Shown one piece after another: positions 1 to 64,000 of a stretch of DNA of 64,000 bases. Numbering within the stretch: position 1 is the first letter of the stretch; the number at the start of each line of letters is the position of its first letter. A program made the position numbers and the translations under genes. The notes beneath the pieces are model-generated. The model ran no database searches and was not told the origin of the DNA. It saw nothing but the letters and a program-made list of their open reading frames with translations. The stretch comes from an uncultured Gemmataceae bacterium (lineage in GTDB: Bacteria > Planctomycetota > Planctomycetia > Gemmatales > Gemmataceae): positions 2,112,001 to 2,176,000 of the forward strand of contig CAVVPN010000011.1 of the NCBI GenBank assembly GCA_963750165.1. The letters are read 5' to 3'.

Positions 1-1
1 G

Positions 2-1264
2 ACCACCAACCCGGTGAAGTGGGACAATGGCTACTTCGACAACCTGTTCGGCTACGAGTGGCAGGTGATGAAGGGCCCGGGCGGTGCGTGGCAGTGGACT
101 CCCAGGGAAGCAGCGGCCCAGGGCACCGTGCCGGACGCGCACGACCCGTCGAAGAAGCACGCCCCCATGATGTTCACGACGGACCTCGCACTGCGGCTGG
201 ACCCGGTCTACGCGCCGATTGCGAAGCGCTTCCACGCGAACCCGGACAAGCTCGCCGAGGCCTTTGCGAAGGCGTGGTACAAGTTGACGCACCGCGACAT
301 GGGGCCTGTCTCGCGGTTGCTCGGCCCGCTGGTTCCCGAGCCGCAGTTGTGGCAAGACCCTGTCCCCAGGGTCGATCAGCCATCGATCGGGAAGCAGGAC
401 ATCGCGCAACTCAAGGCCAGGATCCTGGCATCAGGACTGTCCGTTTCGCAACTGGTGACAACCGCCTGGGCCTCGGCGTCCACGTTCCGTGGCACCGACA
501 AACGCGGTGGAGCGAACGGGGCGCGCATTCGCCTGGCGCCGCAGAAGAATTGGGAAGTCAACCAACCGGCCGAACTCGCGAAGGTTCTGCAGACTCTCGA
601 GAAAATCCAGAAGGATTTCAACAGCGCGCAGTCTGGCGGGAAGAAGGTCTCGCTCGCGGACGTGATCGTTCTGGGTGGGTGCGCCGCCGTTGAGGCAGCT
701 GCGAAGAAGGCCGGCCATGACGTGCAGGTTCCCTTCGCGCCGGGACGCGCCGATGCGTTGCAGGAGATGACCGACGTGGAATCCTTTGCCGTGCTCGAAC
801 CGACGGCAGACGGCTTCCGCAACTACCTCCGAACGGGAGACGACCGACCGGCGGCGGAACTGCTGGTGGATCGGGCGCACCTGCTGACGCTGACCGCTCC
901 TGAGATGACGGTGCTGGTCGGCGGGATGCGCGTGCTGCATGCAAACTTCGGGCAGTCCGAGCTGGGGGTCTTCACCGAGCGACCCGGGTCACTGACCAAC
1001 GACTTCTTCGTGAACCTGCTCGACATGAGCACGGCCTGGCGGAAGTCCTCCAAATGCGAGCACTTCTACGAGGGGTGTGACCGCCGGACGGGTGCGGTCA
1101 AGTGGACTGGCACCGCCGTTGATCTCGTCTTCGGTTCGAACTCTCAGCTCCGAGCCATCGCGGAAGTCTACGCCTGCGACGACTCGCAGCAGGCGTTTGT
1201 GCGTGACTTTGTGGCTGCGTGGGACAAGGTGATGAATCTTGACCGCTTCGACCTTGTCGCGTAG
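2..1264 (+). CDS. katG: Catalase-peroxidase, C-terminal part (5' end outside window)
   Basis: Motifs [47 protein letters not shown] and KVMNLDRFD; frame is open from the window start. Confidence 0.97.
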
Positions 1265-1293
1265 GCATCAACGGGGCAAATCTGCCATGGGGA

Positions 1294-1563
1294 TTGAATA
1301 CGCATGATGCGTATGACCGCTGCGTGGGGACCGACGCCCATCGGTTCGGTGGTCAGCGCGTGTGCGGCGGCGGGCAGTGCCGCACGGACCTGTTGGACCG
1401 GGCCGTGTGGGACGACGCCTGCGCCCTGCTGGCGGACCCCGAGCGGCTGCGCCGCGCCACGAGCGCCGGCGCCGGGGGCAGAAAAAGCAGGGAGGCCGCC
1501 CCGGCGACCCTCGAACCAGAAATCACTTGCGCCCCGCTGACAGAAACCCTGTCATCGTGCTGA
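1294..1563 (+). pseudogene. Remnant of a large serine recombinase (zinc-ribbon region)
   Basis: YDRCVGTDAHRFGGQRVC...CRTDLLDRAVWDDACALLADPERLRR resembles the segment after the LSR Zn ribbon; no catalytic domain. Confidence 0.6.
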
Positions 1564-2326
1564 AAAATCGCCCCGTGCGCTGCAACTCGTCCAGGTGCGC
1601 CAGCCATGACCGCCCTTCCGCCGCCGTGATGGTCCCGTTCGCCACGGCTCGCTCCACTGTCGGCGGCCCCAGGATCGGCAGCGCCAGCGCCGGCGTCAGC
1701 ATCAGCGTGTACGGCGTCACGCTCAGGTCGCGCAGTCCCAGTTCCGCCAGCAGCGCCGGGATGTGCCGGCCCAGCCAGCCGTTGCGGACGCTGTCGCACC
1801 AGGCGTTAATCATCTTGCGGCCCAGCACCCGATCCTCCGCGTCGATCACCAGCGCGCCGAAATCGACCTCGAAGACGACCACCCGACCGCCCGGCCGTGT
1901 CACGCGCCGCAGTTCCGCCAGCGCTTGCCGCGGGTCGGGCACGTGCATCAGACTGCGGTCGGCCAGACAGCCGTCGAAGCTGTCGTCGCCGTACGACAAC
2001 CCTAGCACATCCGCGCTCGCAAACGTGACCGGCAGCCCCGTGTCAGCGGCGCGCTCCCGGGCCACGGCGAGCATGGCCTGGCTGTTGTCGATGCCGACCA
2101 CCGCGCCGCCAGGCATCACCAGACGAGCCAGCGCCCGCACGTCGTCGCCGGTGCCGCAGCCGGCGTCCAGGAAGCGCCGCCCCGGTGCCGCGTCCAGCAA
2201 TTCGACCATGCGCCGCTTGTACGCCTGGAACGACGCCTGGGCGCCGGCCTCGTCCAGGAAGCGCACGAAGTAGTCCGGGTCCGCCGATTGATCGATGCTG
2301 CCGAACCGCGCCAGCGTCTCTGCCAT
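1523..2326 (-). CDS. Class I SAM-dependent methyltransferase
   Basis: FLDAGCGTGDD motif I, DDSFDG, LAELRRVTRPGG. Confidence 0.92.
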   Translation of the reverse strand: MAETLARFGSIDQSADPDYFVRFLDEAGAQASFQAYKRRMVELLDAAPGRRFLDAGCGTGDDVRALARLVMPGGAVVGIDNSQAMLAVARERAADTGLPVTFASADVLGLSYGDDSFDGCLADRSLMHVPDPRQALAELRRVTRPGGRVVVFEVDFGALVIDAEDRVLGRKMINAWCDSVRNGWLGRHIPALLAELGLRDLSVTPYTLMLTPALALPILGPPTVERAVANGTITAAEGRSWLAHLDELQRTGRFFSTMTGFLSAGRK

Positions 2327-2420
2327 GACCGTCTCCGCATTTCGTAAAAAGCCGGTATGTCCTGCGGAAATTGTACGAACGCCGCCGAGGAAGCCATGAG
2401 CACACCGACCGCCGTTTCAC

Positions 2421-2530
2421 GGGGCGGCCAAGCAGTGGGCCAGCCCAAGACCGGGACGCATTGTTTGGCCGCCCTTCACAGTCTTCTGCACCCTCGTCCA
2501 GTCGAGAAGGGCGGCCAAGCAGTGGCACAC
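2421..2530. repeat. Intergenic REP-like repeat cluster
   Basis: GGGCGGCCAAGCAGTGG occurs twice with an inverted copy (TTTGGCCGCCCTT) between. Confidence 0.6.
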
Positions 2531-2663
2531 TACCCTTTCCGTACCGACTACAGGAGCGCTCCGGTTTCTGATCCCGGTGGACACTGCCAGGCACAGGTGG
2601 GTAAGATCGCTGCCTGTGTTCATTGGGCCAACTGGCACCGAATGTCCATCAAGGAGGACCGTC

Positions 2664-3797
2664 ATGAAGCACCTTGCGACCGCGCTGGCGGCGTGCGCGC
2701 TGCTCTGGACCAGTGCAACTCGGCTGGAAGCGCAGCCGAAGAAGGAGCCGAAGTACCGCGGCAAGCCCATCGCGTACTGGGTGGAGCGACTGGCCAACGA
2801 CAAGGGCGAGGATCGGTATGCGGCGCTGAAGGCGGTGCAGGCGTTTGACGCGGCGGCTCGGTCGAAGGCGGTGCCCATCCTGACCGAGATGCTGGAGGAC
2901 CGCGACCCCGAATTTCGCGTGTTCGCCGCCGACGCTCTGGGAGAGTTAACAGCAGCACCCGGGTCGGCGGTGCCGGCTCTGGCGGCAGCCCTGGCAGACG
3001 ACACCCTGCATGTGCGTGCCGCTGCCGCGAAGGCGCTGCGGTCATTCGGGACGGCTGCCCGCGCGGCGGCGCCAGCCCTGGTGAAATTGCTCAGCGGGGA
3101 AAAGGAACACTGGCCGGCTTCCGAAAGCATCCAAACGCTCGCGGAGATCGCTCCCGGTGATGAAGCCGCCCTGAACGCCATGAAACAGGTATATCTGAGT
3201 CCGCCTGGGGAACAAAAGGAGTCTGGACGCTACTGGTGGCGGAGATCGGTCATCACGGCGCTCGGAAAAATGGGGCCCGCGGGGCAACGCTTGCTGATCG
3301 AATTTCTGGAAGGCTACGTGGCCCGCGTTCGGGAATGGGGCAACGCTGATGACGAATACCGGGTCGGCAACGCCCGAGAGATTTGTCAGCAACTGGTCGG
3401 GGCCAAGGCCAAACCGGCCGCGGCGGCACTCACGCGGCTTTTGGAGCACAAGGATCGCGAATTGCGCCGCGACGCCGCCTGGGCATTGTGGCAGGCCGCC
3501 AGGCATTCCAAATGCGTGCCGACCCTGTCCAGTTGTCTGGTTTTCTCAGCCAGGCCGCCAACTCCCACTATCCGAAAACAAAATGACGTGGACCGGGAGG
3601 TGCTCCGCTACCTGGCCGAAATCGGTCCCGCGGCGCAGGAAGCCATGCCGACGCTCGCCCAGGTGCTCGAAACCATCAAAAATGACCGGGAGTCGCTGCT
3701 CGACAGCCAGCGGTCGGGTGGCACCCAGGAACTGCGTGACCTGGTGATACAGACGCAGCGCAAAATCGCCCCGGAGAAGTACGGCCGCACGCCCTGA
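2664..3797 (+). CDS. Secreted HEAT-repeat protein
   Basis: AAGGAGG RBS, signal peptide, YRGKPIAYW, repeated VRxxAAxAL / AVPAL HEAT motifs. Confidence 0.85.
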   Translation: MKHLATALAACALLWTSATRLEAQPKKEPKYRGKPIAYWVERLANDKGEDRYAALKAVQAFDAAARSKAVPILTEMLEDRDPEFRVFAADALGELTAAPGSAVPALAAALADDTLHVRAAAAKALRSFGTAARAAAPALVKLLSGEKEHWPASESIQTLAEIAPGDEAALNAMKQVYLSPPGEQKESGRYWWRRSVITALGKMGPAGQRLLIEFLEGYVARVREWGNADDEYRVGNAREICQQLVGAKAKPAAAALTRLLEHKDRELRRDAAWALWQAARHSKCVPTLSSCLVFSARPPTPTIRKQNDVDREVLRYLAEIGPAAQEAMPTLAQVLETIKNDRESLLDSQRSGGTQELRDLVIQTQRKIAPEKYGRTP

Positions 3798-3856
3798 CCT
3801 GTCCTGCGGGCGTGCGGCCGCGATACGATGAAGCACGGCGGCCCTGCGGAGGGGCG

Positions 3857-4430
3857 ATGAGCGACCCACGACCGTTGCACCGGCTGTTCGGCCTGTCCTG
3901 GGTGGACTTCTTCCACGGCACCGGCGTCACCGTGGAAACCGAGGTGGACCTGTCGCGTCAGCAGCAGTTCCTCGACCTCGCGATCGTCCGCCCGGGACCG
4001 GAGCCAATCCCGCGGCCGCTGCCGGACGGCTTCGAGGACCTGGCGACGCACAACCTGGTGACGTTCAAGTCGCCCCAGGAGGCGCTCGACGCCTGGGCGG
4101 TGTGGGAGTTGGTTCACCACTTCGTCGGCTACCGCAAGTGGTCCAACCCGTCGCTGGACGACCTGCTGCCGGTGGCGGACTATCGGCTGTACGCGGTCTG
4201 CCCCCGCTACCCGCAGCAGCTGGCGCAGACGGTGCCGCTGACGCCGCTGCGGGACGGCGTGTATGAGGCGGCTGGGTTCGGGCTGCGCATCCGCGTCATC
4301 GTGACGGGCAGCTGGCGCTGGAAGAGCAGAACGCCATGCTGCACCTGTTCTGCGTCCGGGATGAAACGCTGAGTTACGGGCGGGAGCATTACCAACAGTA
4401 TTCGCCCGAGACGAGTTTCCTGCTCTTGTG
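3857..4430 (+). pseudogene. Conserved hypothetical protein, frameshifted and truncated
   Basis: HRLFGLSWVDFF...EVDLS.QQQFLDLAIVR...LPDGFEDLATHNLVTFKS; continues in another frame near 4310 (QLALEEQNAMLHLF) and then degenerates. Confidence 0.55.
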
Positions 4431-4684
4431 TTCCTGGCTTTTCCTTGCCTGTGGTACGCGGGCTGGTTAAGATGCCAGGAGAATGACCCGATCCAGGCGA
4501 AATCTGTTCATTTGTGAAACAAATCTGCCGATTGTAGGAAACGCAGGAATAAGCTCCGCACGGGTTCTCCCGGTATGACGCCTGGGGTCCACAGGGTGGG
4601 GCGGGAAACAACCGATTGGTTTGCGAGGCAGCGGGTCTATGGAATGACGGACTAACTCCGATACCTTTTCACGCGAAGGCAGCC

Positions 4685-7600
4685 ATGAGCGAACTGTCCC
4701 CCGCTACGGCCCCGACCCCGAAGAAGCGCAGGAGGCGGATTCGCCGCATCCTGGGTGTAGTTGCGATCCTGCTGGTTGTCCTGGTCGTGACGGCACCCTG
4801 GCTGGTGTCCCACACCGGACTTCGCGACCCGTTGATCAACTGGGTTCTGGCGAGCCCAAGCGTCACGGCTTCCAGCGACAGTGCGTCCCTCGGCTGGTTT
4901 TCGTCTCCGTCCATGCGCGGCCTCCATTTGAAGAGTGCCAACGGCCGCCTCGACATCCGCGCGGAAGAGATTACCGCGGAGCAGTCACTCGTGCAGCTGT
5001 TGGCTTCCTCGCCGGACCTCGGCACGATCACGGTTGAGAAGGGGCATGTGCAGCTGGAATTGCCGCTCGACGTCCAGCTCCAGGAACGAGAGAGCCGGCT
5101 TGAGCCGACCTTCACGGCGACGGTCAAGGACGCATCCCTCACGGTGCGCCTGGCCGGGGAGGCCGAGCCGGTCATCGACATCGATGGCATCAACCTGACT
5201 ATTCGCGTGGAGCATGAGGGGGAAGGCCGCGTACTCACCCTTGACCCCGTCGTCATCTTCAACCGGCGGAAGCTGTCCCCGAAGCTGACCACCAGGCTGC
5301 TCCAGCTCATCGACCCCACGATGACCGACTCCCCGCAGATCAGCGGGGAGATTTCTCTTTCCCTGGATAAACTGCGCATGCCGATTGGCGTCCCCAGGGA
5401 CAAGGCGGTCAAGGGTGTGGAGCTGGAAGGCAAACTCGTGCTCCATCAGGTGTCCGGGGAAGTAAAAAACCCGCTGCGGCAGTCGCTGGTTCGACTGGTC
5501 GCTGACATGAACGGCAAGGACGCACCCAGGGTGATGCGTATCACCCAGGACACCGAGATCCGCTTCAAGGTGCGCGACGGCCGGTTGCACCACGAGGGCC
5601 TGCGCATTGGTCTGCCGGACATCGACCCGGAACTGCAACTGACCTCGCGCGGCTCCGTCGGCCTGGACAGGACGCTGGATCTGTTCGTGGAACTGCCCCG
5701 CCTGGATCCGGCGCTGCGCAAGGAGAAGGGCCCGGCCAAATGCCGCATCACCGGGACCATCAACGACCCGAAGATCACCGTCGAGGACGGTTCCCTCGTC
5801 TTGCGCCAGGACAAGAGCAAGGAACCGATCCTCGCCGCCGACGGCATCCAGATGACCATGCAGCGTCGAGGACACCGGCAAGGGCCGCGTGCTCGCCGTG
5901 GAGCCGTTCGAGGTCTTCAAGAAGCGGAAATTGAGCCTCGGGGTGGCGCCCGGCCTGGTGAGGTTGCTGGCGCCGGACGTCGAGAGCGAGCGGCAGGTGG
6001 ACGGCGAAATCTCCCTGTCGTTCAGCAAGCTCCACGTCCCGCTCGGCGTCCCCCGCGACCAGGCGGTCAAGCAACTGCAGGCGGAAGGCAAGCTTACCCT
6101 GCACCACGTTGCCTCCGAAGTGAAAGGCCCAATGTGGCAGACCTTGATCCAGCTGGTCGCGGACCTGAACGACAAGAAGGTATCCGACCCGATCCGCCTG
6201 GCCGCCGTCGAGTCGGAGATTCGCTTCGAGGTGCGTGACGGCCGACTGTACCACGAAGGGTTGCGCATCGGCTTTCCGGACATCGACCCGGAATTGCAAC
6301 TGACCTCGCGCGGCTCCGTCGGGCTGGACAGGACGCTGGACCTGTTCGTGGAACTGCCCCGCCTGGATCCGGCGCTGCGCAAGGAGAAAGGCCCGGCCAA
6401 GTGCCGCATCACCGGCACCATCAACGACCCAAAGATCACCATCGAGGATGCGTCTCTGGTCCTGCGCCAGGACAAGCGCGCGGAACCGATCATCGCCGCC
6501 GACGGCATTCAGATGACCGTACGCCTGGAGGACACCGGCAAGGGCCGCGTGCTCGCCGTGGAGCCATTTGAGGTCTTCAAGAAGCGGAAATTGAGCCTCG
6601 GGGTGCCGCCCGGCCTGGTGAGGTTGCTGGCGCCGGACGTCGAGAGCGAGCGGCAGGTGGACGGCGAAATCTCCCTGTCGTTCAGCAAACTCCGCGTCCC
6701 GCTCGGCGCCGGCAAGAAACAGGCGGGCAAGCAACTGGAGGCGGAAGGCAAGTTCACCCTGCATCAGGTTTCCTCCGAGGTCAAAGGCCCCCTGTGGCAG
6801 GCCGTGATCCGGCTGGTCGCGGACCTGAACGACAAGAAGGCGTCCGGCAAGATACGACTGGTCGCTGACGCAGAGGTTCCCTTTCAGGTGCGCGACGGCC
6901 GGCTGCACCACGAGGGCATGCGCGTCGGCTTTCCGGACATCGACCCGGAGATGGTGGTCCGTTCGCGCGGCTCGATTGGCCTGGATAAAACGCTGGACCT
7001 TCACCTGGAACTGCCCCGGTTGCGCAAGGACAAGCGCGACCTGGGCCCGCTCAAGTGTCACATTACCGGGACCCTGAGTCAGCCGATCATTGCCATCCCG
7101 GACGCCGCCCTGGTCGTCCACCTGACCGATGAGGATCAGGTGGCTCTCAAGGCTGACCACGTCAACCTGGTGTTTCGGGTCGAAACCTCCGGGGAGGTGC
7201 GGCTGCTGACGCTGGCGCCGGTCAAGGTCTTCGACAAACAGAAGCTGACGCCCGAAATGGGCGACCAGTTGCTGACCCTGATCACGCCAACCCTGGCGGA
7301 CCTTTCCGGCGTGCAAGGCACGATCTCCCTGTCCTTCGACACCTTCCGCGTGCCCCTGGGGGTTCCGAAAAAGGAGTTCGTCAAGCGCGTCGAGCTGTCG
7401 GGGAAACTCCACCTGCATGAGATCTCCGTCTCCACGAAGACCCCACTACTCCAGACCCTGGTCAAGGTGATGGCCGACATGTACGGCAAGAAACCGTCCG
7501 AGGTGGTGCGTCTAGTTGAAAATGCGGAGGTCCGCTTTCAGGTGAAGGACGCCCGGATCCACCATGAGGATATGCGTTTCGGCTTTCCGGATATTTCCAG

Positions 7601-7775
7601 GGACCTGCTGATTCGCTCGCGCGGCTCCGTCGGCTACGACAGGACGCTCGACCTCACGCTTGATGTTCCCTCCATCATCGTGGGAAAAAAGACGCTGCCT
7701 CCCGTGCGCATGCGCGTCACGGGAACAATCGAAAAACCGATCGTGACGGAGGTCAAGGATGGCAAAGGCAAATAA
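4685..7775 (+). CDS. Large membrane-anchored protein with four ~220-aa internal repeats (AsmA-like beta-rich); +1 frameshift near 5865
   Basis: ORFs 4616-6238 and 5889-7775 join; repeat spacing is 661 nt across the break and 660 nt after it; each unit has FxVRDGRLxHEG..G.PDIDP...SRGSVGLDRTLDL. Confidence 0.8.
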
Positions 7776-7791
7776 CTCCCAAGGAGGGGTC

Positions 7792-8790
7792 ATGATTTTC
7801 CATAACGCCGGCCGGCGGACCGGGCTGGTTCCTTTCGCGGTCTGTGCTTTACTCCTGGTGGCGCTGCCGGTGCGCGGCCAGGCCCCGCCCGCGCAACCAG
7901 GCGAAATCAAGGCGGTCGTGCGGATCTCGAAGGACCTGATTCAGGACGTGGCGGGCCGCAAGGAAATCGTCGCGGCCGTTCCGTACGACGCGCTGGTCCT
8001 GGGGTTCCGTTGTCAAGGGGTGATCGACGGCAGCGCCAACCTGTCGGTGGAGATGTCAACCGCCCAGGGCGAGGCGGACTTCGTCGTGTACGGTCAGGGC
8101 GCGGCCCAGACCTACGTCCGGGGTGTTCGCGGACCGATCGTTGCCCTGGGCCCGGCGTGGGGCCCCTTTGTTTCCCGGACGGTGGTGCACTTCGACGGCA
8201 GGAAGTTCACCGTGGTGGAAACCACACCCTGGGCGGAGGTCCACGGCGCGCTGGACCGCGTGGAAGGGCGCCACGGGAGGCTGCCCGGGCGTGTCGTCGG
8301 CCGCCTGGCCCTTCCCATCGGTCGGCGGCTGGTGCCGCACGCGGAAGCGCAAGCCACGCCGATTGGCGAGTTCTACCTCAAGACCTTCGTGGACGACCTG
8401 GCCGACAAGATTGTCACGAGGCTCAACCGCACCACCGCCGTGGAAGAATCGCTGCAACGGCTCTTTCCCAGGACCAAGGACTGGGTTTTTCAGACGTCCG
8501 CGGATACCCAGTTCCTCCAGGCGGCCTACGGCCCACGGGGCGCCACGGTGCCGGTCCTGCCCGAAAACCCCGGGCGCCTCAAGGACGTCCGCATGGAGCT
8601 GTGGTTGCAGTCCACGACCACGGAGGCCCAGGCCCTGGTCAAGTTGACCAAACTGCCGCTTGCCAAGCAACTCGTCGCCAAGTACCTCGAAGCGACCCTT
8701 CCCAACCTGGCCGCGATGACGGACAATCGGTCGGTCGTTTCGGTCGGTCCGTGGCTGGTAATTAGCATCGGTGCGCCGAAGGCGGACTGA
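7792..8790 (+). CDS. Secreted hypothetical protein
   Basis: AAGGAGG RBS, signal-peptide-like N-terminus, directly follows the upstream gene. Confidence 0.75.
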   Translation: MIFHNAGRRTGLVPFAVCALLLVALPVRGQAPPAQPGEIKAVVRISKDLIQDVAGRKEIVAAVPYDALVLGFRCQGVIDGSANLSVEMSTAQGEADFVVYGQGAAQTYVRGVRGPIVALGPAWGPFVSRTVVHFDGRKFTVVETTPWAEVHGALDRVEGRHGRLPGRVVGRLALPIGRRLVPHAEAQATPIGEFYLKTFVDDLADKIVTRLNRTTAVEESLQRLFPRTKDWVFQTSADTQFLQAAYGPRGATVPVLPENPGRLKDVRMELWLQSTTTEAQALVKLTKLPLAKQLVAKYLEATLPNLAAMTDNRSVVSVGPWLVISIGAPKAD

Positions 8791-8817
8791 TTCGAAGAGA
8801 AAAACGAAGAGAGTAAG

Positions 8818-8925
8818 AGTCTGTTCCAAAAGCAGGTGGCGGCACGTTTCCAACATGCCGGTCTTCACGTATTGCGGGATGTCGGCACGTTACCAACGTG
8901 CCGCCACCTGCTTTTGGAACAGACT
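8818..8925. repeat. Palindromic element with perfect 31-bp arms (REP/MITE-like)
   Basis: AGTCTGTTCCAAAAGCAGGTGGCGGCACGTT at 8818-8848 and its reverse complement at 8895-8925. Confidence 0.85.
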
Positions 8926-9217
8926 TTTAGAGTCGGGAGGTGGCTCCGTGTACCAGCATGCCGTCGCCATTACCCCGGTGGGATCACGGTGGAGGGTGGG
9001 TCGTTCCCTGTAGAGCATCCCGTGACGGCGGCCTTCCCCCTCCCTTTGCTGGGTCGGCTCCCACATTTCCCGTTGCGAGGCCTGCTCAGCAATACGTCCA
9101 GGAACGATTTCTCCTGGGAGTCAGGGAGCTCATGTCAAGGCCCCTGTTTCTTTGCTTGCTCGTCGGCGTCGGCCTGCCGGACTTCTTGCGGAGGCCAGTA
9201 GTTCGCATAACCGCGGG

Positions 9218-10551
9218 TCACTTCTGCACCGGCACCCGGAACTCCAACCGCTTGCCGCCGCGCAGCACCGTCACGGTCACCACGTCGCCCGGCCGCTTCT
9301 GCATCACACCGTAAGCCAGCACATCCGTCTCGCGCAGCAGGTCCGTGCGGCCATCGAAAGACACGATCACATCCCCCTGGCGGATGCCGGCCTTGAAGGC
9401 GGTGCCGTGCGGGCCGCTGCCCTGGCCGACATATTTGGCTCGCAGCACCATGCCCGTCTCCGGCAGCCCCGCTTTCTTGCGCTGCTCCGGCGGCACGCTT
9501 TCCAGCAACACGCCGCCCAGCGCCATCCGCCGCAGGCCCCAGCTCGACGCCCGCCAGGAAATGTCCTCGCGCTGCCGCCAGCCCTTCGGCAGCGTCAGCG
9601 TCACGTCCGCGTTGGCGCTGTGCGCTTCACCACCGCCTTGAGCGTCGCCCCCTCCGGCGCCGCCTGGTGCAGCACCCACTGCACATCCGCAATCGACAGC
9701 AGCGGCTGCCCCTGCAGTGACAGGATATTGTCACCCTGCTTGAAGCCCGCCTTCTCCGCCAGCGAGCCCACCTCCACACGCTGCACCTTCGCCCGCTCCT
9801 TCGGGTCCAGGATCAGGCCCAGAACCTTCGGGTGCGGATACTGGAACACCACCCGCTCGGGCAGCACGCCGTCGCGCTCACGGTACAGCGCCCGCTGGGC
9901 GTCGCCGATCTGGTGGCAGTGGATGCAGCTCTGCACCAGTTTGCCGCTGGTGTTGTCCAGTGTCGCCTTGTAGCGGTCCTTCAGCATCGGGTACTTCTCC
10001 GGCGACGGCACCTCCGGCGCGGGGCCGCGCTTGCCGGCCAGCGCCGCGCGGTTCTTCGGGTACTGCCGGTGCAGTTCCAGCGCTCCCTTCAAGGCGTTGG
10101 CCAGACCCTCAATGCTTACGTCGTCGGACCAGTAGGTGCGGTGCGAACGCGTGCCGTAACGGCCGTAGATGGTGCCGTCGGCGTTGAGCAGGAAGGCGGC
10201 GAAGGACTGATCCGTGTCGAACTGGAATAGCGTCAGGTCCAGGCCGTTGGTGGACACAACGCGGACGCAGACGAATTGCTCCAGCAGCGGCCGCACCCGT
10301 TTGTCCTCGTTGACCAGCTCGTCGTCGAGTTTGACGCACTCCACGCACGGGATGCAGCGCATCACCACGAGCAGCGGTTTGCCGGTCTTTTTCGCCTCGG
10401 CGAAACCGCGCGGCAGATCGTTGTAGATCCACAGGGCGTCGTTCGCGAATTTCTTGCGGTCGGCGAGCACCTTTTCTTCGCGGGTCTGGGCGCCGGCCAG
10501 GCCGATCACGGTTAGCCAGGCGGTCAGCGCGAGCGGGACGGTGCGGGACAT
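9218..10551 (-). CDS. Thioredoxin-like/PDZ domain protein (Trx7/PDZ type); frameshift near 9620
   Basis: WIYNDL..GFAEAKKTGKPLLVVMRCIPC, CIHCH, two PDZ motifs; split between ORFs 9601-10581 and 9218-9679. Confidence 0.8.
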
Positions 10552-10641
10552 GCGGGGTCCTTTCGCAGTTGGAGGGAGCAAGCTCAGGTGGGAACCCTTG
10601 GCGTTTGTTTATGTAATCCCTCGTTGGCGGGAAGGGCCGGG

Positions 10642-11751
10642 TCAATCGACCAACCGGACGCTCAGTTGCAGCGTCGCGTCGCCACGGCGCAGCCGCAGCA
10701 GCGCCCGGCCGAGCAGCCACTGCCGCCGCAGTGCCCGCCGGAACGCCTCGGCCGTGGCCACGCCGGTGCCGTCCACGGCCGTCACCGTGTCGCCCTTGCG
10801 GAGCCCGGCCCGCGCCAGGGCCGAGTCCGCCGTCACCTGCTCCACGCGAACCGCGCCCTGCACCGTGGTCACCGTCACGCCGGCGCGCGCCGGCTCGAAG
10901 AACCACGCCAGCAGCCGCGCTTCCTGCGCGCGCACGCGGGGCTGCGCGGTCTTGTTCCAGCGCTGAATGGCGCCGCCCGCCGCCAGCACGCTGTCGAAGG
11001 GCCGCCCGAACTTCACCGCTCCGCGCGCCAGAATGACGCTGCGAACCGCGTCACTGCCCACCGTCACGTCGCCGTCGCAGACGACCAGGCTGTCCACCAG
11101 CTGACCGCGGACGTACACGTCGCCGTTGGCGAAGATGGCCGCCCCGAACACGTTGTCGTTGATCGTCACCGGGCCGCCGGCCACGACCACCGCGTTGCCG
11201 ACGCTGCGGCAGGTGACCGCGCCGGCGGCGACGACCTTGCCGCGGGCCAGGGTCAACGGCCTGGTGACCGGCACCACCGGCCCGCCCTCGAGGTCGAACT
11301 TCAGCGGCCGGCCGGCCTGCCCGGTCAGGGTCGCGATCGCCTTCTGCAGGGCCGCCCAGTCCGCGGCGTCGGCGTCGCCTCCCTTCGCGGTCAAGTATGC
11401 GACGAAGGTGTCCACGCCGGCCCGGTCCGTCTTGCCCAGGAGCTGTGCCGTCGCCCGCGCCAGACACTGCGCACGCAGCTCGCCGACCAGCCGTTCCGCC
11501 CGCTGGCGCAACGGGGTGTCAGGGCCGGTCAGGACCTTCTCCAAAGCCGGCAACGCCTCCACGCCGAGCAGCAGCAGTTCCTTACGCGCCGCCTCGCGCT
11601 TGACGATGTACTTGCTGTCGAGCTGTTGCACCAGCTGGTCGATCTGCTGCCGCCGCTTGGGAGTCGGTTGCCCCTGCTGTCCGGACACCGGCGCCGCCAC
11701 GAGACCGATGGTCGTCAGCACGAGTACCAGTTTGCACTGGTCGAGCAACAT
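10642..11751 (-). CDS. Secreted protein with C-terminal PDZ domain
   Basis: Signal peptide, helical N-domain, beta-helix-like GxV repeats, ARAGLRKGDTVTAVDG PDZ motif. Confidence 0.75.
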   Translation of the reverse strand: MLLDQCKLVLVLTTIGLVAAPVSGQQGQPTPKRRQQIDQLVQQLDSKYIVKREAARKELLLLGVEALPALEKVLTGPDTPLRQRAERLVGELRAQCLARATAQLLGKTDRAGVDTFVAYLTAKGGDADAADWAALQKAIATLTGQAGRPLKFDLEGGPVVPVTRPLTLARGKVVAAGAVTCRSVGNAVVVAGGPVTINDNVFGAAIFANGDVYVRGQLVDSLVVCDGDVTVGSDAVRSVILARGAVKFGRPFDSVLAAGGAIQRWNKTAQPRVRAQEARLLAWFFEPARAGVTVTTVQGAVRVEQVTADSALARAGLRKGDTVTAVDGTGVATAEAFRRALRRQWLLGRALLRLRRGDATLQLSVRLVD

Positions 11752-11837
11752 GGGGATTCTCCTCAGCGCACGGGTGGAGGGAGGGAGCCGGCCCAGGTTA
11801 TCGTAGTTCTACGGTGCGAGGAGGGGAATGGAGGAGA

Positions 11838-11899
11838 TGTAGGACGGCTCTCCAGAGCCGTCTTCTTCGGCAGCGACGGCTCTGGAGAGCCGTCCTACA
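11838..11899. repeat. REP-like inverted repeat (GTAG type)
   Basis: TGTAGGACGGCTCTCCAGAGCCGTC and its reverse complement at 11875-11899. Confidence 0.8.
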
Positions 11900-11962
11900 C
11901 CTCGCCTTCCCCGCGCAGGAAGGCAGCTGAAGCCGGCGGTCAGGAGATCAGGAGTCGCCCGG

Positions 11963-12882
11963 TCATTGCCGCGATTGCGCGAACGCCGCGCACAGCCGCA
12001 GATGCTGCTCCAGATCGAGCGTCTCGGCCCGCGCCGCGCCGTCAATGCCCAGGTCCGCCAGCCGCCGGTCCACCTCCGGCTTGGCGTCCTTGCGGCCCAG
12101 CAGCGCCGCCAGCGCCCGCGCAGGTTCTTGCGGCGGTGGGCGTACAGGTCGCGCAGGAACACCCGCAACGCGCCCGGGTCGCCGACGTGCGCCCGTTTGG
12201 CCGCGCTGGGCCGGATCAGCACCATCGCCGACTCCACCTTCGGCCGCGGCCAGAACACGCTCGGCGCCAGCTTGCGCACCAGGCTGACATCCGCGACGTT
12301 CTGCACCAGCACCGCCAGCGCCGCGTACGCCTTCTCGCCCGGTCGGGCCATGAGCCGCTCGGCGATCTCCCACTGCACCGTCACGACCATGCGTTCGAAC
12401 GGCAGGTCCGAGAGCAGGAAGTTGGTGATGACCGGCGTTGCCACCGAGTAGGGCAGGTTCGCCACCAATTTCAACCGCGCACACCCCGTGTCGCGCCGCA
12501 GCGTTGCCAACTCCTCCAGCACGCGCGGCCGCAGGTGGTTCTTGTTCTGCAGCACGTCGGAGTGGAGCAGCACGACGTTGGGCCGGTCGCCAACCACCCC
12601 GCGGGCCAGCGCGGCGAACGCCGGGTCAACCTCGACGCTGAGCACGGCGCCGGCCTGCTCGGCCAGCCGTGCCGTCAGGCTGCCGGTGCCGCTGCCGACC
12701 TCGACCGCCAGGTCGGATTTGTCCAGTTCGGCGGTGCGCAGCAGCACGTCGATCAGGTTGAGGTCGATCAGGAAATTCTGGCCGAGTTTGGCCTTCGGCC
12801 GGATGCCGTGCGCGGCGAACAGCTGTTGCAAGTACGACAGCGTTTGCCGCGGCGGCTGGACTGGGGAAGGGTCGTGCTCCAT
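11963..12882 (-). CDS. rsmA: 16S rRNA A1518/A1519 dimethyltransferase; frameshift near 12115
   Basis: KLGQNFLID, EVGSGTGSLT, VANLPY, FWPRPKVES, RRKNLR; C-terminus (RAETLDLEQH) is in another frame. Confidence 0.93.
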
Positions 12883-12901
12883 GAGCGGTCGCGGTTCCCT
12901 C

Positions 12902-13008
12902 GTTGTGGCCGGGTCTCCGGACCAGGCCACTGGGTTTGACCGAAGGTCTCCCTCCAGGAGGACACCTTCGGTCGTGGGAGTGGCCCGGTCGGGAGACCGG
13001 GCCACAAC
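12902..13008. repeat. Intergenic imperfect palindrome (REP-like)
   Basis: GTTGTGGCCGGGTCTCC...GGAGACCGGGCCACAAC with inner GACCGAAGGT/ACCTTCGGTC stem. Confidence 0.75.
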
Positions 13009-13041
13009 AGCTTCGGGACTCAGGACAAAATGCCCCGCACG

Positions 13042-13644
13042 CTACTGCGGACGGGGGAACGCCTCCAGCGCCTTGCAGACGTACTTGGCCAGCAGGTCCG
13101 TCTCCAGGTTGACACGTGCCCCCGGTCCCTTGCGGCCCAGGGTCGTGGCCGTCAGCGTGTGCGGGATTAGCATGACGCTGAAGTCCGTGGCCCCGACCTC
13201 TACCAGCGTCAGGCTGACGCCATCCACCGCGACCGAGCCCCTGGGCACCATCTGCCGCGTCAGCTCCGCCGCACAGCCGAACGCCGTGAACTCATAGTCG
13301 CCCTGCGGTTCGCGGCGGGTGATGCTGCCGACGCCATCCACATGTCCCTGGACGAGGTGGCCGCCGAGACGGTCGCTCACGCGCAGCGCCCGCTCGAGGT
13401 TGACGGCATCACCCGGCTGCAGATCGCCGAGGTTGGTGCGCAGCAGCGTCTCGGGGCCGACCTGGAAGCGGAACGTGTCGCGGTCACGCGCCACGACGGT
13501 CAGGCAGGCGCCGTTGACGGCGACGCTCTCACCGACGGTCAACTCCGCCGCGAGACCCGGCGCGGCAACGGTCAACAGCCGGCCGGCCCCTTGCTCGTGC
13601 AGGTGGCGCACCTCGCCCAGCGCTTCGACCAAGCCCGTGAACAT
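13042..13644 (-). CDS. ribE: Riboflavin synthase (alpha chain)
   Basis: MFTGLVE start, SVAVNGACLTV, VNLERAL, GGHLVQGHVDG, VNLETD. Confidence 0.96.
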   Translation of the reverse strand: MFTGLVEALGEVRHLHEQGAGRLLTVAAPGLAAELTVGESVAVNGACLTVVARDRDTFRFQVGPETLLRTNLGDLQPGDAVNLERALRVSDRLGGHLVQGHVDGVGSITRREPQGDYEFTAFGCAAELTRQMVPRGSVAVDGVSLTLVEVGATDFSVMLIPHTLTATTLGRKGPGARVNLETDLLAKYVCKALEAFPRPQ

Positions 13645-13675
13645 GACAGCATGGTAGGCGGCCTGGCGCGGCCTG

Positions 13676-14536
13676 TCAACGCACCGGTCCCTGTCCGGGT
13701 AGTGCCTCGTCGAGGCCCGGCGCCGGCAGTGGCCGCGACCGCAACGCCCGGCCGAGCAGGTAACGCAGCGGCACACCGACGGCATACAGCCAGCAGAACA
13801 GCACCACCGCCAGTTCGCGGACGATGACGGTGACGACGAGCATGAGCACCACCTGGACGAGGTGGCCGAAGTGGTGCCGGCCGCGGATGAGCTGGCGCGT
13901 CAGGTGCGGGTACGGCAACCGCGACACCATCAGCAGCGCCACCACCACCGCCCCGAGCGGGGCCGCCACCTCGACCAGGCGGCGAACGGTGCGGCGGATG
14001 TGTTCGGGGTCGGCGTCGGGGAAGTGGGCGGCGAGCTTGCCGGGCAGTTCGCCGAAGAGGATGGCCAGCGCCGCCAGGCAGGCGGCGGCGCCCGGCGACG
14101 GCAGACCGCGGAAGCGTTTCGGACTGGTCGTTTCGGTGCTGCTCTCGATGTTGAAGCGCGCCAGGCGCAGGACGACGCACACCAGGTACAGGATGGCGAC
14201 GCCGTACAGCGCCTGAGACAGCAGCGGCGCGGACTCGGAATTGGGGCCGAGGCGCAGCAGCAGGAACGCCGGGGCGACGCCGAAGCTGACCGCGTCGCAC
14301 AGGCTGTCCAGCTCCGCGCCGAACTTGCTGGTGGTGCGCGACAGGCGGGCCGCGTAGCCGTCCAGGGCGTCGCAGAGCATGGCGGCCAGGATCAGCCAGC
14401 CGCTCCAGGCGAAGTTTGGATCGACGGCCGTCCCCGTCTCCGGGCCGCCGATGCGGCTGGCGCAGACCAGGGCCGCGAAACCACAGACGCCGTTGCCCAG
14501 CGTCAACAAGGTCGGAAGGATGGCGAGTCTTTTCAC
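13676..14536 (-). CDS. pssA: CDP-diacylglycerol--serine O-phosphatidyltransferase
   Basis: DALDGYAAR...FGAELDSLCDAVSFGVAPA, RLARFN, FRGLPSP. Confidence 0.9.
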   Translation of the reverse strand: MKRLAILPTLLTLGNGVCGFAALVCASRIGGPETGTAVDPNFAWSGWLILAAMLCDALDGYAARLSRTTSKFGAELDSLCDAVSFGVAPAFLLLRLGPNSESAPLLSQALYGVAILYLVCVVLRLARFNIESSTETTSPKRFRGLPSPGAAACLAALAILFGELPGKLAAHFPDADPEHIRRTVRRLVEVAAPLGAVVVALLMVSRLPYPHLTRQLIRGRHHFGHLVQVVLMLVVTVIVRELAVVLFCWLYAVGVPLRYLLGRALRSRPLPAPGLDEALPGQGPVR

Positions 14537-14772
14537 GGGTGCATCCGTCGCAGGGAGTTGGTGATCGCTAACACTCCGAACCGAATCAGGGGATAAAGAT
14601 ACGATGAAGAAACGATGTCAACCAGAGGTGTGCGAAAATATGGTGAAGAGCGCGCCCCCGCTTGCGCTCCCTCGGGGCCGGTTGCCGGGCGGATGACCGT
14701 TGTCAACCGGCACGTCAGGGATTAAGGTGAATACTCCACCGCGGACGAGCGCGGGCCGCACCCTGGTCGAGT

Positions 14773-17700
14773 ATGCCGATGAAGAACACCCTGGCGAACC
14801 CCTCCCTGGCGGAGCAGCTGGACCGGCAGACATCTGCCGCGGCCGCCGCCCTGGTCCGCGCCGAAGGCGACCGCCTCCGCTGCCTGGCCTGCGGCCACCG
14901 CTGTCTGCTCGGCGCCGACCAGCGCGGCATCTGCAAGGTGCGCTTTCGCGACCAGGACGAGTTGCGGGTGCCCTTCGGCTACGTCGCTGGCCTGCAGTGC
15001 GACCCCGTCGAGAAGAAGCCGTTCTTCCACGTCTACCCCGGCAGCGACGCCCTCACCTTCGGGATGATGGGATGTGACCTGCACTGCTCCTACTGCTTCA
15101 CGGGTGATACCCAGGTGGTGACCGACCGCGGACCCATCACGCTGGCCGAGGCGTTCGCGCTCGCGGAGCGGGTGGAGAAAACGCACGATGCCGAGGTCGC
15201 CTTCCCAGACGGTTTGCACGCGGTTGCCGCCTCAGGCACGTTACGGAGGGTGCGCGGTGTTTTTCGGCATCGGTATCGCGGGCCGCTCACGGTCCTTCGC
15301 CCCTACTACCTGCCCGCGCTGCGCTGCACCCCGGATCACCGCGTTTATGCGACCGACGACGTAACCCGCCCGCCGGAACTGATTCGCGCAGGGCAGTTGA
15401 CGGCGGCGCATTACCTCGCCATCCCGCGCCATTACGCCTTCGGCAAAAATCAGGTTGTAGACGTGGCGCAGGAACTCGCGGCGCACGGCGTCACCTATCG
15501 TGTTCCCTGGGACCTGCCCGCGGAAACCAGGCAGGCCCTCGCCGAAGCGACGGCACGGGGAGAAACCTCCCGGCAGATCGGCGCCAGGCTGGACAAACAC
15601 CCGTCATACATCCGGCACGTGCGCAGCAAACTGCAGCGCGGCCGCGCCACGGACACACGCACGGCCGGGATGATCCTCGAAGGGGGGACGGTGCGCTTCC
15701 CGAACGAACACCGTCCAGGGATCGCCGCGCAGTTACCGCTCGACGTCGATCTGGCGCGCCTGCTCGGTTATTACTGCGCCGAGGGTTGGGTCAGCGGCAG
15801 CACAAACCGGCCCAATAGCCACACCCTCAATTTCAGCTTTTCGCACGGCGAGGCGGATCTGGTTGCGGAGATCTGCGAACTGCTCAAGCGTTGCCTGGGC
15901 GTCAAACCGCTGCGCGTTCGTCGCGACACGACTTTGGCGGTCAGCGTCTCCAGGACTTCTGCTGCTCTGCTTTTCAAATACCTGGCCGGTTCCCGATCCG
16001 GTGGCAAGCGCGTCCCCCGGCAGTTGTTCGAGGCACCCCGCGAAATCATCGAAGCCTTCCTGGAGGCATACCGCCGCGGCGACGGCCATCGGTATGCCAA
16101 TGGCAAGACGGGAGCCACCACGGTTTCCCGGCAACTTGCGCACGGGATCGCCTGGCTGGCGCTGCGACTCGGCTACCTTCCTTCGATATACGACACGCCC
16201 ATGTCCGAAACGGGGTTCCTCCAGGGACGCCCGGTCAAGCGGTCCGCGCATCAGTATTCCGTCGTCTGGTACGTCGATAGCCTGGTGGCCCGCAAGGTGG
16301 TCGAGACGGAAGCATTCCACCTCATCCCGCTGCGTGAAAGCACCACGCTCGACCACGACAGCGACGTGTACAACATGGAGGTGGAGGAAGAACACAACTA
16401 TCTGGCCGGCTTCTTTCTCGTTTCCAACTGTCAAAACTGGATCACGAGCCAGGCGCTGCGCGACGAGTCCGCCGTCGCCCCGGTGCGACTGGTGACGCCG
16501 GTGCAGCTGATCGAGGTGGGCCGCCGCGAGCGTGCCCGCCTGGTCGTCTCCAGCTACAACGAGCCGCTCATCACCGCCGAGTGGGCCGTCGCCGTCTTCG
16601 AGCAAGCAACCAAAGCGGGCCTGGCGTGCGCCTTCGTCTCCAACGGCAATGCCACGCCGGAAGTGCTCGACTTCCTCCGCCCCTGGGTCTGCGCCTACAA
16701 GATCGATCTGAAGACGTTCAACGACCGCCATTATCGCAAGCTGGGCGGCACCCTCGACAGCATCACCGCCGCCGTCCGCATGGTCCACGCGCGCGGCATC
16801 TGGCTGGAGGTCGTCACCCTCGTCATCCCCGGCTTCAACGACAGCGACGACGAACTGCGCCAGACCGCCCGCTTCCTGGCGTCCGTCAGCCCCGACATCC
16901 CCTGGCATGTGACGGCGTTCCACAAGGACTACCGCATGACCGACCCCGAGGCGACGCCGGCCGCCACCCTGGTCCGCGCCGCCGAGATCGGCACCGCCGC
17001 GGGGCTGCGCTTCGTCTACGCCGGCAACCTGCCCGGCCGCGTCGGCCCCTGGGAGGACACGCGCTGCCCCGCGTGCCACGCCACCGTCATCGAGCGCACC
17101 GGCTATCTGATCCGCGCCTACCGCCTCGGCAGCGACGGCAGCTGCCCGCGCTGCCGGTTCCAGCTGCCCGGCGTCTGGCCGGGCGCCGGCGACATCGTCA
17201 AGACCGGCAACGACCACACCGCCTACCTGAGCCGGCTGCCCCGGCCGGTGGCCCCCGCCCCGGCGCCCCTGTCTGCACTGCAGGACCGCCGCCAGGGGCT
17301 CCCCCTTGTCCCGCCGCCCGACGGAGGAATGCCAGCGATGATTGCAACGACCCCCGCCGCCCCCGCCGTGGGCGGACGCCCCGACCTCGGCCCCGAGCAC
17401 CGGCACAGCGTCCTCGCCGCCGCCACCGCCCTGCTGCGCCAGGTGGTGGGCGGCCAAGCCGCGGCCTTCCCCGCCGAGCACGCCGCCGTGGCCGACCTGC
17501 CCGTGGCCGGCGCCTTCGTCAGCCTCAAACGCGGCCGCCACCTGCGTGCCTGCTGCGGTTCGCTCGGCCCGCCCCAGCCGCTGCACCGGGCCCTGGTCCA
17601 CGCCGCCGACCGCGCCGTCTGGGAGGACGAACGCTTCCCGCCGGTGTCCGCCACCGAACTGGGCCACCTTGACCTGGAGGTCTGGCTCCTCTTCGACCCG

Positions 17701-19347
17701 CAGCCGGTCCACGCCCGCGGCCCCGACCGCGCCCGCGCCGTCACCCCGGGCAAGCACGGCGTCAAGGTCGTGCGCGGCCAGGCGGGCGGCCTGTTCCTAC
17801 CGAGCGTCGCCGTGGAGCACCAGTGGGACGCCGACACCCTGCTCGACCGCGTCTGCCTCAAGGCCGGGCTGCCCGCCTCCGCCTGGCGCGAGGACGACAC
17901 CGCCGTGTTCACCTTCGAGGGTGACGTGCTGCACGCCCCGCTGGCAGAATCCCACGAACCGCCGCCGGCGCCGGGTCCGTGCGCACCGGCGGACCTGGAG
18001 ACGCTGACGGGCCTGTGCCGCCGCAACCTGGCGGACCTGCTGCGCGGCGCCGCGCCGTGCTATTTCTTCGGCGCCGCGGACGGGTGGCTGAACGGCCTGG
18101 TCCTGTGTGTGCAGGAGCCCGGCGGCAGCGTGCTCACCTTCAGCCGGCTGTCGCTGCGGCCCGGCCTGGCCCTGCAGGCGAGCCTGTTCGGTCTGGTCCA
18201 GGCGGCCGCCCAGCACCTGGCGGCGCGCGGCACGCCGGCCGACGCAGCCGACGGCCTGGACGTGGGGTTGGCGCTGCTGTACGATCCGGTCCTGCACGGC
18301 ACCGTCGCCGACCCGCACCTGGCCGGGCTGGACCCGCGCGGCCGCGCCGCCCTGGTGCTGGAGCGCCACCACAGCGGCCTGGTGTTCGATCCGGGCTCCT
18401 CGGCCGCGGACCTGGTGCAGGGGGCGGCGGCGGCGGCGCGAGTGGGCCGGCCCGACGGCGCCCAGGTGGTGAGCCTGGCGGCGCTGACGAACCTGAGCCG
18501 CTTCCAGGTGGCGACGGTGACGCAGCCGGAGCGGGGCCCGGAGGTGCGGCCCGCCGCGGCGGCCGGCCGGTTCTACCCCGGCGACGCCGCCGGCCTGGCC
18601 GCGGCCGTGGACCAGCTGCTTGCCGGCGGCCGCAGCCCGGTGCCGTGGGCGGCGGCAATGGTGCCGCACGCCGGCTGGCGCTTCTCGGGGCGGATCGCCG
18701 CCGACGTGCTCCGGCGGCTACAGATCCCGCGCACGGTCATCGTGCTCGGCCCCAACCACACCGGCCGCGGCATGGACTGGGCGGTCACACCGCAGCAGAC
18801 GTGGGCGCTGCCCGGCGGGAGCGTCGCCGCGGACTTCCTGCTGGCGCGGCAGTTGAGCCAGGCCATCCCCGGCCTGGAAATGGACGCGGCGGCGCACTGG
18901 CAGGAGCACGCCATCGAGGTCGAGCTACCGCTGCTGGCGCGGCTGGCCCCGGAGTGCCGCGTGGTGGGCATCAGCATTGCGCAGGGCGACCTGGAGGACT
19001 GCCGGCGGTTCGCCCGCGGCCTGGCGGAGCTGCTCCGCGGCCGCGCGGATCGGCCGCTGCTGCTCGTCTCCAGTGACATGAACCACTTCGCCAGCGACGC
19101 CGAGACGCGCCGCCTGGACGCGCTGGCGCTGGCCGCGCTGGAGCGCTGCGACGCGGCGGGGCTGTACGAAACGGTGCAGCGCCACCACATCAGCATGTGC
19201 GGCGTGTTGCCGGCGGTGATCGTGCTGCAGACGCTGCAGCTGCTGGGCGGCGGCACGCGGGCGGAGCGCGTCGGTTACGCCACGACCGCGGACGTGACCG
19301 GGGACCGCAGCCGCGTGGTCGGCTACGCCGGCATGCTGTTCGACTGA
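14773..19347 (+). CDS. amrS: AmmeMemoRadiSam radical SAM enzyme with intein, in one ORF with AMMECR1 (AmrA) and Memo (AmrB) domains
   Basis: DPVEKKPFFH, GCDLHCSY|CQNW, YNEP; GAFVSL..LRACCG and GLFLPSVA (AMMECR1); VRPAAAAGRFYP, PHAGW, EHAIEVELP, SSDMNH (Memo). Confidence 0.9.
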   Translation: MPMKNTLANPSLAEQLDRQTSAAAAALVRAEGDRLRCLACGHRCLLGADQRGICKVRFRDQDELRVPFGYVAGLQCDPVEKKPFFHVYPGSDALTFGMMGCDLHCSYCFTGDTQVVTDRGPITLAEAFALAERVEKTHDAEVAFPDGLHAVAASGTLRRVRGVFRHRYRGPLTVLRPYYLPALRCTPDHRVYATDDVTRPPELIRAGQLTAAHYLAIPRHYAFGKNQVVDVAQELAAHGVTYRVPWDLPAETRQALAEATARGETSRQIGARLDKHPSYIRHVRSKLQRGRATDTRTAGMILEGGTVRFPNEHRPGIAAQLPLDVDLARLLGYYCAEGWVSGSTNRPNSHTLNFSFSHGEADLVAEICELLKRCLGVKPLRVRRDTTLAVSVSRTSAALLFKYLAGSRSGGKRVPRQLFEAPREIIEAFLEAYRRGDGHRYANGKTGATTVSRQLAHGIAWLALRLGYLPSIYDTPMSETGFLQGRPVKRSAHQYSVVWYVDSLVARKVVETEAFHLIPLRESTTLDHDSDVYNMEVEEEHNYLAGFFLVSNCQNWITSQALRDESAVAPVRLVTPVQLIEVGRRERARLVVSSYNEPLITAEWAVAVFEQATKAGLACAFVSNGNATPEVLDFLRPWVCAYKIDLKTFNDRHYRKLGGTLDSITAAVRMVHARGIWLEVVTLVIPGFNDSDDELRQTARFLASVSPDIPWHVTAFHKDYRMTDPEATPAATLVRAAEIGTAAGLRFVYAGNLPGRVGPWEDTRCPACHATVIERTGYLIRAYRLGSDGSCPRCRFQLPGVWPGAGDIVKTGNDHTAYLSRLPRPVAPAPAPLSALQDRRQGLPLVPPPDGGMPAMIATTPAAPAVGGRPDLGPEHRHSVLAAATALLRQVVGGQAAAFPAEHAAVADLPVAGAFVSLKRGRHLRACCGSLGPPQPLHRALVHAADRAVWEDERFPPVSATELGHLDLEVWLLFDPQPVHARGPDRARAVTPGKHGVKVVRGQAGGLFLPSVAVEHQWDADTLLDRVCLKAGLPASAWREDDTAVFTFEGDVLHAPLAESHEPPPAPGPCAPADLETLTGLCRRNLADLLRGAAPCYFFGAADGWLNGLVLCVQEPGGSVLTFSRLSLRPGLALQASLFGLVQAAAQHLAARGTPADAADGLDVGLALLYDPVLHGTVADPHLAGLDPRGRAALVLERHHSGLVFDPGSSAADLVQGAAAAARVGRPDGAQVVSLAALTNLSRFQVATVTQPERGPEVRPAAAAGRFYPGDAAGLAAAVDQLLAGGRSPVPWAAAMVPHAGWRFSGRIAADVLRRLQIPRTVIVLGPNHTGRGMDWAVTPQQTWALPGGSVAADFLLARQLSQAIPGLEMDAAAHWQEHAIEVELPLLARLAPECRVVGISIAQGDLEDCRRFARGLAELLRGRADRPLLLVSSDMNHFASDAETRRLDALALAALERCDAAGLYETVQRHHISMCGVLPAVIVLQTLQLLGGGTRAERVGYATTADVTGDRSRVVGYAGMLFD
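15094..16428 (+). other. Intein (445 aa) with LAGLIDADG homing endonuclease in amrS
   Basis: Starts CFTGDTQV, block B CTPDHRVY, LLGYYCAEG and FLEAYRRGDG, ends VYNMEVEEEHNYLAGFFLVSN/C. Confidence 0.93.
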
Positions 19348-19439
19348 GTCAGCCGGTCCAATGTTGGAGCTGGCCAGGCCCTTTGCATGACGGCCCGTAG
19401 CACCGCCAGCGCGTCACTCCTCCCCAGGGGGAACTGCCA

Positions 19440-21041
19440 ATGAACTGGTATGGCTGGACAGCGCGCGCGTCCCTGGCCGCTCTCGCCGCGGTGGCCGCGC
19501 TCCTCGCCTTCTCCCGCGGGAGCTTTCCGGAGTCGGCCGGGGGCGATGTCCAGCCGGAAGCGGCCGGCATCTGGGCCGGGATCCGGGTCCTCGACGCGGC
19601 CAGCGGCCGGGCCGTGCCGCTGGTTGAACTGGAGACGGTGAACGGTCTGAAGTTCGTCACCGACAACGACGGCCGGGTGGCGTTCCACGAACCGGGGCTG
19701 ATGGGCCGCGCGGTGTTCTTCTCCGTCCGCAGCCACGGCTACGAAGTCCGCAAGGACGGGTTCGGCTACGCTGGCGTTCGCGTTACGCCGCGGGCCGGCA
19801 AGACGGTGGAGATCAAGGTTACCCGAAGGATCCTCGCCGAACGCCTGTGCCGGCTGACCGGAGAAGGGCTTTACCGGGACAGCCTGTTACTGGGTCACAA
19901 ACCGCCCCTCCCCGCGTCCCCCCACCCCGGCCGCGTGGCCGGCCAGGATTCCGTTCAGGCGGCCGTCTACCGGGACAGGGTGTACTGGTTCTGGGGCGAC
20001 ACCAACCGGATGGATTACCCGCTCGGACTATTTCGCACTGCCGGGGCGACCACCCCGGTTCCCGACCCGAAGAACCCAAAGAGCGACCCGGCCAACGGCA
20101 TTGCCTACGACTACTTCACGGACCCCAAAACAGGCTTTGCCCGCGCGATGATGCCGCTGGCGGAGCGCCCCGAAGGGGTGGTGTGGGTCAGCGCTGTCTG
20201 CGTCGTGCCGGATGGGAAAGGGACGGACAAACTCGTCTGCCACTACTCAAGGCGCAAGGGACTGGCGAAGGAACTGGAGCAAGGGATCGCGATTTTCGAT
20301 GACGAGAAGGCCGTGTTCAAGCCGGCCGTGCAACTGCCGCTGACCGAGAGTTGGCGGCGGCCGCAGGGCCACCCGATCCTCCACGAAGAAGGGGGAACCC
20401 AATGGCTGTTGTTCGGCAGCCCGACCCCGAACGTTCGCGTGGCCGCCACGCTGAAGGCGGTTCTCGACCCGACCCAGTACGAGGCGTTCACCTGTTTCCG
20501 GGCCGTCGCTGGCAAGCCACAGGGGCCGGACCTCGGGAAAGACGGCAAACCGGTTTGGCGGTGGCAAAAGGAACTGCCGCCGGTCAATTCGCGTGTGGAG
20601 CAGCGGTGGGTGAAGGCGAAGAAGCTGAATCCTGAGCACGCGCGGTTTTTGCCGGCCGATGCCGCCGCCCCCGCAGACCGGGTGGTGCTGCACAGTGGGT
20701 CGGTGCGCTGGAACGGCTACCGGAAGCGGTGGGTGCTGGTGGCCGGGCAGGTCGATGGCAAGACGTCCTTCCTGGGGGAGGTGTGGTACGCCGAGGCGCA
20801 CAGCCCCCTGGGCCCGTTCACCCGGGCCGTGAAGGTGCTGACGCACGATCGGCAATCGTTCTACAACGTTTGTCACCACGCATTCCTGGACCGCGACGGA
20901 GGCAGGACGATCCACTTCGAGGGGACGTACACCAACGACTTCTCGGGAAACCCCGAGAAGACGCCGCGCTACAACTATAACCAGGTGCTTTATCGGCTCG
21001 ATCTGGGGGCGGCGGGGTTGCGGGCCGCCCGCGTCGAGTGA
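19440..21041 (+). CDS. Secreted conserved hypothetical protein
   Basis: 533-aa ORF, signal peptide, WFWGDT motif, YNYNQVLYRLDL end. Confidence 0.8.
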   Translation: MNWYGWTARASLAALAAVAALLAFSRGSFPESAGGDVQPEAAGIWAGIRVLDAASGRAVPLVELETVNGLKFVTDNDGRVAFHEPGLMGRAVFFSVRSHGYEVRKDGFGYAGVRVTPRAGKTVEIKVTRRILAERLCRLTGEGLYRDSLLLGHKPPLPASPHPGRVAGQDSVQAAVYRDRVYWFWGDTNRMDYPLGLFRTAGATTPVPDPKNPKSDPANGIAYDYFTDPKTGFARAMMPLAERPEGVVWVSAVCVVPDGKGTDKLVCHYSRRKGLAKELEQGIAIFDDEKAVFKPAVQLPLTESWRRPQGHPILHEEGGTQWLLFGSPTPNVRVAATLKAVLDPTQYEAFTCFRAVAGKPQGPDLGKDGKPVWRWQKELPPVNSRVEQRWVKAKKLNPEHARFLPADAAAPADRVVLHSGSVRWNGYRKRWVLVAGQVDGKTSFLGEVWYAEAHSPLGPFTRAVKVLTHDRQSFYNVCHHAFLDRDGGRTIHFEGTYTNDFSGNPEKTPRYNYNQVLYRLDLGAAGLRAARVE

Positions 21042-21088
21042 GGCGCCGTCCTGGCCGATGCCTTTCCTCTCGGCGTCCGTCAGACCAT

Positions 21089-21125
21089 GTTCTCCACGGT
21101 CTTCGTGCCGTGGCCCCATTGAAGC
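21089..21125 (+). CRISPR. Solitary CRISPR-like repeat (no array)
   Basis: GTTCTCCACGGTCTTCGTGCCGTGGCCCCATTGAAGC: 37 nt, CCACGG/CCGTGG stem, ATTGAAGC end; only one copy seen. Confidence 0.55.
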
Positions 21126-21208
21126 CTGTTCAGACAGTGCCAGATGGTCGTTAAGAACGTTCGGAAGCAAAGAACCACGGAGCACACGGGAGCACGTAGC
21201 GCCCGGGG

Positions 21209-21268
21209 GTAGCGGAACTCGCCAGACTTCCGAGCGGCGTCGGACGGAAGTCTGGCGACTTCCGCTAC
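21209..21268. repeat. REP-like palindrome (GTAGCGGAAGTCGCCAGACTTCCG family), copy 1
   Basis: 24-bp arms with one mismatch; second copy at 24208. Confidence 0.85.
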
Positions 21269-21390
21269 TCCCCAACGCCGCGCGCTAACCATGTTCTATC
21301 TTCATCCGTGGGATCCGTGGTTCCCGCTTTCCGAACGCGCTAAACCGCCAGCGGCGGCATAGAAGTTGGCCTGTGAAAAACCCCTTCTTG

Positions 21391-22188
21391 CTACTTCTCC
21401 TTTTGCTTACCATCGGCGTTGTCCAGAACAGGGAGAGGAATTGCTCTGATGACAGGAGTCGTGATTGCGGACAGCGCTTCTTCCGCTGCGTTGCGATCCT
21501 TAAATTTCCCCGCTTGCATATCCTGCCAGAATGGTTCCGTGGCCTTTTCCACTGCGGCACGCACCGTTCTGCAGTAAAGTTCCATCCTGGCAAATGCTGC
21601 GGCAGCTCTATCAAAATTCACCTCAGACACGGTGACTTCTGCCTCCCTTCCATCCGGCCCTTTCTTGATGATCTTCTCGCCCGTGGTATCCGCTGCGAAG
21701 AGCGCGATTTTCCAGGCACCACACTCCTGGACTGCAAGCCACTTTGATTCCAGCACGTAAGGACGGTGGAGTCCAGGCGGCCTCCATCGATTTGCGTCGG
21801 TCGTCCAAACGGTCAAAATCACCTTGCCGTCCGTGCGATTTTCTTTGTCAACGACCTGGATGATTTCCCGTTCCCTCAGCGCGTCCAAAAATGAGTGCTC
21901 CGGAGACGGGTTGCGGCTTTTGCCGAACTGTGCATCGAACGTCTTGTGCCAGTCCCTTTCCAGCGCCTCAAAGGCAATTTCTTCGCGGAGGGCTTCAAAA
22001 GCGGGTGACCCAAGTTGACTGAGAAACTGTTCCGCGTCACCTGCCCGAATGGCCGTCATCAGGTTTTGCACCGCCTCTTCCGGCGACTTCGCCGGCGGCA
22101 GTTGCTCGCCGGCCTGTCCCGGGGCAACGGCCAGCAGCATCGACACCACCAGTCCAGCGAAAACGGCCAGCTTGCGCAAACGGGGCAT
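21391..22188 (-). CDS. Secreted hypothetical protein
   Basis: Signal peptide MPRLRKLAVFAGLVVSMLLAVAPGQA, SPEEAVQNLMTAIRAGD. Confidence 0.7.
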   Translation of the reverse strand: MPRLRKLAVFAGLVVSMLLAVAPGQAGEQLPPAKSPEEAVQNLMTAIRAGDAEQFLSQLGSPAFEALREEIAFEALERDWHKTFDAQFGKSRNPSPEHSFLDALREREIIQVVDKENRTDGKVILTVWTTDANRWRPPGLHRPYVLESKWLAVQECGAWKIALFAADTTGEKIIKKGPDGREAEVTVSEVNFDRAAAAFARMELYCRTVRAAVEKATEPFWQDMQAGKFKDRNAAEEALSAITTPVIRAIPLPVLDNADGKQKEK

Positions 22189-22462
22189 GATAACACTCCT
22201 CCCAGGCGGTTTCGGTTGTCCCGCAACCACGGCGGCGCACACTACCTCATTTTTCCCAGGAGCAACAGACCAACTGCGCCCTTGACCCGCCGATAGAATG
22301 GTGCGGGCAGAGCCTCGCTGGCTTCCGACAAGGGCGAGGCCATCCCACCCCGGCACGAAGCCATTTCCCATCGACAGGACCGTCATCGCGCTTCCACCAT
22401 CACCACGCCCCGTCCGCCCGCGCTCTCGCTGCGCGCCGCGGCCGCCGAGGAGGGATTCCGCA

Positions 22463-23749
22463 ATGGCTCGCAAGAAGACCGAGAAGTGCTGCGACTTCTG
22501 CAACCGTAGTTACAAGGAGGTCGGCCCGCTCGTCGAGGGCGGCGGCAGCGCCGCCAACGGCTCCAACCCCCCCGCCCATGTGTTCATCTGCGCCGCCTGT
22601 GCCGAGACCGCCCTGGACATCGTTCGCCTGGAAGGGGCCGGCACCATCACCTCCACGGCCCGCAAGCCGGACTTCCGCATCCCGACGCCGCGTGAAATCG
22701 TACAGCACCTGGACCGGCACGTCGTCGGCCAGACGCGGGCCAAGAAGGTGCTCGCGGTCGCCGTGACCAACCATTACAAGCGCCTGAAGGATGCCCGTCA
22801 GCCGCGCCACCAGGCCACCGACCCCATCGACCGCGTCCGCCTGGAAAAGAGCAACGTCCTGCTGCTCGGCCCGACCGGCTGCGGCAAAACGCTGCTGGCC
22901 CGCACGCTGGCGCAGCTGCTGCAGGTGCCATTCGCCATCGGCGACGCCACGACGCTGACCGAGGCCGGCTACGTCGGTGACGACGTGGAAAACCTGCTGG
23001 TGCGCCTGCTGCAAGCGTGCGACTACGACATCAGCGCCGCCCAGAGTGGTATCCTGTACGTCGATGAGATCGACAAGATCGCCCGCAGCGGTCACAACGT
23101 CAACATCACCCGCGACGTGTCCGGCGAGGGCGTGCAGCAGGCGCTGCTGAAGATGCTCGAAGGCACCGTCGCCAACGTGCCGCCGCAGGGCGGCCGCAAG
23201 CACCCCGAGCAGCAGTGCCTGCGCGTCGATACCACCAACATGCTCTTCATCTGCGGCGGCGCGTTCTCCGGCCTGGACGAGGTGGTGGGCCGGCGCGTCG
23301 GCCGGCGGGCGCTGGGCTTCGGCGCCGCGCCGGAGCCGGAGCGGCAGCGCGACCAGCTGCTGGCGCAGGTGCGGCCGGCGGATCTGATCGAGTTCGGCCT
23401 GATCCCGGAGTTCATCGGCCGGCTGCCGGTGGTCGCGGCGGTGGAGGAGCTGGACGAGGCGACGCTGGCGCGCGTGCTGACCGAACCGGAGGACGCCCTG
23501 TTGCGACAGTATCAGAAGCTGTTCCGCCTGGACGGCGTGCGGCTGGAATTCACGGACGCGGCAGTGCGCGAGGTCGCGGCGCTGGCGCAAGCGCGTGGCA
23601 CCGGGGCGCGCGGGCTGCGCGGCGTCGTCGAGGACCTGATGCTGGAATTGCAGTTCGCGCTGCCGGACTACCCCGGCAGCACGTGCGTCATCACGGATCG
23701 GGTGGTGCGCGGCGAGGAGCCGTTGCCATTGCTGGCCCGGGCGGCGTGA
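22463..23749 (+). CDS. clpX: ATP-dependent Clp protease ATP-binding subunit
   Basis: CDFC..CAAC Zn domain, [43 protein letters not shown] loop. Confidence 0.96.
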
Positions 23750-24207
23750 GGAAAAAAACATCCGGAAGCGTGCAAGTTCCAGGGGGGCTCGGAACTCACG
23801 CCGCTTCCGGAAGGTTCGGCACTGATTCAGGAAAGGAAATCCACCTGCACGCCAGCCCGCGCTGTCCACGACCTTGGTGGTGGAAAATCGTCGTACCCAG
23901 AAACGGGTTTATCAAACACGCACCTGTCAACGAATCAAGAAAATGGAAGATTGACAGGTCTACTGTTATTATAGGCACGCCCCGACAAAGGCAACACCCG
24001 GCAAATGATATTCTTCGCTGATTTGGAACCGTCGTACTCACCACTACTGAAGACAGGAAAAATCGCCAGTAGAGTAATGGTGTTGGTTAATATACGACGA
24101 TCTGCAAACGAGTGTCAAGCAGAAAAGCGAGAAAATCTTGCCGTTTCGCCGTTCCCTCGTGCCGCCGCCCCAGCGCCCCTGTCTGCGCCCTGGAGCGCGA
24201 GGTGGAT

Positions 24208-24274
24208 GGGGGTAGCGGAAGTCGCCAGACTTCCGTCCGTGCTGCTCGGAAGTCTGGCGACTTCCGCTACCCCC
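24208..24274. repeat. REP-like palindrome, copy 2
   Basis: GGGGGTAGCGGAAGTCGCCAGACTTCCG and its reverse complement. Confidence 0.85.
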
Positions 24275-24288
24275 GAGGGCCAACCGCC

Positions 24289-24342
24289 CTAATTTTTTTT
24301 CGCCGCCCGCAGTCGGTCGCGGTGGACGCGGGCCACGTCCCA
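24289..24342 (-). pseudogene. Displaced original 3' end of the TPR gene (WDVARVHRDRLRAAKKN*)
   Basis: Continues HYMWDVARV of the gene at 32643-33497 across the duplicated core. Confidence 0.85.
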
Positions 24343-24606
24343 TGATTATCGTAATACGTTGCTCCGCTTGCTTACCGTGACGTATCGGGTGGCCTGACTC
24401 CCGGCCCGCCCCGCCCACAATGCCCTGGCGGGGCATTGTGGGCCATTCTAGGGGGGTATCTGGGCGGGCGGCAACGGATTGCCCTGAGCCGCGTAAAATG
24501 AATGCAACGGGACGGCCGGAGTAGCTACCGGCTCGGCTCGCCCGGTCGGACGTGCAGCATCCTCTCACGCCGGTCGGGCGAGCGCTTCCCGCCTAGAGGA
24601 TGCACC

Positions 24607-25206
24607 ATGTTCGATGACCTTCCTCCCGTCGATGGACACGTCACCATCAGGATCGAACAGCCGCGCCTCCAAGTCCGCCAAAAGTTGATGGAAGCCTTGG
24701 CGCGGGAGCGGATCATCCTGGAACTCTGGGGGCCGCTAGTGCCGAACGAATTCGATTTTGGCGCGACGACGCGCGACCTGTGGGAGTTGTGGTGCGCCGA
24801 GGTAGGGGAACTGAGAGCGCCCCCGCCGAGGCCGACCCCGAGGAACTACCAGGAGACGGCCGACGCGCTTGATCTATTCCAACGCGCAGTTGATGCGCTG
24901 CCCGACTCAACGCCGCCAACACCGCCCCTTGCCCCTCGGCTAACCCTCGACCGTGATACCCTTACCGTCACACTCGACGGCGAGTCATACACCCTCGAAG
25001 ACCCGACCACCTTCCTGCTTTACGCGGCGGTCGTTGAAGCCGAACAACCCCCCATCACTGCGGACACCATTCGCGGCAAGGTCAAGGGGCTGAACGGCAG
25101 CAAGGCGGTCGTGAAGCGGATAGCCTCCCTCCCCGATTCCCTGCGGCAGATCATCAAGAGCGCCCCCGGCCGCGGTTACTGGTTCCAGCTCCCACCGTTG
25201 TCATGA
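24607..25206 (+). CDS. Hypothetical protein with possible C-terminal winged helix
   Basis: LTLDRDTLTVTLDG...IIKSAPGRGYWF resembles an OmpR-like wing. Confidence 0.65.
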   Translation: MFDDLPPVDGHVTIRIEQPRLQVRQKLMEALARERIILELWGPLVPNEFDFGATTRDLWELWCAEVGELRAPPPRPTPRNYQETADALDLFQRAVDALPDSTPPTPPLAPRLTLDRDTLTVTLDGESYTLEDPTTFLLYAAVVEAEQPPITADTIRGKVKGLNGSKAVVKRIASLPDSLRQIIKSAPGRGYWFQLPPLS

Positions 25207-25318
25207 AAAAAAAGTTCCCAAGTAGGCCCCAAGTAGGCCCTAAGTGGGCCGTTGCACGAATCCCCATTTTTCGGCAAAATGCCTCACGTTGACAACCCAT
25301 TGTCACCGGGAGGCATCC

Positions 25319-25570
25319 ATGTCCACCACGACCACGCATATCCGCATCGAGCCTGACGGCATCTATGACGATCTGGCGCTGTACCAGGCGCTGGGCATCA
25401 GCACGGCGACACTGGCGCGCTCCCGCAGCGACGGCAGCTTGCGATACACGCGCAAAGGGAACCGCACCCTGTACCTGGGGCGCTGGGTGTTGGCGTGGTT
25501 GACTGCCGGCGTCGATGACCTGCCCGACGAGGACCGCCAGACGGTTGCCGCGAACGCTGCTGAGAAGTGA
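25319..25570 (+). CDS. Small HTH, excisionase/AlpA-like DNA-binding protein
   Basis: GGAGG RBS; LGISTATLARSRSDGSLRYTRKGNRTLY. Confidence 0.7.
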   Translation: MSTTTTHIRIEPDGIYDDLALYQALGISTATLARSRSDGSLRYTRKGNRTLYLGRWVLAWLTAGVDDLPDEDRQTVAANAAEK

Positions 25571-25638
25571 AAACGGCAACCGTGCTGGGGTCACGTCCGG
25601 CACGGTTGCCTCAATCCGAAAGCACAGGGTACACAACC

Positions 25639-25959
25639 ATGATAACGCATCCTCCCCGCCCCGGCGACGGCCAGCCGCAATCGCGCTTCGCCGCGAAGAT
25701 AGCGGCCCTCAACGCTCTCGACCTGCCCCACCCCGACACTGGCAAGCCGTGTCCGCCCGTCCCACGCCCATTTCGGTTGCCCTTTGGCCGCTACCGAGGA
25801 CTTCCGCTCTCCCAGATACCGGCGGACTACCTGCTGTGGGTGTTGCGGGTGGTCAAGTTGTCCAGGGGTCTGCGTGCCGCCGTGTCCGACGAGTTGGCCT
25901 GTCGGGATATGTTCCCGCCCCTGCCGCCCGACACCCGTGTCGTCGGGAAGGGGGGCTGA
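25639..25959 (+). CDS. DUF3820-like small protein
   Basis: LPFGRYRGLPLSQIPADYLLWVL; paralog at 36748. Confidence 0.7.
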   Translation: MITHPPRPGDGQPQSRFAAKIAALNALDLPHPDTGKPCPPVPRPFRLPFGRYRGLPLSQIPADYLLWVLRVVKLSRGLRAAVSDELACRDMFPPLPPDTRVVGKGG

Positions 25960-25963
25960 CACT

Positions 25964-27445
25964 ATGCCTAAGAGTCCTAATAGCCGGTACGAAGTCGATC
26001 CGCTGCTGAACGGCCAGCACAAGCCCCCTGACGCCCCTCCCACGGAATCGCTCGGTGGCATAGCCCGCGCCTGGCTAAAGTCCAACGAACTGAACCGCCC
26101 CGATGAGGTAGAGATCGGGGCGGGGGTCGAGTACACGGACGACCCTCGTGACGAAACGGCCAGTTGGGAAGACGTGGCAAAAGTGGTGGACGGTATCAAG
26201 TGGCTCCTGAAGGGGTGGGTTCCCTACGGGATGCTGAGCGGCATCATCGCGGAACCCAAGGCGGGCAAGTCGGCCTGGGTGCTGTGGAACCTGGTCCGGC
26301 CCCTGATTACCGCCGAAGTTTGGTTCACGGGCCAGCGTCCCTTCGCGGAACCGCGGGACGTGTTGTGGATTGACACGGAGGGGAGCATCGGCCTGAACCT
26401 GGAGCGGATGAAGCAGTGGGGGCTGCCCCTTCCGCGGGTCAAGGTGCCGTTCCCCGACGACCCCTTCCGGCGGATCGACCTGAACGACAGTGGGCATGTG
26501 CAGCGCATCGGCGACGTGATCTGCAAGTATAAGACGCCCCTCGTCGTGGTGGACAGCTACCGCGGCTCGCACGGTAAGGACGAGAACAGCAGCCTCTCCG
26601 GTTCGGCCCTGAGCAACTTAGCTGACATCGTCCAGCGGACCCACGCCGCGGCCCACGTCATCCACCACACGGGCAAACTCGCCGCTGGCACAGAGATCAA
26701 CGCGAACAGCGCGCGCGGCAGCAACGTCTACCTGGCGATGGTGCGTTGCTTGCTCGGCATCGACCGCCCCGACCCGCAGAGCGACTGGCGCCGTGTCCGG
26801 GTTCTCGCCGAGAATTTCGGTGGCGCCCCGATGCCGGTTGGGTTCCTCATCACCGGCAAGGGACTGGAGTTCGGGCCGGCTCCTGAGAAGCCCCAGGAGG
26901 AACGCAAGGAGACGGGCAAGGATCGCGCCGAGCAGTGGTTGCGGGCACGGATGAAACCGGACACCCCTTACCCAGCAGCGACTATCATCGAGGAAGCCGA
27001 AGCCGCTGGCTTCAGTCATACGGGCACTTTGCAGCGCGCTAAAGCGGCATTGAATGTTGAAACGGTCAAGAGCGGGAAGCACCACTATTGGCGACGGCCG
27101 GCACTGCCGGATGAGTCCCCCGAAGGGATGCTCGGTGAGGCCGTCTGCTACACATACGCCTTGACGGACGGCACCGCGATCAAGGTCGGGAAGTCGGAGC
27201 AGAATCCGAAGGATCGCTTGAGCGAGCTACAGACCGGCAATCCCCGAACGCTACGACTGCTGGCCTTCACCCCCAAGCTGACAGAAGCCCAGGTGAAGGA
27301 GCGTTTGGCGAATCATCATCAGCGGGGAGAATGGTTCAACCTGTCTGCCCCGGTCTTGGACGAAATCACTGCTTGGGAGTGGCGCGACGAGGACGAGATC
27401 GCCAGGCTCAAGCAAGGTATCGCCGGAGGCTCCGGTAATACCTAA
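25964..27445 (+). CDS. RepA/RecA-like AAA helicase with C-terminal GIY-YIG (T5orf172-like) domain
   Basis: AEPKAGKS Walker A, LVVVDS Walker B, IHHTGK, ARGS; YTYAL..IKVGKS..PKDRLSELQTGNP..GEWF. Confidence 0.8.
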   Translation: MPKSPNSRYEVDPLLNGQHKPPDAPPTESLGGIARAWLKSNELNRPDEVEIGAGVEYTDDPRDETASWEDVAKVVDGIKWLLKGWVPYGMLSGIIAEPKAGKSAWVLWNLVRPLITAEVWFTGQRPFAEPRDVLWIDTEGSIGLNLERMKQWGLPLPRVKVPFPDDPFRRIDLNDSGHVQRIGDVICKYKTPLVVVDSYRGSHGKDENSSLSGSALSNLADIVQRTHAAAHVIHHTGKLAAGTEINANSARGSNVYLAMVRCLLGIDRPDPQSDWRRVRVLAENFGGAPMPVGFLITGKGLEFGPAPEKPQEERKETGKDRAEQWLRARMKPDTPYPAATIIEEAEAAGFSHTGTLQRAKAALNVETVKSGKHHYWRRPALPDESPEGMLGEAVCYTYALTDGTAIKVGKSEQNPKDRLSELQTGNPRTLRLLAFTPKLTEAQVKERLANHHQRGEWFNLSAPVLDEITAWEWRDEDEIARLKQGIAGGSGNT

Positions 27446-27523
27446 TCCCTTGATACCTTAATATGTTCTATTAAATATATAATAAGTATCATATTAAGAT
27501 ATCATCCTATTAGGTATCAAGGG
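27436..27523. other. AT-rich putative replication origin of element A
   Basis: Very AT-rich tract bounded by 12-bp inverted repeat CCCTTGATACCT (27447)/AGGTATCAAGGG (27512), immediately after the replicase. Confidence 0.6.
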
Positions 27524-27837
27524 GCGGGATGGCTCCCCGTGCCCCAGCTGCTTTCCCGCCGGGAACGGCGGCATGGTATCCTGACTGTGCTGGAAAACGA
27601 TTGACGTTGTAACAATGACAGCAAGGTAGCTCGCCGGTCAGGCCATGCCAGCGTCCGAGACGACCAATCGCAGACGCCAAGAGCGCAAGACTTTCCAGCA
27701 ATCTTGCTGATCGAAGGCACGAAACCAACCGTGCGTAGGGAGCCGCGAAGGAACTGGCCCCGGTGCGCGGAGGGGGGGGTCATAATGCGCGAGAACATGC
27801 CGGGGGGAGGTGGAACGCCCCCTACCTGCGGTCAGGG
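27521..27837. repeat. Conserved non-coding block shared with element B (39470-39790)
   Basis: Co-linear high similarity with small indels; no convincing ORF. Confidence 0.85.
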
Positions 27838-27839
27838 GT

Positions 27840-28420
27840 AAATACGCGGCAGGCCTTATCACCTGCCATCGCTGCTGCTCATTGAGATTGGAACCAACCC
27901 AAAATAAGTACCCCGCGAGGCAGAGGACGACCAGCAGGACGACCAGCAGGAGGATCAGGACGATTACGACAAGTGCGATCATGGACCCGGCCGTGATCCA
28001 TTGCGGGGCATTGCCAAACGGACCTTGGTTGGCGTACCTTCTTGCTCCGCTTGGTCGTCATTGCGCCTGCTCCTGCTGCGTTGTCGATCCCGCCGATTCT
28101 GCCAGTGGTTGGCCCCTTGCATGGGAGAATTTGGGAGCGCACTAGGGTTGTCTTCCTTGACCACGGGGACGAGCGCGACGGGTTCTTCCGGTTTTGGCGT
28201 GCCCCCCGTTGCCACTGGGTTGAACCGAATTGGCCCTAAATCGGGGACGTTTGGAATCATCGCCGGTGGCGCTGTCTTGGCAAGCTGATCGTCCGACAGT
28301 GGAATTGCGGGCGGGACAGTGACGGGTTGGCCGCACGCCCGGCATTTGCTGGAGCGGCCCGCGCAACTTCAGCGGCGCGGAGAGTTGCATTCCACAGCGA
28401 GGACAGGCGAAACGGATCAT
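27840..28420 (-). pseudogene. Zn-ribbon membrane-anchored protein, fragmented
   Basis: MIRFACPRCG...SKCRACGQPVTVP, Pro-rich linker and a TM helix spread over several frames. Confidence 0.5.
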
Positions 28421-29266
28421 GGGTTGTCCCTTTGGTGACGGGAATGCGCCGGCCCGCCGACGCCATGCGTAGCCGATCATTCCCACCGCACCGATGCCGA
28501 GAAGGGTTAGTGAAGAGGGTTCGGGGGTGGACACGATTTGATATTCAAATGCCTGCGTTTGACCGTTGGCGTCGATGTAGTATCCTTCCACCGTGTTTCC
28601 GGAGATGCCGGTTGCTGCCGAATACGTTGATCCGGCAGGGCTGATGTTGAGGTAGGACGAGCCGTTGTAGAGAAAGGCCGACTGGCTTGTTCCGTTGCCA
28701 TTGTCGCTCCACCAGCCGACAACGTTGTTGCCAGAAACCGCAGAGGCAATCGTGTTAAACGAACCAGGGACATATATTGTCGTGAATGTCGAGCCGTTCA
28801 AGAGGAACCCGGTGTAATGGCCGTTACCGGGTTGAGAATTGCCGATTATGTTGTTGCCAGAAACGCCAGTCGTTTCGGTGTAGGTCGCACCCGGTACGTC
28901 GATGGCGGTATAGGTCGATCCGTTTATTGTGTAGAGAAATCCGTGGAAGTTAAGGCTGGCGTCCTCGTAGATGCCGACGATGTTGTTACCGGAGATGCCC
29001 CGCAGGGTCGTACCGGGGACTCCGTTCTGGCTTGGGATTGTCACTGAGCCAGGGTAATTGATCGTCGTGTAGGTCGAACCGTCGTACAGGAATCCTTGCG
29101 TAGTACTGCCGTCTGAGTAGTAGCCGACAACGTTATTGCCATCTGCGGCGGTGGTCTGGGAGCTAACCGAGCCGGGGTAATAGACAAAACCGGCCTTCGC
29201 CTCTCGTGGGCTGCCGACGAGCGCGGCCAACACCGCACAGGCGAAAATCACAAGGCGCACGTTCAT
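28142..29266 (-). CDS. PEP-CTERM surface protein with GISG/GFLY repeats (true end probably near 28450)
   Basis: Signal peptide; TPEPSSLTLLGIGAVGMIGYAWRRR; the ORF runs on into the next gene. Confidence 0.85.
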   Translation of the reverse strand: MNVRLVIFACAVLAALVGSPREAKAGFVYYPGSVSSQTTAADGNNVVGYYSDGSTTQGFLYDGSTYTTINYPGSVTIPSQNGVPGTTLRGISGNNIVGIYEDASLNFHGFLYTINGSTYTAIDVPGATYTETTGVSGNNIIGNSQPGNGHYTGFLLNGSTFTTIYVPGSFNTIASAVSGNNVVGWWSDNGNGTSQSAFLYNGSSYLNISPAGSTYSAATGISGNTVEGYYIDANGQTQAFEYQIVSTPEPSSLTLLGIGAVGMIGYAWRRRAGAFPSPKGQPMIRFACPRCGMQLSAPLKLRGPLQQMPGVRPTRHCPARNSTVGRSACQDSATGDDSKRPRFRANSVQPSGNGGHAKTGRTRRARPRGQGRQP

Positions 29267-29428
29267 GCTGTGTTCTCAGTGGTCCAGGGATGAAGGCGTG
29301 GCGGCTGGCGCTGGGTCAGCCGCACCATCCACCAATGTACACCCTGCGCGGACTCGATGCTAGTATGTCGTTCCGGGAATTTGCGAATCGACAAGCGGCC
29401 GGGGTGGGCAGCCCCGACCGATGCCGTT

Positions 29429-29743
29429 TCATGCGACCGATGCCCCCGCGACCTCCGCGAACGCCAGGACGCGGCGAATGCGGTCGGCGGGTACGTCGTT
29501 GACGCTGTACCACAGCCCTTTCCTCGACCGCCGTAACCAGCGCCGCGGCACGTTCAACTCCAGGACCACCACCTGCTCGACTCGGCCGCCGTGGCGCTTG
29601 ACCGTGTGCAGGGTTGCCCAGCTGGACTTGTTCAGCGAGTGCAGCCATACCACCTTGAGCCGACCCTTGCTCTTGCAACAGAGCAAGCCGCCCTTCAGGA
29701 TGCTGGCCAGATTACGGGCGAGCGTTGCGTGGCGAATCTTCAT
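29429..29743 (-). CDS. Small ADP-ribosyltransferase-fold protein (Tpt1/KptA/DarT-like)
   Basis: RHAT...NLASILKGGL, VWL, VLELNV, WYSVNDVP pattern. Confidence 0.6.
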   Translation of the reverse strand: MKIRHATLARNLASILKGGLLCCKSKGRLKVVWLHSLNKSSWATLHTVKRHGGRVEQVVVLELNVPRRWLRRSRKGLWYSVNDVPADRIRRVLAFAEVAGASVA

Positions 29744-29806
29744 GGCCGGTGCCCTCCTGTAGCAAGCGGGGCGGGGTTGTGGTCCCCCGCCCCGTGGTTG
29801 CGTTGG

Positions 29807-30118
29807 TTAGAGCTTTCCGGCCGCCTGCAACGCCGCGAGTCCCGAGGCGTGCTTGCAGTGTTTCCACTTCAAGAACCCCTTGCACTCGCAACTGTGCCCG
29901 TCCGCGTTCAGGTTGACGTGGTACTCGTCCTCGCTTCCCACCTTCGACACTCGGAACCCGCTGCCGAAGTCGCTGGCCACCTTCGCCACAAGGTAGCGGT
30001 CGAGTTTGCCGTTCTGGCGAATCTCAACCACCCCTGACGAACCCGGCTCGCTTCCGATGGGCAGGGCCAGCTTGATCGTCCGTTGACGCGCCTTGCGGGC
30101 TTTCGTTACCGTAGCCAT
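29807..30118 (-). CDS. SWIM zinc-finger protein
   Basis: YHV...CECKGFLKWKHCKH. Confidence 0.8.
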   Translation of the reverse strand: MATVTKARKARQRTIKLALPIGSEPGSSGVVEIRQNGKLDRYLVAKVASDFGSGFRVSKVGSEDEYHVNLNADGHSCECKGFLKWKHCKHASGLAALQAAGKL

Positions 30119-30319
30119 TGCGATTCCTCTTCTTCAGGAATTGCCACGGGCCGGGGGTGTTGACGCACCCGCCGGCCCAAATTCGTTTCGGACCCGTTTT
30201 GCCTCCCTCTGTTTGGCAGGACGGGAACCAGTCCCCCCTGCCCGTGTCCCGCTCTCTCTCCCGGTTTCCCGGTTCCGAGCGGCAAATTGTCAAAGATCAG
30301 CTTGAAGCCATCTGTAACC

Positions 30320-30402
30320 ATTGTATTCCGCGGTATACCGCAAATCAAGGTTAGTTGGGAAAATATTTTGCGGTTTACCGCGGGATACCGAACCGCTATA
30401 AT
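30320..30402. promoter_or_regulatory. Divergent promoter/operator region of element A
   Basis: Palindromes GCGGTATACCGC (30330) and GCGGTTTACCGC (30370); rightward TTTACC-17-TATAAT; leftward TTGATT-17-TACAAT. Confidence 0.7.
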
Positions 30403-30466
30403 AGGGGTAGCCACGGCGGGCCGTTTGCCCGCATTGGGGGCGGGCCGTGGCGCTGGGGGTTTAACC

Positions 30467-30688
30467 ATGAGAGCAGCAGTGGCAAAGAAAGCTGACGGCA
30501 AGAAGTCCGGCGGGGGTAAGCACAAGGCGCCGCGCCTGATGGTGCCTCTGCCGAAGGACGTTGTTGAAGCCTTCCGCGACTGGTGCGACGAGAACCGGCG
30601 CGTCCTGGGTTGGGAGGTCGCCCACTTGATGAAGCAGTTCCTCAAAGAGCAAGGCCGCTGGACCGAGGAAGAAGGGGGTGCGCAATGA
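30467..30688 (+). CDS. Small, probable ribbon-helix-helix regulator
   Basis: RLMVPLPKDVVEAFRDWCDENRRVLGWEVAHLMKQFL; stop overlaps the integrase start. Confidence 0.6.
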   Translation: MRAAVAKKADGKKSGGGKHKAPRLMVPLPKDVVEAFRDWCDENRRVLGWEVAHLMKQFLKEQGRWTEEEGGAQ

Positions 30689-32703
30689 GTGCCACGAACG
30701 GCAACGAGCTTGATCTGAGCGGCGACGGCGCGGCATACCTGCGCGTCTCTGACGACCAACAGGATACGGTGCGCCAGTACGAATCGCTCCACGCTTTCGA
30801 GGAGCGGCACGGTGTTATCATCTCGAAACAGAACTGGTTCAAGGATGAGGGCTGGGCGCACGACACCGCCGACCACCGCCCCGACTTCCAACGGCTGATG
30901 AAGCTCGCGGAGGCCGGCGCGGTGCGGTGGATCGTCGTTGACCAACTCGACCGCTTCGGCACTAAGAACGCCAAGCAACTCATCACCTACCTGCACCGCT
31001 TGGACGAGGCAGGCTGCAAGCTGTACGACGCAGCGGGCAAGGAGTGGACCGGCGAGGACATTGCCACGATCATCACCGCCGTCGTTGAAGGAGAGAAGTC
31101 GAAAGGTGAGCAGACCAGCAAGTCGTACCGCGCCCTGAGCGGCAAGGTTGCAAGGGCGCGAGCGGGTGAATGGCAGGGCGGCCCGGTGCGCCTGGGGTTG
31201 GACGTGGTGTGCTACCACCGCGAGACGGACGATGAGCAGTGGCGGGTAGTTATGGAGGCTCTGCACAAGCGGCTGAAAGTGTACCCGGACGGCCGCACGG
31301 AGCGCTTCGACGGCCCGAACAACTTCCCCAGGTATCAACCGGCAACGGAAGTGCTGCGCATCGCCCCCAGCAACGACAAGTCCAAATTGGATGCAGCCGA
31401 GAGCGTGTTCAAGCGCTTTGCCACGGAGTCGATCAGCCCAACCACCCTGGCCCACTACCTGAACGGGCTGAGCTTCCGCACGGCCTTCGGCGGCCCCTTC
31501 CAGGGACACCACGTCAGGGCGATGCTGGAAGACCCGGCTTACATCGGGTACTACGCCTACAACCGCCGCCACTTCGGCAAGTTCCACCGCTGGGCGGATG
31601 GGCAGCCCGTCCATGAACTGAACTACGAAGAGAAGCAATCCAGGAACGACAAGGCCGATTGGGTGCAGAGCCGGCGCCTGTTCGACCCGCTGGTAGACCG
31701 TCCAACCTGGGACGCGGTGCAGAAGAAGCTCGAAAAACCGAGACGTGAGACCGCCCCCCGTAGCGCCGCGCTCTACCTTGCCGGGTTGGTGGTGTGTGGT
31801 AACTGCGGGGCGAAGATGATCGCTGGCCGTGGCAGGTCATCGAAAACCGACAGCCAACCGCTCCGGTTCGAGTTCATTTGCGGCGGCTACCACAAGGCCG
31901 TTCGCAACAAGGAGCGACTGGACACCACTTGCCTCCGCAACAGCGTCTTTCAGCACGAACTGGAACCGTACATCGAACGCTGGCTAGATGCGACGGGCAA
32001 GCGACTGGAAGTGCTTACGCAACCCCCCGAAGCCGAGCGCGGACACCTGACGGACAAGCTGCAAGGAGAACTCGTCCTGACCAACACCGCCTTCTGGGAA
32101 AACTACCTGCACATGCTGCGTTGCATCGCTGAGGAAGACCCGCAGAACTGGGCCGCGCTGTGGGAAGGGGTTCCCGAGGCGCAGGGGGTGCCACTCGAAA
32201 AAGTCATTGCCCACTACCGCAGCTGCTTCGACCCGAGCAAGTTGACGGCGGAAATTGAGAATCTGGAGGCCGAGCACACGGCTCTATACCGCCGCTACGC
32301 CGACCTACCGACCCCACGGGCCAGGGAGAAGGCGAAGGCGGAGCTAACCACCCTGGAGGACCGAATCGCCGAACTGGAGCGCCGGCGTGAGGACATCGGC
32401 GCGACTGCGACCGCCCAGTGGGCACAGGTTCTGGACTTGGCGAACGCGGTCAAGGAAGCCCGGAGGGCGATGGAGAGCGAGGACGGCGAGCGTGCTTCAC
32501 GGCGGAAGGCGGAAGCCCTCCGGGCCATCATCCAGCGGATCGAGTGTACCTTTGAGCCGACGGACCAGAGAGGCGGCGGCCACGGCAAGAAGAACGCACG
32601 GTTTGCCAAGGTGACGATCTATCCGATTGTGGGCGATGCCGCTCACTTTCGCATCGAAGCCGATAGCGTATTACGGGCAACCCGGGCCACGTCCCACATG
32701 TAA
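30685..32703 (+). CDS. Large serine recombinase (integrase of element A)
   Basis: AYLRVS catalytic Ser, RPDFQRLM, DQLDRFG, LAGLVVCGNCG Zn ribbon, coiled coil. Confidence 0.93.
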   Translation: MSATNGNELDLSGDGAAYLRVSDDQQDTVRQYESLHAFEERHGVIISKQNWFKDEGWAHDTADHRPDFQRLMKLAEAGAVRWIVVDQLDRFGTKNAKQLITYLHRLDEAGCKLYDAAGKEWTGEDIATIITAVVEGEKSKGEQTSKSYRALSGKVARARAGEWQGGPVRLGLDVVCYHRETDDEQWRVVMEALHKRLKVYPDGRTERFDGPNNFPRYQPATEVLRIAPSNDKSKLDAAESVFKRFATESISPTTLAHYLNGLSFRTAFGGPFQGHHVRAMLEDPAYIGYYAYNRRHFGKFHRWADGQPVHELNYEEKQSRNDKADWVQSRRLFDPLVDRPTWDAVQKKLEKPRRETAPRSAALYLAGLVVCGNCGAKMIAGRGRSSKTDSQPLRFEFICGGYHKAVRNKERLDTTCLRNSVFQHELEPYIERWLDATGKRLEVLTQPPEAERGHLTDKLQGELVLTNTAFWENYLHMLRCIAEEDPQNWAALWEGVPEAQGVPLEKVIAHYRSCFDPSKLTAEIENLEAEHTALYRRYADLPTPRAREKAKAELTTLEDRIAELERRREDIGATATAQWAQVLDLANAVKEARRAMESEDGERASRRKAEALRAIIQRIECTFEPTDQRGGGHGKKNARFAKVTIYPIVGDAAHFRIEADSVLRATRATSHM

Positions 32704-33497
32704 TGATTTATGCGGTGCTCCGCCGCCCGGCTCAGGTGCTCCAGCGCCTTCGCCGCGTCGCCGTTGGCCTCGTGGTACAGGCCGAGGTACAGCTGGGCGT
32801 AGAACCGCTGGCTATTGCGCAGCGCCGCGTCCGCTTTGCCGGCCTCCGCCGCCTTGAGCACAGCCGCCGGCTGTGCCTTACCCTGGAACAGCGCGTATAC
32901 CTCCATCATCGGCACACGCCGATCCTGGCCGATCTTCAGCAGGGCCGCCCGCGCCTTTTCGACGCCGACCGTCTTCGCCATGCACAGGTAGCGCCAGACG
33001 GCGTTCTCCACGTCGTTCGTGTCCACGCTCTCGTAGCCCTCGAACTGCTTGCGACCGTCCTCGAAGCGGCCCGCGTAGTAATAGGAGATGCCGCGCATCC
33101 AGTGGCCCTTCGCCTCGTCGGGCCGCAGGGCGACGAATTTGTCAAAGTCCTGGATGGATTCCGGGATGTGGCCGAGCTTGAAGTGGACGGCGCCGCGGCG
33201 GTTCCAGAACTGGGCCGCCTTCGGCTCCAGCGTCACCACCTGGGTGAAGTCCGCCAGCGCCCCCTTGAACTGGTCCTGCTCCTCACGGATGAGGCCGCGC
33301 AGGGCATAGGCGCCCGCCTCCTTCGGGTGCTCCTTGACGGCCAACTCGGCGAGACGCAGGGCCTCGTCTTTCTTGCCCGCGTCCTGGGCGGCGCGGGCGG
33401 CCTTGAACAGCTCCTCCAGACTCTTGCCCGACTCTTGCCGGGCGGAGGCGGCCACCATTCCGAGACTCACGGCGACAATCAGGAGCAACCGGCGCAT
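32643..33497 (-). CDS. NlpI-like TPR protein (target of element A; C-terminal tail element-derived)
   Basis: Signal peptide, TPR repeats, DVENAVWRYLC, FYAQLYLGLY. Confidence 0.88.
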   Translation of the reverse strand: MRRLLLIVAVSLGMVAASARQESGKSLEELFKAARAAQDAGKKDEALRLAELAVKEHPKEAGAYALRGLIREEQDQFKGALADFTQVVTLEPKAAQFWNRRGAVHFKLGHIPESIQDFDKFVALRPDEAKGHWMRGISYYYAGRFEDGRKQFEGYESVDTNDVENAVWRYLCMAKTVGVEKARAALLKIGQDRRVPMMEVYALFQGKAQPAAVLKAAEAGKADAALRNSQRFYAQLYLGLYHEANGDAAKALEHLSRAAEHRINHYMWDVARVARNTLSASMRK

Positions 33498-33616
33498 GAC
33501 GACCTCCCCGGGAAGGTGCCGGCGGCCGTTGCCCGTGCGCAGACAACGGCCGTCGGCCTTTTCGGATGAGGTTAGGGAAACGGACGCCAGCCGGACAGGC
33601 GGCGGCGCGCGAGCAG

Positions 33617-34036
33617 TTACCGGGGTGGGACGTAGTAGATGATACGCTTGGTGGTTGTGGTCGTGGTGGTCTTCGTCCCGGAGGAGCCGTTGAGGCCGTA
33701 AGACACGTTGGTGCCGCTGACCCCTTCGGGGGCGCCGCCGGCCCCGCGCGAGACGGTCTTGATGATGGCTTCGCCGGGCGGCGCCTGTTCGACCTTCCTG
33801 GCGACGGCCACCGGCGCGTGCCTGGGCTTGACCACGGGCTTCGGCTCAGGCCTTTGCTCGGGCTTCGGCTCGGGGGCCACGATCTTGGCCTCGTCGCGGT
33901 CCAGGCCCTGGTTGGTGTCAGGCGTCTTGCGGTTGGCCAGGCCGAGGAACGGCAGCGCCACCGCGGCGGACGCGACCGCCAGCACGAGAAAAATCACGAC
34001 CATGCGCTTGCTCGAATCCGGCTGCTTGTTTTCCAT
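33617..34036 (-). CDS. Small membrane-anchored hypothetical protein
   Basis: GGAGG RBS, TM helix; paralog of 34217-34621. Confidence 0.7.
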   Translation of the reverse strand: MENKQPDSSKRMVVIFLVLAVASAAVALPFLGLANRKTPDTNQGLDRDEAKIVAPEPKPEQRPEPKPVVKPRHAPVAVARKVEQAPPGEAIIKTVSRGAGGAPEGVSGTNVSYGLNGSSGTKTTTTTTTKRIIYYVPPR

Positions 34037-34216
34037 GTTGCCTCCTGGAGGACGGCGCCGCTCGCCCTGCCTCAACCCTGGTCCGCAAGAAGACGAGTCG
34101 TTCGCCGGTCAGATCGTCATTGACGCGCGTGAACTCTAGCTCGCGAGCGGCATGGAGGCAAACGAACCGGGCGGAACCGCCGCCGCCGGCACGCGGCCAG
34201 CGGCGGCGGGGCGGAG

Positions 34217-34621
34217 TTATCGGGGGGCGTAGACCGTCGCGTAATTGTTGCCCCATCCCCAGGTGCCCCAGGCCGGATTGGGCACGCCGTACGAAATCTT
34301 GGTGCCGCGCGGGAGTTCGGGCGCCGTCGCCGGCGGGCGGGACACGACTTTCACGATGGGCTCCCCGGGAGGCAGCGGGTCCGCGTGCCGGGTGGCGACG
34401 ACCGGATGATGTACATGCCGGGCCGCGGGTTTGGCTGCCGGCTGCGCTTCCGGGACGACGGCCTTGGCCTCGGTGGGGCCGGGTTGCGAGTTGGCCTGGG
34501 GCGTCGGGTTTTTGTGATGGACGAGGTAGAAGAGGCCTCCTCCGACCACCCCGGTCAACAGGACCGTGGCAAGGAGCAGACTGATGGTGTCCTTGCCGGT
34601 TGAAGATTGGAAGTTCCCCAT
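34217..34621 (-). CDS. Small membrane-anchored hypothetical protein (paralog of adjacent gene)
   Basis: PPGEPIVKVVSR versus PPGEAIIKTVSR; GT.(I/V)SYG shared. Confidence 0.7.
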   Translation of the reverse strand: MGNFQSSTGKDTISLLLATVLLTGVVGGGLFYLVHHKNPTPQANSQPGPTEAKAVVPEAQPAAKPAARHVHHPVVATRHADPLPPGEPIVKVVSRPPATAPELPRGTKISYGVPNPAWGTWGWGNNYATVYAPR

Positions 34622-34901
34622 GTTCCCTCCTGTGCGAGTGTGCGAGCGCGCGGCGACATTGGTTGGTTACACCGTGGGCGTCGAGAAGACCTCGCGCCCG
34701 ATAGATAGAGTTTGTGGCACGTCAACTCTAGTTTACAAACGCGGCAGAAGCAAACCGTCGAGGTGCGATTGCGAAGAAGGGGGGTGATTGGTAGCCTTGG
34801 GAGGCGAAGTCCGCGCCCGATGGTTGCGGGTGTGCCGCTTGTCCGGCTCGGCAGTCGTGACGGTTGGTTGCATTGCCGCTCCCTCGGGCAGTCGAGATGG
34901 T

Positions 34902-35167
34902 TCACGAGCCGACGGCCCGCTCGAAGCAAAACGCGAGCAGCAGTTCATACTCGCGCCGCTGCACGCGCCGGCACAGGTCATGGCACGGCGCCGCCTCCTC
35001 ATAGGACGCCTCGCACAAATCCACAAACGCCAGTGCATCCCAGGCCGCCTGCCGCACCAGGAACGCGGCCGGCGGCGGCGCGTCCGCCGCGAGTTGTGCC
35101 GCCTCCGTCCGCAGCGGCTCGAACACTGGATGCTTGCCGACGCGCCGGAACCAGTATTTGCTGTTCC
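34902..35167 (-). pseudogene. 3' half of host gene interrupted by element B
   Basis: NSKYWFRRVGKHPVF...WDALAFVDLCE continues HRREPDFW from 46848-47146. Confidence 0.9.
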
Positions 35168-35459
35168 CCGAATGAACAAGCGGGGTACGCCGTTCAAGTG
35201 CCCCTCGCCCTTGCCTAGAATAGTGATTGCCCCCTTGGCCGACGCTGCCGTTTCCATCGCCCACGTCGCGTTCTGCCGCGTCCGGGCGGGGGAACTCGGC
35301 CCCGGATACGGCGGGCGGCACGGGCGGTTCCTGGGGCAAAGCGGTAAGATAGAGGCAGCGGGACGCCGGGCCTCATGAACCCGGCCGGCCCTGCCTGGCG
35401 TCGTGGCCGTCTCCTGGACGCGGCAACTGGGCAGGGCACCTCCCGCATTCCAGGAGACA

Positions 35460-36213
35460 ATGACATGTCCGACACACCCACCGCGGCCAGCGCCTGTGCC
35501 CGCGTTCCCTCGCTGAATGGCACGCCGAACTGACGTTCAAGCGCGAAACACTGGTTGCGAACATCAAGGCCGCGGATTCCGGTCTGCGCGGCGGGAGGGG
35601 CAACCAGGGGATACAACTCGACACCTTCCAGAAGTGCGTTGCCTGGCTCGCATGGCCGACGCAAGGGGGCATTGTTGATCGTTATATGCTCCCCCGGTTG
35701 CGGGATACGCTACTGCAATTGTGCATGGAACACAACCTCGACCTGCCCTCTTGGCACGGCGAACCGCAAGACGACATGACCGCCCTGCAAATGGTCAACG
35801 GTTGCCTGGCAGCAATCGAGCGCGCTATTGGACGCACGCAGCCCGACACGTCCGTTGCAGTGAAGGCGGTATCGACCGCCAGCGAGCAACCACGCAAGTT
35901 ACTCACTGGCTGGCTGGAGATCGCCGCCGCCCTGGATATGAAATACGCGGACTGCGACAAGATCAAGAGCCTGAACAAACGATTTGAGGGGCCTATTGGT
36001 AACAGCGGCAAGGGCACAAGCCCGATGGTCTACCGCGATGTCCTCATCCAGTGGTGGAATCGGCTGGCAATCCAGGAAGAGGAACTGGCCAACCAGCGCG
36101 AGGGTGCCAGGCTCACCGCGGAAGCCCAACACTCCTACGGCAAGAGCGGCACGGCGGCCCCGGAAATCAACGGCGAAGTGAAGAAACGGCGTAGCGACCG
36201 GAAACCTACCTAA
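35460..36213 (+). CDS. Hypothetical protein (first gene of element B; probable frameshift near 35510)
   Basis: AGGAG RBS at 35452; frame of ORF 35686-36213 is open back to about 35464. Confidence 0.6.
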
Positions 36214-36283
36214 ACCTCCCGGAACCTGCTAAAACCTCTCTGTGCCGCGATCCTCCCCATGAATTTGTGAGGAGGACGCGGCT

Positions 36284-36475
36284 ATGTTTCTTTCCCCCGA
36301 AGAACTCGACAGGCGCATGGGGTGGAGGCCCGGCCGGGCCGAGCAACTGGCCCGCCAGCGACGACTGCCCTATATGTTGCTCCCAGATGGATCAATTCGG
36401 TTCGACTGGACCGAGATTGAACCGCTCATTGTTCGCATACCGGCTGTCCTCAATTTAGAGAGGGGGACGCCGTGA
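36284..36475 (+). CDS. Excisionase-like small DNA-binding protein
   Basis: FLSPEELDRRMGW...AEQLARQRRLPYMLLPDGSIRFDW; GAGGAGG RBS. Confidence 0.7.
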   Translation: MFLSPEELDRRMGWRPGRAEQLARQRRLPYMLLPDGSIRFDWTEIEPLIVRIPAVLNLERGTP

Positions 36476-36747
36476 ATGAACCCCTCGACTCGCTGCACGT
36501 CCCGCCGATCCCCCTGCTGCCCGTGGCGGTGGTGGAGGACACCACTGCCCGACCCGGCAACCTCACGACTGCGCTGGCGTCGCTGGTCCTGAGCCGAGCG
36601 CGCGAGCACTCTGCGCCACGGCGAGCGGGCCGAGCCGGTAGGCGAGGCCGACGACCGCTGAAGCAAATAACGGCCGCAGCGTCGGGGCGGGTACGCCACG
36701 GCCGTCCTAACACACTACCCGCATTCTACCCCAGAAAGGGGTGCCGT

Positions 36748-36978
36748 ATGAAGTTGCGTAGCAAAAACGGAGACAGATCGCGCCTGCCTTTTGGCCGCTA
36801 CAGAGGACTTCCACTTTCCAAGGTGCCGCGGGAATACCTGATGTGGGTGTTACGGGCGGTCAAGTTGTCCGAGGATCTGCGTGTCGCCGTGTCCGAGGCT
36901 TTGGCATGTCGGGATATGTTCCCGCCCCTGCCGCCCGATACCCGTGTCGTGAGGGAGGGCCGGCACCATGCCATCTAG
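36748..36978 (+). CDS. DUF3820-like small protein
   Basis: LPFGRYRGLPLSKVPREYLMWVL; may extend upstream to 36472. Confidence 0.65.
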   Translation: MKLRSKNGDRSRLPFGRYRGLPLSKVPREYLMWVLRAVKLSEDLRVAVSEALACRDMFPPLPPDTRVVREGRHHAI

Positions 36979-39082
36979 CCCACACACCGCCACCGTCAAG
37001 GCGGCAGCGCGTCTCCGTAGTCTTGGATTCGGTATCTGCCGAATACTGGCCAAGGAGAAAACCCCGAACTACAAGGGCTGGACGCGGGCCAGTTTGGAGG
37101 ATGGCGACTTCGAGCAGTTCCGCTGCGCGAACATTGGCATCCTCGGCGGTGCCATCAGCGGCAACCTCGTCATCGTGGACCCCGACCGGCCCGATGTCCG
37201 AGCGGAGGCCGTCAAGCGTCTGCCACGTACCATGACGGACGGGCGACCGTCGAGTGGTCCGGGGCACCTCTACTACCGCGTTACTGACGTTCCGGCGTGG
37301 GCGACCGCCGGCACCCAGGTTGCGGGTGGCATCGGCGGGCCAAGGATTTTTCACTTCGCCGATGGCAATGGACTTCCGATAGGACTGGACTTCCTGGGGA
37401 CGGGCGCGAAGGCGGTTTGCCCGCCGTCTCTCCACCATTCCGGCGAGCGCCGTTGCTGGTTTGTCGAGCCAGAACACATCGTCACCCTTCCCTACCTCGA
37501 CCTGTGGGCCTTCGTCAAGCAGCTTGCAAAGGACTTCGGTGCCGCCAACGCCGACCGGGAATGTGCGCGTCCAACTGTTGCCGTGACAGGCGAGCGGCGG
37601 ATTTTTTGCGACGCAGTAGGGACGCACATCGTCAAGCGTGCCATCGCCTACCTGGCGGCATGTCCGCCGGCCATCAGTGGGCAAGGTGGGCACAATTGCA
37701 CGTTTGCGGTCGCGAGGGCCATCGTGTGGGGCTTCGACCTCGGTGCCGATGCCGGTTTCGATTTGTTGCAACAGTTCTACAACCCGCGCTGCGATCCACC
37801 GTGGTCTGATGCCGAATTGATGCACAAGTGCGAGGACGCCAACTGCACAAAGTTCGATAAGCCTCGGGGGTACTTGCTGGACGCGCCGTCTCAAGTGTTG
37901 AGTGTTGATTCAACAGGTCAACAGGACGGGGCGTTGCAAGGTCCGGGCGACGACACGTTGGACTGCCCAGAACTGGCCCGCGACCCGAGTCCGCTGCTGA
38001 CCATCGGCAACGACCTCGCTGCCATCGGCATCGTTGACGAATCGGACAGCGCGAAGCTCGTTTACCTAGCCTACACCTCTCGGGTGCTGGAAGACCCAGC
38101 AGCAATCGTAGCTCGCGGCGTCAGGGGGACCGGCAAGTCAGTCCTGCTGACAAAGACGGCGACGCTGTTTCCCCCCGAGGTCAAGATTGAGGCGATGCAG
38201 ATGACCAACGCGGCGTGGTTCAACACGCCGGATGATTTCTTCAAGCACAAGGTCTTCATCAGCGGCGAGCGCAAGCACTCAACGACCGAAGAAGCGAAGG
38301 ACGCCGGCGCTTGCCTCCGGCAACTCCTGAGCGAGAAGCGAGTCAACCGCGGCGTGTCCGTCTACGACAAGGAGTCGAAAGCCTGGTCAACGGTATGGGT
38401 CGAGAAGGCCGGCCCGGTTGCCTATGCGGAGAGTACCACTGCCCGGTCAATCTTCGAGGAAGACCTTGACCGGATGCTTCAGATCTACACTGACAACTCG
38501 GAGGAGCATAAGAGGAACGTCCTGGACGCTATTGGTAGCAAGTACGAACCCGACTGTGTGCGGCCAGACCTCGATGCCATCATCAAACGGCACCATACCT
38601 TCCAGCTTTGGTTGCAGAAGTTCGCGCCTATCCGTGTTGGGGTTCCCTACCACCGGGCGGTTACGTTGATGCTTCCCGTAGACGGGGCAAGCGTGTTTCG
38701 CACGACACAACTACTCTTCACGATCATTCAGACGGTTGCTCTGCTTCACCGTCAGCAGCGCGAAGAGAGGAATGGTTATCTCATCGCAACCCTGGATGAC
38801 TACGCCGTTGCTCGACAACTACTGATACCACCACTGAGCACGGCTATCGGTATTGGCGAGTGGCACGGAGGCGCGGAGAAACTGAGGAAGGTGACGAAGC
38901 CGGGCGAGGAGTTCACGACGCCGCAGGTGAAACAGGCTCTTGGATTCGGGCACGACATGGGGCCAAGCAGGCTCCTCAACGGTCTGGTCGAAGCCGGCAT
39001 GATCGTGCGAACGCGAGAGCAGAGCGGGCGGACACCAGCTACGTACAAATGGGTAGATGGCGCGCTGCGCGGTTGCTGGTGA
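36968..39082 (+). CDS. Primase-polymerase (Prim-Pol) fused to P-loop ATPase/helicase
   Basis: NIGIL..LVIVDPD, GHLYY, VCPPSLH; PPAISGQGG..C.PPWS.EL.HK; GVRGTGKS Walker A. Confidence 0.85.
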   Translation: MPSSPHTATVKAAARLRSLGFGICRILAKEKTPNYKGWTRASLEDGDFEQFRCANIGILGGAISGNLVIVDPDRPDVRAEAVKRLPRTMTDGRPSSGPGHLYYRVTDVPAWATAGTQVAGGIGGPRIFHFADGNGLPIGLDFLGTGAKAVCPPSLHHSGERRCWFVEPEHIVTLPYLDLWAFVKQLAKDFGAANADRECARPTVAVTGERRIFCDAVGTHIVKRAIAYLAACPPAISGQGGHNCTFAVARAIVWGFDLGADAGFDLLQQFYNPRCDPPWSDAELMHKCEDANCTKFDKPRGYLLDAPSQVLSVDSTGQQDGALQGPGDDTLDCPELARDPSPLLTIGNDLAAIGIVDESDSAKLVYLAYTSRVLEDPAAIVARGVRGTGKSVLLTKTATLFPPEVKIEAMQMTNAAWFNTPDDFFKHKVFISGERKHSTTEEAKDAGACLRQLLSEKRVNRGVSVYDKESKAWSTVWVEKAGPVAYAESTTARSIFEEDLDRMLQIYTDNSEEHKRNVLDAIGSKYEPDCVRPDLDAIIKRHHTFQLWLQKFAPIRVGVPYHRAVTLMLPVDGASVFRTTQLLFTIIQTVALLHRQQREERNGYLIATLDDYAVARQLLIPPLSTAIGIGEWHGGAEKLRKVTKPGEEFTTPQVKQALGFGHDMGPSRLLNGLVEAGMIVRTREQSGRTPATYKWVDGALRGCW

Positions 39083-39130
39083 TACCGACGGTTGAGGAAG
39101 TGGAAATGGCCGAGGCTGAGCTGCGATCAA

Positions 39131-39311
39131 CCTAACAGCCTAACTTAGCTAACAAGGGGTGCCTTTGCCTAACTAACTAACAGGGGGTATATACCCCTGG
39201 CACATGAGGGATGAGTTACCTAACAACCTAACTTGTCAAACAACCTAACAAGATCACTGGTGACGTTCTCCCTGAAGGGGATGGGGTATGTCCCCCTTGT
39301 TAGTTAGTTAG
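39131..39311. other. Iteron-rich putative origin of element B
   Basis: About nine CTAAC and three inverted GTTAG; IR CTAACTAACTAACAGGGGG/CCCCCTTGTTAGTTAGTTAG. Confidence 0.7.
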
Positions 39312-39469
39312 ACAATTCGCTCCGGAGGACTACCACCGGGCACCGCGACGGTTGCGCGAGTTGATGGGGCAATGCTCATGCAACCTTGCTGGCCTGTTGA
39401 GGAAGTAACCGTAACACCCTGACCTGGGCCGGGCGGTCAGAGACGAGTACCTTAAAGCAACAACGAAAA

Positions 39470-39790
39470 GGGGCGGACTGGCCCCCATGCCCCAACCGCT
39501 TTCCCGCCGGGAGCGGCGGTATGGTATCCTAACTGGTGCTGGAAACCGATTGACGTTGTGAGAATGACAGCAAGGTAGCTCGCCGGTCAGGTCATGCCAG
39601 CGTCCAGGACGACCAATCCCGGACGCCAAGAGTGCAAGACTTTCCAGCAATCTTGCGGATTGAAGGCGTGAAACCAACCGTGCGTAGGGAGCCGCGCGAA
39701 GGAACTAGCCCCCGGTGCGCCCGAGGGGGGTCACAATACGCGGGAACATGCCGGGGGGAGAGTGGAACGCCCCCTACCCTGCGGTCAGGG
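39470..39790. repeat. Conserved non-coding block shared with element A
   Basis: Co-linear with 27521-27837. Confidence 0.85.
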
Positions 39791-39820
39791 CACGAGGACG
39801 GCCAGCTCGTCGTCGCCAAG

Positions 39821-41649
39821 TTACTTGCTGGGCGAGAAAACCAACACCTCCACGGTATTCAGGAAGGGCACGGTGCCTCCTCCGCCGATGGCATAGATGC
39901 GACCATCGCGACCTGTAGTCGCCGCCAGTTGACCACGCACGGTAGGCATGTTTGCGACGGGAGTCCACTTGTTGGTGCTCGGGTCGTAGGCTTCCACAGG
40001 GTTGAGATTTTCGCCTTCGGGATGTCCTCGAATGGCGTAGATTCGGCCATCCGGACCCATTGCGGCTGCAAGCGCATTACGCGCTGTTGGCATGTTGGCA
40101 ACGGTAGTCCAAGTGTTAGTTTCGGTGTCATAGGCTTCCACAGTTTTGAGACGCTTGCTGTTGATCCCGCCGATAGCAAAGATGCGACCATCCGGCCCCG
40201 TTGCGGCTGCGAGGTAGACACGGACTGTGGGCATACTTGCGACAGTAGTCCAGGTGTTTGTGCTCGGGTCGTAGGCTTCCACGGTATTAAGAGGCACCCC
40301 GCGTTGACCAGTTCCGCCAATGGCGTAGATTCGACCATCGGGGCCGGTGACGGCTGCCAGCCCATGACGCGCGGTCGGCATGGGGGCGACCGCGATCCAC
40401 ATGTTGGTACTTGGGTTGTAGGCTTCTACGATATTCGCGCCGCCAACGCCACCGATGGCATAGATGAGATTATTCGGACCTAATGTGGCGGCCAGGTGAT
40501 TGCGAGCGGTGGGCATGGGGGCCGCTTTGGTCCACTTGTTGGTATTTGGGTAGTAAACCTCGACGGTGTCGAGGCGGCCGCTGGCGTCCTCTCCGCCGAA
40601 GGCGTAGATGCGACCATCCGCCCCCGTTACCGCAGCCAGCAAGATACGCGCGGTAGGCATGTTGGCCAGACTTTTCCAGGTGGCCGGCTGAATTCCTTCA
40701 GTTTTTTTATCAAGGATGTTTTTTATCGATTCCTTGCCCGGCGCAATCTTGTCCGTTCCCACAGCGGGCTTGTCCTTCTTCCTGTCCGGGTCAGTGTCCT
40801 TCGGCCTGTCGTCGCCGCGCGGACCCTTCGCGGCCACCGGGGGGCCGTCCGGCGTCTTCGGCTCCGACCTATTGCGGACGACGAGGACGACCACGACCAC
40901 CAGCGCGACGGCCGCGGCGCCCCCGCCAGCCAGACCCATCCCGGTACGCCCGGACGCGACGGCCGGCGCCTCTCCAGGATCGGCTCCTCTTCGGGGGGAA
41001 GGGGCACGGAGAGGATCGTGCCCCGGGGAGGCGGTGGAATCTGGATGCGCTGCCCGCACTTGGGGCAGTTTAGTTTCTGGCCTGCAATCCGAGCGGGCAC
41101 CGTCATCGCGGTCTTGCACACCGGACACGCGAAACGAATCGGAGTCGCCCCCGATGCTCGCGGCCCCGCCGGCATCGGCGACAGCGGTCTGTCGGCGACC
41201 GGCGGCGAGTTCAATTCGCCCGGCTAGAAGCGCGGCAGGTCGGGCGGCAAAAACGGCAGCAGATTCTCGGCGCTGCTCAAGCGCAGGTCGGGCGGCACGG
41301 TTCGGCCTTCGGGGTCGGTCGGCCGGTACAGGGTATGGCGAACCTGGACCTGCACCTGGATCAAGTAGGTAGTCAACTTCCGCTTGACCGCGGCAGGCTG
41401 TCCGGCGGCCTCATCCTGGATGGCGGCCTGCACCGCTGCCTCGACCCGCTCCGCCGTGGCATGGGCCAGCGCCTGGAGTTCTTCGCGCGGGTCCGCTTCA
41501 GCCGGATTCTGCTTCTTCCACCGCTCCCAGACATCGGCACCGAACTCAACAACCTCGATCAGCGCACCGCCACCGGGTACGAGAGCGACGAGGAATTTGC
41601 CGATGCGGTTGACGGCAGCCTCGACACAACAATTCAGCAGGGGGAACAT
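39821..41649 (-). pseudogene. Zn-ribbon/TM/Kelch-repeat protein with in-frame TAG (41224) and frameshift (~40920)
   Basis: Six MPTAR..LAA..GPDGRIYAIGG Kelch repeats; FACPVC..CPKC; ORFs 41224-41649 and 40723-41214 share a frame across one TAG. Confidence 0.7.
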
Positions 41650-41762
41650 GGGTCACTCCGCGCAGGCTCGAGGGCGCGTTCTCCGTGATCCGAGGAAGTA
41701 GGTGCCTCACGAGGTACACACCGATTGAAAGCTGCGGATGGCGCATAGGCCGCTAAGTTGCC

Positions 41763-42869
41763 TCAAGATGACGCTGCTGCTGGTTTGTGGCGATAGCGCC
41801 GACGCCATGCGTAGCCGATCATTCCCACCGCACCGATGCCGAGAAGGGTTAGTGAAGAGGGTTCAGGGGTGGCGGCTGCGAACTGGTATTCAAAGGCTTG
41901 TGTTTGACCGTTGGTGTCGATGTAGTATCCGACGGCTGTGCTGCCGTCTATCGCCGCCAACCCGGTGGTGCCTGTCGTGCCGGGGTAGTCGAGGGTGATG
42001 TAGGTTGAACCATCGTAGATAAAGCCATGCGTTCCGGTCGCATCCTGGAAAGAGCCAACCACATCGTTGCCGGATACAGCGGCCGGCTGGGTCGAAGCTG
42101 CGCCGGGAACGCTGATTGTGGAGTAAGTCGAGCCGTTGTACGAAAACCCTTGGAAGTTGCCGCTGCTGTCTTTGTAGTAGCCAACTACTGTGCTCCCTGA
42201 AATGCCATTGGCTTCGGTATAGTTCGATCCGGGGAAATTGAGAACGCTATAGGACGAGCCATCGTAAAGAAAGCCGTGAATGTCACCTAACGCGCCGCTG
42301 CCGGCGTCGCTCACGAATCCCACGACCTTGTTGCCAGAGATTGCGGTCGCAATCGTATCAAACTCCCCTGGGACGGCGAGCGTCGTGAATGCCCCTGAAT
42401 TGTAAATAAATCCGCTGTATTGGCCAGTGCCAGGTTGAGAATTGCCGATAATGTTGTTGCCGGAGATGCCGGTAGTTTCGGTGTAGGTCGCACCCGGTAC
42501 GTCGATGGCGGTATAGGTCGATCCGTTTATTGTGTAGAGAAATCCGTGGAAGTTAAGGCTGGCGTCCTCGTAAATACCGACGATGTTGTTACCGGAGACG
42601 CCCCGCAGGGTCGTACCTGGGATTTGCGTTTGGTTTGGGAGTGTCACTGAGCCAGGGTAATTGATCGTCGTGTAGGTCGAGCCGTTGTACAAGAATCCTT
42701 GCGTAGTGCTACCGTTGGAATAATAGCCGACCACGTTGTTGCCAGAGACGGATGTCGCTTGCGAACTGACCGATCCCGGTGGATTGATTTGGATGAAACC
42801 AGCAGATGCCTCGGTGGCTTGCAAAAGAAGCGCGAAGGCCATAGCAAAGGCGAAAGGTGTATCTTTCAT
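41763..42869 (-). CDS. PEP-CTERM surface protein with GISG/GFLY repeats
   Basis: Signal peptide; TPEPSSLTLLGIGAVGMIGYAWRRR identical to the element A copy. Confidence 0.9.
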   Translation of the reverse strand: MKDTPFAFAMAFALLLQATEASAGFIQINPPGSVSSQATSVSGNNVVGYYSNGSTTQGFLYNGSTYTTINYPGSVTLPNQTQIPGTTLRGVSGNNIVGIYEDASLNFHGFLYTINGSTYTAIDVPGATYTETTGISGNNIIGNSQPGTGQYSGFIYNSGAFTTLAVPGEFDTIATAISGNKVVGFVSDAGSGALGDIHGFLYDGSSYSVLNFPGSNYTEANGISGSTVVGYYKDSSGNFQGFSYNGSTYSTISVPGAASTQPAAVSGNDVVGSFQDATGTHGFIYDGSTYITLDYPGTTGTTGLAAIDGSTAVGYYIDTNGQTQAFEYQFAAATPEPSSLTLLGIGAVGMIGYAWRRRYRHKPAAASS

Positions 42870-43252
42870 GGTGCTACCAAAAAAGTAGGAGCGACGAACC
42901 AAAGCCGCTCCTCAAACCCGACCAAGGGTGCTACAGAACGGACCCTGGCCGCCGCCCCTTTCGGGGCGTGGCTTGGTCCGCTTCTGTAGCTTCAAGAGCG
43001 TTTCCGCTCAGGTTGGTCGTTTGAAGAAGCGAAGCCATGCTCAACGCATGGTTCAAATTGTCAACGGGCCTTGTCTGGCCCGGTCAATGCTCTGGCACTC
43101 TCCGTCGTCCGAGGATGCATGAACAGCAGTTGGCCCAGCGCCAACCGCACCACCTGGGAGTCTACACGAGGCGCGCGACCGACGCTAGATGCCTGAACGG
43201 GAATTTGCGAATCGACAAGCGGCCGGGGTGGGCAGCCCCGACCGATGCCGTC

Positions 43253-43567
43253 TTACGCGACCGATGCCCCCGCGACCTCCGCGAACGCCAGGACGCGGCG
43301 AATGCGGTTGGCGGGTACGTCGTTGACGCTGTACCACAGCCCTTTCCTCGACCGCCGCAACCAGCGCCGCGGCACGTTCAACTCCAGGACCACCACCTGC
43401 TCGACTCGACCGCCGTGGCGCTTGACCGTGTGCAGGGTTGCCCAGCTGGACTTGTTCAGCGAGTGCAGCCATACCACCTTGAGCCTACCCTTGCTCTTGC
43501 AACAGAGCAAGCCGCCCTTCAGGATGCTGGCCAGATTGCGGGCGAGCGTTGCGTGGCGAATCTTCAT
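43253..43567 (-). CDS. Small ADP-ribosyltransferase-fold protein (copy 2)
   Basis: One amino-acid difference (D/N) from 29429-29743. Confidence 0.6.
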   Translation of the reverse strand: MKIRHATLARNLASILKGGLLCCKSKGRLKVVWLHSLNKSSWATLHTVKRHGGRVEQVVVLELNVPRRWLRRSRKGLWYSVNDVPANRIRRVLAFAEVAGASVA

Positions 43568-43630
43568 GGCCGGTGCCCTCCTGTAGCAAGCGGGGCGGGG
43601 TTGTGGTCCCCCGCCCCGTGGTTGCGTTGG

Positions 43631-43943
43631 TTAGAGATTTCCGGCCGCCTGCAACGCCGCGAGTCCCGAGGCGTGCTTGCAGTGTTTCCACTTCAAGAAC
43701 CCCTTGCACTCGCAACTGTGCCCGTCCGCAGTTCAGGTTGACGTGGTACTCGTCCTCGCTTCCCACCTTCGACACTCGGAAACCGCTGCCGAAGTCGCTG
43801 GCCACCTTCGCCACAAGGTAGCGGTCGAGTTTGCCGTTCTGGCGAATCTCAACCACCCCTGACGAACCCGGCTCGCTTCCGATGGGCAGGGCCAGCTTGA
43901 TCGTCCGTTGACGCGCCTTGCGGGTTTTCGTTACCGTAGCCAT
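43631..43943 (-). CDS. SWIM zinc-finger protein (copy 2; +1 frameshift near 43730)
   Basis: Near-identical to 29807-30118 apart from one extra base. Confidence 0.75.
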
Positions 43944-44138
43944 TGCGATTCCTCTTCTTCAGGAATTGCCACGGGCCGGGGTGTTACAAGCACCGCCGGC
44001 CCACTTTCGTTTCGGACCCGTTTGCCTCCTCTCCGTTTGGCGTGGCGGGAACCAGTCCCCCGCGCCCGTGTCCCGCTCTCCCTCCCGGTTCCCCGGTTCC
44101 GAGCGGCATCTTGTCAAAGAACTGGGCTTGATTGCCTG

Positions 44139-44537
44139 TTACTGCTTCTTCTTGCCGCCCTTAGCCGCCGGCTTGCGCGTCAGGCCCAGCGCCTCCAACT
44201 CGTCGTCGCTGAACGCCGCCAACTTGGCGGCGACCGCCTCCTTGGTGACCGGTGCCGCCTTGGTGCCGGTGCTGGCGCTGTAGCCGTCGAGCTGGGCGGC
44301 TCTGCTGATGGCGGGGTCGTATCCGATGGCCAGGATCCACCCCTTCACCTCACCCTTAATCGCGATCTCGAACGCGCGAGTGTTCTTGGGCGGGTTGGCG
44401 GGTTTGGCTGCCAGCGCCTCGTCGCGCGTGGCAAACAGCTGCTTGGGCAGCTCATCCCGAGTGGTGGCGGTGGTCTCGGGGGCCGTGGCCTGGTCCGTTG
44501 CCGTTGTGTTCGTGGTCGTGTTCGTCGTGTCGGTCAT
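44139..44537 (-). CDS. Hypothetical protein with basic C-terminus
   Basis: AAGGGG RBS; first gene of the leftward operon; absent from element A. Confidence 0.7.
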   Translation of the reverse strand: MTDTTNTTTNTTATDQATAPETTATTRDELPKQLFATRDEALAAKPANPPKNTRAFEIAIKGEVKGWILAIGYDPAISRAAQLDGYSASTGTKAAPVTKEAVAAKLAAFSDDELEALGLTRKPAAKGGKKKQ

Positions 44538-44617
44538 GGTCGTTCCCCTTTTCGTAAACCGTCGGGGCCGGGCCGGGCGGGAAACCCCCGCCCCGTTGCC
44601 CGCGCCCATCTACCCTA

Positions 44618-44722
44618 ATGATACCGAAACTTCGGTAGTGAGTCAAGTCCAGTAGTACCGAAAATTCGGTATTCCGCAACCCGAATACCGGACTTGAATT
44701 ACTACCGAAGTTTTGGTACAAT
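44618..44722. promoter_or_regulatory. Divergent promoters with three operators TACCGAA-NN-TT(C/T)GGTA
   Basis: Operators at 44622, 44656, 44703; rightward TTGAAT-17-TACAAT; leftward TTGACT-17-TATCAT. Confidence 0.8.
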
Positions 44723-44746
44723 GGGCGGCGAAAGGAGGGAAACCCC

Positions 44747-45001
44747 ATGACCACGTTCGGCGAGAAGTTGAGGGAACTACGGGACGCGGCCGGGATGACG
44801 CAGACGGCGCTGTCAGAGGCCGCGGGTGTACCCATCGGCACAGTGCGGGACTACGAGCAGGGGGTGCGCGACCCGCTGCTCTCTAACGCCCAGCGCCTGG
44901 CGAAGGCGCTGGGCGTCAGTCTCGACGTGTTCCCCCCGACGGTGCCGCGACCGAAGAAGGGGAGAGGTAAGGCGAGGGGCAAGAAGGGGGGTGGGAAATG
45001 A
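44747..45001 (+). CDS. XRE-family HTH regulator
   Basis: FGEKLRELRDAAGMTQTALSEAAGVPIGTVRDYEQGVRDP. Confidence 0.9.
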   Translation: MTTFGEKLRELRDAAGMTQTALSEAAGVPIGTVRDYEQGVRDPLLSNAQRLAKALGVSLDVFPPTVPRPKKGRGKARGKKGGGK

Positions 45002-45156
45002 TTAGCGCGAAGGACGAGTTGCACCACCTGGCGGACTGCATGTCTGAGGAGGAGTGCGAGCGGGCATTTGAGCTACTGCGGCAGGCCGGGATGACCGGAC
45101 CCCAAGACGATGACGAGCCTGACGAGCCAACCACTGTGGATGAGGACAAGCAATGA
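44998..45156 (+). CDS. 52-aa acidic hypothetical protein
   Basis: ATGA overlaps with both neighbours; MISAKDELHHLADCMSEEECERAFELL. Confidence 0.55.
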   Translation: MISAKDELHHLADCMSEEECERAFELLRQAGMTGPQDDDEPDEPTTVDEDKQ

Positions 45157-46923
45157 GCACCACGAACGGCAACGGCAAGCTGGACCTCGACCGGGCTTGC
45201 CTCTACCTGCGCAGGTCCACCGATGACCAAGTGCAGTCCATCGACCGCCAGCGCGGCCAGACCACCGCCTACGCCGCCGCCAGGGGCTACCGCGTCATCC
45301 GGGAATACACCGATGAGGGGATCGCCGGCGACGTGTTCGACCGCCGCCCCGACTTCCAGGAGATGCTCGCCGCCGCCGGGCGGGGCGAGTTCGAGGTCAT
45401 CGTCGTCGATGAGCCATCTCGCCTGTCTCGGCAGAACCCCATTGATCTAATCGAGAAGGTCATCGCCCCCTTGCGGCGTTCGCGCGTCCGCATCGACACC
45501 GCCTCCAAGGGGGTGCTCGATTACGAGTCGCTGGCCGGCATTATCATGATGACGGTCCACGCCCACAAGTCGGAGGACGAGTCGCGCGACCTGTCCCGCC
45601 GCAGCCTGGGCGGCATCACACGGCGGGCGCAAGCCGGCCTCTGGTTCGGCTGGATACCGCCCTTCGGTCTGCGGATCGTCCGCGAGACGGACCCCGCCTC
45701 CGCCAAGGTGACGGCGCGAAAGTGCATCCACGGACCCGATGAGGAGGTGAACGCCGTCCGCTTCATCTTCGACGCCGTAGCCAACCGGGGCTGGTCGCTG
45801 CGGCAAGTGTGCCGTGAACTGGAGGCCCGCGGCGTCAAACCGCCCGCCGGCAACGGCCGCGGGGCGAACAAGGCCGGGGGCAGCTGGAACCCCGGCACCG
45901 TGCGGAAGATTCTCACCAACCGCAAGTACGTCGGCGACCTGACATACAACGTCACCCACCAGGGGAAGTATTCTTTCCTCTCCGGCGGTCGCGTCGAGGC
46001 GCACGGCGTCATCAACCGCCGTGTCAGCCGCAACCCCGATGAGGACATTGTTGTCGTGCCTGTCCCGGACCTCATCCTGCCGCTGATCGACCGCGACACC
46101 TTCACGCGCGCCGGCGTCGCCCTGTCCCTGGCGCAGAAGCGGACCACCCCCGGCACCGCCGCCCGCTACCTGTTCACTCACCTGCTTGTCTGCGGTGACT
46201 GCGGCTCGTTCATGCGCGGCCAGCCCGACCACGGCCACAAGGGGTACATCTGCTCCCGGTACAAGGAGTATGGCAAGTGCAGCCGCAACACCGTGGGTGA
46301 AGAACACCTCAAGCGGTCACTGCTGACGGCCCTGCTCGACGACATCCTCAACCCGAAGCGGCTCGACGAGGTAGAGGCGGAAGTGGAACGCCGTATCAAG
46401 TCGGAGCGCTGTTCCGGCGAGGCGGATCGTATCCGGCGCCAGGTCGCCGCCCTCGATAAGGACATCGCGCAGGGCAACATCAACCTCGCGCTTGCCCGAA
46501 GACCGTCACCCCGGCGTCATCAACCAGTTACGTCTGTGGGAGGGCGAGCGAGCCGGGCTGCTGTCCCGCCTGAACGACTTGGAGCACGGAGCCGAGCACG
46601 AAAAGGCGGTGCTGGCCGAAGCGCGCCGGCAGCTGTGGCGTCTGCGGGAGGCACTGGAGGGGGACGACGAGGAGGCGCAGGCGACCGTCTTGCGTGAGGT
46701 GGTCACGAAGGTTGAAGTCCGCTTCACCCACGAGCGGACCCACGGCAAGCGCAGCCCCACGGGCGAGGGCCGCGTCCTCAGCCGGGCGGCCGGGGCGGTG
46801 CTGTACGTTCGGCCCGGCCTTGGTTTATCCCACTTGTTTACTTCGGATTCCAGAAATCCGGCTCGCGGCGGTGCATCAGGCCGTGCCAGTAACTGCCGGT
46901 CGGCGTCGCGATGTCCTGGCTGA
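45153..46923 (+). CDS. Large serine recombinase (integrase of element B); frameshift near 46492
   Basis: LYLRRST, SIDRQ, RPDFQEML, SRLSR, LLVCGDCG; continues in ORF 46492-46923. Confidence 0.9.
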
Positions 46924-47146
46924 GAGCGTGGCTTTCGTCCAGGAAATTGTGGTACAGCCACAGTCCCGCCAGGCAGCATCGGGCCATGTCGCGGTCGTGA
47001 ACGCGGTGCGGCGCCAGCAGCGCTTCTGGCGTCAGCGTCGCCAGGCGGCCGCGCATGGCTTCGTCCGGCTGTCCGGGGCCGAGCGGGCAGAGTTGTTCCG
47101 GCGTCAGCAGTTCGGTAAGCGCGGCGGGCAGTGGGATGTCGGGCAC
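46838..47146 (-). pseudogene. 5' half of conserved hypothetical gene interrupted by element B
   Basis: AGLWLYHNFLDESHALSQDI...GSYWHGLMHRREPDFWN, then element-derived PK*. Confidence 0.9.
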
Positions 47147-47193
47147 GGCGGCATACCTTCGTCAGCGAGTCGTCAGGGGGGTCGGGGCCGGCG

Positions 47194-47451
47194 TCACACG
47201 AGCACTTCCTCGCGGTAGAACTCAAAGGCAGTGTTCCACGCCTCGTACTCCGACGGCAGCGGTTCCTGGGACACGAGCACATCGGGGCCGTCGGCCGTCT
47301 GGCGCAGGCCGCCTTTCCAGCCGCCGTCCGCCTTTTCGATGCGGATGAACGCCTCACGCAGATTGGGGCCGGTCAGCCGGTAGAGGTTGGGACCGACCTC
47401 CTCCGCCTTGCACTGCCGCTGCTTGAACCACGAGGGGAGCACCAGGGCCAT
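47194..47451 (-). CDS. Small hypothetical protein
   Basis: GGAG RBS; LVLPSWFKQRQ...AWNTAFEFYR. Confidence 0.7.
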   Translation of the reverse strand: MALVLPSWFKQRQCKAEEVGPNLYRLTGPNLREAFIRIEKADGGWKGGLRQTADGPDVLVSQEPLPSEYEAWNTAFEFYREEVLV

Positions 47452-47541
47452 CGCTGTCGATTCTCCGCCGTTGTGCCTGGGAATGGTGACACCCAGACAG
47501 GGTATGAACCCCGAGCGCGATCACCAAGCGGCCCGGCCGGC

Positions 47542-47757
47542 TCAGCGCCTCCAGGTGTCCGGCACCGCGGTGTCGGTGTACGGCAACAAGTACCGCGACT
47601 GGTCGGGCAGTGACAGCCGATCGCGCTCGCGGCGCTGCTGCTCATAGGTCGGCACGGCGGGATCGTCGATTCGCTGCGGCTGCCGCGGGGCCAGCGGCCC
47701 CACGGTGTTCTGACAACCCGCCAACAGCACTATACCCAGCAACACCAGCTTGCGCAT
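47542..47757 (-). CDS. Small lipoprotein
   Basis: MRKLVLLGIVLLAGC lipobox, AGGAAGG RBS. Confidence 0.75.
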   Translation of the reverse strand: MRKLVLLGIVLLAGCQNTVGPLAPRQPQRIDDPAVPTYEQQRRERDRLSLPDQSRYLLPYTDTAVPDTWRR

Positions 47758-48028
47758 GTCGCGCCTTCCTTTCGGGGTGGGGAGGATGGCCTGGTCCTGG
47801 CTCCCCAATAATATCGAGCGTTGCCGCGCCTGAATCGCCTCGCCACGGGAAAATGCGGCCCCAGCGTTGACGCCGCCCGCGTGTGGCCGGCATAACCGGC
47901 ACAACCTTCGCCGTCCGCCGCAACTTGTGGCCGGCCGTCGCAGTTTGTAGGATGGGGGTGAGCACTGCCGGGGGAACCCACCTGTAAATGGCTGCTCGCC
48001 ATCCGCAACCCATTCCACGAGCGACGCC

Positions 48029-49096
48029 ATGAGCATCGGGACCAAAAACGACTTCGACTCCGAGGACTATTTCAAAGACACGCGCATGTCGTTCGGCGAC
48101 CACCTCGAAGACCTGCGCGTCCACCTGTGGCGGGCGGTCATCGGCTTCCTGATCGGGGTGATCGCCGCGTTTTTCTTCGGCAACAAGATTGTGGAGTTCA
48201 TCGCCTGGCCAGTCGAGCAGCAACTCGGCAAGTTCTACGAGCGGCGCCTGGAACTCGTCGAGGAGAAACTGAAAAAGGAGGACCCGGACATCCTCCGCTT
48301 GAACGAGCCGAAGCCCCTCAAAATGTACATGGCCCGGAGCGACTTCGAGCGCCTGTTCAAGGTGAAGGTAGATAACGCCGACGTGGTGAAAACGGGCGGC
48401 GGCGAGCGCGTGCTGCTGCCGATGGAATTCCCGCCCGTGGAACTGGCCCTGCAGGGCAAGGGCGCCCAGGACATCGTCGGCCGCCGCCCGACCCTGTCCA
48501 CGCTGAGCGTGCAGGAAGCGTTCATGGTCTACTTCAAGGTGTGCCTGGTCGCCGGCCTGGTGCTGGCCAGTCCGTGGGTGTTCTACCAGATCTGGTCGTT
48601 CGTCGCCGCCGGCCTGTATCCGCATGAGAAGCGCTACGTCAACATCTTCCTGCCTGTCAGCCTCGGCCTGTTCCTGGCCGGCGTGCTGGTGTGTCAGTTC
48701 ATTGTCATCCCCAAGGCGATCGAGGCGCTGCTGTGGTTCAACGAGTGGATGGGCCTGGAGCCGGACATGCGGCTCAACGAATGGCTCGGCTTCGCCATCA
48801 TGATGCCGGTGGTCTTCGGCGTCTCCTTCCAGACGCCGCTGGTCATGCTCTTCCTGGAGCGCATCGGCGTCGTGGACGTGGCGCTGTTCCAGCGCGGCCG
48901 GCGCGTCGCCTACTTTGTCCTGGCGGTGTTCGCCGCGGTGGCGTCGCCGTCGGTGGACGCACTGAGCATGCTCTACCTGTGGGTGCCGCTGTGCTTCCTG
49001 TATGAGATGGGCATCGTCCTGATTCGGATGGCGCCGAAGCGGCCCGAGTGGACCGACGCCGATGAGGCCGAGGTCCGGGAGTTGATTGAGGTGTGA
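48029..49096 (+). CDS. tatC: Twin-arginine translocase subunit TatC
   Basis: MSFGDHLEDLR, PWVFYQIWSFVAAGLYPHEKRY, FGVSFQTPL, LYEMG. Confidence 0.96.
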   Translation: MSIGTKNDFDSEDYFKDTRMSFGDHLEDLRVHLWRAVIGFLIGVIAAFFFGNKIVEFIAWPVEQQLGKFYERRLELVEEKLKKEDPDILRLNEPKPLKMYMARSDFERLFKVKVDNADVVKTGGGERVLLPMEFPPVELALQGKGAQDIVGRRPTLSTLSVQEAFMVYFKVCLVAGLVLASPWVFYQIWSFVAAGLYPHEKRYVNIFLPVSLGLFLAGVLVCQFIVIPKAIEALLWFNEWMGLEPDMRLNEWLGFAIMMPVVFGVSFQTPLVMLFLERIGVVDVALFQRGRRVAYFVLAVFAAVASPSVDALSMLYLWVPLCFLYEMGIVLIRMAPKRPEWTDADEAEVRELIEV

Positions 49097-49097
49097 A

Positions 49098-49191
49098 GAT
49101 GAGGGGGTGAGGGGGTGAGGGAGTGAGGGGTGAAAGAGCAATGCTTCCGTCTTTCACCCCCTCACCCCTCACCCCCCTCACCCCCCTCATC
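49098..49191. repeat. Inverted arrays of GAGGGG(G)T units forming a hairpin
   Basis: (GAGGGGGT)n ... (ACCCCTC)n. Confidence 0.7.
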
Positions 49192-49216
49192 TTCATTCCG
49201 TCACGGGAATGAAGTC

Positions 49217-50761
49217 ATGACCACCCCTGAACCCCTGGTCACGCTCGTCGGCGCCGGCCCCGGTCACCCTGGGCTGCTGACGCTGCGCGGCGCCGAGTGC
49301 CTGGCACGCGCCGACCTGGTGGTTTACGACAAACTGGTGCCGCCGCGTTTGCTGGAGCATGCCCCGCCGGCCGCCGAGCGCGTCTGCGTCGCCGACCTGT
49401 GCCCGATCCACGGCGAGCGCATCCTGGTCGGCCACTACCTGGCGGAGGCGGCACGGCAGGGGCGGCGCGTGGTGCGACTCAAGGGCGGCGACCCGTTCCT
49501 GTTCGGCCGCGGCGGCGAGGAAATCGAAGTGCTGCGCCAGGCCGGCGTCGCCTTCGAGGTGGTGCCCGGCGTCACCGCGGGCCTCGGCGCAACCGCCTGC
49601 GCCGGCATTCCGGTGACACACCGCGCCTTCGCCAGCGCCGTCGCCTTCATCACCGGCCACGAGAACCCCGCCAAGCCCGAAACCGTTCTCGACTGGCAGG
49701 TGTTGGCCCGCTTCCCCGGCACGCTGGTCCTGTACATGGGCATGGCCCGGCTGACGCAGATCGTCCGCACGCTGGTGGACAACGGCAAGGCCGCGGACAC
49801 GCCCGCCGCGGCCATCCACTGGGGCTCCACGAACCTGCAACAAACCGTCGAGGCGACGCTCAGCACGCTGCCCGCCGCGGTGCAGGCCGCCGGGATGACC
49901 GCTCCGGCGCTGATCGTCATTGGCCCGGTGGTGCGGCTGCGGTCACAGCTGGCCTGGTTCGAGCGGCGGCCGCTGTTCGGCCATCGCGTGCTGGTGACCC
50001 GGCCACGACACCAGGCCGGCGATCTGGTGCAGCGCCTCGAAGAACTGGGCGCCGTCCCGTATGTGCTGCCGACCGTCGAAATCCGCGAACCGGCCGACTG
50101 GGTGCCCGTGGACCGGGCACTGGCGCAACTGACGCGCTACCGCTGGCTGGTGTTCACCAGTGTCAACGGCGTGGAGGCGTTCCTGCGACGGCTGCGGCAC
50201 ACCGGCCGTGACCTGCGGGCGCTGGGCCATCTGAAACTGGCGGCCATCGGCCCGAGCACCGCGGAGGCGCTGCGTCGCTACTTCCTGGAACCGGACCTGG
50301 TGCCGGCGGAGTATCGCTCCGAAGCGCTGGCTGCGGCGCTGCGCGAGCGCGTCGCCGGTCAAGCGGTGCTGCTGGCGCGGGCCGACCGCGGCCGCGATGT
50401 GTTGCGGCAGGAGCTGGCGCAGGTTGCCGAGGTGGAGCAGGTAGCAGTGTATGCGCAGGTGGACGCGGTGGAGGCGGATCCGGCGGTGCTGGACGCGCTG
50501 CGCCGCGGCGAGATTGACTGCGTGACGCTCACCAGCGCCAACGTGGCGCGCGGCTTCGTGCGTTTGCTGGACGAGCCGGGCCGGCGGCGGTTGGAGTCGG
50601 GGGAGGTGAAGCTGGTGAGCATCAGCCCGGTGACCAGCGCGGCGCTGGCGGAACTGGGCTTGCCGGTGGCGGCGGAGGCGGCGGAGTACACCACGGCCGG
50701 CGTGATCGCGGCGCTGCTCCGCCTGGCGGAACCGCAGCGGGCGGTCAGCGCAGGTCCTTGA
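49217..50761 (+). CDS. cobA: Uroporphyrinogen-III C-methyltransferase / uroporphyrinogen-III synthase fusion
   Basis: LVGAGPG, RLKGGDPFLFGRGGEE; HemD part VLVTRP, FTSVNGV, AAIGPST. Confidence 0.95.
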   Translation: MTTPEPLVTLVGAGPGHPGLLTLRGAECLARADLVVYDKLVPPRLLEHAPPAAERVCVADLCPIHGERILVGHYLAEAARQGRRVVRLKGGDPFLFGRGGEEIEVLRQAGVAFEVVPGVTAGLGATACAGIPVTHRAFASAVAFITGHENPAKPETVLDWQVLARFPGTLVLYMGMARLTQIVRTLVDNGKAADTPAAAIHWGSTNLQQTVEATLSTLPAAVQAAGMTAPALIVIGPVVRLRSQLAWFERRPLFGHRVLVTRPRHQAGDLVQRLEELGAVPYVLPTVEIREPADWVPVDRALAQLTRYRWLVFTSVNGVEAFLRRLRHTGRDLRALGHLKLAAIGPSTAEALRRYFLEPDLVPAEYRSEALAAALRERVAGQAVLLARADRGRDVLRQELAQVAEVEQVAVYAQVDAVEADPAVLDALRRGEIDCVTLTSANVARGFVRLLDEPGRRRLESGEVKLVSISPVTSAALAELGLPVAAEAAEYTTAGVIAALLRLAEPQRAVSAGP

Positions 50762-50927
50762 AGGCGTCCCAGGACAGGTACAGGACGATGGCGCAGGAGA
50801 TGATACCCAGGATGTTGACGAGAATGCTGAGGCCGCCGAAGGGGAATTTCAGGGGGATGTCAATCAAGAACAGAAGCAGAAGCAGCCCGGAAACCCCCAT
50901 GGAGGCCCAGCACAACCACTTTTCCAT
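50745..50927 (-). CDS. Small two-TM membrane protein
   Basis: MEKWLCWASMGVSGLLLLLFLID...YLSWDAFKDLR. Confidence 0.7.
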   Translation of the reverse strand: MEKWLCWASMGVSGLLLLLFLIDIPLKFPFGGLSILVNILGIISCAIVLYLSWDAFKDLR

Positions 50928-51147
50928 CGACAGCCCCTTCACGGCCCACATATGCTGTTCTCTCGACCCAAGGTGCCTGGGTCCATGGTTTTTCGCGCCG
51001 GAGCGCGTGGCTTCTCCTTTGACCGTCCCAACATTGTAGCGGTTCACCGGCCCGCTGCAACCCGCGCGCCGGCCGAAAATGGCACCCCCCACGTCTGCTG
51101 CCGGGTAGTCTTGTTACAGCCCGCACAACCGGCGTTCTTTTCCGCCG

Positions 51148-51205
51148 CTGGTCGGAGCCCGAGCGCCAGCGCGGGGCCCCGCGCTGGCGCTCGGGCTCCG
51201 ACCAG
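51148..51205. repeat. Perfect 58-bp palindrome
   Basis: CTGGTCGGAGCCCGAGCGCCAGCGCGGGG immediately followed by its reverse complement. Confidence 0.9.
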
Positions 51206-51333
51206 AAGCGAGCGCAGTCATTCTGGCTTTTTCCGCCAGATCGTGTTATATCGAACGGGCCGAGGTTGCCTTTCTTGATGGACGCCGGCGTTCGGCTGCG
51301 ATCTCCAATAGCTGTTTCAAGCCCGGGGTGTCG

Positions 51334-51720
51334 ATGGCGGCGCCGCCTCACGAACTCAACTGGCACTTCGGTTGGTGGCTGGTGCTCAGCGCCTTCGTCA
51401 CCGGGGCGCTGCTGGGCCTGTGCTTCCACCGCGACGACTTCCTGGGCGGCTACCACAGCTTTCGTCGCCGGCTGCTGCGGCTGGGCCACATCGCCCAGGC
51501 GGCCCTGGGCATGATGAACGTGCTGTACAGCCTGTCGCCCTGGCCGGCCACCGCCACGCGCGCGGCGGACGTGGCGGCCTGGGGCTTCCTGGTTGGCGGC
51601 GTGTCCATGCCGGCGGTCTGCTTTCTGACAGCCTGGAAGACGCCGTTTCGCCATCTGTTCTTCATCCCGGTGACGGCGCTGATTGTCGCCGTCACTACCA
51701 CGCTGCGGGGAGTGCCCTGA
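51334..51720 (+). CDS. Membrane hypothetical protein
   Basis: Four hydrophobic segments; LGGYHSFRRRLLRLGHIA. Confidence 0.75.
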   Translation: MAAPPHELNWHFGWWLVLSAFVTGALLGLCFHRDDFLGGYHSFRRRLLRLGHIAQAALGMMNVLYSLSPWPATATRAADVAAWGFLVGGVSMPAVCFLTAWKTPFRHLFFIPVTALIVAVTTTLRGVP

Positions 51721-53078
51721 ATGAAGATCGGCTTGCTGGCCATGAGTGGCATCCGGGCCCACGACCAGAAGTTGCTGGACCTGGGCCTGACGTTGCCCGG
51801 CGTGCTGGAGCGCAGCCAGGTGGTGGCGTCGCTGCCGAGCCTGGGCCTGCTCTACCTCGCCGCGGTGACGCCGCCCGGCCACGAACTGCACTACTTCGAG
51901 GCCGCCGCCGACGGCGCCGAGCCGGCCGCCCTGTATGACTGCGACCTCGTGGCCATTAGCACCTTTTCCGCACAGGTCTTCGAGGCGTACGCCATCGCCG
52001 ACCGACTGCGGCGCGCGGCGTGCGCGTGGCGATGGGCGGCCTGCACGTGACCGTGCGCCCCGACGAGGCCGCGCGACACGCTGACGACATCTGTCTCGGC
52101 GAGGGCGAGGTCATCTGGGCCGACCTGGTGCGTGCCGCCGCGCGCGACCCGGTGCCGCCGCGCGTCTGGGACGCCACCAAACTGCCGCCGCTCGACGTGC
52201 GCCGGCTGCCGACGCCGCGCTTCGATCTGCTGGCGGACCGGCCGTACAACCGCTTCACGGTGCAGACCTCGCGCGGCTGTCCGTGGCGCTGCGACTTCTG
52301 TGCCTCCAACGTGATGCTCGGCCGGCCCTACCGCAAGCGGCCCGTCGCCGACGTGCTCCGCGACCTGAAAGCGGTCGCCAAAGTCCGCAAACGGCCGTTC
52401 ATCGAGTTCGCGGACGACAATACCTTCGTGGACAAGGAATGGGGCAAGGAGTTGTGCCGCCAGCTGGTGCCGCTGCGGCTGAAGTGGTTCACCGAAACCG
52501 ACATCTCCGTGGCGGACGATGAGGAACTGCTGCGGCTGCTGCGACAGTCGCGCTGCCGGCAGTTGCTGATCGGTCTGGAGAGTCCGACGCGCAGCGCCCT
52601 GGAGGGCATCGAGCTGCACGCCAACTTCAAGGCCCGCCGCTGGCGTGACGCGAAGGAAGCACTGCGGCGCATCCAGGCGCACGGCGTCACGGTCAACGGC
52701 TGCTTCGTGCTCGGCCTGGACCGGCACACGCCGGAGGTGTTCGAGGAGGTGCTGGATTTCGCGCTGGACGTGCCGCTGTACGACGTGCAAATCACCGTGC
52801 TGACGCCGTTCCCCGGCACGCCGCTGTACGACCGGCTGCTGCGCGAGGGTCGCATCCTGCGTCCGGAGCGCTGGGACCTGTGTACGCTCTTTGACGTGAA
52901 CTACCGGCCGCTGAACATGACCGAAGACGAGCTGCGCGAGGGGCTGTACTGGCTGACGGAGCGGCTGTACAGCGCCGAGGGCAATGAGCGGCGCAAGCGG
53001 CCGTTCTTCGAGGCGCTATGGCAGCAACACGACGCCAGCGACCTGGCCTGGGACGTGGCCCAGTTGGCGGCGCGGTAG
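51721..53078 (+). CDS. B12-binding radical SAM protein; frameshift near 52018
   Basis: PSLGLLYLAA, MGGLHVT, QTSRGCPWRCDFC, FADDN, TPFPGTPLY. Confidence 0.9.
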
Positions 53079-53171
53079 GCGTCGGAATGCTTCAAGGTGC
53101 TTTCGGCTTTCCGTGTGCCAGGGTAAAATCATCGTTGATTTTCCGCCATGCCCCAACCGCCGAGCGCCGTT

Positions 53172-53457
53172 ATGACCCACTCCCATCCGCACGCCTTCAC
53201 TTCCCTGCGCCCGCTGGAGCGCGAGGGCCTGTTGCTGCACAGCCGCCGTAATTTCCTCGGTGATGTCGCTGGCGCTGGCGGGCGGCGGCTTCCGGCACGG
53301 TCAGGTGATCGGCGCCACGGAAGCGGATGGCGGCCAGATCAAGGAGCGGCCAGTGACGCCCGGCGATCTGGCGGCGACGATTTACCATCATCTGGAAGTG
53401 CCGCTGAACACGACGTATCAGGATGCGACGGGCCGGCCGCGCTTCGTGTTTTCGTGA
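53172..53457 (+). pseudogene. DUF1501 gene remnant with large internal deletion
   Basis: N-terminal SRRNFL joined directly to C-terminal LAGGGFRHGQVIGAT...PGDLAATIYHHL. Confidence 0.75.
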
Positions 53458-53463
53458 TTGGTC

Positions 53464-54756
53464 TTATTTCTTTCCGATGCACATAAGATGGCGGTCGGTG
53501 CGAAAGTACCAGCGGCCGTCCAGCAGCGCCGGGGACGCCAGCGTCTTCTCGCCCAGGTGGTTGACGTGCAACAGCTGGAACGCCTTGCCCGCCTTCAGCA
53601 CGAAGGTGTCGCCATCATCGTTGGTGACGAACACCTTGCCGTTGACGGCCACCGGCGTCGAGGAGATGCCCTCCTTCTTCGGCTCGCCGAGCCGGCCCTG
53701 CCACAGCAGCTTGCCCGACTTCGCGTCGAAGCACGACACCACGCTGATGATGTCGTTGATGGTGTACAGCTCGTCGCCGTAGACCAGTGGGCTCGGCACG
53801 AACGGCGAGCCCTTGAGCGTCTTCCACAGCAGATGCGTTTTCGTCACGTCGCCGGCGGCGCCCGCGGGGCGGATGGCCAGCGTCGGGCCGGCACGGCCGG
53901 AGCAGCAGAACAGCAGCCCGTGACCAACCGCCGGCGCCGGGATCACTTCCACGAGGTTGCCCGCACACGTCCACAGCACCTTGCCGTTGTCCGGGTCGTA
54001 GGCGTAAACGGTGAACTGACTGCTGACGATGAGCTGGTCCTTGCCGTTGACGCGGATGGCGACGGGCGAACCCCAGCCGACCGTTTCCTTGCGCGGCACC
54101 TTCCAAAGTTCCTTGCCGGTGCGCTTGTCGAAGGCGGCCACGAAGGAGCCGGACTTGCCGCGGTGCTCCTGGAAGAGGATGATGCGGTCCTTGTAGAGCA
54201 GCGGCGTGCAGGCGGTGCCGTGGTAGGCGTCGAACGGCCCGAGCGGCACATGCCAGACCTGTTTGCCGTCGAGATCGACACACAGCAAACCGTCGTTGCC
54301 GAAGTAGGCGTAGACCCGTTCGCCGTCGGTGCTCGCCGAGCCCGAGGCCCAACCGTTCTTGCCCTGCACCTTCTCCGGAGCGCCCGCCGGGGCGGCCGTC
54401 TCCCAGAGCAGTTTGCCGTCGGCCCGATTCAGGCAGACGATGGAGCGCTGCTTGCCCTTGTCGTGGGCGGTGGTCAGGAAAATGCGGTCCTTGAAGATGA
54501 TCGGCGACGAGTTGCCGCGGCCGGGCAGCGGCACCTTCCAGAGCACGTTGTCGGTGGCGGACCATTGATCGGGATAGGGGCCGTCGGGCACGACGTTCTG
54601 ACCGCCGGGGCCGCGCCAGCGCGGCCAGTATTTCGCGGCCTCACCCTCGGCGGGGACCATCTCGACGTTACCGACAGATTGCTGGGCGGCAACACGGGGA
54701 GCGGGCAGGCAGGCCAGCACGGCGGCGGCCAGGACAATGGTGGGAATGCGCGTCAT
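53464..54756 (-). CDS. PQQ-binding-like beta-propeller protein
   Basis: WPRWRGP, NVLWKVPLPG.GNSSPI, repeated GKxLW. Confidence 0.9.
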   Translation of the reverse strand: MTRIPTIVLAAAVLACLPAPRVAAQQSVGNVEMVPAEGEAAKYWPRWRGPGGQNVVPDGPYPDQWSATDNVLWKVPLPGRGNSSPIIFKDRIFLTTAHDKGKQRSIVCLNRADGKLLWETAAPAGAPEKVQGKNGWASGSASTDGERVYAYFGNDGLLCVDLDGKQVWHVPLGPFDAYHGTACTPLLYKDRIILFQEHRGKSGSFVAAFDKRTGKELWKVPRKETVGWGSPVAIRVNGKDQLIVSSQFTVYAYDPDNGKVLWTCAGNLVEVIPAPAVGHGLLFCCSGRAGPTLAIRPAGAAGDVTKTHLLWKTLKGSPFVPSPLVYGDELYTINDIISVVSCFDAKSGKLLWQGRLGEPKKEGISSTPVAVNGKVFVTNDDGDTFVLKAGKAFQLLHVNHLGEKTLASPALLDGRWYFRTDRHLMCIGKK

Positions 54757-54876
54757 GACGGAACAGCCTCTCGGCGGGTGGTTGGCAGTTGTACCTCTGT
54801 TGTACCCCACTGGCGATCGCGCCAAAGACCCCGTTTCGCGCGAAACGCGAAACGGGGTCAAATGAGACAGGGCGCG

Positions 54877-55359
54877 TTACTCGTCAGCGGTCAGGTCCGC
54901 AACGAGGCGGGCCACCACTTCATGCGTCAGCGCGAAGGTTACCTGGCTGCGCGGCTCGGCGGTCGCCAGGGAGCCCTGGAAGCGCCGGACGCGCACCTCG
55001 GTGGTGTTCCGCAGCAGCACTTCGTAATACAGCCGCTTGTCGCCGCGGACACTGGGGGCGGCGCTGCGCAACAGGGCCTCGCGGCGTGCGTCGTCCACCT
55101 CGAGCACCTTGAGCGGCTCGACCAGCCCATTGACGCGACTGGCGACGCGCGCCGCCCAGCTGGCCAGGTTGGCACCTTCGGGGGACGGACGGGTGCGCTG
55201 CAGCGTCAGCTCCCAGAGCAAGCAGCCGAGTTCATCGCACCGGTCAGCGGTGAGCGTCACCGTCCAGCCGGCGTCCGGGTCAGGGATGTTCAGTTGCTGC
55301 CGGCTCGTTTTGGGCCGCCATTCAGTGAGCTTTTCCAGAACCGTGTTTTCTAGGGTCAT
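54877..55359 (-). CDS. Conserved hypothetical protein downstream of spoVR
   Basis: GLVEPLKVLEVD...LLRS..P...YYEVLL; start overlaps the spoVR end. Confidence 0.75.
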   Translation of the reverse strand: MTLENTVLEKLTEWRPKTSRQQLNIPDPDAGWTVTLTADRCDELGCLLWELTLQRTRPSPEGANLASWAARVASRVNGLVEPLKVLEVDDARREALLRSAAPSVRGDKRLYYEVLLRNTTEVRVRRFQGSLATAEPRSQVTFALTHEVVARLVADLTADE

Positions 55360-56872
55360 CGGCTTCTCCCAAAGTTCGGATGGTGTGATCTGCGCCATCG
55401 AACGACAGCAGGCTGGGCTTGTCGTCGATGACGGTTTGCAGGTGGACCGGGCGACTCCAGATGTATTGTACGTTCGCCAGCGTGTCCGAGGCGGCGTCGA
55501 GTTTCAAATCGATGCCGTTGTGCTCGTGCCTGAGCAGCAGTTCACCGCGGTTGCGGTAGTTGCCGTCCACGACGTAAATCCACGGTTTGCCGAAGTTCGT
55601 CAGGCTGAAGAGCAAGCGCTGCTTGACCTTCTGGAACTCGCGCGACTCGATGACGTAATTGCCGGTCTGCTCCTGGTAGGCGAAGGAGAACATCTTGTGT
55701 TCCTGACAGAATTCGGGCGTCAGGAAGGTCTCGATGAAGGTAATATCGTTGTGGACGCGGCGGACCTCAAAGATTTTTTGTCGGCCGAGGCCGAGTTTTT
55801 TGTCCCACTGGCGGCGGGCCTCCACATCGTCGCAGTCGTCGTACTCCTTGCCGAACTTGCCGGTGTTCCAGCGGTGCTCGATGTCGCGGAGGAGTTCGAT
55901 GCCCAGCTTGTAGGGGTTGATCCGGCCGCGCTGCATGGCCACGGTGCCGGAGTGGTGGTCGGCGTAGTCGATCACCTCCGACGGGCTCAGGGCTTTCTGC
56001 GTCATGATGGTGGAATGCCAGAACGAGGCCCAGCCTTCATTGAGGACTTTTGTCATACCTTGAGGAGTAAAATAATACGCCTCATCGCGGATGATGGACA
56101 GCACGTCGCGCTGCCACGGTTTGAGCGGCGCGTGCTCGATCAGGAACAGCAGCACGTCCTTCTCGGGTCGCTCGGGGAAGCTCTTCGCCGCCTGCTCGCG
56201 CAACTTCTTCCGCTCCTCCTCCTCGGCCTTGAGCGCCGCGCGCGGGTTGATGTAATCATCCATGTAGTCCTTGCTCTTGAAGCGCGTCAGCTTGAGCGTC
56301 TCGTCCTCCGGTTCCTTGAAGTCGAAGCGCGACACGTCCTCACGGCGGCGGATGGCGGTCGAGTGGATATCGATCAGATCGTCAATCGACATGCAGCGGT
56401 CGATGAACGACTCCACCTCGTCCTCGCCGTACTTCTCCACGTAGCGCCGGAGGCGGACGCCGTGGTTCGCCATCTCGTCCATCATCTTGCGACTAGTGTG
56501 CGCGAAGTAGGCGTTGTTCTTGAAAAAATCGCAGTGCCCGTAGACGTGCGCCATCACCAACTTCTGGTCAATTGTATGATTGCTGCGCATCAGATACGCA
56601 TAGCACGGGTCATTGTTAATGACCATTTCATAGATCTTCGACAGGCCGTAGTCGTAGCCCTTCTTGAGTTCCTCAAAGGCCATGCCGAACGACCAGTGCG
56701 GATAGCGCGTGGGGAAGCCGCCGTAGGCCGCGACCTCGTTCAGGTCCTCGCCATCGAGCACCTCGAAGATCGTCTCATAAAAATCGAGGCCGTAGTCGCG
56801 CGCGTAGCCCTCAATCTCTTTCTTGAGGGCTCGCAGGTCCGGCGGCAGGTTCGTGCTATACGGGATGCCCAT
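55322..56872 (-). CDS. spoVR: SpoVR/YcgB family protein
   Basis: GFPTRYPHWSFG, KIYEMVINNDPCYAYL, AHVYGHCDFFKNN, TKVLNEGWASFWH. Confidence 0.95.
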   Translation of the reverse strand: MGIPYSTNLPPDLRALKKEIEGYARDYGLDFYETIFEVLDGEDLNEVAAYGGFPTRYPHWSFGMAFEELKKGYDYGLSKIYEMVINNDPCYAYLMRSNHTIDQKLVMAHVYGHCDFFKNNAYFAHTSRKMMDEMANHGVRLRRYVEKYGEDEVESFIDRCMSIDDLIDIHSTAIRRREDVSRFDFKEPEDETLKLTRFKSKDYMDDYINPRAALKAEEEERKKLREQAAKSFPERPEKDVLLFLIEHAPLKPWQRDVLSIIRDEAYYFTPQGMTKVLNEGWASFWHSTIMTQKALSPSEVIDYADHHSGTVAMQRGRINPYKLGIELLRDIEHRWNTGKFGKEYDDCDDVEARRQWDKKLGLGRQKIFEVRRVHNDITFIETFLTPEFCQEHKMFSFAYQEQTGNYVIESREFQKVKQRLLFSLTNFGKPWIYVVDGNYRNRGELLLRHEHNGIDLKLDAASDTLANVQYIWSRPVHLQTVIDDKPSLLSFDGADHTIRTLGEADDPRKHGSGKAH

Positions 56873-56949
56873 GTTTCACGATTGGGTTGATGACTTCGTT
56901 AGCGTCTCACCAACGTCACAATTAAACCGGTTTTTCAGCAACTCCAGAG

Positions 56950-58050
56950 TTACCGCCCCGTGCCCAGAAACTCCTTGATCGACCCCAGGATCGCCTCGCG
57001 ATCCGGGATGCGGCTCGCCACCACATTGTTCTTCTCGCCCAGCATCTCGTGGATGTAGTCGAAGAACTCGCCGCTGCCGTACGGGCTCTCCACCTGGCCA
57101 TAGCCGAACAGGTTCAACTTCGGCAGTAACTTCTCCGTCAAGATCTCGATACAGTGCGGAATGTCGTCACCCCAGTTGTCGCCGTCGCTGAAGTGGAACG
57201 CATACAGGTTCCACTGGTCCGGCGGATACTTGGCGTTAATCACCTTGTCCGCCAGTGCGTACGCCGAGCTGATCTTGGTGCCGCCGCTCTCGCGCGTGTG
57301 ATAGAACGTGTGCTCGTCCACCAGGTGGGCCACCGCGTCGTGGATGATGTACACGTTTTCAATGCCCTTGTAGTGGGCCTTGAGCCATGTATCAATCCAG
57401 AACGCCTCAATGCGTACGATCTCCTTTTGCTCGTCGGTCATCGAGCCGGACACGTCCATCATGTAAATGATGCAGGCGACGCTCTCCGGCTTGTTGACCT
57501 CCTTCCACGACCGGTACTGCTTGTCGGCGCGGATGGGCACGACAATTGGATCGTGCGGGTCGTAGGTGCCGGAGGAGATTTGCCGCTTCAGCGCCTTCTT
57601 GAAGGTGCGCTTGAAGTGGCGCAGCGACTCGGGGCCAGCCTGGCGGATGCCCGTATATTTGTCACGTGTCGTGACGATGTTCTTCTTGCCGCGCGGCTCG
57701 ATGCGCGGCAGCGCCAGCTCCTCGCCGAGGATGTCGGCGAGTTCCTGCAGGGTCAGCTCGACCTCCAGGATGTGGCCGCCGGGCTGGTCGCCGGCCTGCG
57801 GGTCGCCGTCCTGCTGCGGCGCGGTCAGCGGCTGGCCGGGGTCGCCGTCGCCCTGGCCGACGCCGCCGGAGCCTTTCTGGCCGTAGCGGAATTGCGGCAG
57901 GTTGATCTGCGGCAGCGGAATGCTGACCAGGTCGCGGCCCTTCTTGCCGATCATCTCGCCGCGGCTGATGTATTTGCCCAGGTTGCTCTTTACTTTACCG
58001 CGCACCAGCTTGCGGAACCGCTGATGATCGCGCTCGATTTTCTGTCCCAT
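56950..58050 (-). CDS. yeaH: DUF444 (YeaH/YhbH) family vWA protein
   Basis: MMDVSGSM, ESGGTKISSAY, FHFSDGDNW. Confidence 0.93.
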   Translation of the reverse strand: MGQKIERDHQRFRKLVRGKVKSNLGKYISRGEMIGKKGRDLVSIPLPQINLPQFRYGQKGSGGVGQGDGDPGQPLTAPQQDGDPQAGDQPGGHILEVELTLQELADILGEELALPRIEPRGKKNIVTTRDKYTGIRQAGPESLRHFKRTFKKALKRQISSGTYDPHDPIVVPIRADKQYRSWKEVNKPESVACIIYMMDVSGSMTDEQKEIVRIEAFWIDTWLKAHYKGIENVYIIHDAVAHLVDEHTFYHTRESGGTKISSAYALADKVINAKYPPDQWNLYAFHFSDGDNWGDDIPHCIEILTEKLLPKLNLFGYGQVESPYGSGEFFDYIHEMLGEKNNVVASRIPDREAILGSIKEFLGTGR

Positions 58051-58075
58051 GGTTAGCTCTCGTATTCTGCGGCCG

Positions 58076-58357
58076 TCAAGCCGGCTCCTCGGCCGGCGCC
58101 CGGGCCGTTCGGTCGCGCTCCTCGGAGTAGTAAGGCGGCCGGCCCGCGTTCTGGGCGCGCATCTCGAAGCCGCACGCCGCGCAAAGGAACCACGTCCGAT
58201 ACAGGGCTTCAGTCGGGTGGGTAAACCACACCGACACACAGGGCCGGCCGCAGGACGGGCAGGGCAACTCATCCAGCTGCCCCGCCGTCGCCGCCTGCAA
58301 CAGGGCCACCCTGGGCGCCAGGTCGGTCGCCTGGGAGGGGAAACTTTCTTGCATCAT
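58076..58357 (-). CDS. Small CxxC...CxxC zinc-finger protein
   Basis: GGAGGAGG RBS; CPSC...CAAC. Confidence 0.6.
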   Translation of the reverse strand: MMQESFPSQATDLAPRVALLQAATAGQLDELPCPSCGRPCVSVWFTHPTEALYRTWFLCAACGFEMRAQNAGRPPYYSEERDRTARAPAEEPA

Positions 58358-58619
58358 GGACCTCCTCCTCCAGCGCCCGTGCAGTGCCGGGCACGAATGC
58401 CCATTCGAGATCGTGGGCTTTCTGCCTGTGGTGCAATAACTCCTCCTCCAGAACGTGGGCCAACATCGCTTGGGAGGAAAAAGCTTCGTGGCCGAGGACG
58501 GCGCCGTCGGCCAGGCACATCGCCCGATACCCCGTCGGCATGTCAGCTCGAATCAGCACTTGCAAAGGACCAGTATCATAACCCGCCCCCAGCAGCGCCA
58601 CGACCGCGGCCCGGATCAT
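58269..58619 (-). CDS. Hypothetical protein
   Basis: [19 protein letters not shown]; start and end uncertain. Confidence 0.5.
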
Positions 58620-58682
58620 CGCCTCCTCGGCCGCGCTGAATCCGTTCAGCTGAATGGCCCACCTCCCGCCACCAGACCGCGA

Positions 58683-62048
<3,366 letters not shown>

Positions 62049-62524
62049 CTGTGTCATCTCCTGTGCGGCGCCGCGGCGCCGGACCAAAGCTCACTGGCAC
62101 CTCGCCAGTCGTCGTGGCCGGTGTTGGCACGGCCGCGCCGGGGCACTGCGCGGCCAACGACGGCAGGACAAGCAAGGTGCGAGACAACGCGTCAAAGGGA
62201 GAAACAAGGTCGGCAAACAGGTTGGTGATTGCACGGGCGTTGATCTGCCCTTCTCGTTCCTGAGCGCTGTACGTCCATTCCCAATTTTAACCGGCCTCCC
62301 CCGATTCCGTCAAACGTTGCCGGCACCGCCCCCGGGTGGAGAGGTTGCCGCAAAGATGCGGCCCGTCACTTTCATTCTACAGTAACGGGACGAGAAAATG
62401 GCGCCTCGCGAGTGGGTTTCTTCCCGTTTTGTTGAGAGGCGGCCCGGGGCGGTGTTCACGACAGCAGCATACGCTTTTTCACCAGGGTATTGTCAAGACC
62501 GGTTTGCCGACGAGGCCGCCGGCG

Positions 62525-62815
62525 CTACCGGGACACCTGGACTCCGCGACGGCCGGCCGGCGCCGGAGCGGACTCGCGCAGACGGTCCAGCAACCGCGTC
62601 AGGCTCAGGTCGGCGATGCCGGGGAACATCTCCATCTGCACCGCCAGGGCCGCCAGGATGTGCTCGTCGCGCAGCAGGCCCATTTCGCGGCCCACCTGGC
62701 CAAACTTGGCCCGGCCGCCGCGCCGCCGCAGGGCCTCGACCACCTGCTCCCGCTCCGCGGACGTCAGGACGCCGAGGTCCACCAAAATGTCGCCGAGCCG
62801 TTTGCGGTCGCGCAT
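62525..62815 (-). CDS. Small MshEN-like protein
   Basis: RLGDILVDLGVLT...KFGQVGREMGLL...ILAALAVQ. Confidence 0.7.
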   Translation of the reverse strand: MRDRKRLGDILVDLGVLTSAEREQVVEALRRRGGRAKFGQVGREMGLLRDEHILAALAVQMEMFPGIADLSLTRLLDRLRESAPAPAGRRGVQVSR

Positions 62816-63194
62816 GTGCCGACTCCTGCCGGTGCCGTCCCACGCCGCCGCCCGGAAATGACGCGACGCCGGCGGGAACCCTGAACAACTATAGCTCATG
62901 CCCAGGGCGTTCCCCGAAGGGCAGCCGGCCGCCGCCAGGACGCCAACTCTCGACGTATGAAAAAGTTGGCCCCCTTGGCCCCCTTGGCCCCCTTGCTGCG
63001 AAACACGAGGCCACCGGGAGGCAGCGGTTGCCAGCCGTTGGAGGCCGGTTCGGGTGCCTCGCCCGCTCGGAAATCGAGCAACGCACGTTGATTCTGCTTG
63101 CGTCCGGCCACCGTGCCCGGTAGCATGCCGGAATAATTTGCTCCGTTCGCCCCGAACCCCATCGTTGCCGCTCGCGCCGGCCGGAGTACGCCTG

Positions 63195-63551
63195 ATGCTC
63201 AACTTGAAAATCCTGAACGACCAGGGCGACCCGGTGCAGGTCCAGTGTGAGGGCAACCTCAGCCGCCTGGACCTGGCCGAGAATCTGTCGCCGTTTGAAC
63301 ATTTTTTGGGCCCTGGCGGCTTCGCACGGCAGGTCCAGCTGAATCTGGAGCAAGTCGAGTTCATCGACTCCAACGGTATTGGCTGGCTGGTCGAGTGCCA
63401 CAAGCGCTTTCGCGCCGCCGGCGGCGGCCTGAGCCTCTGCAAGCTGCCGCCGCGCATCCTGCAGGTGCTGCAATTCTGCAAACTGGATCGGTATTTCCAC
63501 ATCATCCGCGACAACGGCGGCAGCCCCGCCGCCGGAGGCACCCAGGCATGA
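63195..63551 (+). CDS. STAS domain anti-sigma-factor antagonist
   Basis: LNLEQVEFIDSNGIGWLV..HKR...GG.L.L. Confidence 0.85.
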   Translation: MLNLKILNDQGDPVQVQCEGNLSRLDLAENLSPFEHFLGPGGFARQVQLNLEQVEFIDSNGIGWLVECHKRFRAAGGGLSLCKLPPRILQVLQFCKLDRYFHIIRDNGGSPAAGGTQA

Positions 63552-64000
63552 AAGATGTGCCGCCCCAGACCACCTACCACCTCGACGTTGCCACCCTGCC
63601 GCCAGAGCAAGCCGTCCACCGCATCCTGGAGCGCGCCGCTGAGGTCCACGCCAGCGATGTGTTCTTCGCCACCAACGAGACGCACGTGGCGGTGGCGATG
63701 CGGCACCTCGGGCTGCTGCGGCCGTTGACGCTGTTGCCGGCCGATCTCGGCAAGCGCTGTCTGGCCCACGTCAAGGCCATCGCCAACATGGACGTGGCCG
63801 AGAAGCGCCGCCCTTCCGACGGCCGCCGGCTCTACAAGCGCGACAACGGTGGCATCCTCGACCTGCGCATCAACACGCTGCCAACGCTGTACGGCGAGGA
63901 CTTTTGCTTGCGGCTGCTGGAGCGCGACTCGCGGCTGTTGCGGACAGACCAGCTCGGATTGGTGCGGCACGACTACAACCGCCTGCTGGCGATGTTGCAG
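63548..64000 (+). CDS. GspE/PilB-family secretion ATPase (partial)
   Basis: ASDVFF, KAIANMDVAEKRRPSDGR, DLRINTLPTLYGED..LRLL; runs off the window. Confidence 0.9.
   Translation, partial: MKDVPPQTTYHLDVATLPPEQAVHRILERAAEVHASDVFFATNETHVAVAMRHLGLLRPLTLLPADLGKRCLAHVKAIANMDVAEKRRPSDGRRLYKRDNGGILDLRINTLPTLYGEDFCLRLLERDSRLLRTDQLGLVRHDYNRLLAMLQ

Follow-up and report, generated by a model that had tools for sequence, protein, structure and literature searches.

The serine integrase of the SPbeta-like Bacillus phage vB_BsuS-Goe14, which targets spoVK, carries attP in its own C-terminal coding region; according to the preprint, the gene is shortened on integration, and its authors speculate that integration is the work of the long enzyme from the circle and excision that of the short prophage enzyme (bioRxiv 10.1101/2021.11.22.469490). 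In the Myxococcus phage Mx8, attP lies inside int (IntP/IntX) and integration makes a new 3' end for the gene; a review describes the prophage form of Int as still active, with changed specificity (PMC6070905; it cites Tojo 1996 and Magrini 1999 as the primary papers). Judging from these accounts, the design itself is already known from Mx8, with a tyrosine integrase, and from one serine integrase, that of Goe14, and the remark in a first-pass annotation of the DNA analysed here that the arrangement was not known for serine integrases is outdated. In actinobacteriophages of the BPs/Brujita type, attP sits near the 3' end of a gene and integration is described as stripping off a 15–18-residue, ssrA-like destabilizing tag (PMC6109161; CyranoPS preprint 10.64898/2026.10.29.762952). 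In the 'suicidal' archaeal tyrosine integrases of the SSV type, att is reported to lie inside the integrase ORF, and integration splits and inactivates the gene (PMC7253208).

The window, a stretch of 64,000 nucleotides from an uncultured Gemmataceae bacterium, contains two integrated elements on the forward strand: element A (24329..32696; 8354 bp from core to core, 8.4 kb) and element B (35164..46851; 11684 bp from core to core, 11.7 kb). In both, a large serine recombinase (LSR) gene sits at the right end, continues across the att core and takes its stop from host DNA, as the first-pass annotation had stated. IntA (30682..32703, forward strand; stop at 32701–32703) has 673 aa in its integrated form, which ends in ...RATSHM*, the last two codons and the stop being host DNA. 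It matches the Pfam domains Resolvase (PF00239, 7.5e-16), Recombinase (PF07508, 1.1e-16) and Zn_ribbon_recom (PF13408, 2e-05); its N-terminus agrees with that of its homologues, and the serine of the catalytic region is invariant (S22, alignment A1). IntB (45153..46923, forward strand; stop at 46921–46923), delimited by Pfam matches, frame translations and homologues, has the same three domains (6.2e-23, 3e-16 and 5.9e-12). Both proteins are thus LSRs, with resolvase catalytic, recombinase and zinc-ribbon domains in that order, and they belong to different, divergent families. The reading frame of IntB shifts where the codons for ..NINLA give way to those for LPEDR.. (about 46486–46495), and the first frame in the assembly ends at 46697. 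Homologues of 555–630 aa match 84–87% of this 514-aa frame and then follow the second one; judged by sequence, the frameshift is real in the assembly, and element B may be dead, given a frameshifted integrase. The first-pass caveat that the B tail depends on this shift being an assembly error still applies. Past the frameshift, the integrated form ends in ...LSHLFTSDS, followed by RNPARGG...RCPG* read from host DNA.

Element A is bounded by an exact 14-bp repeat, CGGGCCACGTCCCA, at 24329..24342 (attL core) and 32683..32696 (attR core). The right copy lies within the last IntA codons, and its opposite strand is the 3' end of a host gene with Pfam TPR matches (32643..33497, reverse strand), the target of the element. 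Comparison of loci identified the left flank as the continuation of the TPR gene of relatives, and the left core falls, in antisense, within the 3' end that was displaced from that gene. Among nine loci of relatives with the TPR gene, three (L009, L013 and L010) have the two flanks contiguous. The element also encodes a protein with AAA_25 and MUG113 matches (25784–27445) and a PEP-CTERM protein (28142–29266, reverse strand). Element B is bounded by TTCC at 35164..35167, exactly where the flanks join in the empty site of L015 (one of the three loci compared), and at 46848..46851, five codons past the last conserved IntB motif (YVRPGLGLS.L). These empty sites in relatives confirm the borders of both elements. 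It encodes a prim-pol (36968–39082), a Kelch protein (39821–41128) and a PEP-CTERM protein (41763–42902), both on the reverse strand, and an HTH_3 protein (44747–45001). No virion genes were recognisable among the scanned ORFs of the two elements.

The reconstructed attP sites, with dyad axes between 32689 and 32690 (A) and between 46848 and 46849 (B), are symmetric at 16 of 26 positions each, a value equalled by 1.4% (A) and 0.6% (B) of 500 shuffles. They share 14 bp (A) and 4 bp (B) with attB and have the form of LSR sites: short, imperfect dyads centred inside the shared core, around the crossover, with few common bases. The crossover lies inside the integrase ORF and two C-termini are encoded; that the int gene crosses its own attP in both elements is a reading that we hold with high confidence. 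At the left core of element A, the IntA frame reads RATSHDYRNTLLRLLTVTYRVA*, with the stop at 24395–24397, so that the 17 residues DYRNTLLRLLTVTYRVA and their stop (24343..24397, forward strand), in frame with the core, would be encoded only on the circle. The corresponding tail of IntB, PNEQAGYAVQVPLALA, has 16 residues and follows TTCC (35168..35218 with the stop, forward strand). Re-reading the same frames at the left cores thus upheld the earlier claim that joining the ends gives in-frame alternative tails, and the att anatomy and the empty sites support its proposal that recombination state determines the C-terminus encoded by the integrase gene. Neither a circular form nor an attP junction was seen, the source assembly having no second copy of either left end. 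A perfect 14-bp hairpin (24413..24443, forward strand; -37 kcal/mol for 24395–24460, z -2.4) begins 16 nt past the stop of the IntA tail and may form the 3' end of int mRNA made from the circle; a T run is missing, and a consensus terminator scan made no call there.

Our preferred reading, to which we assign as a whole a probability of roughly 0.5, takes A and B as integrative elements moved by their LSRs and starts from the two forms that a crossover site inside the last integrase codons gives each gene. On the circle, the gene would end in a short, conserved, flexible and non-polar tail (17 residues in A, 16 in B). Integration would move the tail-coding DNA to the far left end of the element, and the integrated gene would run on into host antisense sequence for 2 (A) or 24 (B) codons before its stop. 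The tail would then be a state-specific control peptide, such that integrase made from the circle acts differently from that made by the integrated element. As its function we would guess first at C-terminal turnover signalling, which would make the circle form short-lived; a close second is that the tail promotes integration or prevents excision.

At 62–66% G+C, it is not unusual for a frame to stay open over a tail of 16–20 codons; it is the conservation of the tails in relatives that goes beyond chance. Similar tails, chosen by eye from protein listings (regular expressions caught four of six in the A type and three of four in the B type), occur in 6 of the 120 listed IntA homologues (P0059, P0061, P0020, P0105, P0091 and P0016) and in 4 of 96 IntB homologues (P0136, P0162, P0166 and P0172; pattern N-[ED]-Q-x-G-Q..V..[LI]..A); the circle-only tails are not random read-through. 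We assume that these homologues sit on circles or in tandem copies. Further A-type tails were found in 1 of 139 additional representatives (P0233) and, in genome G070, at the left junction of an element of 12.5 kb whose target is a different, PNPOx-like gene. The A-type motif is L-L-x-R-L-L-x-x-T/R-Y/F, with a stop 2–4 codons on in 8 of 9 tails; P0016 continues for 21 codons. Over 14 tail codons, the A tails of the window and of G070 differ at 19 of 42 bases, and 8 residues are identical and 13 similar. When an equal number of changes was placed at random 100,000 times, at least 8 identities arose in 0.4% of the trials, and 13 similar residues in none. Different codons are used at 7 of the 8 identical residues, and we therefore infer selection on the protein for the A tail; this codon comparison rests on two A-type tails, and conservation of the B type is at the protein level, where constraint on the attP half-site, and not on the peptide, could account for that of the first 8 codons. 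Taken together, these patterns indicate that the tail is probably translated and under selection in both LSR families.

The conservation might instead mark DNA signals near attP, such as accessory integrase sites, the promoter of the first gene or an antisense gene, with the tails remaining untranslated. The inverted arms of attP do overlap the first 5–8 tail codons, and a promoter-like site lies at 24474–24445 on the reverse strand. This explanation is nevertheless very improbable: the substitution pattern is synonymous in the int frame, the conserved A motif lies 31–49 nt from the attP centre, past the inverted arms, and the frame stays open through it in A-type tails, closing shortly beyond in all but one. 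The antisense frame that shares its third positions extends over 33 codons in the window and makes no plausible gene there; in G070 it reads as Arg/Gly/Pro-rich, out-of-frame sequence.

A translated tail could still be an ordinary integrase end without regulatory meaning, with attP placed there since its antisense must supply the new 3' end of the target gene, and with truncation simply tolerated. The last 12 codons of the TPR gene now come from the antisense of the IntA 3' end, a replacement of equal length that changes the ending from ..ARVHRDRLRAAKKN in the empty site to ..ARVARNTLSASMRK, and the end of the PNPOx-like gene is restored by int-end antisense in G070 and in six of six metagenome loci. 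Nor is the tail better conserved than the protein body: mean pairwise identity in the A family amounts to 0.40 for the tail, 0.33 for the preceding 40 residues and 0.50 for the remaining protein. Truncation is also predicted to spare all folded domains (see below). Element B has the same design, yet it interrupts its target mid-gene and restores nothing. The N-terminal fragment of that gene (46852..47161, reverse strand) reads ..WHGLMHRREPDF and then runs for 4 codons into the element, where it stops at 46838, and the C-terminal fragment (34902..35167, reverse strand) reads GNSKYWFRRVGKHPVFEPL...; in L015 the gene is intact, with 252 aa. Moreover, the arrangement is present in two divergent LSR families, and a tail that is under purifying selection but lost in one state must have a consequence in that state. 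We consider a tail without regulatory meaning unlikely, and a state-specific regulatory role of some kind, argued here from sequence, to have about an even chance.

Concerning what a control peptide might do, the AlphaFold2 model of the tail-bearing homologue P0059 has a mean pLDDT of 89 and values below 50 for residues 721–748, the tail being 732–748; with 7 sequences only in the tail columns of the alignment, this is weak evidence of disorder. The tail is accordingly modelled as an exposed, disordered peptide, and all folded domains are predicted to be retained in the truncated form. A suicidal integrase of the SSV type was considered and rejected, since only disordered last residues are swapped and the P0059 model is confident up to residue 720 of 748. 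In the model, the tail departs from the protein just past the final strands behind the long coiled-coil region. The coiled-coil region governs direction in LSRs.

The suggestion that Ala-ended tails would be enriched held: Ala is the last residue in 8 of 14 circle tails, compared with 14 of the 205 other endings from these two families, although these are related sequences from two lineages and not 14 independent events, so that the p-value overstates the enrichment. The last residues vary within the A family (VA, GR, AC, VG, AAA, KKK; RVA in the window) and within the B family (LA, AA, NE, AG, VA; LALA in the window). The host tmRNA tag is AEPQFSMAA, and only 3 of the 14 tails end in AA. The best-conserved part of the A-family tail, LL.RLL..T[YF], is internal. 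The variable terminal residues, the few AA ends and the internal position of the conserved part speak against a ClpX-type degron, and the truncated gene is the serine integrase itself, not an immunity repressor beside a tyrosine integrase as in integration-dependent immunity. A degron specifically is a tentative proposal, and the data are just as compatible with a role in direction or activity.

Such a role would have the tailed circle enzyme integrate and the tail-less integrated form excise, or the reverse, replacing or assisting a directionality factor. The authors of the Goe14 preprint speculate the same for a serine integrase without an sprB equivalent, and the altered specificity that the review reports for prophage-form Mx8 Int points the same way. 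The exit of the tail just past the strands behind the coiled-coil region would suit a direction switch, and an internal amphipathic motif is more in keeping with a binding interface than with a terminal tag. Conversely, the tail is not docked in the model (pLDDT below 50), the tails of A and B have unrelated sequences, and the sole hint of a directionality factor is a weak HTH_17 match in element A (25244–25570; E 0.008, below the cut-off). We see a direction or activity switch as possible but less probable than some regulatory role in general.

If the control-peptide reading were true, elements could control integration versus excision with no separate directionality factor, or alongside such a factor, and two unrelated tails from two LSR families, next to each other in a single genome, would point to a general design principle of LSR elements. 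Serine integrases are the engines of phage and island mobility as well as genome-engineering tools, and the control of their direction is a central open question; a recombination state that switches between tailed and tail-less enzyme, with a tail that alters stability or direction, would be a simple natural control circuit. Many serine integrases might carry such a built-in state sensor, in which recombination adds or removes a conserved tail that sets lifetime or preferred direction, though we hold this generalisation only tentatively. For work that clones integrases from integrated copies, the annotated gene would miss its native end.

Among the known systems, Goe14 comes closest, with attP in the C-terminal coding part of a serine integrase gene, and its preprint is where the state-switch idea for serine integrases has so far been raised, as speculation. 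As described there, 131 residues are cut from the Goe14 integrase and a 97-aa ORF stays behind, whereas A and B swap 16–17 residues for 2 or 24 host-encoded ones; it is a large Firmicutes phage, and A and B are 8–12-kb Planctomycetota elements with integrases of different LSR families. The argument from family-wide conservation is made here for the A and B tails and does not appear in the Goe14 account as available to us. Mx8 shares the attP inside the integrase gene and the new 3' end after integration, but its Int is a tyrosine recombinase, with different chemistry and direction control. Mx8 Int also exchanges a much longer C-terminal segment. Integration-dependent immunity, as far as its accounts describe it, resembles A and B in the loss of a C-terminal tail on integration, but there a repressor is truncated and the integrase is a tyrosine recombinase, whereas here the serine integrase is truncated and the tails are not clearly ssrA-like. 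The SSV-type integrases, as described, also have att in the integrase ORF, whereas those of A and B are predicted to keep every folded domain in one piece. Finally, TnpX of Tn4451/Tn4453 is an LSR expressed according to recombination state, since the circle junction creates a promoter; there the control lies in the 5' region, and in A and B it would lie at the C-terminus of the protein.

Two integrated elements, A and B, lie between 24.3 and 46.9 kb of the window, in a genome of 9.6 Mb, with 2.4 kb of host genes separating them. Each carries a large serine recombinase (LSR) gene at its right end, IntA (30682-32703) and IntB (45153-46923), and both proteins have the same Resolvase, Recombinase and zinc-ribbon domains, although identity between them is 34-38% and only across alignable segments. 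The first-pass annotation had both integrase frames passing through the right core, the stretch common to both element ends, to a stop codon in host DNA, and translation bears this out. Integrated IntA ends in ...RATSH followed by M and a stop, and integrated IntB in ...SDS followed by 24 codons of host antisense. Joining the element ends as an excised circle gives each integrase a different end: the same frame in the left core of A reads RATSH-DYRNTLLRLLTVTYRVA and stops (to 24397, a tail of 17 residues), and that at the left end of B, beyond TTCC, reads PNEQAGYAVQVPLALA and stops (to 35218). An open frame as long as these tails is unremarkable at this G+C content. Judged from the sequences of relatives, in both LSR families the circle-only tail has been conserved as a peptide.

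The core of element A is 14 bp long (CGGGCCACGTCCCA), with copies at 24329-24342 and 32683-32696. On its right, element A is bordered by the 3' part of a minus-strand TPR gene, and the 27-28 bases to the left of the left core are the direct continuation of that gene in three of the nine relatives' loci that hold it (L009, L013 and L010); element A was therefore inserted in the last TPR codons. Read antisense, the last codons of IntA supply the new end of the host TPR protein, 12 residues long, in which ...ARVARNTLSASMRK replaces ...ARVHRDRLRAAKKN at equal length before the stop. In relatives that target a PNPOx-like gene, the antisense of the integrase end likewise gives the host gene ...EWALEYISVPL..., a mimic of the native end. 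The 3' ends of IntA-type integrase genes thus code on both strands (window 32643-32703; 12112-12220 in the relative's locus L018). Element B has only TTCC as its core (35164-35167 and 46848-46851), and in the relative G009 (locus L015) its two flanks join without interruption precisely there. The gene that it cuts is conserved, has no Pfam match, encodes 252 aa in L015 and contains the motif HRREPDFGNSKYWFRR; its two pieces lie at 34902-35167 and 46852-47161 on the minus strand, and the break in the protein falls between ...HRREPDF and GNSKYWFRR.... Many of the 96 IntB homologues finish in antisense of this same gene (...SDCRSPARGGASGRASS...PG, stop), and judging by these common endings it is the gene that IntB-family integrases usually target. 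The reconstructed circle sites (attP) of A and B each have dyad symmetry at 16 of 26 positions, centred inside the common core and equalled in 1.4% of 500 shuffles for A and 0.6% for B, as is expected for serine-integrase sites.

The two elements have several blocks in common, at 86-99% identity, with a range of 81-100% across 27519-30296 versus 39467-44120, such as 29374-29673 in A and 43198-43497 in B at 98% identity. Their presence despite differing integrases and targets suggests, at the sequence level, a recent exchange of modules between the neighbouring elements. Besides the integrases, the elements encode a prim-pol, an AAA_25/MUG113 protein, small HTH proteins and, as minus-strand cargo, two PEP-CTERM proteins with internal repeats (28142-29266 and 41763-42902) and a five-bladed Kelch propeller (39821-41128), the source of the 135-147-nt tandem repeats seen at 39882-40682. 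A third LSR is found elsewhere in the same genome (G000:C2:17106-17456, a 542-aa frame).

We listed 120 IntA homologues and picked tail-bearers by eye; of the six found in this way, a regular expression caught four. Most stop at the core or just beyond. The ending ...RATS[HP]M is that of copies in the TPR target, and the endings ...SSAHSxM/I and ...SSAHSRMKRTRVGRMR come from the 3' end of the PNPOx-like gene read antisense, an origin that the DNA of L018/G070 and of six of six metagenome loci confirms. A tail like that of A is present in the six proteins P0059 (TRSITLLHRLLTVRYAC), P0061 (LDHRILLFRLLQGTYKVA), P0020 (FKQIITMDLLLQVRYVA), P0105 (TTRLLLRLLTVRYIVG), P0091 (MALITKLLTLHYTAAA) and P0016 (...LSVLLKITYHV, then 18 more residues), the first five given up to their stop, and also, among 139 more representatives at 50% identity, in one, P0233. 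The cores of the tail-bearers differ (TRATS, SAHS and others), and therefore so do their targets. Across nine tail-bearing proteins, pairwise identity averages 0.40 over the tail, 0.33 over the preceding 40 residues and 0.50 over the remaining protein; in such comparisons the A-family tail behaves like ordinary coding sequence. Two further homologues, P0039 and P0079, end in ...SEWALEYHTVPL and ...SEWALTYHEVPLE, the sense-strand rather than antisense end of the PNPOx-like target, possibly reflecting insertion at that site in the reverse orientation or else an attP arm that is palindromic.

A second A-type tail could be read on DNA in genome G070, where the integrase ends inside the PNPOx-like gene and, at the left junction 12.5 kb upstream, the gene's own, displaced end (...REWALDYHEVPVP, stop) lies directly against the core. 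Translated in frame with the integrase, this junction reads core, then LERSNTLIRLLRMTFRIGR and a stop. Over the 14 codons compared with the window's A tail, 19 of 42 bases differ, while 8 residues are identical and 13 similar, with different codons at 7 of the 8 identical residues. When 19 changes were placed at random in 100,000 trials, at least 8 identities arose in 0.4% and 13 similar residues never. In the A family, the DNA comparison shows a pattern that we read as selection on the tail at the protein level. Conservation of a DNA site was rejected on this substitution pattern and on the position of the tail's conserved internal motif (LL.RLL), 31-49 nt away from the attP centre and beyond the inverted arms, so that an integrase-binding half-site is an unlikely explanation. 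An antisense gene was rejected as well: the antisense frame matching the tail's third codon positions has just 33 codons between stops in the window and is Arg/Gly/Pro-rich out-of-frame sequence in G070.

For the IntB family, a B-like tail is present in 4 of the 96 homologues: P0136 (SRNAEVGQVVTVPIRAA), P0162 (SKNEQVGQCLEVALGPNE), P0166 (RSTQVGQEIVVPLAG) and P0172 (IPNDQEGQVIELKLEVA), each followed by a stop. These are known from protein alone, and the first eight codons of the B tail could be conserved as an attP arm rather than as a peptide. The IntB frame itself shifts in the assembly at about 46486-46495, after ...NINLA and before LPEDR.... The first frame continues as Arg/Gly/Ala-rich sequence to a stop at 46697, and the homologues (555-630 aa) follow the second. 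The change is either an assembly error or a real mutation; if real, element B could not be moved by IntB and the tail would be a relic, though the attP-spanning arrangement is still ancestral in the family.

Other collections were searched for relatives. An IntA-family alignment scan found none in the viral contig collection. A single scan of metagenome contigs gave six loci; each was an integrated copy, sat in the PNPOx-like target and lacked the tail. Among genome contigs only L018, the same element as that of G070, was close, and among 267 genomes of the order, full-length IntA-family members were confined to G070, G229 (partial match) and G116 (a fragment, its left element end absent from the contig). 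For G229 and L019, left ends were guessed from repeats; the candidate cores measured 12 and 14 bp and were followed by unrelated tails, and these untrustworthy cases were left out of the counts. A C-terminal profile matched only the window's own genome in a phylum-level sample of 401 genomes, and the IntB C-terminal query retrieved from the 267 genomes only relatives at 34-38%, with endings that could not be aligned. The window's own assembly contains each left end only once and therefore holds no circle contig.

What the tail does may be approached through its properties. In an AlphaFold2 model of the tail-bearing P0059 (100-sequence alignment, mean pLDDT 89), the chain is confident to residue 720 and falls below 50 at 721-748, the core-encoded residues and tail, columns covered by seven sequences. 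Since predicted disorder is limited to this part, the integrated form should keep every folded domain, and the tail is probably an exposed peptide, as far as these seven sequences allow. The first-pass annotation had proposed that these Ala-ended tails are degron-like and that recombination state would set integrase stability or directionality. Ala endings are indeed enriched, in 8 of 14 circle tails versus 14 of 205 other endings of the same families (Fisher p 6e-6, which relatedness among the sequences makes look stronger than it is), and A-type and B-type tails are both non-polar. Both features favour the degron idea. Against a ClpX-type tag, the host tmRNA tag is AEPQFSMAA, only 3 of the 14 tails end in AA, the last residues vary and the conserved portion is internal. 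A hydrophobic C-terminal degron of a non-ClpX kind is possible. The immediate left neighbour of element A is a clpX gene (22298-23749), with an AAA_2 domain and a ClpX zinc finger. A large hairpin and T run stand between the two (24200-24300), and their proximity is probably a chance outcome of where the target site lies. Beyond the A tail, 16 nt past its stop codon, is a hairpin (24413-24443) with a perfect 14-bp stem, a loop of 3 nt and no T run; as regards a terminator after the tails, nothing comparable stands behind the B or G070 tails.

Comparable arrangements have been described in part. In Mx8, attP lies inside int and integration makes a new 3' end with altered activity (PMC6070905), but that enzyme is a tyrosine integrase, whereas IntA and IntB are serine recombinases. 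In integration-dependent immunity, an ssrA-like tag is removed from the repressor (PMC6109161; CyranoPS preprint 10.64898/2026.10.29.762952). SSV-type integrases are split and inactivated on integration (PMC7253208), unlike the integrated IntA-type form, which is predicted to keep all folded domains. The available portion of Durrant et al. 2022 (PMC10083194) makes no mention of an LSR C-terminus altered by integration, and in the literature as accessible to us only one preprint describes such a case, the serine integrase of the SPbeta-like phage Goe14, which loses 131 residues on integration into spoVK (bioRxiv 10.1101/2021.11.22.469490). Its authors speculate on a regulatory role of the truncation, and the circle-only tail may act in direction or activity, as they propose for their enzyme. 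The integrase gene spanning attP is thus of a known but barely described kind.

Follow-up and report, generated by a model that had tools for sequence, protein, structure and literature searches.

Paired integrative elements with serine recombinases, replicase genes and a shared control module inside two host genes of a Gemmataceae planctomycete

Introduction

A planctomycete genome has two compact gene sets, with 2.5 kb between them, each lodged in a host gene of its own: what are they, and how might they move? The window, a 64-kb stretch of DNA from an uncultured Gemmataceae bacterium, holds element A (24329-32696, 8.35 kb) and element B (35164-46851, 11.7 kb). Here we show their borders, target genes, module content, swapped modules, wider family and structured leader. 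These data make it very likely that A and B are self-replicating islands of a real family, integrated by large serine recombinases (LSRs). The complete explanation, in which each is a site-specific integrative element in its own right, both belong to a single mosaic family found in Gemmataceae-type planctomycetes, and both leave the cell in helper-phage particles, is tentative. Genes were called as open reading frames (ORFs) and GC3 picks rather than with a trained gene finder.

Results and Discussion

Borders and Target Genes

The attachment sites and target genes are as follows.

24289-24342, minus: attL of A, made up of the 14-bp core (24329-24342) and the TPR gene's original 3' end, displaced by the insertion
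24350-24358: left-end arm of the inferred attP of A, 9/9 complementary to 32667-32675
32667-32696: attR of A, with arm 32667-32675 and core 32683-32696
32643-33497, minus: TPR gene, target of A, last 13 codons supplied by the element
34902-35167, minus: C-terminal part of the target gene of B with the attL core TTCC (35164-35167)
35168-35180: left-end arm of the inferred attP of B, 12/14 aligned positions complementary to 46833-46846
46833-46851: attR of B, with arm 46833-46846 and core TTCC 46848-46851
46838-47146, minus: N-terminal part of the target gene of B, contiguous with the C-terminal part in relatives

Element A is bounded by an exact 14-bp direct repeat (24329-24342 and 32683-32696), a 14-mer with two exact occurrences in the 64-kb window against 0 expected. 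Once the ends are joined, perfect 9-nt inverted arms flank this core at 7 nt on each side. The insertion cuts off the last 13 codons of the TPR gene, whose reading frame terminates within the DNA of A on a substitute end. The original end is still readable at attL, where the remnant translates to WDVARVHRDRLRAAKKN followed by a stop; the TPR ends of relatives (...MWDVARVHRDLLKAKMQ) fit better with this displaced end than with the one supplied by the element. The core is exact in two of six uninterrupted TPR genes of relatives and has one mismatch in a third. Beside attL, positions 24194-24290 form a REP-like palindrome, unrelated to the elements, with more than 100 copies in the genome.

Element B splits a conserved gene of about 190 aa that is a single ORF in relatives. 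Its halves (46838-47146 and 34902-35165) are adjacent within that ORF, for example at G009:C5:180995-181543, and a match to each half was found in 23 of the 40 relatives. The ends of B carry a TTCC core and inverted arms that pair imperfectly. Targeting of protein-coding genes, as proposed in the preliminary description, therefore has support in both elements. The outer end points given there are also exact, 24329 being the first base of the 14-bp repeat and 46851 the last base of the crossover core of B.

Gene Content and Swapped Modules

From the left, both elements carry attL, gene 1, a small excisionase-like gene, a QSregVF_b-like gene, a replicase, an origin-like tract, a 320-nt shared non-coding block and cargo, which is PEP-CTERM in both and additionally Kelch in B. 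Next comes a divergent promoter pair. Its leftward unit begins with a structured leader RNA and continues with the SWIM gene and the gene of the 104-aa protein; its rightward unit consists of a small regulator of repressor type (RHH in A, XRE in B) and the LSR, which ends at attR.

Element A:
24607-25206, plus: gene 1, 199 aa from ATG; the ORF opens at 24502
25217-25250: tandem repeat, 11 nt x 3.1, between gene 1 and the excisionase-like gene (TRF)
25319-25570, plus: excisionase/AlpA-like small gene, HTH_17 E 0.0045, 17.7 bits, sub-threshold (cut-off 27)
25567-25959, plus: QSregVF_b (DUF3820)-like gene, 76% identity to the C-terminus of 36472-36978 in B
25784-27445, plus: replicase, AAA_25 E 4e-16, MUG113/T5orf172, PHROG primase/helicase families
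27446-27514: AT-rich origin-like tract, 69 nt at 23% GC, inverted repeats on either side
28142-29266, minus: PEP-CTERM cargo gene, PF07589 at aa 246-271 of 374
30320-30402: back-to-back promoter-like sites with palindromic operator-like repeats
30467-30688, plus: RHH (CopG-like) regulator, RHH_5 E 6.8e-5, 23 bits, sub-threshold (cut-off 26)
30685-32703, plus: LSR A, 672 aa, whole (Pfam; phrog_95 E 4e-53; RVSDDQQ motif)

Element B:
35686-36213, plus: gene 1, no family match
36198-36238: tandem repeat, 20 nt x 2 (TRF)
36284-36475, plus: small excisionase-like gene by position and size only, no family match
36472-36978, plus: QSregVF_b (DUF3820)-like gene, PF12843 E 1.1e-5, above cut-off
36968-39082, plus: Prim-Pol replicase, 704 aa, PF09250 E 1.3e-9, phrog_1156
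39120-39320: iteron-rich origin-like tract, 12 CTAAC words, inverted repeat I2
39821-41128, minus: Kelch-repeat cargo gene, B only, Kelch_1 E 2e-69
41224-41649, minus: gene of no matched family, B only, 36% identical paralogue at C11:579362
41763-42902, minus: PEP-CTERM cargo gene, PF07589 at the C-terminus
44139-44609, minus: B-only gene between switch and leader, homologues (68% identical) at the same position in four loci
44622-44718: operator-like inverted repeat I5 upstream of the XRE gene, 33-nt arms, 88% complementary
44747-45001, plus: XRE-type regulator, HTH_3 E 1.6e-16
45153-46923, plus: LSR B, frameshifted at about 46492 (Pfam)

Shared:
27515-27840 in A, 39464-39793 in B: conserved non-coding block, 89% identical (aligned span 27519-27837 and 39468-39790), five frame-breaking indel events

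The module order that the preliminary description reported as common to A and B stands as a layout, except that three genes of B (39821-41128, Kelch; 41224-41649; 44139-44609) are absent from A. Several of its individual assignments were confirmed: short tandem repeats, its phased repeats, between gene 1 and the excisionase-like gene; a QSregVF_b-type gene (PF12843, formerly named DUF3820) before each replicase; an origin-like tract behind it, AT-rich in A and CTAAC-rich in B, where 12 of the 34 CTAAC words in the window fall within 200 nt; PEP-CTERM genes in both; and promoter-like sites for divergent promoters. The excisionase label draws on a sub-threshold HTH_17 match in A but on position and size alone in B. 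Two labels call for correction. Gene 1 was called HTH-type, a label that lacks support: that of A has no match in Pfam, PHROGs or NCBIfam, and its AF2 model reaches a pLDDT of only 64; it has seven homologues and 30% identity to a gene adjoining a tyrosine integrase in family locus L027. The best Atlas score for gene 1 of B, 0.87, is to an unnamed viral cluster and serves as a lead only. The supposed Zn-ribbon membrane protein does not correspond to a single clean ORF; the PEP-CTERM frame of A has lost its stop and continues for about 100 codons beyond the sorting motif, into the Zn-ribbon-like start at 28414. The PEP-CTERM protein of B is 69% identical to that of A over 239 aa. The replicase of A probably has its true start after 25959.

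The mosaic character described earlier is borne out, with replicase, origin, regulator and integrase swapped between the elements. Five DNA blocks, 87-96% identical, are common to A and B and lie between these unrelated modules. The replicase of A combines AAA_25 with MUG113/T5orf172, and that of B is a Prim-Pol. Both recombinases contain Resolvase, Recombinase and Zn_ribbon_recom domains (Pfam) and are 29% identical to each other. The conserved non-coding block has only two copies in the genome, those of A and B. The block described as near-identical (29346-30296 and 43171-44120) is 95.8% identical over 956 columns, which points to recent exchange between A and B.

Element A looks whole; the stop of its RHH gene overlaps the integrase start (ATGA), and the integrase ORF crosses attR. 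In recombinase B, relatives align in frame 1 up to 46493 and in frame 2 from 46492, with the second frame crossing attR. Given this frameshift and the one in its SWIM gene, B may no longer be mobile on its own. Both frameshifts are real unless they are assembly errors.

A Conserved Control Module

The conserved core comprises a structured leader RNA of about 105 nt, a SWIM gene and the 104-aa protein, divergent from the XRE/RHH regulator and integrase. This control module, common to A, B and many relatives, is previously undescribed.

30113-30217, minus: structured leader RNA of A, covariance model (CM) R1 94.9 bits, covariation
43938-44041, minus: structured leader RNA of B, CM R1 108 bits
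29807-30118, minus: SWIM zinc-finger gene of A, intact, CxC...CxH, PF04434 E 0.013 (below cut-off)
43631-43943, minus: SWIM gene of B, with a 1-nt insertion that breaks the frame (two tblastn frames; extra base in the DNA alignment)
29429-29743, minus: 104-aa mini-ART of A, predicted Tpt1/KptA NAD-lobe fold, AF2 pLDDT 85
43253-43567, minus: 104-aa mini-ART of B, 99% identical to that of A, both intact

The leader has no Rfam match. A CM search returned 44 matches across 99 sources, every one upstream of the operon. In the alignment, 92% of cells are paired versus 74% in shuffles, and double changes occur in 14 of 15 pairs. The covariation score is 0.425 versus 0.121 in shuffles (0/500 reach it), and slid controls stay at or below 0.112. 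Homologues of the SWIM gene were found in 41 loci.

With Foldseek, all ten PDB matches of the 104-aa protein at E<=1e-3 are Tpt1/KptA. Its modeled fold resembles the NAD-binding lobe of these RNA 2'-phosphotransferases (PDB 9ld*, 8tg*, 1wfx; E 2e-4, TM 0.6, 22-32% identity), whereas the protein is half their size and lacks the RNA-binding lobe. By sequence, its match to Tpt1/KptA is not significant (E 0.11).

Relatives and Phage Links

The core module recurs elsewhere: seven further places of this genome have it, as do MAGs of planctomycetes and metagenomes from soil. The 104-aa gene has nine matches in this genome, 10 MAG loci, 80 metagenome loci and 424 protein clusters. Among 25 longer family loci scanned, nine have a tyrosine integrase, one an LSR, eight a primase/helicase-type replicase and one terS; their cargo is often defence-like. 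The earlier description of a family using serine integrases thus applies to A and B, but the wider family mostly has tyrosine integrases.

Some relatives lie close to phage genes. IMG/VR contig L064 combines the same switch with a DUF3987 primase-helicase and two terS genes (Terminase_2 E 9e-33; Terminase_4 E 2e-23); TerL and capsid genes were not found within its 11 kb. On contig C2 of this genome, a leader copy, XRE gene and tyrosine integrase lie beside helicase, head protease, TerS-like and major head genes, and at C11:2269225 a SWIM, XRE and leader set adjoins a head-tail adaptor gene.

Comparison with Known Systems

LSR integration within protein-coding genes is familiar from SPbeta/spsM, A118/comK, skin/sigK and Bxb1/groEL1, whose att sites have a short core and imperfect inverted arms. 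A and B share these traits, whereas SPbeta, A118, skin and Bxb1 are full phages or excision-only developmental elements, and A and B span 8-12 kb, carry replicases of their own and lack structural genes. Among satellites, serine recombinases have precedents, namely PLE and VEIME module 3 (PMC9618062). As that source presents them, PLE of Vibrio cholerae and the serine-recombinase VEIMEs integrate through an LSR as A and B do, but no shared accessory genes were recognised.

PICI/SaPI elements, as outlined in PMC10085698, resemble A and B in integrase, divergent regulators, excision gene, pri-rep with adjacent origin, accessory cargo and a size of 8-12 kb. They differ in that the integrase of A and B is a serine recombinase and the host a planctomycete. 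Lacking terS and a capsid-morphogenesis gene, A and B have three of the five core components of the PICI scheme and would be its "Type C", a class that the authors call ambiguous (PMC10085698).

Phage-inducible chromosomal minimalist islands (PICMI) of Vibrionaceae are described in PMC10803314 as minimal satellites with int, alpA and primase only. By that account they are small like A and B, share the core of integrase, small regulator/excision gene and primase-type replicase, integrate at a host-gene end and have no capsid-remodelling or terS gene; the ATGA overlap between a small gene and the integrase start in PICMI is likewise found in A, there with the RHH gene. In contrast, PICMI sit next to fis, carry DUF3987/DUF5906 primases and have a known helper (PMC10803314), whereas A and B have LSRs, other replicase families, other targets, the leader RNA/SWIM/mini-ART operon and no known helper.

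Proposed Life Cycle and Alternatives

In the explanation that we favor, the regulator would hold both divergent promoters shut. Upon induction, recombination of attL with attR by the LSR would yield a circle, probably with the product of the small excisionase-like gene as directionality factor, and the replicase would copy this circle from the adjacent origin. Because the circle has no capsid, terminase or conjugation genes, it would exit the cell in helper-phage particles, like minimalist satellites. Judged from sequence, this last step is plausible, at slightly under an even chance. Indirect support for it comes from the IMG/VR relative with two terS genes and from the capsid-encoding contig with the same switch. 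The preliminary description had recognised no capsid, terminase, relaxase or T4SS gene, and Pfam, PHROGs and NCBIfam scans of A and B agree. Its reading of a mosaic family that targets protein-coding genes is supported, but helper dependence is less secure, given that terS, capsid-morphogenesis genes and other capsid-redirecting or hijack genes are all missing from A and B. The rarity of terS in the family also counts against a helper, as does the result that A and B share no sequence (a candidate cos or pac site) with the capsid/TerL regions of the genome by blastn or nhmmer. The frameshifts of B, the stop-less PEP-CTERM gene of A and the weak excisionase assignments weigh against the explanation as a whole.

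The elements could instead be integrative, self-replicating, plasmid-like islands with no phage link that excise, replicate as episomes and spread vertically, by conjugative mobilisation in trans, or by transformation or vesicles. An integrase, regulator and replicase with no packaging gene fit this picture, as does terS in just 1/25 longer family loci, and an oriT or a copy-control RNA is conceivable for the 320-nt block by the origin. The genome also has a T4CP-like gene (C1:294786), which keeps mobilisation by conjugation in play. However, no relaxase was detected in A or B, the whole genome gave no match to PF03432, PF03389 or VirB4 PF03135, and elements with terS, head and adaptor genes have the switch (XRE, leader) in common with A and B; we consider this account rather unlikely. 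Less probable still is that A and B arrived by LSR integration but have since become immobile, persisting as passengers for the sake of their cargo or by chance. The broken integrase and SWIM genes of B, its still-split target gene and the missing PEP-CTERM stop of A would suit such relics, but the ORF of LSR A is complete at 672 aa and includes the catalytic-serine motif, the att pairs of both elements are intact and their arms can pair when the ends are joined, the 104-aa genes are intact and 99% identical, and the 95.8%-identical block suggests recent exchange. Decay from full prophages that lost structural and lysis genes is very improbable. The XRE-type switch and LSR are phage-like, and the capsid-encoding element on C2 has the same switch; however, precise borders enclose a compact set of integrase, regulator, replicase and cargo with no structural-gene fragments, and MAG and metagenome relatives have the same small layout, with host genes starting a few kb from the core (for example L034, L036 and L085). 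Moreover, two unrelated sets of replicase and integrase in one layout would be hard to reach by parallel decay.

Borders and Target Genes of Elements A and B

Elements A (24329-32696) and B (35164-46851) lie in the 9.6-Mb Gemmataceae genome under study (G000; ~65% GC, 12 contigs), and the closest database relatives of the marker proteins in the window (G000:C11:2112001-2176000) are Gemmataceae, Gemmatales, and Planctomycetota MAGs. Synteny revealed no empty site because the relatives have the TPR gene alone in common with this region, and the borders were instead deduced from split and displaced reading frames. The window contains no detectable tRNA and hence no tRNA target.

The 14-mer CGGGCCACGTCCCA has two exact occurrences in the window, at 24329-24342 and 32683-32696 (none expected), and corresponds to the WDVAR codons of a minus-strand TPR gene (32643-33497). 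Past the repeat, element DNA encodes VARNTLSASMRK and a stop, while attL of A keeps the gene's displaced original end, WDVARVHRDRLRAAKKN and a stop, which is the nearer of the two to TPR ends in relatives (e.g., MWDVARVHRDLLKAKMQ). The repeat and the displaced end therefore place A, at 8,354 bp, 13 codons ahead of the TPR stop. Insertion substitutes the end of the TPR gene without destroying the gene. When the ends of A are joined, the core is flanked, at a distance of 7 nt on either side, by perfect 9-nt inverted arms (32667-32675 and 24350-24358). Inverted arms flanking a short core are the typical shape of a serine-integrase attP, and the joined ends have this shape, suggesting a putative attP. 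The 14-mer is uninterrupted in TPR genes of relatives, exact in two of six and with one mismatch in a third; these copies are natural empty sites.

The target of element B is a gene for a protein of ~190 aa without a Pfam family. On one side, a minus-strand ORF (46838-47146) has the C-terminus HRREPDFWNPK followed by a stop; on the other, an ORF fragment running from 35165 down to 34902 opens with NSKYWFRRVGKHP. Each half is present in 23 of 40 relatives, and both halves, where found, abut in one ORF, as in G009:C5:180995-181543, which contains REPDFGNSKYWFRR. The ends of B have TTCC in common (35164-35167 and 46848-46851), together with imperfect inverted arms (35168-35180 and 46833-46846) in which 12 of 14 aligned positions are complementary. 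B is about 11.68 kb and disrupts its target gene. The outer coordinates of the preliminary description, 24329 and 46851, proved exact, and its proposal of protein-coding targets is supported by the TPR gene for A and the split ~190-aa gene for B. Base-exact borders, targets, and implied recombination sites make for a straightforward bench test of excision and integration.

Several other features were observed nearby. A ClpX-like AAA+ gene (22298-23749; zf-C4_ClpX and AAA_2, 483 aa) lies just left of A, with a second copy on contig C3 (C3:603483-604131, 74% DNA identity). A REP-like palindrome of ~70 nt, at 21191-21286 and 24194-24290, has >100 copies across the contigs; a mir-873 Rfam match on it is due to chance (37.5 bits against a gathering score of 95). 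Between A and B, 2.5 kb of host DNA encodes two paralogous small proteins on the minus strand (33617-34075 and 34217-34621) with an N-terminal membrane helix, a common C-terminal motif, and no family match.

Shared Blocks and Exchanged Modules

The two gene sets outlined in the preliminary description were confirmed by ORF listing, a GC3 filter, and Pfam, PHROGs, and NCBIfam scans. Comparison of A with B by blastn yields five shared blocks.

Blocks shared by elements A and B (blastn)
A 25778-25943 / B 36785-36950: 87% identical
A 27519-27837 / B 39468-39790: 89% identical
A 28455-28585 / B 41797-41930: 90% identical
A 28806-29141 / B 42409-42744: 90% identical
A 29346-30296 / B 43171-44120: 95.8% identical over 956 columns

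The modules that separate these blocks are unlike, bearing out the earlier claim that replicase, origin, regulator, and integrase are swapped. By Pfam, the replicase of A carries AAA_25 and MUG113/T5orf172 domains, and that of B is a Prim-Pol. The origin-like tract of A spans 69 nt at 23% GC with inverted repeats on either side, and that of B spans 200 nt, with 12 of the 34 CTAAC words in the window. The regulator is RHH in A, where its gene overlaps the integrase start by ATGA, and XRE in B; an sbcD Rfam match inside the XRE gene is sub-threshold. A Pfam HTH_17 match is below cut-off in A and absent from B, and AlpA, a PICMI core gene, is sub-threshold. Gene 1 of A has few homologues, a poor predicted model, and no BFVD fold match; Atlas matches to gene 1 of A and of B are unnamed, partly viral clusters.

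The two large serine recombinases (LSRs) are only 29% identical. Both have Recombinase and zinc-ribbon domains (Pfam) and the PF00239 resolvase catalytic domain (E 7.5e-16 in A, 6e-23 in B), with catalytic serine motifs RVSDDQQ in A and RRSTDDQ in B. LSR A is unbroken (30685-32703, 672 aa), and its ORF crosses attR, so its last codons change upon excision. LSR B switches frame at ~46492, downstream of the zinc ribbon and outside any homopolymer; integrases of relatives match 45192-46493 in one frame and then another frame from 46492. No LSR B orthologue above 38% identity was found in 200 genomes of the order.

A non-coding block of ~320 nt (27515-27840 and 39464-39793; 89% A-B identity) follows the two unrelated replicases and origins. 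Five frame-breaking indel events rule it out as a gene. Considered as RNA, it shows four compensatory pairs on the plus strand and two on the minus strand, from two sequences only. Further copies were found neither elsewhere in the genome nor in the fetched loci, and a 44-letter pattern gave no match in viral contigs. Candidate roles for the block, judged on just these two sequences, are those of a structured RNA, of a packaging site, and of an oriT.

A Conserved Core of Leader RNA, SWIM Gene, and NAD Lobe

The 95.8% block contains a leader, a SWIM gene, and a gene for a 104-aa protein, all leftward from back-to-back promoter-like sites.

Genes of the conserved core
29429-29743 (A) and 43253-43567 (B), leftward: 104-aa basic protein
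29807-30118 (A), leftward: SWIM-motif gene; CxCxnCxH is visible in A, and the B copy is frameshifted

The 104-aa gene has nine matches in G000, yet it was found in only 1 of 30 relatives. Its protein has 424 homologous clusters, nearly all of ~104 aa and, among the 120 clusters listed, at least 63% identical; the gene was located in 10 MAG loci, 80 metagenome loci, and one IMG/VR contig. The AF2 model has a pLDDT of 85, and all 10 PDB fold matches at E<=0.001 are Tpt1/KptA (TM about 0.6, 22-32% identity), with a weaker match to the DUF952-type protein CC0527. The description of this protein as ART-like thus holds at the fold level. Tpt1/KptA enzymes have ~180 aa in two lobes, one of them RNA-binding, and an Arg-His-Arg-Arg tetrad, whereas the 104-aa protein matches the C-terminal lobe alone. 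In profile alignment, it covers residues 96-146 of a 180-aa KptA with an E value of only 0.11. The one-lobe match thus identifies a stand-alone NAD lobe, not Tpt1.

The SWIM assignment falls below threshold (PF04434, E 0.013, 15.5 bits versus a cut-off of 19.6), and homologues of the gene occur in 41 loci. Between islands, the leader stretch upstream of it shows 87-90% identity, whereas the SWIM proteins show only ~45%. From 26 leader copies we built a covariance model, which gave 44 matches in 99 sources, each on the strand of the operon and upstream of it. In the 15-pair structure, 92% of cells pair, as compared to 74% in shuffles, and double changes occur in 14 of 15 pairs. The covariation score is 0.425 versus 0.121 in shuffles (0 of 500 reach 0.425) and at most 0.112 in slid controls, from an alignment fitted to part of the tested structure. 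In the RNA, a long hairpin precedes a second one; the ribosome-binding site, right before the ATG, is the 3' strand of the latter. Nine copies are present in G000; under strict filters, with only 25 candidates scored per genome, a phylum-wide sample of 150 genomes yielded none. A region search of Rfam 15 gave no match at the leader positions of A and B at E<=1. ORFs of ~170 aa upstream of the 104-aa gene in other islands are not genes and are N-terminal run-ons over the leader; ORF 30024-30293 of A was rejected likewise.

Most novel in this analysis are the leader RNA, with its covariation, and the stand-alone NAD-lobe protein, which is very conserved; this core, with its ADP-ribosyltransferase-type NAD lobe, is common in soil metagenomes. 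A speculative reading, which we regard as doubtful in its entirety, would join the leader, SWIM gene, and NAD lobe in a sensing and counter-defence module of an unrecognised phage-satellite lineage of Gemmataceae-type planctomycetes with capsid-forming relatives. Under this joint proposal, the leader would switch translation in the manner of a riboswitch or under the control of a protein, with the ribosome-binding site hidden in its last hairpin, the 104-aa protein would bind or consume NAD-derived molecules during helper infection, and integrase, replicase, and cargo slots would be freely swapped around the fixed core.

The Wider Family

We scanned 25 longer loci with the 104-aa gene: 6 in G000, 9 from MAGs, and 10 metagenomic or viral. 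Nine carry a tyrosine integrase and one an LSR (L085, 36% identical to LSR B). This family swaps integrases, and A and B, with their serine type, are therefore exceptional within it. A replicase of Toprim, Prim-Pol, DUF3987, D5_N, or AAA_25 type is present in 8 of the 25, and terS in one. Cargo behind the 104-aa gene includes DUF6573, DUF6908, an SNF2-PLD helicase with an Eco57I-type methylase, SIR2, TIR-AAA_35, EAD1-trypsin, a Fic protein, and a double GTPase, and the slots around the core often hold defence-like genes. The mosaic family proposed earlier is supported by the shared blocks and swapped modules and by the occurrence of the core in G000, MAGs, and metagenomes.

In four loci (L038, L084, L086, and L087), an RHH gene (61-62% identical to that of A) is followed by a gene for a Lon-protease C-terminal domain, with no integrase there, and a homologue of B 44139-44609 replaces SWIM ahead of the leader. 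Two G000 contigs end inside core copies (leader, SWIM, 104-aa gene; G000:C9:127336-128044 and G000:C12:1316511-1318141), and the assembly seems to break at core repeats.

Phage-Linked Relatives and Mode of Transfer

An 11-kb IMG/VR contig (L064) contains a DUF3987 primase-helicase, two terS genes, the XRE/leader/SWIM/104-aa core, and a tyrosine integrase; no TerL or capsid was found in the 11 kb. Contig C2 of G000 (34.9 kb; L032/L033) carries two relevant sets.

Integrase-regulator sets on contig C2
33100-34904: leader, XRE, and tyrosine-integrase switch
16061-17729: XRE and LSR, the LSR 33-51% identical to LSR B and in two frames

Leftward of the switch lie genes for a primase-helicase, a head protease, a TerS-like protein, and a major head protein; tail genes were not recognised on C2. 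Its leader copy is weaker (28 bits) with the long hairpin plainly present. C2 could represent either a small phage or a satellite that forms capsids. A SWIM, XRE, and leader set also lies beside a head-tail adaptor gene at C11:2269225. The surrounding prophage-like locus (L031, G000:C11:2259000-2270500), about 93 kb beyond the window, has a Mu gp36-like head-tail adaptor and ends in this XRE/leader/SWIM set, which is related to those of A and B. A capsid and TerL pair at C3:2489700-2494584 is a possible helper candidate.

Helper dependence is the likeliest mode of transfer for A and B, although we propose it tentatively. In its favor are a layout and size like those of minimalist satellites, the existence of serine-recombinase satellites, the possible helper on C3, the terS genes of L064, the head genes of C2, and the C11:2269225 adaptor with the same switch. 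Counting against it, neither A nor B has a packaging or hijack gene, terS was seen in only one of 25 loci, no sequence in common between A/B and capsid-bearing regions was found, and G000 has a T4CP-like gene elsewhere. That A and B are instead helper-free episomes seems rather unlikely; G000 lacks VirB4 (PF03135) and both of the relaxase families searched for.

It is more improbable still that A and B are relics. The two frameshifts of B, in LSR B and in its SWIM gene (one inserted nucleotide when compared with A and three further copies), may be mutations or assembly errors. A looks whole apart from its PEP-CTERM frame (28142-28453 region), which has no stop past the sorting motif (aa 246-271 of 374) and runs on into a Zn-ribbon-like start at 28414 (MIRFACPRCG); this run-on may reflect a deletion that fused two genes, or the cargo gene may be broken. 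Decayed prophages are the least credible origin. In Pfam, PHROGs, and NCBIfam scans, neither A nor B matched any capsid, terminase, relaxase, or T4SS family, in agreement with the preliminary description, nor any portal, tail, or lysis family; structural, packaging, and lysis genes were not found even as fragments, and the sole "virion" PHROG match is a Kelch repeat domain.

Planctomycete mobile elements are hardly described, and the results of our literature searches listed no study of satellites or small integrative elements from the phylum. If helper dependence is true, phage satellites would reach a new phylum and bring with them a new regulatory RNA.

Comparison with Known Satellites

As set out in PMC10085698, PICIs have five core components, elements with three of five form the ambiguous "Type C", and a Tyr and a Ser recombinase count alike in SatelliteFinder. 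A and B have three of the five and would accordingly be Type C in the terms of that paper: an integrase, a primase-replicase (AAA_25 in A, Prim-Pol in B), and a candidate counterpart of the alpA/merR/stl regulation module, RHH in A (with HTH_17 sub-threshold) and XRE in B. They differ from PICIs in having no small terminase subunit match (Pfam, PHROGs, NCBIfam) and no recognised capsid-morphogenesis gene among ORFs that include some without a family.

PICMIs, according to PMC10803314, carry only int, alpA, and a primase and integrate at a gene end; often a small gene and int overlap by ATGA, as do the RHH and integrase genes of A. However, their primase is DUF3987/DUF5906, whereas the A and B replicases belong to other families, and they sit next to fis rather than in a TPR gene or a ~190-aa gene without a Pfam family. 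Serine-recombinase satellites are known, namely PLE and VEIME module 3 (PMC9618062). Unlike P4-like elements, A and B have no psu-delta-sid hijack operon, epsilon, or alpha primase-helicase (PHROGs, Pfam); unlike cf-PICIs, they have no capsid, portal, head-tail connectors, or TerL of their own, part of which C2 has; and unlike ICEs and IMEs, they have no relaxase, T4CP, or T4SS genes (Pfam, NCBIfam). By the defining features tested, A and B fall outside the PICI, PICMI, P4-like, and cf-PICI groups, and by analogy their function would be most like that of a PICMI or Type-C PICI.
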